Source: Kipferlia bialata
Taxonomy: Eukaryota
Assembly (NCBI GenBank): GCA_003568945.1
Contig: BDIP01000031.1
Span: 1 to 41,380, forward strand
Direction: 5' to 3'
DNA length: 41,380 nucleotides
The notes under the pieces were generated by a model. The model was given only the letters and a program-made list of their open reading frames with translations, made no database searches and had not been told where the DNA came from. Below are positions 1 to 41,380 of this stretch, one piece after another. Within the stretch, counting starts at the first letter, position 1. Each line of letters begins with the position of its first letter. The position numbers and the translations under genes are program-made.

Positions 1-30
<30 letters not shown>
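1..30. repeat. Poly-G tract (poly-C on the minus strand, probably an intronic C-run)
   Basis: 30 consecutive G. Confidence 0.9.
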
Positions 31-31
<1 letters not shown>

Positions 32-111
32 TCCAGATGAATATACACCGTCGAGCGTATACTTCTACATGCCCGTTGACCAACATTATATATACACTCG
101 TGAGTACATAC

Positions 112-259
112 CTTCATGGCCACTGAGTATGGAATGAGCCTCATCTCCACTCTCACTAACTGTCTGAGTCGGTGGGGTGTGTGGAGAGGTGAATGACCCC
201 CAGACGCCGTTGGCCAGGCAACTGATGACTCACATATACGGGTGAGGGTATCAGGGAGA
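112..259 (-). CDS. Possible single exon of a further gene running off the window start
   Basis: Acceptor TTTACTTCTACAG (AG at 261-260), open frame LPDTLTRICESSVAWPTASGGHSPLHTPHRLRQLVRVEMRLIPYSVAMK, strong donor AAG|GTATGT at 111. No upstream exon or start found with confidence. Confidence 0.3.
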
Positions 260-617
260 CTGTAGAAGTAAAGAGTGAGAAACGAGTTGGGAAGAAGAGT
301 CGCTCAGACAATCAGACGCCCGGAATATCCGACTTGCTCTCGAGTATCTGAGATACAATCACCAACACCTTACAATATCCTACAAACACAATCTATTCTT
401 CTTCTCTCCTTCAGGATCTCCCTCTGGCTCTCTACCCCTGACTAGATGGCAGTGTCCTATGGTACCGACACTGCCTCTAGAGCCTAATGACACGATGTCA
501 CATGACATGCAACACACCCCTCATACCGCTGTGTGAAACACTCACATAGCTATGTCTCACCCCACCAGGCGTATCACCCCACACTCCTCACACTGGTTAG
601 AGATATGCATCTCCCCC

Positions 618-1250
618 TCACACTGCTGTCTGCTGCACTGGGTGGACAGACAGGGGGTTGGGTACCTGGGGGGGGTCAGGGGGGGAAGACAAATAGAAGA
701 GAATGAAACACCTCCATACATATATATCATTCATGTCCCTACCTGGGCCACTGCCTTTCTGGATGCCTTGTCCAGGGTCTTCTTGATCTTCCTCTTACGG
801 CCCTGGGGGTCAGTGCATATATATATACATATATACATACATATATATAGATATACTAGTGACAGAGTTAGCTGTATATATATGTGTAAGAGTCTTCTTG
901 ATCTTCCTCTTACGGCCCTGGGGGGTGAGGTAGAGGTAAACATACACAGGTCTGTAGCTATACTATGGCTATCCATATACACACACACACATATATATAT
1001 ATATATATGCCCTACCTGGAAATAATATATTCATAGTATATACACAATATCCACTGTTACCTGGAAGAAGTCCTCGACGTATCCCATGGCAGTGGAGAAG
1101 GTGCCACTGAGACCCACCACAGAACCTATGGTAAAAGGGTGTAGGGAGAGAGAGAGAGAGAGAGAGAGTATAGAACCTGGGGGTGTAAGNNNNNNNNNNN
1201 NNNNNNNNNNNNGAGAGAGAGAGTATAGAACCTGGGGGTGTAAGGGTGTA

Positions 1251-1292
<42 letters not shown>

Positions 1293-2725
1293 AGGTCCTG
1301 TTGAGACCCAGTGTATGTATGGCTTCGTACCCAGTGCCACTCCTGCAAATGCCCCCATGGTTGTCCTCATAGACAGGGTGGTGACAAGGGTGGAGTCCCT
1401 GGATTGAGAGTAGGGGGGGGGGGGGTATGCACACAAAGAAACATAGAGAGAGCGACATAGGGTGGTGACCAGGGTGGAGTCCCTGGGGATGAGGGTACAG
1501 GGGTATATGAAGAGAAAGAGAGAGAGAGAAACAGGCTGGTAACAGACCTGGAGACCCTGGGGGAAGGTGGGGAAATATATGGTATGGAGAAAGAGAGTTG
1601 GGGCAGGGGGAAGAGTATACACACTATCACACAGTGCATTGGTACCCACCTCACTATGAACTCGATCTCTGCCCCCACTCCATTGACATATGGGAACCGG
1701 ACGGTGTCGGCCTCATCTCCTGGGGGGTCAGGGGGTACTCATATGTATATAGATGTAGAGATAGTTATAGATCTATAATGACAATTATGTTATGGGAGGA
1801 TGGCCCATATATGGAGTTTATTGACCTTAGACGAGCTAGCCATAACACATATATGTTCTCCCCATATCAACATACACACTCGCATACCTGTCTGCTTAGC
1901 ATCGAGTTCCAGGTGGAACCCAGTGGTGAGAGTGCCGCCTGAGGGTGAGGGGGTCATATAGATAGATCATACCACATATAGTGGGCATATCCAGTCTCTA
2001 GGACTACACTCACCGTTAGACCCCGTTGCGTCCTGGAACAGAGATGGCGTGGCACCCACAGTCACTCTGCAGGGGGAGATGCCCTTGAAGACATGGCCTG
2101 GGGTGGGATTGAAGAGAGTCGTGCATATACACAAGCTAGACCTAGTGAGAGAGAGATATACCCACCTGCCGATGGCACCAGCTCGACTGATATGGATGAG
2201 TCCTCGTCTGGGACAGAGGACCCGAAGGCAACGCTGGCAGATACACTCTGAGGTGAGGGTAGTATATGGTTGCCTCCATGCTTGGGTATGTAGATTGTCC
2301 ACTATATGTACCTGTGCGTGTGCGTTGAGGCCTCCAAAGTGCACGTTGAGGAAGGGGTCAGTGTCGCTGGGGTAAGATGCACACATTTGAATACATGTAT
2401 ACAGAAAGAAACACATGTACTTATGTAGTGATTATGCGTTCGCCATTCTCTGTGGTATCCAGCGACATGATGAATACAATGTCCACTCACCTAGTTGTGA
2501 AGACACAGTCTGTAAAGCGGTACCTGGGGGTGAGAGAGAGGGAGAGAAGGGGGGATACACTCACCACTCTAACAGTGCACACTGGATATTTAGTCGATAG
2601 AGAATTTGCTTGGTAGATATACAACGACGGTCGTAACTGTACGTGGCATGAGTACCCCGTGGCCACTACGTTGCCTGTCACCTCAGTCCTCTGCCAGGCA
2701 CACTCGTGGGTCTGGAGTTAGGAGA

Positions 2726-2764
<39 letters not shown>

Positions 2765-5700
2765 GTGTGTGTGTATAGTGTATAGATCTACTTGTACTCT
2801 GTCATCTGCCAGGCACAGGAGTGGGTCTGGGGGTCAGAAGACATATGAATAGACATACATAGTCAGACCCATAATGTGTATGACAGTAGAGGGAATGCAC
2901 CCACCATACGGCCTGTATCGGGCAGTGTCTCTATGCCATCTGCAGTGACAGACAGAGAGGACGCACAGGCTGGGGTGAGAACTTCTCTGGGTGGTTATGT
3001 GTATATACGTATAAACACCCACCCCCGAACTGGTCTGGGTCTGTCCTATTGTATACCACATATATATATGTACATATATAGTATATATACCACATCTATA
3101 CTAATATCTGTGCTATATAAACTAACCCCCGAACTGGTCTGGGTCTGCCCTAATGTACACCATGTATTTATATATATATATAGTATATAAATATATATCT
3201 ATACATACACACTACATGGACTCACCCCCGAACTGGTCTGGGTCTGCCCTAACATATACCATATATATATACCACACCTATATATATATATGTCGTATAT
3301 ATATATATATACTACATGCACCCACCCCCGAACTGGTCTGGGTCTGCCCTGTCTGACACACAGTCTGTCATAGAACCGAAGAAGGAGAACTCAAGGTCAA
3401 CAGCGCCACTGGGGTTAAAGACGTACGACTACACTCAACGAAGAGATAGAAATACATGTATGCATATAGAGATGGATACAATCTTGACTCACACGAATGC
3501 TATCTGGGTTGCCGACTCCTCTGCCACCCCTAGTGATAGGGTGGACACTAGGAAGTTAGGGATGGTGGACTTGGACTCCTGGGGGTGAGGGGAAGAGGGT
3601 ATATACACACATGTATATGTTATTACATTCATATATATATGTATATATAGATATGTGGGGTAGAACCCACACAACATCCTGTCTATTCATACATGTACAT
3701 ATGTATACAATAACATCTCTATCTATCTATTTTTGTATACATATACCAGTATCTACATACCTGTATGTTGTCCTTGTAGAACCCTATCAAGAGGGAGACA
3801 GCCATGGCACCCCCAAACAGGTAGTACACCTGGGGGTGAGGGAGAGGGTATAAATAGCCCGGAAGACTAATGCAATACGTATACAATACACATCAGCTAT
3901 CCGTACCAGACTGAAGTACCCCCCTATCCTAGTCTGTCTGTTGATCACTGGTGCATGGTCATCGGTGGGGTGGTCCAGGGTAAAGCGGTCAAACCTCTCG
4001 ACGCGGATGCTGTTCCTATAGGGTGGGTATATATACATGTGTTTATGTACCAATGTGCACTGTTACACACCTGACTGGGTATGTGCACAGCAGCATAGAC
4101 TATACTGTATCCAGTATGTCTATGTATGAATATGACTGTGTGTAATACACACTGTGTATCCCATCATATATATATGTGTGTGTATATATATGTGTGTATA
4201 TCCTATCCCATATACCTGACTGGGTATGTGCACAGCAGCATTGCGGCCAGACACACACACAGCACACCGGCCACAATGTAGCACACCCTGGTCAAGGTCT
4301 GCACATAGCCTGGGGTCACAAGTGGCTGATGGGCATAGAAGTATATAACAAATATGAGTACTATATACAGATAGAGCGAGACGAAGGGTCCGCACATAGC
4401 CTGGGGTGAGAGAGGCCAAGACACATACTCTATATACTGGCATAGATACATCTATACATTCACACCCCACCTGACATCAGAGGCCGTGCTGGTGGCTGGC
4501 TCTCAGTGTCGTCCACAATCTCGGGCTCGGCTAGGGGTGAGAGAGACGACCATTGATACATCCCAGCTGACGCTGCCGTACTTGCACTAATAGTATCTTT
4601 AACAGTATGGAGAACACTGTATAGTACACACGTGTCTACATAGAATAATGCCAGGGTGTGTATCATCATATGTATCAACAGATGACACGTACTTGCGGCA
4701 CTAATGCTTCCGATGGGGCAGTACTCGTCGTCCTGGGGGTTGGATATAGAGGGAATGTATAAACTAATTGAGACAAGTGGCCAATAGTGAGAGGCAACAA
4801 TGTACATATGTATGTATATGTATACTTTGTACACACACCCACCTCACATGGCTGGCACTGGGAGTGGTCGATGGAGAGAGACCCATCCTCATTAGTGACA
4901 TAGAAGGCATGGGTGCCTGGTAGGGTGAGGGGGAGTGGCATATACACACACACACATATATATAGAATATCAACAGCCACCCACCCTCTGGGCAAGGTGT
5001 GCACTGCAGGTAGGACCTGGCCCCCAGTGTCTGTGAGTAGTACCCATCGGCACAGGTCACACAGGTGGTGTCAGAGACTGGGGGGTCAGGGAGAGACATG
5101 CAAAGATACAAACAGCTATATACATATATACAGAGACAGAGAGATATGTACCCTGACCTGACTTGTATGTGCCCATGGGACAGGGTGTGCACGTACCCCC
5201 CTCACTCTCTCCGACAAAGGAGGCGTCCCCACCCTCCATCTGCGTGTAGAAGGTACCTGGGGTCAGCGTATACAGAGACACTGTATATACGTCCTCTATG
5301 CAAACACATAGAGAAAGCACGAGTCGTACAGTATCTATATATATACATATCTATATTTTCCAATACCAATACCTGCGCTGCACGAGTCGTAGAGCACCTC
5401 CCCCTCTGTATCCCTGGCAGACACAGGTGTCAGCATGGCTGTGTACAGGTCGCTGTTGCCACTGCCCTGCATATTAGTATTAAGTGTATTGATTATAGTA
5501 GTACAAAAAATATAGTATATAGTATACCTCTATGTACTGGGTCATTGATGTCCTCCAGCCACCGTACAGGTATATCCTGTCACCATGGTACTGGTAGGCC
5601 ATGCCGGCTGGGGGGTGAGGGGGTACAAAGTAGAGAAGACACAGAGGAGCTATAGATGGAGGAGATAGAGTCGCCACTGTACATACCTAGCCCCGGGAGC

Positions 5701-8700
5701 ATGTCACCTGTACCGTCCAGACTGAAGGGTGAGGGGATAGACATAGAGGGTCAAGAAGGGGGAAGGAGAGTAGTCTGAAACAGTACAGTAGTCTGTGTGA
5801 CGGTAATAGTGTATATATACCTCAGAAACACAACAACATTAAACACAAAGACTTCCCTAGAGATGAGTAATGCGTCTCCCCCTACCTGAGCACCGTGTTC
5901 TCGATGGAGTGTATCAGTACCAGTATATATGGAGTGTATCAGTATCAATGAGATATTTCTTCTGATGATGCTATCCATCCCTACCTCAAGACCGCACTCT
6001 CTATGGAGTGCTGCGCTGGGTCTAAGGTATGGACGTATCTGTAGTTGAACACCGCACTCCACATCCTGCCCCCCAGACACAGCACGTGCCACCCGGGGTT
6101 GGTAGGGTTAGTGTCAGAGGTGGATAGGTCTGTGTCTGTAGACTCAGAGTCAGACTCCAACTCCGGGAAGGGCCACTGGGGGGTGAGATAGCACTATACT
6201 ACAAACACTGTAGAATGAGTGTATACTAGTACGACAACCACCTGCACAGGTATGGCTGCATTGTCCACTAATAGTGTATGTAGTATATAGTATACAGATA
6301 CAGGCCTTAGTATGTATATGTAGAAATTATATATAGTACCCACCTGCACAGGTATGGCTGCATTGTCTACTCCATTGTGCACCAGCTTGGGTGGGCTGTC
6401 GGCCTCATTGTCGGGACCGGCTGGGGGTTAGCACAGAGAAAATGCAGGAACAATTAATCCTGAAAGTGTATACATGTGTGTTGGGATTGGATGGGCGGTA
6501 ATGGATGGTGAATAGCATCACTGAGACGAAGTTGGACCGGTTCCCTAATAGGGAAGGATGTATATCAATCAGAGACTTCATATATACGTACCTAGGTACT
6601 GGTAGCGTCTGAACGTGACCTCATCTGGGCCCAGCTCTGGAACATCACCCTCATCTCTGTCACTACCGCCTGGAGGTGGGAAGGGTAGCACCATCAAGGT
6701 TATGGTCTCAGTGAAAGTGTCTCTTTATGAACACATATATAGAGACAGATACACGCCTGCACCTGCAGGTGGGTCAAGGGTAGTATCTCCTATACTAACA
6801 AGACATACAATAATAGACTTGTGTCTGCATATTAATGCATACCTGCCCCTGTCTCTGCCTCTCCCCACATGTCAACAGACACCTCATACCTAGGGTCAGG
6901 GGTGATACTGGGCATATTCTGATATCTAGGGATACATTATGACCAGTGCTCAGTCTCATGGGATTCTTTCCAACACAAGTTTTCCGTACCATCCGTAGTT
7001 GGGTGCGTTACTGGCCAGCACCCCTCCGTAGAGGAACATCTTGCCGTTGATGTTGTCTAGGTGACAGGTCTCCATGGCAGGGGGGGTGTTGTCAGAGACA
7101 TACGCATCATACTCTGCGTCAGTGAAGGGTAGACCAGTGTCAGAGTCGGTGGGTCTGGTGAGGGGGTTCAGGGTGAGCTCAACCCAGGTCTGGGGGTGAG
7201 GATACACTACAGGTCCGGCAGAATGTATACATATACCTAGGTATCTATGTCCACTAATCTCTATACCTTAGACCTGAGGTCGAACCTCCACACACCTAGG
7301 TTATATATACATGGTATCCTTCTGTATATCTCTCTCTATATACCTTAGACCTGAGGTCGAACCTCCACACACCTAGGTTATATATATATAGTATCCTTCT
7401 GTATACATCTCTGTACCTTAGATCTGAGGTCGAACCTCCACACCTAGGTTATATATATATAGTATCCCTATGTATACATCTCTATACCTTTGACCTGAGG
7501 TCGAACCTCCACACCTAGTTATATATATAGTATCCTTCTGTATACATACCTTTGACCTTAAGTCGAACCTCCACATGGCACTGGAGAGAGAGCTGGCTGT
7601 CCTACCTCCATAGGCATAGCTGGGGGTGGGGGGTTAGGTGTATATATATACAGGATGCTATATATATACATATACATATGTGTGTGTAAGTATACCCCAT
7701 AGGCATAGCTGGGGGTGGGTGTACATATAGAGATATACACAAACAATTATAAATAATGTCATTTATATAGATGTACCACATAGGCATAGCTGGGGGTGGG
7801 TGTTAAGATACACATATATACATAGGACAGGTACATACGGTGATACATAGACACACACGTATGTATGCACCAATATACATAGCTGGGAGGTTGTGGGCGT
7901 GAGGTCATACTATACAGAGTTGAACACACTCACATGCTGTTGTCTGCCAGCAGTGTACAGGCACTGCTCGTGGGTGGGTACACGTCCCCAGTGGTGTACT
8001 CGTTGGGGTACAGCTGCTCCCAGGTGTTGGTAGAGAGCCAGAAGACCCAGATGTCGTTGAGGAGGGCGTCTGGGGGTGAGACAAGAGAGAGTATGACTCT
8101 AGACAGTACTGACTGTACAGCTGTATACCTAACTCTGTGTCCTTGCCCAGCATCACTAGCAGGTTGCCCCCCCAGCTGTGCATAGAGTGCCTCTCCCTGG
8201 GGGTTAAAGGGATACACACACCAAGATATATCATGGGAGTATAGGGTGTGGTACAGTATCAATATCAATAGCATACAGACTTAGGTGTGCATGGAGTGCC
8301 TCTCCCTGGGGGGTGAGGGGAGAGGGGGTATACATGTCTAACAACATAGAGGTAATGGATAAGATATACACATGTAACTACATACAAGTACACACCTAGG
8401 CACCGGCAGGCTGAATGAGGGTGTGGGCACCATGGACCAGGTCTCCTCGTCCTCATCGGCATTGTCTATGCCTGGGTGGGTATATGTAGAATACATATCC
8501 ATCCATACTACAATTGTGGCTAACAGCCTGATGTATTTGCTACGTAGCTCTGTATACCTGCTGCCTCCACTCCCATGTCCAGTGTCCACAGCATGCTGGC
8601 CTGGGAGGGGGTGTCTCCCCTGGGGGTGAGTATACACATGTAATACACACATAGGTATAAACACATAGGTATATAGTGGGCTAATACCCCTGAGGGCCAG

Positions 8701-11700
8701 TGTATACATAGACACACGTGTATGGGTGTTGCATACTACACAACCCCTCCTCCCATACCTATACCCCCCAAATATGTACATGTTCTCTCCCACCACAGCT
8801 GATGCAAGGAGGGAAGACTCGGGGGGGGATATCTGGTTGCTGGGGGTGAGACACTAGCATATTGACTAATTGAGAGAGAGAGAGGGGACATGGTTGCTGG
8901 AGGTGAGATGTGTATAGATCTAGAATGTGGAAGCTTTTGGTACAATACTACACATCTCTCTGCTCTCACCTGAGCAGTATCTCGTACTCCGTTGTGACCT
9001 CCCCCCCTTCCCCTTGGACATTGACACTGCTAGACATGCAGTTGGAGGCACCCTCCAGCTCCATGTACCCACCAAAGTAGAACATGTCGGGGGAGAGGGA
9101 GGACACGGTGTCTGGGGGGAGAAGGGGAGGGAGAACGATGGGTATAATATATACACTCCAGTAGTCTAGAGTGGCATGGGAGAAATGGGCATTGAGGGAT
9201 GCCATGGGGTGTCTAACTGCACTTGATGACCGATACTGTCCCTGACATACCTGCTGTCTCCACTGTCCACTCGTGCACAGGGGGGACCATACAGTTGTCC
9301 ACTGGGGGTGAGTATAGAGGGTATGGCATAAGTATATGGGCGTGCATCACTGATGCAGGATGAGGAGGACTCGAGTGTGGTATACCGACTCTACTCGACC
9401 CAGTAGGAGTACTGAGAAGTCCAACTACCCCCTACCTCCGTCGTTAGCCACTGAGTACTTGTCGGGTGTGTTCTCAAGCACATTCCACCTCTGGGGGTGA
9501 GATACACGTGATATACAATAGGTAACCAACTCATGTTCAACTCACACACATATAGTCCATGTACCACAAATGTACACTTCACTGTACTACACCCAATCCA
9601 CATACCCAGAGTGTGGGGTCTGTGTACTCCCCGTTGAATGATAGGATGACACCGTCCCCCCTGTCCCGCTGGGCTATGCGGAACCAGCCATACCTGGGGT
9701 GGGGGGGGGTATCTTCAGGGAGGACAATGTCAATACAATAACCCCACTCCTACATAAATATCCATATATATACATATACTAATATATATACATATACCCT
9801 GCACTCACATGACGATGAGGCCATCCCGCATGAGGTACTTGTTCCTGTGCTCATACACACCCTCTTCCTCAGTCTCTGCACAGTAGAGGTCACAGTCCAG
9901 ATACACCTGGCACAGGTACCTGGGGGGAGGGGTGTATATATATATATATATATATATGGGTATACAGCATATGTGTATTCTATATGTATCTACATAGGTC
10001 AGAGTCCAGATACACCTGGCACAGGTACCTGGGGGTCAGTATAAACCAGAATATATACCCATTGTACAATTTTATACTGTATATATATGTATACACATCA
10101 GTCCAGACACCAGGTACTTGGGAGAAGGGGGGTGATATAAATACAGTAATCCACTGGTGATATACACCAGTGCATGGATATACCTTGGCCCCGGGTACTG
10201 GTCCTCCACCGACTCTGGGTCAAAGGTGGGGAAGTTCGCATTGGCCGTACCCGTAATCTCCACCCACTGTGGGTTGGGTGTGTTGAGACCAATGTCCACA
10301 ACCCACGTGTCCTGGGGGTCGGGGGTCGAGGCATAGTTGCCAATGCGGCCTGGGGGTTACTATTGGAATGTACATATAATAAAAATGAGAATATACATGA
10401 AGAGAGGTATAGCAGAGGCTGCCTTGGGAGTCACTACTAGGTGTTACATTATTCAACAGCTGATGGGCCACACAATTACAAAGTGCATATACACACTGGG
10501 TATCTATATGTATTGAACACATACATGAATACCTGAGTATATGATGAGCCACACGTGGAGGGGTATGGCCGAGGTGGGACTGGGCACAACAAGCACACCC
10601 ATGCTGGCAGCCTAGGGGGTGAGCATGCATTATTATATATATATATACATGTATACATACACCCACCAACCTCCCTAGCGCATGGGGCCTCCCCCCCAGG
10701 GGACAGCTGCTCCCAGCTGTTGTTGACAACGTCATACCGCCACAGCTCATCGATGAAGCCAGTGGGGCCTGGGTGAGATACATACATCTACACATACCTA
10801 CATATAGTGTGTACATGTACATGTGCATACCTCTCCCCCCGTAGACCAGTGCGTATGGTAGCTCCTCCCACAGGGCCTCGTTGGTGGGGTCAGAGGGGTC
10901 GACCTGATGGTGGGGGGGATGGGGTATCAGTGGTACATGTACTGTATGTTCACTCTATACCGAACTACACCATACCTTGACGTCTGTGTACACCTCACAG
11001 ACCTGTCTGTACCTGGGACCAGGCCAGTCTGGGGTGGGAGAGAGAGAGTGTGGGTGTGTACTCATAACTGGGTATGTAAAGTATTGATACACTCACCTGA
11101 CCCCCCCTCCCTCGATATCTCAGCCCAGATGGAGTTGGGTGGATCGTAGGCATACCTAGGGTCAAGGGGTAGACGGTATACATTCAGATGTATCCATAAA
11201 TCGATATGGAGAGGGAGAGAGCATACTGTCGATCACAGTCACACTCATTGTATGAATTAGTATTCAAAGGACGGGAGGTCACACTCACATCTTGGACGAT
11301 GCCCCGTTGTCTGTGAGTCCTGCAAACACATAGAACAGTCCATCATGGGTCCACCCACAGGAGTAGCCTGGAATGACAGGATGTATAGATGAGTGTACAT
11401 ATAGAAGTATTGATGGTAATGTGATATATATATATATATATATAAGTATATACCATCATGAGTCCACCCACAGGAGTAGCCTGGGGGTGAGGGGGGAGAT
11501 GCATGTACATATACATTGGATTGGCTATCCACACACCCAATACATATAGATACATATACATATAGATACATATAGAGTATGTATATAATCCTCCCTACCC
11601 ATGATGTCTGTCTGTGCCCCCAGGGTGGTATCACTCCTATCAATGTATATACATTGTATGTATAAATACACACCCGTGATATCTGGCTGTGCCCCCAGGG

Positions 11701-12690
11701 TGGTATGGATATGCACTCCTATATACCAAGTAGACATAGATAGTGCATGTATATATATACAAATATATATATATACCCGTGATGTCTGGCTGTGCCCCCA
11801 GGGTGGTGTAGTGATATACTACTAATGTAGCATGTATCTATATATATCGATGCATACCCGTGATGTCTGGCTGTGCCCCCAGGGTGGTGGCACTGGAGAA
11901 GGTGGGGGAGGAGGCACCGTCCTGGGGGTGAGGGATTAATATATATATAGTATATCATAGTATATGTACATTATAGTATATATATATATATGGGTGGGTT
12001 AATAGATGTGGGGGAGGAGGCACCATCCTGGGGGTCAGGGAGCATAGGTATATATATGCCACTTTTATATATATACATGAATATATCTTACACCCTATAT
12101 CCACGTATAGTCATCTACTTACCTGCGTGACGTGCATCTCCCAGAGGTCTGTCAGGCCCATGCCCCCATAGATGAGGCACATCGGGTCACTGGGGTGAGG
12201 ACAAGGAGGAAGGTGAAGGTGAAAGACAGGGAGATGATGGGGGAGGGGGGAGGAGAGAGAGAGAGAGCTGTCGTCATAGATGAGGCAAATGGGTCATTAG
12301 GGGGGGGGTATATCAGGAAGAGAGACAGAGACAGAGAGACAGAGAAGTGGTCGAGCACATCAGTGGGACTGCTGGAGGAAATAGAGTGAACACTCTTGGG
12401 GGGGAGGTTCAGAGGGGGAGAGAGAGAGAGTGTGTGTGAGAGAGAGAATGAACAGATGACCCATACACCCATGGGAGGAGAGAGAGAGATCTGTGAATCC
12501 ATATGTATGATATATCAATCTGCAGCAGTGACTCACTCTGTGTCTGGGATGAACTGTATCACATCTAGATCTATAATGGGGAGTGGTAAATACATATATG
12601 AGTGAATATGGCAAGGTATGTGTGGCTATGACTCACTCTGTGTCTGGGATGAATTCTATCACATGGCCCTCTCTCTTGGGAGGGGGGGTC
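618..12690 (-). CDS. Multi-exon (about 45 exons) receptor-like membrane protein: N-terminal Kelch repeats, Cys-rich GCC2/GCC3 (ephrin-receptor-like) repeats, two TM helices, extracytoplasmic loop, third TM, short basic tail; 5' end lost in the gap
   Basis: Hand-spliced exons are phase-compatible. Kelch: TPPPKREGHVIEFIPDTD|DPMCLIYGGMGLTDLWEMH (12637-12690, 12123-12189), ELWRYDVVNNSWEQL, R.ERHSMHSWGGNLLVMLG, IYAYGGRTASSLSSAMWRFD, KMFLYGG, RIYLYGGW. Cys-rich: CTPCPMGTYKS, CVTCADGYYSQ, CTPCPEGT, CQPCE.DEYCPIGS (about 4690-5256). TMs: VCYIVAGVLCVCLAAMLLC, GGYFSLVYYLFGGAMAVSLLIGF, MGAFAGVALGSVVGLSGTFSTAM. Last exons GRKRKIKKTLDKASRKAVAQ (743-802)|VPNPLSVHPVQQTAV-TGA (618-620). Confidence 0.85.
1146..1290. 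repeat. (GA)n microsatellites around a 23-N gap, with duplicated GTATAGAACCTGGGGGTGTAAG
   Basis: Seen directly; lies in a gene A intron. Confidence 0.9.
2723..2774. repeat. Compound (AT)n(GT)n microsatellite (intronic)
   Basis: Seen directly. Confidence 0.95.
3018..3350 (-). repeat. Tandem array (period about 100 nt) of exon 3' end + donor: 1 exonic copy plus 3 echoes
   Basis: ACCCCCGAACTGGTCTGGGTCTG(C/T)CCT at about 3021, 3125, 3224 and 3324 (exon). Confidence 0.95.
7263..7575 (-). repeat. Tandem array (period about 65-77 nt) of exon 3' end + donor: 1 exonic copy plus 4 intronic echoes
   Basis: Plus-strand unit TACCTT(A/T)GA(C/T)CTGAGGTCGAACCTCCACA at about 7264, 7341, 7415, 7485; exonic copy TACCTTTGACCTTAAGTCGAACCTCCACA at about 7547. 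Confidence 0.95.
11596..11890 (-). repeat. Tandem array of exon 3' end + donor: 1 exonic copy plus 3 echoes
   Basis: ACCC(G/A)TGAT(G/A)TCTG(G/T)CTGTGCCCCCAGGGTGGT at about 11597, 11672, 11775 and 11856 (exon). Confidence 0.95.
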
Positions 12691-12740
12691 CTGGGGGTGG
12701 GGGGGGGGGGGATAGAGAAGGGGGGGGGGGGGGGACAGAG

Positions 12741-12901
12741 NNNNNNNNNNNNNNNNNNNNNNNNNNNNNNNNNNNNNNNNNNNNNNNNNNNNNNNNNNNN
12801 NNNNNNNNNNNNNNNNNNNNNNNNNNNNNNNNNNNNNNNNNNNNNNNNNNNNNNNNNNNNNNNNNNNNNNNNNNNNNNNNNNNNNNNNNNNNNNNNNNNN
12901 N
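12741..12901. other. Scaffold gap (161 N) flanked by G/C homopolymers
   Basis: N-run; genes A and B are both 5'-truncated at it. Confidence 0.98.
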
Positions 12902-12970
12902 CAGTGTCACTCTGTGCCTCACTCTGATTCCCCCCCCCCCCCACTCTCTCTCTCTCACTCTACTCTCACT

Positions 12971-13180
12971 CCAAGGGACTGTCTCCCTCCAGTTCCTGTT
13001 TCACTTTGTGATGTCTTCATTATTCTCCCTATCTTTCTCTCTCCCCCCCCCTTCTCATCTTCAGGGACCCTGTCTCCCTCCAGTACCTGTTCCACCATGT
13101 ACTCTCTCTCTCCCCCCCCCCTCTCTCACTCCCAGAGACCCTGTCTCCCTCCAGTACCTGTTCCACTCTGTGCTGTACAT
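12971..13180 (+). repeat. Acceptor + exon 5' start repeated: 2 echoes plus the real exon
   Basis: CTGTCTCCCTCCAGT(A/T)CCTGTT(C/T)CAC at about 12979, 13070 and 13141 (exon), each preceded by an AG. Confidence 0.93.
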
Positions 13181-13445
13181 ACCTGAGTCAGAGAGGGTGG
13201 ACTCAGAGTACTTCATGTATGCAATGTACGTTAGTAATCTCAGTATTTCTCTTCCGACTTTTTCCTCTCTGTTTCCTCTCTCTTTCCTTCCTCTCTCTTC
13301 TTCTTCTCACTTGGAGGGTCTGACGTTGTCTGCAACCTGCTAAGCTCACTTCATTCTCTCTATGTGTAATTATCTTTCTCTCTCTACCTCCTTCTAACAC
13401 ATCAGAGGCTCTGATGCTGTCTCCATCATGGATTCACTACTCTTC

Positions 13446-13486
<41 letters not shown>

Positions 13487-16400
13487 TCTTTGACTTTTTC
13501 TTATGCCCAGAGGCTCTGACGCTGTCTCCATCATGGGTGACACCCTTGTGGTCTGTGACGAGAAGAGCCACAACCAGGTACATATCCTATGTGGTATACA
13601 CTCTATCATATATAGATTCTCTATGTGTTATAGTGTCACAACCAGGTATATATATCCTATACTTTTAACACTACACTCTCTATGTTGGAATCTCACAGCC
13701 AGAGCACCACCATGGCATCAGGAACGGTCTTTGTGTACAGGTACATCATACACCCACGATATTAGTCTTTCAACAGTCTAGTCCTATTGATCCCCATATT
13801 TGCCCTTACTCTTTCGTTCTCTCTATCCATTCTTCTCCTATCTCTATACCTCTATCTATCTATATACACACTTACCCCTCAGATACCAGTCTGGTACTGA
13901 CACCTGGGACTTGGTCACACAGATAGGTATGGTGCACATATATATACATACAGTATCCATCTGTAGTATCATTCACACCATTTTGTAACTGCTAGGGATT
14001 CAGCAATACAGAATATAGTGGTATATGTATATGTATATATTTGCATATATATTCATCTTCTTACCCCAGACAACACCTTTGGGGCTGCTGGTGATGACAT
14101 GACAGGGTTCGCTGCGGCAGCCACCCTACTCACAGAGACACAGGTGCAGATATACACATATGTATACATATAGTTTCATCTCATTATCTACTCCTTAATA
14201 ATTATCGGTTGTTTCTCGGTATATACCTCTAGACAAATTCGTTTGACTACTTACAATCCACTACGGGTTAACTAATTCCAGCTCCTTCTCTCCGATGACA
14301 TGTAGACTCTATTGGGAATAGATATATATATACATATATTCATGTGTATATATATGTTAGTGTTATATATTAATATGTATTCTCATTGCAGCTCCTTGTC
14401 TCCGATGACCTGTATGGCGAGGCCAACAGGGGAAGGGCACATCTGTACACATGTGGGTACACGGATGGTGACACTGATGTGTATGAGTGTACCCACTCCA
14501 TGTTCATAGAGCCACCCACAGACTGCATGCCAGGGTCATGCTGGATGGGTTAGTGTCATTGTTCTATATGCTCTCTCTCTCTATATATATATATATACTG
14601 CGCAGGTCAGTGCGATCTCTACTTACATCTAGGTCACACCTTCAACACCGACCCCTCCGACCCCTCTATGCTGGCCATGGGTATAGTCACGCAGAGGGGG
14701 AGGAACAAATTCAATATGGTGTCAGGTACTCCTGCCTAACTGTGTGTATATACCTGTATATTATTACCTATATACCACATATATGTACCATTGCATATTG
14801 TATCAACACATATACGAGTATTTCTTAGTCTATATGCTCTCACTCTTAGAGCGTTGGACCACCACCGTGTACACCCTAGACCTGGATGCCCTGACCTACA
14901 CATACATCACGATACCCAATCCAGAGGGGGATGGATATCAGGTTAGCAGTATGTATACTGTATATTATCTAAACATATACGATGTGGGTACGATATTTAC
15001 CCAGACGGATGGGCCAAAGCTTAATATGCGTATATTTAGACCTCCGACACCTCCATCAGTATACCCTGAGGGAGATGGGTAGAAGGGTAGCAGAGTATAT
15101 ATGGGTAGGGTACAATTTATCAACCTACCTAACCCCCAGGTCCCAGAGGTAGCAGGTGTTGTTGTCAGTGGAGGGTTCATGGGGAGCATACTGGAAGAGA
15201 CTGGAACTGGGGTATGTCTCTGTGTGATTTTTCTACATATGACTTCATACATTTGCATGTACCAGACTCAATGAGACATTGTACATCTCTTGACCCCAGG
15301 AGTCAGAGTACAATGCAATGTACCACCGTAACTCTGCCAATGAGTGGATACTTGACCAGAAGATAACCAGTGACATATGCACAGCAGGTATACTCGGTGA
15401 CTCCTCAATATTCCGCGCTGTCCCTGTGTTGACTCTAGACTTTCAGAGTCTAAGCATCAACGTGCATTTGTATATTAATATTATTATTATAGAGAATGAA
15501 ATAACGTATATACTGTTTCATCCGGATTTACCCCAGGCTCACCCGTGCCCTACTGCCAGGCAGGTGGCTTTGGAGGGGACATGGTCCTGTCACCCCCAGA
15601 TGAGGAGACTGGATGTGAGTGACCTTCAGTATAGTATGCAGCCTGTCTAATTGGATTACTCCTATTGATATGATTGATATCTATGTTGGAGGGGACATGG
15701 TCCTATCACCCCCAGACGCCATAACAGGACGTTAGTGGCATTGAGATATATTTACAGCCAGTCTAATTGGTTCACTACTGTTATTATATATATATGGAAG
15801 TTATCATTGTTGTGAGACCAATTATTATTGCGACTATGGATAAGTATATAACTTTGGTGCTAACCCTCAGTCCCCACCCTGGCCCTGTACTCAGACAGCT
15901 GCTCCCAGTCTCTAGACCCAAGGTATCCCATGTATGTTATACCGGTGTATTGTATGTTACTCTGGACCCCAGGTATCCCATGCCTGGAATATCGGTGTAT
16001 TGCATGATAGTATGTGATACTCTCTCTCTTTTCTTTTGTACTGTTGGTGGAGGTGATGTGTTCCCCTCAGCCACTCTATATTCTATTCATGTATATATAT
16101 GTGTATGTACTTCTATGTTCCTCTAATATCCAGTGGCTGTGTCGTGTTCCTGACCCCCACCCCCATCCCCGGTGCTGACCCTGAGACAGAGAGTGCATAC
16201 ACATGGGGTGTTGTGGGGGGGATAGAGTCACTCGCACCAGGTATGGGTATACACACGCACACATATGTACATATAACCCTCACTCTCTCTATATGTGTAT
16301 ATTATCTTACCTCAGATGGCTCCAGCATGGGTGTGTACATGGTGTTCCCATCAGCAGATACTATGCTCACAAGGTACGTTGAATACACTTACTCTCTCTC

Positions 16401-19400
16401 TCTATATATATGTATAAATATGTGTGTGTGTTTGCCTTCCTCATATCATGCTCTTAGGGTATCAAGATGCACTCTATGCATCTTTTCGCATTTTCATGTT
16501 CTTGATACAATGTTCAATGAGTTTGTTTGACCAAGTGAATAGGACACAGTCAGAGTATATCCACTCTTCCACGCTCTTCCACCTATCACCTTGACAGGTT
16601 TGCCACCATATACATACCTCACCCTCAGTGTATCAAAGAGTGCAGACCTCCTAGGCATATCCATCAACGCCTCAGATGTCGTTTCCCCTGTTCCAACATC
16701 GGTCACAACCACCCCAGAGGCAGCTGAGGTAAGGATATTCCTGCGGGGTGTTCTTAGCAAATACATCATATGCAGCATATTCTTCATAATGGCAATAATG
16801 GTTTAGACACAGCTTCAGATTGGGCATTCATATGGATATCTACACTTTCCTAACAATAGATTGGTAGGTACATACTGGACGACCTGACCCTCCACTTCTA
16901 CACGGAGAGTGGTCAGGTGGCATATGATAGCACAGCCACTGTGACCCTGGCGATCCCCGATCTCCAGACCGTTATGGGTACGTTGTTATATCACGCTACT
17001 GATAGCGGAAGAGATGTAAACTCATCTTCTCACCCTTCCTAGAGTGTACCCCTGTGGATGGCGCCTATCTAGTGGATTCCCTGCAGTTACCCATCGATGC
17101 ACAGGTGGAGGCTGGGGTGACACTGGACATGACGGCCACATACTTCAGGTATGTTCTGTTGTGTAGTAGGAGTCCATTTACTGACAAGTAAAACCTTACT
17201 TTAGCATGTTACTCAGGACATATTTAGTAAGAAGACTCTTTTCATATTTTGTTTGCTTCTTCTGAGTCTCTGACTAGTAGTCAGTGACTACCATGCATTG
17301 CGATACGCTCTCACCTCTCAGTGGTACAGGCACCCAGTATTACGCATCCCCTGACAGCGTGATTGTCATGGACACACAGCTCCCCAGTGCATATGGACCC
17401 ACATCCTCTGCAACAGTGTCACCCACCTACCTGTCACTACCAGCGGGTACCACTCACACATTCTCTACCGTGTTGCACAACGAGTATGGTGCAGTTGTCT
17501 GTGACAAGCGTGATGTGTCACTGACAACCTCATCTGCTACCGGGGAGGCACACCCATTGGCAGTGTATGATGATGCCAGTTGTATCTACTCGCAGTCATT
17601 GACAGTGTCTGTGGGTGATGCAGTTTATGTACTCACATATATGGATGAGGCTGGTCAGCCCGCATTCACCCAGGCCAACACGCTCACATTCTCTTCACCC
17701 AATGACGTGACTGGTGCGTATATATTTGTTTATAATTATTGGATATTCTATATATATGTGTCCCAACCTCCTTCTTCTCACCCCAGGTGTCTCTGTCTCC
17801 CCCATCTCCTGTCAGCTCTACATGCCACAGAGATTCGAGGTGTCACTCAGTGACTCAGAGGGCAACAAGGTTAGGAACTACAATCTAAATACATATACCA
17901 TACCACACACTGCAGCACCTCTCTTTGTGTAGTACAGTATACCACACTGTGTAACATCCAGGTCGGTGGTGACCTAGTCAGTGTCTACTTGGGGTGGGCT
18001 AGACCTACAAACCCTTCTGCCCCCTTGGACACAGAGCCTGACACTGAGTCTCTGACCCCGCTGTCCTGGAGTGCAGTTGACTCTGTGTTCTGTGGCTTGA
18101 CCACTGTGCAGAGTGATGAGCATACGGCACTAGAGGTGTACACCAGGGACAGTGACTCTGGGGTATATACTCTAGTAGGCACAGTCTCTGTAGACGTGGT
18201 AGAGCCATTGGCGGGTCTCGCAACGGTATCAGGGTGAGTGAGACATTATGTATTTCTTGCACATAGTAAATATCTCACATGACGTGTATTCACCTTTTTA
18301 CGTCTCTCATCCAGTGTCCCAGGACGTGCCTTGTCAGGACCCCTAACATCATCACCCATGGAGTACAATGTAGACAGCTCAGACAATACGGTACGGATGA
18401 CCAATTGAATGTATCCAACATTCTATATCCTCACAATAAGGGTGACTCTGTCTCCTCTCAGATACAGGGTTTCTTGAATATGAATGTGGTAGTTCATCTG
18501 TCTTCTCATCCAAGGGAGTTGCTGTCTCCAGTCAGATGCTGTTCAGCCTGGACCTTGACCTGCTTCAGGTCACCTCCTACCTAGTGCAGTACTACACTGA
18601 CAAGACTGACGAGCATGGCTATGTCTCATTCGATGTGCTTGATACAGAGCCTCTCTGGGTGGAGTATCCATCTGACGAATACGACCAGGTATCTTAAGTC
18701 AGCTGTCCTCTGCAATTCGATGTCTAGTAGTGTAGCGGTTCTTCACCATTTGTATTACTGACCTCTAGGAGGCTTTCACCATGGCATTCGACCCATCCAC
18801 CGGGTATCTGGCTGTCTGCAGAAGAGCTGATACCCCTGGCGACAGTGGTGTCTATATCTACACTGTAGACAGAGAGACAGGGGTATTGTCAAAGGTAGGT
18901 GTCTAGCAGTGAATCCATTGAGTATCATTGTGTTTCATCCTGACCCAAGGAGTTGTTCCTAACCACTCCAAAGCCCACCTATTTGGCTGGTAACTGTGCC
19001 ATGAGGGATGGTGTTCTTGCCGTATCCAACATGGATGGCATGTACATATATGTGGTTGAGAACGGACTCTGGAGGCTGGATGCAGACCTGGATATTGACA
19101 CAGGCCCTCGAGGAGGTGTATGTATACGCCAAGGTGGATGGTGTCTGGACTCGCACCCACACCATTGCCAACCCCTTTGGGTCTCCAAAGGAGGGAACAG
19201 GACTCTTTGGAGCCTCCGTTGCCATCGATGGGGATCTGGTCTCTGCAGGTTTGTATGTACAATGATGGTTGTGTGTCTATCCTTCTTTAGTGTGCGACCT
19301 TGTCTCTTCTTCCATTGTGAATGGGTATCTGTGTGTTCCATCACTTTCAGCACCTATCTAACCCTTCAGTGGATAACATGCCTGTCTCGTGCCAGGATAA

Positions 19401-22400
19401 GGCACACAAGACAGAGGTTGGAAGGACAACAGGAGTGTTCAGGTACTAGTAGTAGTTAGCTGTGACTATGTAGGTACTAGTAGATCGAGATCGATGCAGA
19501 TATGTATGTATATCTGTAACCCCTTTTAGAATGTATGAATCACCAGGGTCCCTCTCACTCTTCCTTTCTGTCTTGTATTGTATCCCCCACCGTAGGCTGA
19601 ATGATGATGGTACATCAGAGCGCCTAGACACCGTGTGCTACACTGAGGATGCAAAGAACACAGGGGCTGGTATTGGTGGTAGTATGCAGCTGAGGGATGG
19701 TACCCTTGTCACAACATCCCTAACCCTCAACACCGTGTACATTCACACGTTGCGAGAGGGGTCAGACACACTTCAACTGGTCAGGTATCTTGTTATATTC
19801 CATACATATATATACCCCAGAGTGTGTTCTGTTTCGTGTTCGAGTCTGCTCTATGTACTCATTGACCCTTAGGTCTCTGGTATATGCCCCTGGGAGTGAC
19901 GTTGACCCAACCCACTCTACCCTTGGATACTTCACGGCATTCGCTGGAGAGACTGTCTTTGTCTCCAGTGTGTATGTACTCGAGGATGGTGCCATATCCG
20001 CTGACTTCCATGACACCACTATAGCTCTGCTGTACAGTGGGATCAAGGACGACCCCTACCTAGGCAGCATATCAGTAGACCCCACCGACCTGGACTGCCA
20101 GACTGACAGTGTGGTCTTCACTGTGTCGCTCTATGATGCCAGTGGTGCACTGCTGACTAGTGACCTTACCTCTGACATTGCAGTGGCATGGGGCACAACA
20201 GGTGCTGATTTACATCTAGAATAGTATTGAATGGATATACTAATCTATGCCAAGTGTATGAGTCTTCAGAGTTTCAGTAGGGGTCTCTTCTTACACCAGT
20301 CCCCGACAGTGTCACCTTCAACCCCATTGACTCCACCTATGCCTGTGCATATGGTGACACATCCAGCATGACTGCCCTACCCAGTGTCACACCTCTCTCT
20401 GTGCATGTCACAACAGGGGGTGGGGGTCTCTATGCACTATCCCAGGATAACGCAAGTGTCCAGGTGAGTGGTAAACTGTTTTAGTATTGAACTCTCTGAC
20501 ATATATACTTACCCTCCAGGTCACTGTAGACTATGGTACACCCACCACCTTTGTATGGGTGGATCCTGCCAACGCTATGTTTCCAGGGGATGCTAGGACA
20601 CATGGGGTTAGTGATTTCACAAACATATATACCAGAGAGGCTACATAATGTACAGTGCACAGTGTATATAGTTTAGCGGCATCTTACTTCTCTTGCTGCC
20701 CTAACACTCAGTGCTACTTCTCCATCCTGGATGACCAAGGGATGCCCATGGTGGACCCTTCGTGTAGAATGATGGACTGCCTTGGGGCAGATTGCGATCC
20801 AGAGGATCCAGGTTGGGGATATTATTCTTTCACATATCTTCACTATTTTCATCCACATTCTATCTTCTCATATATATATATATATATTCTATATTTACTC
20901 TACTCACCAGACAGATGCCTTCTGGGAGTATCTGTCATTCGACCTTGACAGAGGAGCATGGACATCAGACATCTATGAGCACGAGACCTGCCTCGAGGTA
21001 TGCCTGTCACTATACTGTACACGAGATTGGTTTAGCGTTTAGGGGCATATTGGTGAATGTCTCCCAATATACGCACAGTGAAAGAACTTGATAACCCTTA
21101 GGACGTGCCATATACAGTCAAGGTGCCTGGTAGTAGTGGTGTTGACACTGACTACACCTTAGTCACAACCATCCTGTCCTACTATGGGACCCCAGACACA
21201 CTGTACATGACACCGAGGGAGGCTGTGCTAGGGCAGGACATGCAGAGTGAGTGACATGTCTGATATTACTTACTATTCATTAATTTTCTGCTTTCCGCTA
21301 TCCACCCCTCTGACCTCAGTCTCAGTCACCAGCACCGACTCGTGTGGCCTTCCTATACCTACAGACAATGGCCTCAGTGGATCGTGGTACCCAACAGGTA
21401 CATACAGAATACACCTAAACTTCCTCTATCTTTTACGACCTACCTATCGTGTATCTCTACTCTTACCAAAGGTGTGAGGACCCTGGCTGACTTTGACGTC
21501 ACTGACTCCACCTATCACTTGACATTGCCAGTTGGGTTGGACCAGCTGCTATACAGGTGCATTGCTAGAGAGTCTAGTACCTGTTACCCGTTACCATGCA
21601 CTGGCGTTCTTACCTCCTGTTGTTCTTTGGGAGCCATATTCTTACTCTCCATTCTATCTGATATCCAGTCCTGTCGTTGCCCTCACCACTCTGGGCACAG
21701 ACTACTACGAGGCAGTGAATGTGTCCATGGGCACAATCACAAGGGTGGAGGTGAGGGTTGCGCTATACCATAGAGGAGCATACTTCTCACTCGTATTCTG
21801 GACGCTCTTACGACAGATCAAGCCTGACTACATTGTGTCTGGGCCACACACGACGACCCTCATGATCACACCCTACAACGAGGTATCATCTCTGTTGAAG
21901 GGATTCTTCGTTAGTATCTCATAGTACTCTAGAGTATATGTCCATTTCCAAACGTACACCTAATAGCCCTATTATTACCATGTACTATAGTATGTTACTT
22001 ACATGCCACTAACCCCTTCAGTTTGACCATGTGATGCAGGGCGATACCTCCTTCGAGGTCACATGTGTACAGGGTGACCCAGCAGATGGGGGTGTCACTC
22101 TATACGCTGATGTGTGCATGACGTGCAGTCCAGTCGGATACAGCGTCAACTTGGAAGGTGTGTATTTCCATGTATGGAAATATCTTTACCGCGTATATTT
22201 GTGTATATTATTGTATGTCATGCATTCCAGTGGTACATCGTCAACCCTAGATGGTATGTATATATTCATATGTAGATATGGAAATCTTTGTACCAGTGTA
22301 TAGTCTTGACAGACAATCGATACCTTTCAGCTGACCCTGCAGGTCATTGGAGCACGGCTGACACTCCCTTCTCCATATCAGTCGGTTCCTTGACCACTCC

Positions 22401-22832
22401 GGTGTCGAGTGTGGAAGTTACACTGATCTACAAGGTACATACTCTATCCATCCACACACCAGATTGCGCATTATAATTTTATGGTGTATATATGGCCATC
22501 TCACCACTCAGGCCCCCTGGTGGTACTATGCACTCAGTGTGATGACTCTGCTCCTTCTCTCTCTCTGTGGATATGGGGTGTATGTCCACATGACTAGGGC
22601 CGCCAAGGAGAGACAGGTCGGTGGTATCAACACCCTTATATTGCATATGTTGATGGTATACTTTCAGTTTCTCATCCACATCATCCTTTATTACTTCATT
22701 ACGTAGTGGCCTCTTCCTTATATCCAGGGATACGCTCCGTTGGCTCTGGGTGGCGTTGGATACTCTGACACAATCACTGAGTCTGGTACTGAGTCTCCAG
22801 ACACGACTGACGTTGTTAGCATCAAGGAGTAG
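13136..22832 (+). CDS. Multi-exon type-I membrane protein with FG-GAP-like beta-propeller repeats alternating with Ser/Thr-rich Ig-like beta-sandwich domains; 5' end lost in the gap
   Basis: Spliced peptides: IGSDAVSIMGDTLVVCD, SGTVFVYRYQSGTDTWDLVTQI, GLFGASVAIDGDLVSAG, IGGSMQLRDGTLVT (FG-GAP-like); FEVSLSDSEGNK, FTVSLYDASGALL (Ig-like). TM WWYYALSVMTLLLLSLCGYGVYV (about 22512-22590). Final exon GYAPLALGG...VVSIKE-TAG (22830-22832). Not every internal junction was checked. Confidence 0.8.
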
Positions 22833-23176
22833 GGTCATCCAGTAAACCCACATTCTTGTCGGAAGGAGTTGTGCTGCTGCACAGAGTCCTCACCTGTATT
22901 CTATTAAACATGCATTATTGTTGTATCTCCTGGCCAGTGCACTATTGACCTTCTCCTCAGCAAAATTAGTGTTTACTATATGCAACCCCCGCGCAATCAT
23001 TCACATAATGTGACTCGTATTTAGTTGTTCGCATTATTGCTGTCGTTCTTGCTGAATGAATGGGCCGGATAGTCTGCACACCTAGAACTCCGGCATGAGA
23101 TCGGATGGCCATGCAATGGTCTCCATCGATACTCCTGACATTAGACACTGGCAACGTGGATATGCCATATATGCCA

Positions 23177-24712
23177 TTATGGCATTGCCATATGTATGTT
23201 AGAGCAAAGAGTCCATCTGTTCCAACCATACCTCCCATGCTCTCTGTCACATCTGCCTCTGTGGCCACCTGTGCCAGTCCAGCTGCAAAGACTGCATACG
23301 TGGCAGGGAGGGGAACGGGAGTGCGTCCGTTCAACAATCTCGGCAATGAGACTGCGTGAGGGAGTCTCTGGCTCAGCACCATCCTCATAGGCACCTATGA
23401 ACCCCATGTCTGCAAATACTGACAGCTATGTTGTTAGAGTGATGGCTTATAGTATTTACAACACACTCAAACTCATTGTTATTATGGTACCTTCTGAACT
23501 GATGGCAGCTTTGAGAGGCACATGGTGACATCCATGAGACCCTCAGTGTTCACTGGGCTGAGGCCTGTCTGGCTGTCTGGCTTCATCCTCCCATTCCCAT
23601 AGCCCTCTGCGGCAGTACTTAGAGGAAGTACAAAGGAGGTGTGGAGGCCGATGGTATGAAGTGTGTGCTCTCCTGTGTCTCCTAGTCTCTCCTTGGTTGC
23701 CTTGGCAAGGGAGAGGCAAAAGAGGGAAGCAAGGCCTAGACGTGGTCCATAGTGTACTGGCTCTGGAATCAGAGAGGGAGTACGTGTGTATGTAGACGCA
23801 TACCATTTAACTGCAATCACACAGTATGTGACATACCTCTGGTGGAGTAATGCAGTCTTGCACACTCAAGGTGGGGAAAGGACTCCCCGAGACACTTGCC
23901 AACCCACTCGGCTCTCAGATACTCTACATCCTGCTCTGTGACCTTGGGATGAGGGTCAGGGGAGAAAACATGCCAAAACATCTAGTGATTCTGAAGGTGT
24001 TGTGCATTATTGTGAGTAAACGTTTGTGGGTGTGAGTGGGTAGTGCTGTCCAGTACCTCTCTAGCCTCCCCTCCATCCTGGGTAGGACTGATGGTGAAGC
24101 TGCACTCTACAGTGCCAGGTCCCTCAGAGACACCCAGATAGGAGGTCGCAGAAGTGGAGGCCTGTACCCCGGCGGTTGCACCCTTGTTCACAGTGAGAGG
24201 TGGCATCACCACAAGGAGGTTGCGTACAGTGTCCCTGAGTGCAGTAGAGTCCCCAAAGTTGATAAGTGTCTGGAGGAAGACATATAGATTTGCAATACAA
24301 CACCATATTGCAACAGGACAGATACTATGTAGACAGTGTTGAGGCGTACGTTCATGTTTGTTAGGCTGTCGAAGAGGAGTGGGAATGGGGGGCACTCCCC
24401 CTTCTGTGGCAGTAGAGTCAGGATGTCAGCTGGGGTTGTGTGCCACACCTCGTGCCTCGCAGCATTGAGGGCATTCCCAAACGTGTTGGTCCTGTCACCC
24501 CACTGCATGTCAGAGACAACAGTACATTACTCTTTTGGATGGTACATATGTACCTTTTGGACTCCTAGTTCTCTCCTGGCAGGCTCTCTCGTGGCTCTCT
24601 CCCTTGCTGCCTCTTCTGTCTGAGGGTCATGCTCACTCTCACTCTCATTCTCTGGACGGGCAACGACACCCATACCCAATGCTAGTAAATGAATAGAGGT
24701 TGAAGATTCCAT
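23177..24712 (-). CDS. Hypothetical protein, at least 6 exons; start and 3' end uncertain
   Basis: Phase-compatible exons with canonical sites: ...RRELGVQK|WGDRTNTFGNALNAARHEVW...TNMN|TLINFGDSTALRDTVRNLL...EARE|VTEQDVEYLRAEWVGK...YSTR|EPVHYGPRLG...SVQK|TWGFIGAYEDG. No recognisable domain. Confidence 0.55.
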
Positions 24713-24876
24713 AGGAAGTGTTACTGTAGATACTCTACAGTTGTGTCATTGGTTGATGTCGTGTGTGTTGAGACCAATAGAAACCTGGTAGAGAAAGAAG
24801 GTTTCAGTAGCCTTTCGGTGGCATTCACTCTGCGGTGGTGCAAACAGCACTCCTTCTCTCTAACCGTTGTAAAGCA
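24713..24876. promoter_or_regulatory. Short divergent (head-to-head) intergenic region, probable bidirectional promoter
   Basis: 164 bp between the putative ATG of gene C (24712, minus) and the Kelch gene ATG (24877, plus). Depends on gene C's start being correct. Confidence 0.4.
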
Positions 24877-26517
24877 ATGCAAAGCGTAAGAGACGGGGAG
24901 ACGACCCCAGACGTGATAGAGCCTTACATTGTCTTCCAGAAGACAGACATCAATCACAGGTAAAAGTCTAGACCTAGTAGTATTACACGACAGTCACATA
25001 CTCACTTGTGTCCCAGACTAGTCAACGGCTGCTAGTATCACACTTATCGAGCATATACCCCATAGATACTTTACACATTTCATTGACGCCAGAGCTTCAA
25101 GACAGCCTGCACCCGTCTACATTGGCCCACTGGCAGCCGATGGGTACACCCCCAGCTCTTCAGCCACTGACGAGGAGAGACGGGTGATACTCCTTCTGGA
25201 CAGCGCCACAGAGTCCTACCAGAGTTCCACCTCCACACAATTTGTGACTCTCAGTGTATCCTCAAATGGTACTCTAGAGAGAGTACCCCGGTATTGTAAG
25301 ATGCCAAGGTACCTTGCAGGTCACACAGCAACTCGTATTGGTGGGAGTGTATTTGTGTATGGGGGGATGAAGGAGAACAACAACAACGTCCTTAGGGAGT
25401 ACAACATCCGCAGTCGTATCTTCACAGTGGTTCGTAAGGACTATAGCAGGACCTGGCCTCCAGGGAAGGGCGGGCATTCCGCATTTACTCTAGGAGGGAA
25501 GCTCTTTGTGGTTGGAGGAAAGCAGTACAATAGGAACGAGTTTCTCATGAGAGACACACCAGTTGCGAAAGACTGTTGGATGTTTGACCCTATGTTGTTG
25601 ACGTGGACTCAGGTATTCTACTATAGAGTCAGCCATGTGTGGCGGCCAATGTCATATAGTGACATGATTCCTTCCTTACTGCTTACAAGTTCAAAACACT
25701 GCTTACTGCTTGTCATGTGCTATGCTTGTGTTGACAATTAGGTGGAAGACTGTCCCTATCCCTTCATATGGGGTTCCTGTTGTGTCTGTGGGGACACTGC
25801 CCACTTGTTTGGAGGACCCCCTTCTCGTCCCTTCTACCCGTATCTACGGGAGACTGACCGCAGAGGTCCAGAAGATAGATATGACAGGAGGGTACATGTG
25901 ACATACACCGAGGCTCATGGTTGGAGAGAGGAAGCACCTCTACCCAGTAAGGTAATGACAATTGAATCCGGCTAATTTCAAACCTATGTTGTCTTCTTGA
26001 AGTATGTGACCACAGATTAAGGGAGGTGCTGCCCTCAGTGTGGGGAATGACATATTCCTGATAGGGGGACAGCCGCAGCGTGGCTTGGTAAGATATTCTA
26101 AAGCATATATAGATTCGACACAGTACATCTGATTGACCCTTCTCAACAGTATGTCTAATAGCTATTCACTTAACCAAAGGTGAGGGTGTACAACACAGTC
26201 ACCAAGACTTGGAGGGAGAGACTGCCCCTTCCTCTGCCGTTTGGATATGGAGCAGCCTGCCTCATAAACCCACGGTATCTACCTATATTTATATGCATAT
26301 ATATATGTGTGTTTGGGTATAAGTATGAGTTGAATTACCTTTCTGTACAAGTCCCATTGTACCTGACCTCAGGACAGTGTTCGTACACTCACAGGAGGGC
26401 TCTCTTCTGGGACATATAGTGGGCCCAACACCAGAGGGAGAGGGAGAGTGTAGTGTGCAGGAGTACACGGCATCGGAGATGTTTGAAATGAGAAGGGCAC
26501 TGGATAAGAGGATTTAG
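24877..26517 (+). CDS. Kelch-repeat beta-propeller protein, 6 exons, apparently complete
   Basis: ATG at 24877; exon 1 24877-24959 (phase 2) joins exon 2 25093-25612 in frame. Motifs GHTATRIGGSVFVYGG, GHSAFTLGGKLFVVGG, CWMFDPMLLTWTQ, TAHLFGG, GAALSVGNDIFLIGG, VYNTVTKTWRE. Stop TAG 26515-26517. Confidence 0.88.
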
Positions 26518-26861
26518 GGAGAATCTCAACCCTGTGGCCAGTGGCCTCCTAATAGGAGTCCTATAGTTATAACCTTGCTATGGTATTTCTAAGTAGAATT
26601 CTAACACACAAACTGTGAAGGAATCTATAATTACTAAGATATTGCCAATGCCTATAGCCAGTATCTCTGTGGGCTAGTCAACTATACTCAATAGAATCTC
26701 TCACAGTGTCTTTAAGACACGTTCAGTTGACCATGTGAGTTCTGTGATACAAGTAGCATTCGTTAACTCAATCTATTGGACTCAATCGAGATGATACACG
26801 CAACAAATATGCGAGAAAACAATCATCTCCAGGACTAACTATTAGTCTCACTCTCATAAGC

Positions 26862-29800
26862 TCAAGCAAAGTACGTCACCTTCCCAGTCTGCACCATACC
26901 CCCATCCTGCATCACAACCCAGTCTTCCACAACCCTCTCCCCATTCACTTCTACGGTACAGGTATGGGCACCAGGTGTGGTGGGTGTGGTTAGAGATAGA
27001 GTATACAGGGAGTCTCCCTCATCTGAAGCGGAAACAGGGGTGGCGCCATCCCATGAGCCAGAGACAGTCTCTCCGACAAAGGCTCCGTCACCAGGCTCTC
27101 CGCCTAGCTCAATACTCATGGCATCAGTAGAGTGCACCAACGTAGTACGGGACTGGCGTGGGACTGGGTCACCGGCGACTACAAGATCAAAGGACATTGA
27201 GACCTCAGCACAGTCTCTGGCTCCTACAAACACCGGGTAGGTACCAGATACACGAGGGGCAGTCACTGGGACCGAGTAGGAGCCACCCGAGTACACACAC
27301 TCGGTCTCTGCTTCCCCTACTCTTGCAAATAGCTTAAACACGCCGGTAATGGCACGGCCATCAGATGAGGACAACAGCCCTAAGTCCACAGATAGAGTCA
27401 TACCAGGCCTTGCTGAGACTGAACTGGTGGCCATGCTATGCGGCACTAGCCGGGGCCCATACACAGCCACACCCTTACCAGCCTCTAGACCCACACCCCG
27501 TACATGCATGAACATGCCCCCATAGTATACATCCCCCACAAACAGACCAGAAGAGCCATTGGGGTCTCGTGAGTACATGTCATTGCCAGTTGGCACAAGG
27601 ACAGAACCAACCTTTTCGTACTCCCTGATCACACCGCTGTCAGGCCCGTATCGTGTATCTGACCCATCGCCAACATAGACCATACTGCTAGAGTAGATGG
27701 CTCCATTGGATGCTGGGATGTCAGACCCCTCAGCAAATATGAACATGCTTCCAATAGCCGGTCTCTTGACAAGGGCCAGCGTGTAGAGATTGTTCCCAGT
27801 AGAGCACCGCACAAGGATCCAGCTCCTCTTGACAGAGACGATGGTGCACCCAGAAGACCCAAGTGTGACAACCTCAGTTGTGACGGTTCCGGTCCCATCG
27901 CTTCGGTACAAGGTTAGGTCGGTGGTTGATGAACTGAGGTCAGAGAGCACAATCACTTAATACGACGATCCATGATGGAAGGAACAACGAGAGGAGGGTA
28001 CACAAGTTGAATCATGAATTTGAGACTGAAGTGAAGAGTACCTTGTGGTTATTAGGTTGTACTCTTCCAGATAGGCGCTGGTAACATTGTGATGGAGGGA
28101 GTCGACGCCATACACACTGCCGGAGTGACGCAGGACCAGCAGGGAATTGTCTGCATCTCCGCACAGATATCCAGTCCTAGCGTAAGTTATGTCAACTGAA
28201 ACGAATGAAGAATCAAGTGTAACAGAAGTGACTCCTTACCTTCTGCCACCACCAATAACTCCTCTCTCGCCAGGATACAGATCCTGGATGCGCCCGTCAA
28301 TGCTGATGTATTCAAGCCACGAGGCCCCTAGATCAAAGTTGTAGGTCCCGTAGATGTGGATCTTGCCAAGACCATGAATCGTCCCATCAGCTAGAAGTGA
28401 GAAGATAGCAAAAACAACAAAGAGGAATAGCACATACCACAAGAACTGCAAATCTGTCCCCACCTGTGTCTGGGTCCACAGTGACAAGGCTCCAAGGGGA
28501 GAGCACACTGGCATGGGAGATATCAGTCTCAGTAATGGACTGTGCGAGTCCGTACTGCTGAGCGTCGCCATCATACTCGTACAACTCAATGGTGTTGGTC
28601 TCAGGGCGGATATAGGCACTGATGTTACCGTCAGAGGTCACACCAGCAGCGGGTGTACCAAGGTCCCCACTGAGACAGCTGTCGCCGTACACGGATGACA
28701 GATACATGCCATGCTGCACCAGACCGGGTACGTCAACACCAAATGCACTGTTGGCCAGCTGGATGTCGGCGTGCATTACGCGAAGGTTAAAGGCACCACG
28801 AGGAGCCATGATACGGCACTTGTGGGCGGTGGCCGAAGCTGACCACACACAGGCAGTCTCTCGGTTGTCGTTGTCGGTGCACACCCTCACTCCATACTCC
28901 TCTCTGTCTGCGGCAACACCGTCCACCTGACACTGCACAGTGATGTCAGTGGGGGCAAGGGGGGTGATGGCACCATCAAAGGTGATAGAGGCACCGGTGG
29001 GGGATCGTGTAGGAACGTAGAAGTGGATGCCCCTATGGGATGCGAATCCCATGGCAACGGCATAACCTCCGTTCAGAGTCACCTGCGACAGGCCTGTGTC
29101 CTTGTTACCGTACCACGTCTGGGCAGGATATGAATCACTCATGGGGGAAGTGTAGAGAAGGGCAGCGCCTGGGTTCGTGTAGGCAGCATCTGCACTCCAG
29201 TATGCCTCGTTCGGAGAGGAAACCAGGAGCCGCCCCCCGGACATGGCGATGGATGTACCGAAACCAGAGTCTGTGGACGTACCAAGAGAGCCAATGAGGC
29301 TAGTGATGGTGTTGCGGTGCAAGACGGCCCGGCCGATGATTTCGAACACATAGACGGAGCTTGACCCATCGGCCTCGGTGGCAGACACAGCAAGGGTCTC
29401 CACATCAAGTGCCAAGGCAGTACCAAAGCGTACGTCGGCGGAACCCCAGGGGTGGGGCACGGTAGTAATGAGCTCCCACCCAGCATAGTCTGCATAAAGC
29501 CTATATAGGTGGACCACCCCACCACCAGCCACACCATCCTCATGTGATACGAACATCAACGTCCTTCCCAGAATCTGGGCGTTGGTCACATCATAGCCCG
29601 CTCCATAGGATATGTAGGAGCTGTACATCCAGACGCCATTCTCCCTGACAGTGAGGAGAGGACCACTTCAAAGAATAGAGGTCAGTATAGAGGGCGTATC
29701 AGTAGAGTATAGATTATACCTGATGTAGAAGTACATATGGGCATTTCCCTGGATAGCCATGTAGTTCCCACAGACGCTGATGTTGCGACCGAAGCTGCTA

Positions 29801-32800
29801 TCACTGCCCGGGGAATCAGGGAGAGTAATAGTGGTTTCTAGGGTCAGTCACAGCAATATACAATCACGGACCAATACTGTATCTGAGTATAACAAAGAAC
29901 ATACCAAGTGTTCCAAATCCTGTTGCACTGACAGGTACGACCATGACGCTGTTAGCTACGGGCAGCCCGAGGTAGAGGTACCCGCCGTCGACCTCAGCTG
30001 CCTCGTGTGCCCAGGGCCAGTTGGAGACCACGGTCTTGAGCATCTCTCCACCCACGAACCCGTAGGAGTGCAGCTCGGAAGTCTCACTGGATATGCCGGC
30101 ATACACTGCGACCGTGACCTCTGCATCTGAGGCTATGAGTGCACGGGCCATGTTGGCATCTGCTGCATCATAGTCAAAGGATGTGACGACAGCGTGGGAG
30201 GCAGTCATGGCATAATCGGAGCCACTGACTGTGATGGAGCTGGTGAGAGAGAGGTCAGTCACGCGTCCACCCATGAGGGTCAGAGTGTATGTGTCAGCAG
30301 TGGATGGACCCATAAGGCTGACAGAGTACCTGCCGTCCCTATGGGACTGCACAGGGTAGTAGATATCATTGAAGTGGGCAAACTGAGGGACATAGCGGTA
30401 TGGAGCATGGATGATGGTGGCTCCACTGGCGTCGGTAAGGTGGAAGGAGAGAGTGGTGTGCTCCCGTGTAGTAAGGGTCCAGGTGGAGTCTGGGACTATC
30501 GACACCGGTAGCGATGTGCCTGGGGTAGCAAGGAACGCATGTCCAGCAAACATGGTCCCTATGGCCAAAGGACTGCCAATGAGAAGATGAGCTCTGTCAA
30601 GCGAGACACTCTCTCCAAACCGGTGGAGGGGGTCGGGGTTGAGAACCCCATTGAGGAACATACCAACATCCACCACCCGCTCATAATCTCCACCCAGGCT
30701 GCTACGCGGTGTTGCAATGTGGACAACGTTGTTGGAGGTGTCAGTGCTCTCCGGGTCGTTGGTAGAGAGGGCGATGTACTGTCCGTCTGTGCTTATCCTA
30801 CTTGCCATGCCCCAGTCAATGTCTACCCCAGAACCTGATGGCTGGACATCAGCCCTGTGGTTAGGCACATGTATGATATGCTCAGTTCCTAAGAGAGACT
30901 GAATGATCTAGATTGCAGAATATTAATGAATATGTACAACCCACTAACCATACGGCAGTTGTCCCTGCCTCTACGTCCACGTCATAGCGGTATACCAGCT
31001 TGACCTCGCAGCCCAAGCACTTTGGAGAGGAGGCGAGGCCCTGGGCTCCGAGTCCGGCATACCACCCATTGCTAGCACCCTCCACCCACTGCATATATGC
31101 CCCAGTCACAGCCTCATACGTGTATGGGTATAACCTGCCACCATCCTCTCTACCAATAACTAGAGAGGTGCCAGAGGAGAAGACAATGGTGGTGACGAGG
31201 ACATCACCGTGGCTAGAGGCTAGAACAGTGGGAGCAGGGACACCGAGGTCATTGGACTCATACATCACCACTGGAGCAGCAATGGCGGCTCCGACAGCAA
31301 GACGGAACACACTGTCATCATAGTAGAGGGCGATGGTCTGGCCATACCCGGCATTCTCTGGGAGTCCAGAGAGAGCCCTTGAAGGATATAGGGTGGAATT
31401 CAGGCTGAATGTGTTGGAGTCAGTGTCCAGAGTGTAGATTAGCACTGCACTGTCGTCTGTGCCCACGGTATCGGCCTGGCCTATCACCAGTATGTCATCG
31501 GCCATCGCAAGGGATGTCCCAAACCCAGACACGCCGGAGCCCACGCCACCAGCACCTGGGTACATACTCTGTACATACACTGGGGAGGCTGATGTATCCT
31601 TATCATACCTGGAGTGAGCGACACCATTGATACTCCAACCAAATATAATTAGTGCACATTGTATAACGTACTTGAATATGTGCACTGCGTCTGTATCGGG
31701 GTCAGATATGGCCATATAGGGGAGAGTCATTGCGGTGACAGTGCCAAATGTAGAGGAGGCCTCGTATCCAGAGGGTAGGCTGTCAACCGGGACAGAACGG
31801 AGGTTGGAGAAGGGGTAGTAGGCCACTACACTCTCGGCACTGGAAGTGTAGGTGCCTGATGTGAGAACCCCCACACAATAAGCAATGTGTGAGATAATCA
31901 CTAACTTAGAGGACAGGTGTCGTCGTACCAGCTATAACCGTGATGGTTCCAACGGCATCATCCATTGTAACATCAGTACAGAACATCTTCTGATCTGCAT
32001 CATACACGGTGGAATACCAGTCGGACGCTGTGCCGACAACGTTTAAGGAAACGGAAAACGCCTGGAAAACTGGGGGTGAGAGGATTGTATTCAATAATGA
32101 ACAGTGGTTACAAATAGGTGAGATACAATACCTGGGCGGTCTGACGAGTCAACTAGAGCGACGCAGACAGGTACTGGGCTCCCAACTATCAGGGAGTCGT
32201 AGTGCAGAGTGTGATCCACTGGAGTCGAGTTAACCGAGTAGGATAGGGTCAAGTTGCCGGCGTTCACAGTGACAGTGGCTGTCGAGTCCCCGACGAGACT
32301 CATGACCGTAGTAAGGGTACACGTGTACATAAAAGTACTGGAAGTGAGAATAAGAAAGAGATACAGAACACTAGAAGTAGAGTCCTTGAACAGTAGTACC
32401 TAGAATCAAAGGAACACGAGCTCCCAATATCAATGCTGACAGTCTGCTCGGTGGTGTTGACGTGGCCGTTGACATTCAAAAGCCAAAGTTCAATGACACT
32501 GTGACCAATCATGAGTGGGTTTGCCTCCACCGAGACTGGAGACCCCTCTACAATTGAGGTAATCTGTGTGGTCCCGGAGTTCAAGTAGAGGGCACCGGCA
32601 CGCTGGGGTGAATAATTGGATAGATATACTGCAGCGCTTGGTGTCTGGATGAATGTGTCTGATGATACCTGGAGTACGGGCATGATGCTATCAGTCTGCA
32701 TAGCGGACACAGTGAGTTGGGAGTCGGGGGGTAGGTACATCGACACAGCGTATGTGCCTGAACCCTAGAGTAAGAAGAGAGAGCGAGGATGGTAATTATG

Positions 32801-35800
32801 GACAAGACGCTAGAGCTATCGTACCTCGTACACCATCACCATTCTCTCGTACTCGTAGCCTGTCACCATGGCGTAGAGAGGATACTCTCTGTCGTTGACT
32901 CCATCTGTTGTAACCACAGTGTCTGTGCTGTCATACAACCTCACTCTCACAGTCTGGTAACCAGCATAGAGTGGTGTCCCGGAGATGATCGAGTAGGACA
33001 AGTACGGGCCACTCTCGTATATGGCGACGAGGCCAGTAGTGGCTGTGGGGTAAACACCGGCATTCAGGATGACATCCCTGGATATCAGAATACCCGAGAG
33101 AGAACTATAGTCACAGTACCTGAGAGGATCCGCCCTTCTTGGGAACCCTACCACACAAATGCAAGTGGTACATATATATCTGAATATACCTATATATACC
33201 TATATATATTCAATACTATATATACATATCTGGAGTGTACCTGTACATGGCCACACTGGAGAATGCCTCGGTCGAGGCCAAGGTGGAGTCAGAGTGTGAC
33301 ACACGGACAGTGTTGTAGAATCTGTCGGTGGACCGTAGAACGTTGAAGGTGACAGAACCGGGGTCAGTGCGACCTGAGAGAGTTAGAGATACCGAGAGAC
33401 CTAGGAGTACTATAGTAAGTGAAGGAAAGAAGAGGGATACAGCCAAACCTGTGGGGCTACAGCCAATGGCGATAGTGGTACCACTCAAGGCAAGAGAGGC
33501 TCCTGAGAAGTACTGGTCTCCGCCAACTGTGCCCGTCCTGTGGTAGACGGCACTACCAGTAGAGACATCGTAGAACTGGACAAAGACGCCATATGTGGCA
33601 TCGACAATCTCTGCTACAGCCACTATGCCGCCGTCCATGGACACAGCGACACCGTGGGTGGTGACGTCTGTGCCCTGGTTGAAGGCGGTTACATAGGTCC
33701 AAGTGCCTCCAATCTTCTGGTAGAGATACGAGTCTGAAGTCAGTTGCCAGGCAAAGCGGTACCGACCCTACATCAAGGTTATACAATATATATGAATGTA
33801 TGAAGAATCAACAGGAGGATCAGTCAGAACTTACAGTAGCTGTTTGTCGCAACGACAAGTCTGTGGTGAATGGTTCCGTCATATATGTCCTCTGTGGCGA
33901 GTCTGTACCCAAAGAACTCCGTGGCGACGGACCCCTCCAGGGTACTTGTCTTGTACCAGGAGTCATAGGTGGGGAAGTACTCGTATGTCCTCACCACTCC
34001 AGTGGTAGATGCCCCACTTTCTAGATAGGCACCAACAGCAAGGAGTCTAGGGGACAGGGCGAGGCTACAGCCATACATGCCGGCGGCGCTTCCCGAGATT
34101 TCCTGATATCAGAATCACTAGTCCTAGGAGAAAGCTACACAAAAAGGACTCTACCTGTTTGCGTTTGTACTCCCCATCTTCGAGTTGGAACAACAGAACA
34201 TGGGACACAGTGTCTCCAGACAGGACACAACGGCCAACAGCGAGGTAACCATTGGACATGGCTACCTATGGTTAGGGTAAGTAATTATACTCTCGATATT
34301 GGAATGGTGAAATGGATGCATTTGTATATGAACCTGCGCTAATAAAAGTAGAAACACAAGTGCTGTAGAATCATGACACATACCTGGTATGCGATGTCAG
34401 CGGAGGGATCGCCACCAGCGACGTACACATCAAGGGACCCATACTCCTCAAAGTAATTGTTTGTCCCGGCCTTGTAGAGGGTGACACCCTCAATGGCGTC
34501 TCCTCCCACTGCGGCCCACCCCTCATCCAGTGCAGTCGTGTAGTTCCCAGAGGTCTTCTCATACTCAAAGAGGGACTGGTGCTGCTGGAGCACAACCGCT
34601 GAGTGAGTACGAAGTGAGAGATGAAAAGTGTACTAATACGGCACTCACTTTCCATCTGGAATACATCCACTGTGCTGTAATTGTTGAAGAGAGTCAGGGC
34701 TTCGGTCCCAACAGCCTCAGCCTTAACCGTATCCTCAAAGCACTGTCTAGCACCGTTCCAGGTGACAGAGGACGCAGAGCCACTAGCGAGACTGGCCTCC
34801 AACAGAGAAAGGTTCCCCTGATGTGGGCATATACATAAACGATATCAAAACACTGAAGAGAGGTCAAGAATTGACTTGAAGAGAGGAATATCCAATACAT
34901 ACCAAGTTGGCGATGCCATTCTCGTCTGTAGTGTACACGCACACATCAGTCTCTCCCAGGTAGGGCAGGCGAAGAGAGTCCACTGCAGCAGATCCAGCGG
35001 CAGACGCCTGCATGGCAACCTCAACAGGACAGAGCAGGGTCTCAGCGACTCCTATTATGAGTATGGGAATCATTAAGACTAGCACCAGTGTTATACATAG
35101 GGAAGTGCCCACCTGCCACAGCCACACTGAGGGAGTGGGTACCAGCCCCTGGGTAGTGCTGGGTCCCCTTCCACTTACAGGTGGCGGCATCGTACACCGG
35201 AGTGAACCCAGACCCAGTACCATCGGTCCACTGATGGATGAGAATACATATATCCGGATATCCTCTGCCGAACACATATAACATAGTATATACAATTACT
35301 GCTAAATACCATTGATATACTGAAACAGAACATCTCTCTTGAAAGATGTACGTACCGCAACATTGAGGGTCAGGGCACCACCGCATACTGGGTACCCTTG
35401 GGCGTTGAGGATGGTGATGTATATGTCGTCTGACATATCATACAGCATCTGATCCACGACACAGGAGGTAGGGGTGCCCACAGTGGTGACAGAGGTCTGG
35501 ATCTGATGGTGAGAGAAACCTACACGGTGTCAAACTAGTGAATGCTAGAGTACGATACTCACCTCATGTGGCTCGTTCCAGGAGGCAGCGAGGGTGGTTC
35601 CCAAGAACCCAGATACCCCAACATAGGCGGAGATGGTACCAGCCGTGTTACCAAACACTGTCCCAGTATATGCCCCCTCATCGCTGGAGTACACTAGTCC
35701 TGACTCTCTGGTAAAACCATCTACCGAGTCAAAGTGCGACACAACGGAGAGACCAGTCACAGGGGATGAAGTAGAGTCGGTGATCTCAACCGAGTAGTCA

Positions 35801-38476
35801 ATGAGACCAGGCTCTGAGGTGACGGGAGTGGCGTCAACGTACACATCGACACTCTCCAGAACAGGGAAGAAGGGGCGCCCTGTCGAGTAGAGACCACATA
35901 CTGCAACACGCTTGTTGGTATGATCAACAGCAATGTGGCGTCCAAAGTCACTGCCAACGGTATCAAAACCTGGAGGTGAGTGATCAGCACACTATAATAA
36001 CACAGTAGCAGATATTCTCAGTCGTACCTCTTGTGGTGACTGAGTAGGTCACGCTCTTGTCTGGGGATGGGGTGTATGTGACCATGCCCCTCGACACCCC
36101 TGCATACTCTTGTCCCGGAGACCCTATCAGTACTGCCCCATCGAGCAGGGCGACGGCCGCACCATACTCGATACCGTCCTTATCGAAGCTATCGAATTCA
36201 CCCCAAGAACCTGACTGCTTTTCAATGTATACCACCTCACTCAGGGTAGATGACGTTATTGTGGGTACACCTACAACCATGAAGGTGCTTGAGACAGCAA
36301 GGGAGATGTACTCCGCCTCGTACGTATCTGGGATAGGGGTCACGTAGGTCTGAGCCCATGCTCCAGCACTGTAGCCACCGGGGTAGCGCTCAAAGACACG
36401 AACACTCGACCAAACACCTCCTCCGGGGCAAGTGCTTACCGCTAGGGTAGATGCATCAGCAGAGAGGGCGAGCTTGCATCCAAACCCACCCTCCGTGGCG
36501 GCCGCTCCAGAGATTGTGTGGGAGAGAACCCAGATACCATCCTGTTGTGAGACGTTGGCAATGTGGAAACACAAAAGAGATCTGACACTACATTTATATA
36601 TAGACGGATATAGTGTATTACCTCAATACCATAGACATAAGCATTGCCGTTGCCATAACCGGGGGCTCCGACTACCATAGTATCTCCCTCCATCTCGATA
36701 GCAGTTCCAAAGAGGTCAGGCTGGGAGTGAGACTGATACTAGAACGTCTAGTGAATACTAATGTATTGTGAAAGTCTGTCACTCACCATTCCCGCTTCCC
36801 CTGGGTTCAGCGTCTGGTGCCATATCCACTGGTTGTCCCAGGTGACCTTATACACATACACGTTACCAGGGGAGAATCCCTTGGCGCCTACAGCAAGATA
36901 GACTCCATTGAAGGCAACGGCACACCCGAACTTGGAGACGGAGGACGGCGTGGACATCAAGAGGGTCTCAACCGCGTAGCTGTTGACGTTCTTGTTCATA
37001 CACTTGACGGACCCATAGCCATAGGTGCGGCCGACAATCACCCAGTCGCCATGGATGGCAAGAGAGTCAACAGGCCTGCCTGAGGTGATGTGGGCCTGTC
37101 CATACACACTGGCTAAGGGTATGGAGACTGAGGCCTCGCGCAAGGGAGCGGCATCGGTGTTGGCAGAGATGGTGGCGGTGGAGCCGGCTGTGTAGTAGAG
37201 GACGTTGAGGGAGACAGAGGACCCATGGGGTATGTGGACGGATGTGTCCGACGTGTACTGGCCGTATCCCCCATCAACACCCAGATAGATGGCAGTGGTG
37301 TCACCCTGAGGTAAGTATTGGCAGTAAATGGTAGAACAGTCCAAAAGCTAGAGATATACATAACAAATACATATCAATAACGTACCCCAGGAGCGACAGC
37401 CTGTCCGGCAACCTGGACACCAATCACGGCATCTCCATGCATGTCTTGCAGGTAGGTGAAGTGCGGCCCATACCCCGGTACATACCCGTCCCCCCACTGC
37501 AGCATGGTATCACTCCTCAGCATATCAACAGTGTTGCTGCCGGTGCCCCCACTCCGATGGTAGACTATCCCATACCCCTGCCCGTCCCCATGGGCTACAG
37601 AGGAATCGACAGTTAACCCGTAGGTCCCATAGGTCAGGTCAGTCTCCAACACGTTGTGGACCACGGCGTAGTTGTCAATGGTACTGTCCCACTTGAACAC
37701 AACCATCCTGTAGGCGTAGTTGGTAACCACGAACATGTACTCATTGTAGAGCGCAATGTAACGTCCAAACTAGCGTCAGGCTATGGAAAGTGAGTATAGG
37801 ATACCGCAAATCACTTGTAACTATATACATAAACACTGGTCGTACATAATGGTAGGTTGCTGGGTCCTTGATTGTCTGGATCGGCCCAGTCCAGTAAGGA
37901 GTGACGGAATATGACTGGTACCTGAGGGGTCAATATGGGTGAATACAACAGCAGGGGGGCAATCAGGAGTCTATATATATAAATGTGTGTGTGTGTGGCA
38001 ATGCAATATAGGTGAACAAAGGACACGTACGAGTATATGAATATGGATCCAGCGTTGGTCCTGGCGTTTGGTGCACCAATTGCAATCTTTCCATCATAGA
38101 TGGCCAGGGCATTGGCGAACCCTCTCACGCCGCCTGGTGCCGTAATGGAGTGCTCTATCCCTGGAATGTAAGAGGATGATACATTCACCGTTACACACGC
38201 ATATGTATACACTCACTCACATAGATACATCGTAGAACCTACCTGACTCATCGAAGATGTAGCACTTTCTGTCGGCGCCGTCGTTATTGACCAGGCCCAC
38301 CGCCACATGGCCCTGTATGGGATCGATGGCCACCGATGTACCGAAGTAGGTGTCAGCCTAAGAGTCAGAGGGGCTAGGAACAGCAGCACACGGCGAGAGA
38401 CGACATAGGAACAACGCAAAGGTACTGGATAGTGACTAGACATAGAGATACCGAGGAAGAGATGGCCATGACGTAT

Positions 38477-38512
<36 letters not shown>

Positions 38513-41204
38513 CCAAAATATATTGCACACATATCGACGGAGATGTCCCTGGCATGATATAAGAACCACACACACACACACAGTCGCACACATATACATA
38601 TACACATACATATATAATACTATACTATATATACTATATACTATGTACTATATACTATACTCTGTTGAATTATAGACATACCGATGGCGATGTCCCTGGC
38701 ATAATGTCCCCCAGCATGGTCATGGAATGGGAGGTAGAGTCCCAGCTGGGTGTGAGACATGGATACATGGGGATAAATGACTTAGAGACTATATATACAT
38801 TCCGTGAATCTGGGCTGAGGAATCCGAGCTGCAGTGTGGGAGACAGTGAATACATATTCACCACATTATTCAGATATATTACCTATGAAGCTACTGTACA
38901 CATCATGTGCATAGTACATAGAAGACAGAATAGCAACATTCAAAGAGAGACCAAGACCCTACCTGTACTTGGTACACTTGCCCTTGTTGGAGTCATAGCC
39001 ACTGGAACAGGAGACCATGACACTACCTGTTGTTAACAGAAACAGCATGGAGGAATAACAGAAACATATAGAAGAACAGCAATGTACAGAAACAGGCACA
39101 ACACAACACTAAACCAATTAACAAAGTGGAAATGGAAGTACGTACCTTGCATATCAATTGCTCCGCCGAATTCCGCAGCTCCAGAGGGACCGTCCACCCA
39201 TGGGTTGGTGGTGTCCATGGTCCAGGAGGTACCTGTGTCAATTATAGAAAACAGACTCGACATAGAAAAATTATCAATGAGGATACTGATACTGATAATA
39301 CTTCTTGGTCAGTCCAGGAGATACCTGCGTCATCAGTATCACATACATATACTGTATAGATACTGACACTGCCCTTACCTCCGTCATCAATACTATTGTC
39401 TCACAATAGTATATATATACTGATACACACAATTATATATACAGATTGACACTGCCCTCACCTGCGTCATCCAGATAGTACACGATGGTGGCACCAGTGC
39501 CATCACGGCCTAGGGTGAGAGAAACGTAGTGCAAAGTTAATATATGTACATATTGCACTACACGCAGACCACTAGAAACATGAGAGAGCAGAATATACCG
39601 TGTCCACTATATATAAACATATAATGAAAACAATACAGTACTATATACTATACCTGGAGCACCGACTACCAGGACCCCCTCTGCCATTGCAATATATATA
39701 TAATACAAACATAATACTAATGAATAATACTACATACTATACCTGGTGCACCGACTACCAGGACCCCATCTGTCATGGCTATGGCCTCTCCGAACCTGGC
39801 ACCTGCTACTGCACCTGGTGTCAGAATATGTATATATATATACATATATATATATACATCTATCTATCTATCTATCTATATATATATATATATATATACC
39901 ATATATTAAACCATTGATACATACGTATATATAAATATAGGGATACCTGGGTCGGTAAAGGTATCCACACAGCCCCATGCAGTGGTGTGGTGCCTGGAGT
40001 ATATCTGGACACGGCCTGTAGATGAGAGACACAAGGAATACATATATATATATATATATAAAGAGAGAGAGATAGAAGGAGAGAGAGAGAGACAGAGAGA
40101 GAGAGAAGGAGAGAGAGAGAGACAGAGAGAGAGAGAGGGAGGAAAAGAGGTTAGAACACACCTCTGCCTCCCCAAGATGGGGAGCCCAATGCTAGCCAGT
40201 CGCCCCACACGGCCATACCAAGCTGGTGTGAGAATGGTAGGGAGGGCGATGTACAATCCAAGTTAGGTAACTGATCGAAGTCTGGTAGCCTTCAGAGCTT
40301 ACCCTAGCATTCTTGACTCCCCGTCACATAGTACAAGTCTCTTTAAACACCTACCTTATGTTCGGAAACCCCGTCTGCAACCGTGCTCTCAATGGTCCTA
40401 AGGGATGTCATCTGAGTGATGCTTCTACCGTGATAGATGGGAGTCACTTCATCTCCACCCCATGACCCAATGGCATACCGGTACGGGGAGAGGGACATAC
40501 CCACCCTCACCGTGTAGCTACGTGAGGTATCGAGTACGGCAGAAGTGGCAGGGGAGTAGTGGCCCGTGTTGGCGTCGTAGGAGAGGGGTATCTCCCCGTC
40601 CTGAGAGTACCGAGATGGCAAGAGGGAGACATCTGCGTCTGTGACGTCTTCGCCTGAGGAGGTCACGGCTATCCCAATCTCTGCAGTGTCTCCATCATAT
40701 GAGGGCACGTACTGGTGGGAGACAGACACCCACTTCTCAGACAGAAGGGCATGGCCACCTGGGGGTTAGAATATGTATATACATATATATTTACTATACA
40801 CATGTATATATGTAGAGAGACAGATATCCACTTCTCAGACAGTAGGCCACCTGGGAGTGAGAACATATATTATATGTATATATAGTAGAAATATACCATC
40901 CATATACATATGTACAATATATGAATATATATGTACATACTATACAGTCTTCATATAAATATGCATATATATACCTGGCTGTGAGGTGCATGTCCCCGAT
41001 GTACATGGGAAATCTCTTATACTTATACGCAATAATATACGTATATATATATATACAATTCCATATATACATATATATATATAGGCCATCCACACCTGGC
41101 TGTGATGTGCATGTCCCAGATGTACATGGGGCTCCCATGACCACCTCCTGTGTCCATGCATCCCTCAGACCAAGGGAGACACTCCGGCCCAGCATAGACC
41201 CTGC
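26862..41204 (-). CDS. Very large multi-exon secreted/surface protein with many FG-GAP-like propeller repeats interspersed with Ig-like domains; continues beyond the window end
   Basis: Repeated FG-GAP-type motifs: LGRSVSL..VVMGAP (41096-41204), DGVLVVGAPG, FANALAIYDGKIAIGAP, FGCAVAFNGVYLAVGA, MEGDTMVVGAPG, YGAAVALLDGAVLIGSPG, FGTSLAMADDILVIG, FGESVSLDRAHLLIGSP, FGTALALDVETLAVSA, FGTSIAMSGGRLLVSSP. Long ORFs 26862-27956, 28387-29628, 29864-30868, 30882-31901. The junction checked at about 28042/27934 is in phase. No C-terminal TM seen; could be more than one gene. Confidence 0.8.
40039..40140. repeat. (AT)n followed by imperfect (GA)n microsatellite (intronic)
   Basis: Seen directly. Confidence 0.95.
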
Positions 41205-41325
41205 CTAGGAGGTTAAATAGATAGAGAGAGAGACCTAGAAAGAGAGAGACACACTCCTGCCCAGCATAGATCCAGCCTAAGAGGTAAGATATTCAGATGT
41301 ATACATACACACATATACATAGGGG

Positions 41326-41380
<55 letters not shown>
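41326..41380. repeat. (GA)n microsatellite at window end
   Basis: Seen directly. Confidence 0.95.

Follow-up and report, generated by a model that had tools for sequence, protein, structure and literature searches.

How does an intron come to hold a copy of the exon end beside it, splice site included, and how does the splicing machinery manage to pass that copy by? The question arises repeatedly in a window of 41,380 nt, the whole stretch of Kipferlia bialata DNA that was analysed and the one to which all counts are confined. Three genes of this free-living protist (A, B, and D) hold such copies, here called echoes; counts refer to their 126 modelled introns and 252 junctions, with genes C and E left out. 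The product of gene A is a Kelch-repeat, cysteine-rich protein, K. bialata KIPB_000295, and its exons from 743-2969 are joined in an RNA contig. Gene B shows an apparent frame break within 18950-19248. Gene D offers an open frame of 3,388 aa that yields FG-GAP and Ig-like matches, its echoes are confined to the 5′ part, and a homologue search using one of its exons returned nothing. GC3, which shows no clear link to the echoes, is 0.71 in gene A, 0.62 in the 5′ part of gene D, and 0.61 in its 3′ part. Echoes are also a source of error in predicting genes; the public protein P0001 appears to have its first 21 aa read off an opposite-strand echo.

With exon sequence alone as query (score at least 24), an intron contains a copy of the exon end beside it at 23 of 252 junctions, the exon 3′ end in the downstream intron in 11/126 and the exon 5′ start in the upstream intron in 12/126. 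The same test gave no match for opposite exon ends (0/110 + 0/110, or 0/220) or for reverse-complement exon ends (0/252 junctions), and non-adjacent introns of the window, a control proposed in the preliminary description, matched in 0.05% of 32,004 comparisons; of 500 30-mers taken from exon middles, none matched an adjacent intron. The fixed polarity reported earlier therefore holds as an observation but not as a surprise, because a tandem, head-to-tail duplication across a junction can yield nothing else. Alignment with junction queries (empirical p<=0.025) recovered junction copies at 39 of the 45 positions listed for genes A, B, and D; 35 junction matches reached this threshold, about 6 of them expected by chance. 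Those at 5317 and 15686 were recovered but do not reach the junction, stopping 7 and 14 nt before it. Positions 12971, 13061, and 41244, in partial introns outside the models, gave raw alignment scores of 57, 63, and 52, while 10099 (score 23) is weak and goes unsupported. The curated set comprises 31 events and 41 copies; left out of it are the second copy at 1531 and four weak matches, at 5317, 4577, 18448, and 19472. Genes and echoes, among them that copy and those in partial introns, are listed in Table 1.

The echoes are real, yet "pervasive," as they were first called, overstates their reach: they are limited to 27/126 introns (A 16/50, B 7/38, D 4/38) and clustered: echoes occur at 30/148 junctions when gene A is taken together with the 5′ parts of B and D, but at 1/104 where B and D are compact, toward the 3′ end, regions drawn post hoc with the data already seen. 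Among introns of at least 190 nt, 22 of 25 have an echo, and duplicated units make up 23% of the intron DNA here (31% in gene A). Copies and geometry are directly observed: the spacing between copy and true junction is about 100 nt, and the exon part of the copies measures 9-45 nt, at most 45 nt in 31/31 events, where uniform exon breakpoints would predict 14.6 events above that length. More than one echo occurs in only 6/31 events, and Tandem Repeats Finder reported only three arrays of this kind.

Table 1. Genes and echoes in the window
Position	Strand	Gene	Feature	Remarks
622..12690	-	A	Gene, 51 modelled exons	5′ end lost in N gap
13136..22832	+	B	Gene, 39 exons	ab initio model only
26862..41204	-	D	Gene, 39 exons	ab initio model only
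889..924	-	A	Acceptor echo	26/26 exon nt; skipped in RNA (joint 801/1060)
1459..1486	-	A	Acceptor echo	skipped in RNA (joint 1397/1649)
1531-1560	-	A	Older weak copy	beside 1459..1486 echo
2797..2830	-		Acceptor echo	skipped in RNA (2711/2905 joined without a gap at record positions 3407/3408)
3016..3250	-		Three-donor-echo array	exon nt 25, 25, 24 of 25; period about 100
4069..4096	-		Donor echo	26/26
4387..4407	-		Acceptor echo	
5880..5911	-		Older donor echo	
6238..6269	-		Donor echo	27/28
7263..7513	-		Young four-donor-echo array	period 62-77; neighbouring intron parts 89-93% alike
7693..7800	-		Two acceptor echoes	
8283..8312	-		Acceptor echo	
8884..8908	-		Acceptor echo	
9996..10035	-		Acceptor echo	32/33
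11453..11484	-		Acceptor echo then GT	possible 27-nt mini-exon, not in P0001
11596..11808	-		Three-donor-echo array	
12008..12039	-		Acceptor echo	
12275..12302	-		Decayed acceptor echo	
12529..12564	-		Donor echo	26/28
12964..13095	+	B	Two acceptor echoes	partial first intron
13314..13431	+	B	Two acceptor echoes	
13637..13653	+	B	Short donor echo	
14272..14304	+	B	Acceptor echo	
15047..15093	+	B	Old donor echo	
15686..15790	+	B	Donor echo	period 116; intron side clearly colinear (78%); 30/31 exon block adjoins diverged 14-nt block
15960..16006	+	B	Clean 50-nt tandem duplication over a donor	
22212..22310	+	B	Old donor echo	absent from the preliminary description
38529..38558	-	D	Donor echo	GT broken
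39312..39388	-	D	Two donor echoes	
39646..39693	-	D	Donor echo	
40817..40862	-	D	Acceptor echo	
40973..41009	-	D	Donor echo	33/35
41245..41285	-	D	Acceptor echo	partial first intron

Stacking of allelic or overlapping contigs in tandem could in principle produce such copies, and the published draft is a fragmented short-read assembly (PMC5874029). One listed pair, 1168/1222, is likewise unsupported (a 7-nt match, score 14) and probably is a scaffold overlap: it consists of a single identical block flanking an N gap on both sides. As a general explanation such an artefact is extremely unlikely. In run X1, which may itself be the source of the assembled DNA, 97% of sampled 31-mers from 700-9000 are present, and echo-bearing contigs stand at single-copy depth, 445-483 against 344-501 for other pieces, and not at half of it; the copies, moreover, are mutually distinct and span a range of ages. 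Read-contig evidence covers positions 700-3000 of the window, where 2 of 30 bins (931-1007 and 1162-1238) are without cover in X1 and give no evidence either way. DNA contigs show zero variant letters in 2.3 kb, so that they reveal no divergent allele.

The account that we favor, at a probability of roughly 0.55, joins local head-to-tail duplication, tolerance by splicing, and a refreshing of the exon part by recombination. A break or template switch would first duplicate 50-150 nt over a junction. This step is highly probable, and recurrent duplication of this kind as a builder of long introns, proposed at the outset, is borne out by the 43 of 46 matches in the junction-query alignment that span the junction and by homology of the intron sides in aggregate. 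Selection would then remove all copies except those whose exon piece is short and does not pass for an exon; these are likely to be kept, splicing taking the copy that adjoins the full exon. Finally, echo and true exon end may mispair through their 20-35 nt of identity; crossovers would then give rise to arrays, and conversions, for which another allele might serve as template, would reset the exon part as the intron parts, of low complexity, diverge. We infer this refreshing and hold it somewhat likelier than even. Metamonads lack NHEJ, and reliance on homologous recombination is expected of them (PMC8516963). Nothing demonstrates a dedicated system or a targeting of junctions. A search of 1,094 windows turned up no real duplication internal to an intron; rapid erosion would conceal any, however, and the result therefore says nothing on targeting.

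Refreshing is suggested by the way in which identity falls off, a pattern of conserved exon part and eroded intron part that had been noted at the outset and is upheld by the counts. From 224/239 (94%) in the exon part, a value biased upward by detection through that part, and 47/48 at GT/AG, identity steps down to 102/144 over positions 3-8 of the intron; erosion of the intron parts goes far beyond what the age of the exon parts predicts, which is unusual. Taken together, the intron sides nonetheless show residual homology, which is directly observed (anchored z of 1.76 for n=31, unrelated introns giving 0.40 for n=124; p=6e-6), with only 10/31 intron sides significant one by one and clear colinearity at 15731, 15973, 22254, and 7343-7487. 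Within the array at 3016-3250, exon parts agree at 25/25, and differences between the intron parts of neighbours number 11/58 and 16/59; against refreshing, both sides have decayed evenly in the young array at 7263-7513. Exon identity does not rise alongside intron similarity (rho -0.43, p=0.015, a value to which hand-added low-identity echoes contribute in part). Changed codons are synonymous in 19/34 cases, a weak excess against a fair null (p=0.044 at 0.40, 0.11 at 0.44).

Plain tandem duplication with no refreshing might suffice if intron parts, rich in TA, CA, and CT, mutated through slippage several times faster than exon-derived DNA in the same intron. This alternative has a real but clearly lesser chance. 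It needs no additional process, the introns abound in simple repeats, detection favors intact exon parts, and drift affects the intron side in both copies, non-synonymous exon sites in one only. Simulation speaks against it: with 10-15% substitution and up to 0.2 slippage indels per site, 77-100% of pairs stay detectable, whereas 2/23 were observed. Erosion, further, shows no dependence on TA content (rho 0.06), and the copies at 15731 and 22254 retain their intron side though their exon sides have fallen to 71-73%.

Repair templated by transcript or cDNA, which would write or correct the exon part, would explain why identity ends so sharply at the splice junction, and RNA-templated recombination has been proposed for fornicates (PMC8516963). 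One intron even matches its own spliced junction at 19/20, against 0/15,750 controls; there, the inner echo of 39312..39388 abuts a copy of the next exon's start. Such a copy, however, occurs in only 1/126 introns, and the exon end in this case resembles the acceptor, so that a microhomology deletion between donor echo and acceptor echo explains it equally. In the remaining echoes, GT/AG and homology on the intron side are present, both absent from mRNA, making an RNA template improbable.

If a staggered break had instead received filler (an element, a satellite, or DNA synthesised without a template), the echo would be a long target-site duplication; this accords with the 21/31 fillers whose own match to the original intron falls short of significance and with the several that exceed the remaining intron in length. 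We consider it quite improbable, given that filler and remainder are colinear in aggregate. The best 10 cross-intron BLAST matches in each of two runs comprise microsatellite tracts only, and therefore point to no element family or dispersed, introner-like insert family within the window; nor do the echoes resemble transposon insertions with an unrelated insert and a fixed short duplication, since the filler is related to the intron and exon parts range over 9-45 nt.

What keeps the copies from being spliced? The claims that the copy adjoining the full exon is the one used and that decoys are ignored both find support in one transcript, where skipping is directly observed: among the 41 curated copies, the 6 covered and testable (3 acceptor, 3 donor) are all skipped in one RNA contig, from run X2, taken as RNA by guess from a record with no RNA annotation and spliced at CT..AC ends. 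At the 3016..3250 array the RNA runs on into the true exon (loose end at 2970), and P0001 is free of every gene A echo. Use would cause a frameshift or stop for 38/41 copies; at 6241 and at 1482, in the echo 1459..1486, it would be in frame and stop-free, and the latter echo outscores the used acceptor. Introns made by the skipped echoes would measure 53-167 nt, near the normal range, which would accord with exon definition, although contigs mask minor isoforms and decay, and mRNA decay could conceal part of the mis-splicing. Recursive splicing through an AG|GT ratchet is not borne out, GT starts occurring in only 3/15 acceptor events.

Echoes might instead be selected as functional decoys, tuning expression by mis-splicing or aiding spliceosome recruitment; the best echo acceptor does score above the used one in 10/15 cases. 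With p=0.14 that count falls short of significance, by a second score the used acceptors do not fall below others in gene A, and we set aside the idea that echo acceptors are the stronger sites. Old echoes have lost GT or AG and echo use is absent from the RNA contig, which leaves selected decoys very unlikely. Exon definition behind the skipping is a reasonable inference, as the preliminary description had it. Reed and Maniatis reportedly found in 1986 that flanking exon length helps decide between twin splice sites. Short protist introns are expected to be recognised across the intron (PMC2397502); ignored decoys that would give normal-sized introns, some with better consensus, run against such intron definition and are unusual. 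Of 174 spliceosomal proteins surveyed, 87, about half, are present in this metamonad (PMC6679479).

That no such system had been described, as was first asserted, is too strong. Intron 7 (IVS7) of human F7 carries a 37-bp VNTR with 5′ pseudo-sites, sharing anatomy and splicing outcome at one junction (PMC1557585). There, too, the direct repeat unit spans the exon-intron boundary, its intron part being homologous between copies here in aggregate (individually in 10/31), and intact pseudo-donors follow the true donor with only the most upstream used, as Kipferlia uses the site of the full exon. The F7 case is nonetheless one junction in one gene, a multi-copy minisatellite of near-identical units with donors only, a form that the echoes do not take; in Kipferlia the separate events number 31 and fall in three genes, most of them with two copies, at donors and acceptors, with eroded intron parts. 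Scanning from 5′ to 3′ accounts for donor choice of the F7 type but not for the skipping of upstream acceptor copies. In globin genes, engineered duplicated splice sites are reported to compete and that position decides (PMC1557585); the Kipferlia twin sites differ in being natural, numerous, and handled with that halved protein set. Relative to these single cases, the asymmetry of exon and intron erosion and the ignored decoys that would give normal-sized introns stay unusual.

Flap duplications occur in yeast rad27. DNA breaks can leave small tandem duplications as well (PMC8355091), and both are direct duplications of tens of bases and a plausible source of echoes; neither is known to involve a splicing filter or an exon/intron asymmetry. 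The Rogers model (PMC3265369) likewise has a short intragenic tandem duplication concealed by splicing, but there duplication of an AG|GT segment makes a new intron from exon sequence, whereas in Kipferlia the junction that is copied and the intron that lengthens were already in place. Its signature, an intron start like the downstream exon and an intron end like the upstream one, was absent from the boundary runs (2.85 against a null of 2.88); the 5′ side fell below the null, and the 3′ side exceeded it slightly (4.55 of 12 against 4.33, p=0.03). Among the open-access papers listed by literature searches, none describes the same pattern in Kipferlia or gene-wide. Metagenome scans yielded no outgroup, second strain, or related locus: P0001 gave 15 pattern matches, none confirmed as a relative, and the acceptor-pair pattern gave 119 stretches, none of the 118 screened having the organism's motif and TA profile and 4 inspected by eye being unrelated repeats.

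A bolder proposal, which we regard as tentative and on balance doubtful, would be that in a fornicate lacking NHEJ and Rad51, recombination guided by exon homology (alleles, perhaps transcript templates) keeps writing and refreshing exon ends in flanking introns as the main genome-wide engine of intron growth, tolerated through strict exon definition by a reduced spliceosome despite introns of ~90 nt. Should the echoes prove genome-wide, one small class of mutation would account for most long introns of the lineage, and they would supply many natural twin-site experiments on how a reduced spliceosome chooses. A nearer and often better partner site is ignored, contrary to the intron recognition expected for short protist introns. 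The contrast of fresh exon and stale intron may, finally, provide a gauge of short-range conversion in a lineage without NHEJ.

Echoes, direct copies within an intron of the adjacent exon end together with its splice site, are real and well above chance in the one window and three genes covered here. The window is intron-rich eukaryotic DNA, and dynamic programming with hand curation gave models of genes A, B and D (see table) with 126 GT-AG introns in total and 4-9 nt between branch point and exon start. A gene A exon matches one K. bialata protein (KIPB_000295, P0001) at 100%; with two donors shifted 6 nt to fit that protein, model and protein agree over 1,361 residues.

Genes of the window, with strand, exon count and protein features
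Gene	Coordinates	Strand	Exons	Features
A	622-12690	minus	51	Kelch and cysteine-rich repeats
B	13136-22832	plus	39	ab initio only; apparent frame break
D	26862-41204	minus	39	FG-GAP and Ig-like hits; ab initio only
Further gene	23082-24681	minus		one of the two further genes has Kelch repeats
Further gene	25022-26480	plus		

The frame of gene B breaks within exon 18950-19248; the cause could be a frameshift, a 52-nt intron missing from the model or an error of assembly. Genes A and B diverge at 12741-12901, where both 5' ends are lost in a single 160-N gap that looks too small for them; the scaffold join may be loose. By eye, the first 21 aa of P0001 appear to be a reverse-strand translation of an acceptor echo of gene B (12941-13011), which is reached across the N gap, and are likely a gene-prediction artefact.

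Alignment of exon ends, which the preliminary description had proposed on a genome-wide scale, gave matches well above control within the window: 23/252 intron-facing ends matched inside their own intron, against 0.05% of 32,004 tests on non-adjacent introns (exon-only query, score at least 24 in both). Far exon ends against the same introns (0/220, exon-only query) and reverse complements in adjacent introns (0/252) gave no match, bearing out the fixed polarity first described, with no opposite arrangement; nor did exon middles against adjacent introns (0/500). Junction queries returned 46 matches, 43 of them spanning the junction, at 35/252 junctions (about 6 expected by chance). These queries recovered 39 of the 45 positions originally listed. 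Another three lie in partial introns outside the gene models and give good alignments, the match at 10099 is weak, and 1168/1222 amounts to 7 matching nt that occur once on each side of an N gap. At 1154-1250 the two flanks of this gap share an identical block of roughly 35 nt, probably one scaffold overlap counted twice.

Hand curation yielded 31 events and 41 copies in 27 introns. Echoes occur in 22 of 25 introns of at least 190 nt, duplicated units account for 23% of the intron sequence of the modelled genes, and echoes concentrate in short-exon regions (30/148 versus 1/104 junctions, regions drawn post hoc). The contig has two regimes. The stretch 26862-38242 is compact, with 3.2 introns/kb, a median of 73 nt and a GC3 of 0.61; 622-12690 is dense, with 12.5 introns/kb, a median of 134 nt and a GC3 of 0.71.

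Might stacked alleles have produced echoes during assembly? Read run X1 contains 97% of 31-mers sampled from 700-9000; its contigs count as a repeat assembly and not as an independent sample, since the present sequence may itself derive from X1. Contigs bearing the echoes at 889, 1459 and 2797 have depths of 445-483, other pieces of 700-3000 have 344-501, and X1 contigs over that interval carry no variant letters. The full depth of the echo-bearing contigs argues against stacked alleles.

A head-to-tail duplication over a donor would place a copy of exon end plus donor downstream; over an acceptor, it would place acceptor plus exon start upstream. Other arrangements are, by logic, impossible unless a whole exon or intron is copied. 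As far as sequence comparison goes, intron-side homology confirms this origin, and with it the recurrent junction-spanning duplication suggested earlier: in anchored alignment the intron sides of echoes have mean z 1.76 versus 0.40 for unrelated introns (p=6e-6), with individual significance in 10/31 events and clear cases at 15731, 15973, 22254 and 7343-7487. Copies are spaced with a period of 50-147 nt (median 100). In every event the exon piece is at most 45 nt, where uniform exon breakpoints predict 14.6/31 longer, and 38/41 copies would cause a frameshift or stop if used; both fit a splicing filter, to which a mutational size limit could add.

Exon parts of echoes are 738/784 identical. 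Over the ten exon bases next to the junction 224/239 positions agree, and at GT/AG 47/48 do; identity then drops to 102/144 at intron positions 3-8, much as the conserved exon and eroded intron parts had been described. Copies simulated with 10-15% substitution and heavy slippage can still be detected 77-100% of the time, versus 2/23 observed by the same local test; the asymmetry is beyond what plain duplication explains. In the 3016-3250 array intron parts differ by 19-27% and exon parts are identical. The degree of erosion shows no relation to TA content, and there is a negative correlation between exon identity and intron similarity, partly through ascertainment. Among changed codons 19/34 are synonymous, far above the 25% for a neutral copy; drift of the true exon as well would raise the expectation to 40-44%, which the observed share exceeds only marginally.

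Recombination, we infer, may refresh the exon part: an echo and its true exon end could mispair through short exon identity, generating arrays and resetting the exon part. This would suit a lineage reported (PMC8516963) to lack NHEJ and Rad51A and rely on recombination. Against refresh, exon and intron sides have eroded to a like degree in the young array at 7263-7513, and X1 contigs of 700-3000 yielded no divergent allele. At 15686-15730, a 30/31 block adjoins a diverged junction-proximal 14-nt block and looks like a conversion patch. The donor echo at 39312-39334 continues without a break into sequence copied from the start of the next exon, a spliced-junction match of 19/20 (1/126 introns versus 0/15,750 controls). 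An mRNA template would produce such a copy, but microhomology deletion would yield the same result, as the exon end there resembles the acceptor.

A single 4,322-nt contig from run X2, taken as RNA, is spliced at canonical ends. It skips acceptor echoes at 917, 1482 and 2826 and, past 2970, enters the true exon, bypassing three donor copies; within this contig decoys are ignored, as had been predicted. Upstream of exon 802 it measures 3,989 nt, against 3,988 in the echo-free gene A model, which fits zero echo use across gene A, provided that the first modelled exon is where the contig begins. Skipped sites would form introns of 53-167 nt (echo-free introns: median 88, 10-90% range 61-162), and the acceptor decoys outscore the used sites every time (19.4/18.2, 16.3/9.3, 18.2/15.1). 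Since splicing at 1482 would keep the frame and introduce no stop, mRNA decay alone cannot hide its use. Pairing across the intron is the expectation for short protist introns (PMC2397502); because decoys that would give near-normal intron sizes, the acceptors among them with higher scores, are skipped nonetheless, exon definition can fairly be inferred, from a single contig in which minor isoforms are lost. The echo at 11453-11480 has a strong acceptor with a GT 27 nt later, a candidate in-frame mini-exon that is absent from P0001.

Human F7 IVS7 (PMC1557585) has junction copies with the same anatomy and splicing outcome, confined to one donor. Tested within the window against AG|GT intron gain (PMC3265369), introners and recursive splicing, the echoes fit none of the three. 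The literature searched contained no account of them for Kipferlia, and passages of the K. bialata genome paper (PMC5874029) and a spliceosome survey (PMC6679479) do not mention them. In mechanism the echoes are largely ordinary: duplications of a known kind, at unusual density and at both site types. What stands out is the exon/intron asymmetry, for which plain duplication does not account, and a reduced spliceosome that ignores the echoes.

Follow-up and report, generated by a model that had tools for sequence, protein, structure and literature searches.

What are the short copies of exon ends that lie in the introns of the free-living protist Kipferlia bialata, and do they diverge from their exons under codon constraint? 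The original prediction held that these copies, termed echoes, do so even though most cannot be spliced in. We addressed this question in one contig of 41,380 nt, analyzed whole (the window), to which all statistics given here apply.

Confirming that echoes are real and above chance, we found 36 of them, 9-41 nt long, at 26 junctions of three genes (Table 1). Only 0.23% of trials with unrelated exon ends reached the detection score, and wrong-end and inverted copies numbered 2 and 0 of 262, respectively; 11 second-tier gapped matches are outside all counts. Echoes lie on the strand of their exon, head to tail and ~95 nt from the splice junction to which they belong, in units of 50-147 nt that consist of an exon end of 20-40 nt, a splice site, and then a diverged intron stretch. 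Since the parent exons measure 48-157 nt, echoes are exon ends with one splice site and not whole exons. In the donor-echo arrays at exon ends 3326, 7550, and 11858, the unit extends across the exon-intron border and includes pseudo-donors. Introns in the window are microsatellite-rich and CpG-poor (0.31).

DNA contigs hold the echoes at 5370-7635, the sole stretch with both DNA and RNA-like cover. A contig of depth 484 is identical to 5370-7291 and overlapping contigs cover the 7267..7513 array, ruling out for this stretch an assembly artifact in which alleles were joined in tandem, with the qualification that the DNA run may be the window's own source and so is not independent evidence. Near the two short echoes at 7697..7789, a loose contig end continues into the exon ending at 7934.

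The gene models matched the deposited proteins, that of g1 after two small corrections and that of g5 over the first 697 residues compared; g2 is a predicted, partial model. Echoes occupy 14 of the 50 introns of g1 (51 modelled exons, nine splice joints observed in an RNA-like contig). Those of g5 are confined to its 5' part above 37900, in 4/11 introns and the flank, against 0/27 introns below. The echo-poor control g3 holds two old gapped copies (18439-18463 and 22212-22245). The echo-bearing genes probably encode surface proteins. The whole genome has about 125,000 introns, as given in PMC5874029.

Table 1. Genes of the window and echoes with their parent junctions (exon vs echo for codons and residues)
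Feature	Gene	Position	Strand	Parent junction	Remarks
Gene KIPB_000295	g1	618..12690	-		kelch repeats, cysteine-rich stretch, membrane segments
Gene, partial model, 15 exons	g2	13136..16373	+		echoes in 4/14 introns and upstream flank
Gene, echo-poor control	g3	16629..22832	+		0/25 introns at strict threshold
Gene, kelch protein	g4	25102..26517	+		echoes in 0/4 introns
Gene KIPB_000298, 3,385 aa	g5	26919..41204	-		FG-GAP repeats
Acceptor-side echo	g1	889..917	-	exon start 802	28/29 alike; acceptor differs
Acceptor-side echo	g1	1459..1482	-	exon start 1398	CTT/CTG; older copy at 1531-1558
Acceptor-side echo	g1	2797..2826	-	exon start 2711	E/S, R/M, one synonymous
Array, three donor-side echoes, 25 nt each	g1	3023..3250	-	exon end 3326	common junction point, three intact donors
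Donor-side echo	g1	4071..4096	-	exon end 4216	26/26 alike; intron side no better than unrelated introns
Short acceptor-side echo	g1	4387..4400	-	exon start 4309	Q/R
Second-tier donor-side echo	g1	5884..5911	-	exon end 5985	7 differences, no gap, donor in register
Donor-side echo	g1	6242..6269	-	exon end 6344	GTA/GTG
Array, four donor-side echoes	g1	7267..7513	-	exon end 7550	TTA/CTC, TCA/TCT, AGG/AGA
Two short acceptor-side echoes, 12 and 11 nt	g1	7697..7789	-	exon start 7619	
Acceptor-side echo	g1	8283..8305	-	exon start 8196	TCT/TCC, S/T
Acceptor-side echo	g1	9996..10028	-	exon start 9919	C/S; decayed gapped copy at 10099-10117
Acceptor-side echo	g1	11453..11480	-	exon start 11367	ACC/ACT
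Array, three donor-side echoes	g1	11599..11808	-	exon end 11858	GAC/GAT, P/T, T/M
Acceptor-side echo	g1	12008..12027	-	exon start 11921	GAC/GAT
Decayed acceptor-side echo	g1	12275..12296	-	exon start 12189	1-nt gap, acceptor lost
Donor-side echo	g1	12537..12564	-	exon end 12637	E/Q
Two acceptor-side echoes	g2	12974..13103	+	exon start 13136	Y/F, S/F, L/M, TTC/TTT; far one with 2-nt gap
Two acceptor-side echoes	g2	13315..13431	+	exon start 13511	GAC/GAT; far one decayed, acceptor lost
Donor-side echo, 9 nt	g2	13637..13645	+	exon end 13577	
Acceptor-side echo	g2	14282..14304	+	exon start 14392	V/L, L/M
Second-tier donor-side echo, about 45 nt	g2	15686..15730	+	exon end 15614	in frame, two adjacent replacements, GT in register
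Donor-side echo	g2	15960..15981	+	exon end 15931	CTA/CTG, CCA/CCC; donor GT lost
Donor-side echo	g5	38535..38558	-	exon end 38682	three synonymous, 0 replacement; donor GT lost
Copy of spliced junction	g5	39312..39334	-	exon end 39462 joined to exon start 39232	19/20 alike; within that intron
Donor-side echo	g5	39654..39693	-	exon end 39743	three synonymous, T/A, D/E
Second-tier acceptor-side echo	g5	40817..40849	-	exon start 40758	in-frame 6-nt gap, V/I, two synonymous
Donor-side echo	g5	40975..41009	-	exon end 41096	TCT/TCG, ACA/ACC
Acceptor-side echo	g5	41245..41276	-	exon start 41204	five synonymous aligned, sixth at edge; 0 replacement

Over the 36 echoes and 657 exon sites, with every change counted once per junction, we observed 60 exon/echo differences, 33 synonymous and 27 replacement (codon positions 12/14/34; 27 transitions and 33 transversions), which gives a pS of 0.21 and a pN of 0.054. 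This synonymous excess rejects neutral drift of both copies and beats a null in which only the exon is constrained only modestly (p 0.004-0.14). For the nearest echo per junction, omega was 0.20 (bootstrap 0.09-0.38; first 5 nt of the 12974 echo left out), and the exon-only null allows 0.5 at best. After trimming the far ends by 4 nt (synonymous 19.5 vs 14.5), omega was 0.26 (0.10-0.59) with p 0.055 against that null, rising up to 0.14 under stronger transition and CpG bias, so that the synonymous excess taken alone is borderline. The caveat raised beforehand, that drift of the exon copy alone inflates the synonymous share, thus removes most of the significance of this excess taken alone, but not all of it. 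CpG decay as the main cause was rejected, as it explains 3 of 28 synonymous changes.

Nearly all individual substitutions listed in the original prediction were found again. The synonymous pairs CTT/CTG (in the 1482 echo), GTA/GTG, TTA/CTC, TCA/TCT, AGG/AGA, TCT/TCC, and ACC/ACT occur in the frame given for them, as do GAC/GAT three times, CTA/CTG, CCA/CCC, GCA/GCT, TCT/TCG, and ACA/ACC. The CTG/CTA pair at 1457 lies one base past the aligned edge and is thus not in our tally, and the six of six synonymous changes claimed at 41244 became five of five for the same reason. D/E, E/Q, Y/F, V/L, L/M, E/S, C/S, P/T, and V/I were encountered among the replacements, and I/V and A/S were not. The claim that replacements are mostly conservative held (mean BLOSUM62 +0.32 vs -0.60, p 0.01, n=19, leaving out four codon rows that lay at an alignment edge or had been displaced by a 2-nt gap). 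They fell at codons that differ in a paralog in five of six cases, such codons numbering 30/96 (binomial about 0.013, calculated by hand); R/M in the 2797..2826 echo strikes a residue conserved in the paralog. Array changes private to one echo (about 6 synonymous and 8 replacement, counted by hand) are not clearly constrained, in g2 by itself synonymous changes do not exceed replacements, and gaps that shift the frame occur in old echoes.

GT or AG was kept in 32/36 echoes, and this retention lies outside the search criterion because the echo scan was blind to intron bases. Echo acceptors differ from the used ones at 89/204 positions and yet score 7.12 vs 7.26 bits, with C-tract shifts inflating the differences and making the random-mutation null lenient for acceptors, whereas echo donors are weaker than used donors (1.47 vs 3.07 bits, p 0.007). 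The point changes fall in non-repeat donor and acceptor bases and remain within consensus. On the intron side, echoes are ~40% diverged (median score 10.5/40; simulated scores were 31-32 at 10% and 11-13.5 at 40% divergence). Per position, identity is mostly 0.85-1.0 on the exon side and about 0.3-0.75 on the intron side beyond the dinucleotide. In the array at exon end 3326, likeness between homologous units is 0.96-1.0 for the exon-like part and 0.68-0.69 for the intron part, compared with 0.54 among unrelated introns (95th percentile 0.60). Intron parts of array units are 0.52-0.69 alike in five of six arrays and 0.69-0.89 in the 7550 array. This contrast would be inflated if the microsatellite-rich introns mutate at several times the rate of exon-like sequence, as they may. 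In echoes, divergence is thus lowest for replacement changes, higher for synonymous changes, and highest in the intron part, and the splice consensus is retained.

We think it probable that echoes are pieces of diverged working alleles, put out of register by recombination and then decaying. Of the three models first offered, the one that saw in echoes the exon ends of other alleles fits best, and it gains from the identity drop at the splice junction, the kept splice consensus, the conservative replacements, and the in-frame 6-nt gap; against it, no second allele was found, and the synonymous excess alone is borderline. The 6-nt gap at 40849 and the in-register 45-nt echo at 15686 both count for this reading, as do echo lengths ending at about 41-45 nt, since single-strand annealing needs roughly 50 bp according to PMC8654963. 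We infer the polarity of change and the mechanism, because no donor allele or outgroup was found. Population alleles would pair only in exons, the TA-rich introns being too different. A break would be repaired from another haplotype, with synthesis running across the splice junction; the common exon stretch would be too short for in-register annealing, and after sealing by polymerase-theta end joining, the exon ends of the two alleles would lie next to each other, ~100 bases out of register. The echo would then offer a second pairing site, through which unequal exchange would stack units of several haplotypes into arrays. Splicing would take the outer sites, the first donor and the last acceptor, and the echo would be dead and slowly decaying, longer repeats probably being deleted again. 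Possible microhomology at the new junction, in overlaps of 2-4 nt, is legible by eye only at the 15960 and 7550 echoes. According to PMC8516963, K. bialata encodes PolQ, Spo11, Rad52, and Msh2, metamonads are without NHEJ, and in fornicates Dmc1 is present twice and Rad51A is missing; crossovers favor exons in the hypervariable fungus Schizophyllum commune (PMC4209137). Allelic origin would require an allelic synonymous divergence of at least 0.2 in K. bialata.

An unlikely alternative, although the one that survives best, is sister-chromatid tandem duplication across the splice junction, with an echo neutral from birth, an exon drifting synonymously, and slippage diverging the intron part. 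Such duplications are widespread and mostly neutral, according to PMC13167724, and they would account for the head-to-tail geometry, the unit sizes, the alikeness of intron parts in the 7550 array, the TA-richness of echo introns ((TA)4 in 18/22 vs 19/109 others), and a synonymous excess that is borderline after trimming. Yet a pN of 0.054 caps neutral divergence, which would hold pS and intron divergence to at most about 0.11, and we observed 0.21 and about 0.4. Copies born identical should also diverge evenly along the unit, which was not seen in echoes: 11 of the 17 echoes at least 95% alike on the exon side had an intron side not above unrelated introns, and exon-side and intron-side identity were uncorrelated (rho -0.08). 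Splice-site changes that stay in consensus at non-repeat bases and conservative replacements likewise argue against duplication between sisters.

Ectopic repair could instead have copied exon ends of close paralogs that are now lost or unassembled. Such donors would give the same codon and splice-site signals, and kelch and FG-GAP genes form families; we nonetheless consider this improbable. The one paralog found (P0002, 55% identity) was rejected as donor, the echo residue equaling that of the paralog at 0/6 testable sites, and there was no close paralog among proteins or, at 85% likeness over 5370-7635, in DNA contigs. No echo matched any other exon of the window above 75%, up to four versions occur at one junction, and three unrelated genes are affected. 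Apart from the gene's own protein, a representative protein search returned only a match of 32% at the level of repeats. P0001 and P0003 each form a cluster of one. Relatives in metagenomes were not found with P0001 (0/15 stretches confirmed) or a g5 exon (0/55), nor did a protein search with the g5 exon confirm any of 896 candidates. DNA contigs over 5370-7635 showed one version and no other letters that would mark a second allele; a 44-nt contig (depth 11) that deviates by 5 letters at 7452-7486 was not used.

The second model first offered, a variant reservoir in which old duplications stay similar through local gene conversion or reversible collapse, is more doubtful still. To build arrays with one common junction, exchange must recur inside the exon-like part, and exchange between exon ends and echoes is likely part of array growth; the probable surface location of the proteins would also suit a reservoir, which itself found no direct support. 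Conversion with neutral decay would yield no larger synonymous excess than the exon-only null and would not keep echo splice sites distinct from those in use, and collapse frequent enough for selection would be expected to homogenize intron parts, which is not so. No collapsed form was present among DNA contigs at 5370-7635, contigs being apt to drop rare forms. A DNA joint at 6752-7536 was rejected as a collapse, its short side having only 22 letters and the contig running on unlike.

Present use, whether as micro-exons or, as in the third model, through DNA- or RNA-level deletion between repeats that puts echo sequence into mRNA, is very improbable despite mostly intact splice sites, since a 4,322-nt spliced contig takes outer sites at four echo junctions with 0/8 echoes included and no echo letters, both deposited proteins (g1 and g5) leave echoes out, and echo-site use would shift the frame or add a stop in 33/36, as the original prediction held for most, leaving 3/36 that could extend the exon in frame without a stop. 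That contig, which is RNA-like by its splice joints and not by its record and in which rare isoforms would be hidden, skips six donor echoes at three junctions (5884..5911, 6242..6269, and the 7267..7513 array). The 27-nt echo 11480-11454 is flanked by a strong acceptor and GT and is possibly an in-frame micro-exon, judging from its sequence; the deposited model leaves it out. Recursive splicing was rejected, with only 2/14 acceptor-side exons starting with GT. Introner-type mobile introns were not seen in the window, where unrelated intron ends of echo-rich genes average 3.7 and 5.9 of 40. Nor did 131 introns show birth by duplication, with a start like the next exon start and an end like the previous exon end (p 0.49 and 0.15, respectively, vs other junctions); the junction copy 39334-39312, a single case, could be a birth mark of intron gain by tandem duplication.

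We found no description of Kipferlia echoes or codon-constrained intronic exon ends in the literature searched, which mostly did not cover subscription journals. Tandemly duplicated mutually exclusive exons are likewise copied into the neighboring intron and diverge with many synonymous changes, but these are whole exons with both sites that are spliced in, whereas echoes are exon ends with one site that were skipped at the four junctions covered. Intron gain by tandem duplication at AG/GT, which also touches splice signals, reportedly makes a new intron from exon sequence; in Kipferlia, existing introns lengthen.

The 37-bp VNTR in human F7 intron 7 (PMC1557585) resembles echoes in that the first unit spans the exon-intron border and intact downstream donor copies remain unused, the most upstream donor winning; that is one minisatellite with identical donor copies, in contrast to 26 junctions in 41 kb with both donor and acceptor sides. 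Kipferlia units, unlike those of F7, are strongly diverged in the intron part with codon-like constraint in the exon part. Duplications from failed SDSA and polymerase theta (PMC8654963) likewise place a break-adjacent copy head to tail, from about 100 bp; these arose from a sister template in repair mutants and were born identical, whereas Kipferlia copies look like different working alleles. In K. bialata, PolQ is present and classical NHEJ absent, as expected for failed SDSA sealed by polymerase theta (taken from PMC8516963, not from window sequence). Microhomology-mediated tandem duplications (PMC13167724) are also short, local, direct, reversible, and depleted from coding sequence, but are neutral identical copies without a tie to splice junctions or allelic divergence. 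In S. commune, strongly diverged alleles recombine only within conserved exons, matching the premise of allelic origin; those were in-register crossovers in a cross, and the abstract of PMC4209137 mentions no out-of-register leftovers.

Echoes are a trap for gene predictors, and our initial gene model took several as exons. Sex or parasex in fornicates and other free-living protists is inferred and rarely seen; to our knowledge, K. bialata is known from a single-haplotype genome, and we know of no observed sex. If echoes are allele fragments, hidden sex would be readable from a single genome: one assembly would yield thousands of exon-allele pairs, with which outcrossing and allelic divergence could be tested directly, as could balancing selection on surface proteins. 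Allelic origin would also reveal a way for introns to grow that is peculiar to highly polymorphic genomes, and it would offer a natural test of how intact donors and acceptors that compete for splicing are ignored by a reduced spliceosome. More tentatively, K. bialata may be a hyperdiverse recombining population whose introns are stacked archives of earlier alleles, laid down through frequent out-of-register repair, with the same process driving intron growth and turnover. Allelic diversity, amino acid polymorphism, intron presence-absence, and exchange rates would then be readable from one haploid assembly.

Echoes, short same-strand intronic copies of an adjacent exon end with its splice site, were located by sliding each exon end along its own adjacent intron in a junction-anchored, ungapped scan that was blind to codons and intron bases. 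Among 131 introns plus two flanks, 133 segments in all, we detected 36 echoes at 26 junctions in 24 of the segments, with 19 on the donor side and 17 on the acceptor side, lengths of 9 to 41 nt (median, 26), and spacings of 50 to 147 nt (median, 95.5). Unrelated exon ends met the detection score in 0.23% of trials, and wrong-end and inverted exon copies were found in only 2 and 0 of 262 trials, respectively. Echoes are a real, dense, and odd feature. They occurred in 14 of 50 g1 introns, 4 of 14 g2 introns, and 4 of 11 upstream g5 introns; the ungapped scan found none in the remaining 27 g5 introns, the 25 g3 introns, or the 4 g4 introns. Echo introns were longer (median of about 250 nt versus 75 to 120 nt for others), and TA runs were more frequent in them. 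A gapped search yielded 11 further weaker or older matches (second-tier echoes), which were left out of every count.

The window is a eukaryotic contig rich in introns, and the K. bialata genome is reported to contain 124,912 introns (PMC5874029). When proteins were searched with one exon, the single match was Kipferlia bialata KIPB_000295 (g1); KIPB_000298 (g5) is a second gene of the window with a deposited protein. Spliced models of five genes came from a small, window-trained gene finder, and those of g2 and g3 are predictions. With echo-derived exons taken out by hand, the g1 model equaled the deposited protein apart from an additional exon of 27 nt and a border of 18 nt, which were then corrected, and the g5 model agreed over the 697 residues compared. 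At the modelled introns as a whole, AG closes 66% of exons and G opens 56% of the next ones, and the observed/expected intron CpG ratio is 0.31. The K. bialata spliceosome, and a fused branch point and acceptor in relatives, are described in PMC6679479.

Features of the window, with forward-strand coordinates
Feature	Position	Strand	Description
g1	618-12690	-	KIPB_000295; kelch repeats
g2	13136-16373	+	
g3	16629-22832	+	
g4	25102-26517	+	Kelch repeats
g5	26919-41204	-	KIPB_000298; FG-GAP repeats
Assembly gap	1158-1244		32 nt identical on both sides, so the count of short acceptor repeats may be too high or too low here
Assembly gap	12741-12901		First exon of g1 appears to lie across it
Array at 3325	3023-3250	-	Three donor-side units with the same starting exon base and three different donors, all intact; likeness 0.96-1.0 in the exon-like parts and 0.68-0.69 in the intron parts, which are homologous
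Four-copy array	7267-7513	-	
Exon-like stretch	6763-6789	-	27 nt, in frame, from gene-finder model; no echo of neighbor exon; missing from deposited protein, bypassed in spliced contig
Echo	11454-11480	-	27 nt; acceptor stronger than that of used exon, GT behind; a possible micro-exon, in frame, that would repeat eight residues; skipped by deposited model
Coding-like stretches	12300-12480	-	In 447-nt intron; acceptor-like sites, then coding-like sequence unlike both flanking exons; may be very old echoes
Second-tier echo	15686		45-nt copy, in register
Coding-like region	23000-24700	-	Between g3 and g4; GC-richer, with signals resembling splice sites; a further gene is probable
Spliced-junction copy	39312-39334	-	Two flanking exons' junction, 19/20 alike, within their own intron; may come from an intronless allele or an RNA template or be the birth mark of an AG|GT-duplication intron
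Further donor echo	39364-39388		
Second-tier echo	40849		In-frame 6-nt gap

The original prediction held that echoes diverge from their exons under codon constraint. In an unpolarised exon-versus-echo tally that took each difference once per junction, 657 sites held 60 differences, of which 33 were synonymous and 27 were replacements (pS, 0.21; pN, 0.054), and 34 lay at third codon positions. Against a null with neutral change in both copies, constraint was supported (p of about 1e-6). Against an exon-only null, the fair comparison and the one called for with the original prediction, in which the exon is fully constrained and the echo neutral and which permits a synonymous share of 0.38 to 0.47 and an omega of 0.5, the result (p of 0.004 to 0.14) is suggestive and by itself not decisive. 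The nearest echo per junction gave an omega of 0.20 (bootstrap, 0.09 to 0.38; p = 0.004, or 0.017 if transitions and CpG sites are strongly favored), removal of 4 nt from the far ends gave 0.26 (0.10 to 0.59; p = 0.055, up to 0.14), and distal echoes gave 0.29 (0.14 to 0.70). Of the three genes, g5 showed the strongest synonymous signal and g1 a weaker one; g2 showed none. CpG decay, an anticipated caveat, accounts for 3 of 28 synonymous changes (CpG transitions). With four edge or shifted rows dropped, the 19 replacements left were conservative (mean BLOSUM62 of +0.32 versus -0.60 when single changes are placed at random in those codons; p = 0.01).

GT or AG was preserved in register in 32 of 36 echoes. 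Echo and used acceptors differed at 89 of 204 positions yet scored at an equal level (7.12 versus 7.26 bits); donors differed at 37 of 95 positions, with echo donors (1.47 bits) scoring below used donors (3.07) and above random intronic GTs (-0.94). Exon-echo identity dropped right at the splice junction. Where introns are rich in TA and C, slippage can inflate all intron-side contrasts, in which the median echo score was 10.5 of 40 (about 40% divergence) versus 3.7 and 5.9 for unrelated introns, and 11 of 17 echoes at least 95% alike on the exon side had an intron side indistinguishable from unrelated introns. Divergence that is lowest for replacement, higher for synonymous, and highest for intron positions, with the splice consensus kept, is the picture of two working gene copies. 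Judged by their sequence, the second-tier echoes at 40849 and 15686 look like working alleles. Decayed echoes have frameshifting gaps (12296, 10117, 12974, and 22212) or a lost splice site (13315, 15981, and 38535).

This pattern favors the proposal that echoes are exon ends of other alleles, an origin we consider moderately probable, although protein, metagenome, and DNA-contig searches turned up neither a donor allele nor a second isolate or close relative. The main rival, duplication from the sister combined with very rapid mutation of introns, seems unlikely, as pN between neutral sister copies would hold pS and intron divergence alike to about 0.11, well below the values observed. Lost paralogs are possible but less likely donors of echoes. 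The sole paralog found (55% identity) shares 66 of 96 echo-covered codons, and 5 of 6 replacements fall on variable codons; at none of the 6 did the echo residue equal the paralog residue. An R/M replacement falls on a conserved residue, showing echo decay. Exon duplication with alternative use was set aside for echoes, general intron gain by duplication was rejected (p of 0.49 and 0.15 over 131 introns), and no Introner family was found within the window.

A DNA contig at a depth of 484 was identical to the window over 5370-7291, and the DNA run may itself be the window's source. Overlapping DNA contigs spanned the four-copy array, with a piece fitting two places at double depth. Over 5370-7635, no other letters were listed for a second allele in the DNA contigs, which can hide one. 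In a second run, with contigs judged RNA-like by their spliced joints, one 4,322-nt contig contained nine splice joints, all as in the model. Joints 7550-7189, 6344-6175, and 5985-5721 bypass six donor-side echoes, and a loose end at 7619 continues into the exon ending at 7934, bypassing two acceptor-side echoes. The eight bypassed echoes and the presence of exon letters only, with echo letters absent, in this one contig argue against deletion between repeats carrying echo sequence into mRNA. That most echoes cannot be spliced in was borne out, since for 33 of the 36 echoes splicing at the echo site would break the frame or introduce a stop.

With an allelic origin, the greater part of an echo's history would have passed in another haplotype, where it was a working exon end, and a shorter time would have followed as dead intron. 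Alleles this diverged could pair in exons only, and pairing between very different alleles is reported as limited to exons in Schizophyllum commune (PMC4209137). Repair of a break would take the other haplotype as its template, and synthesis would run across the splice junction; less than about 45 nt of exon shared with the far end would make in-register annealing impossible, and polymerase theta would seal the ends, leaving a duplication in which either the echo or the used copy may be the newcomer. In C. elegans, failed SDSA with polymerase theta joining is described as yielding a duplication, with an annealing limit near 50 bp (PMC8654963). PolQ, Spo11, Rad52, and Msh2 are listed as present in K. 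bialata (PMC8516963 supplement), and NHEJ is reported to be absent from metamonads and two Dmc1 paralogs to be in use in fornicates (PMC8516963). Because arrays share one junction, later unequal exchange between exon end and echo is implied, and each such exchange would place another haplotype's donor in first position. That the last acceptor wins may reflect exon definition or the decay of mis-spliced transcripts. The first donor wins splicing, as at the human F7 VNTR, where the first donor is reportedly used (PMC1557585).

Echoes work like a failed-repair tandem duplication and look like an F7-type junction repeat, whereas the copies in both systems are near-identical along the unit and echoes are diverged. 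The searched passages of the K. bialata genome paper contain no such repeats (PMC5874029), and literature searches, with most matches judged from listings, returned no description of codon-constrained echoes. In the echo-rich parts of the window (600-16400 and 37900-41380), exons are short (median of about 72 to 74 nt), introns are long and rich in TA, and acceptors are rich in C, in sharp contrast to the echo-poor middle (16500-37900), with its longer exons and short, plain introns. This contrast may mark recombination-hot domains.
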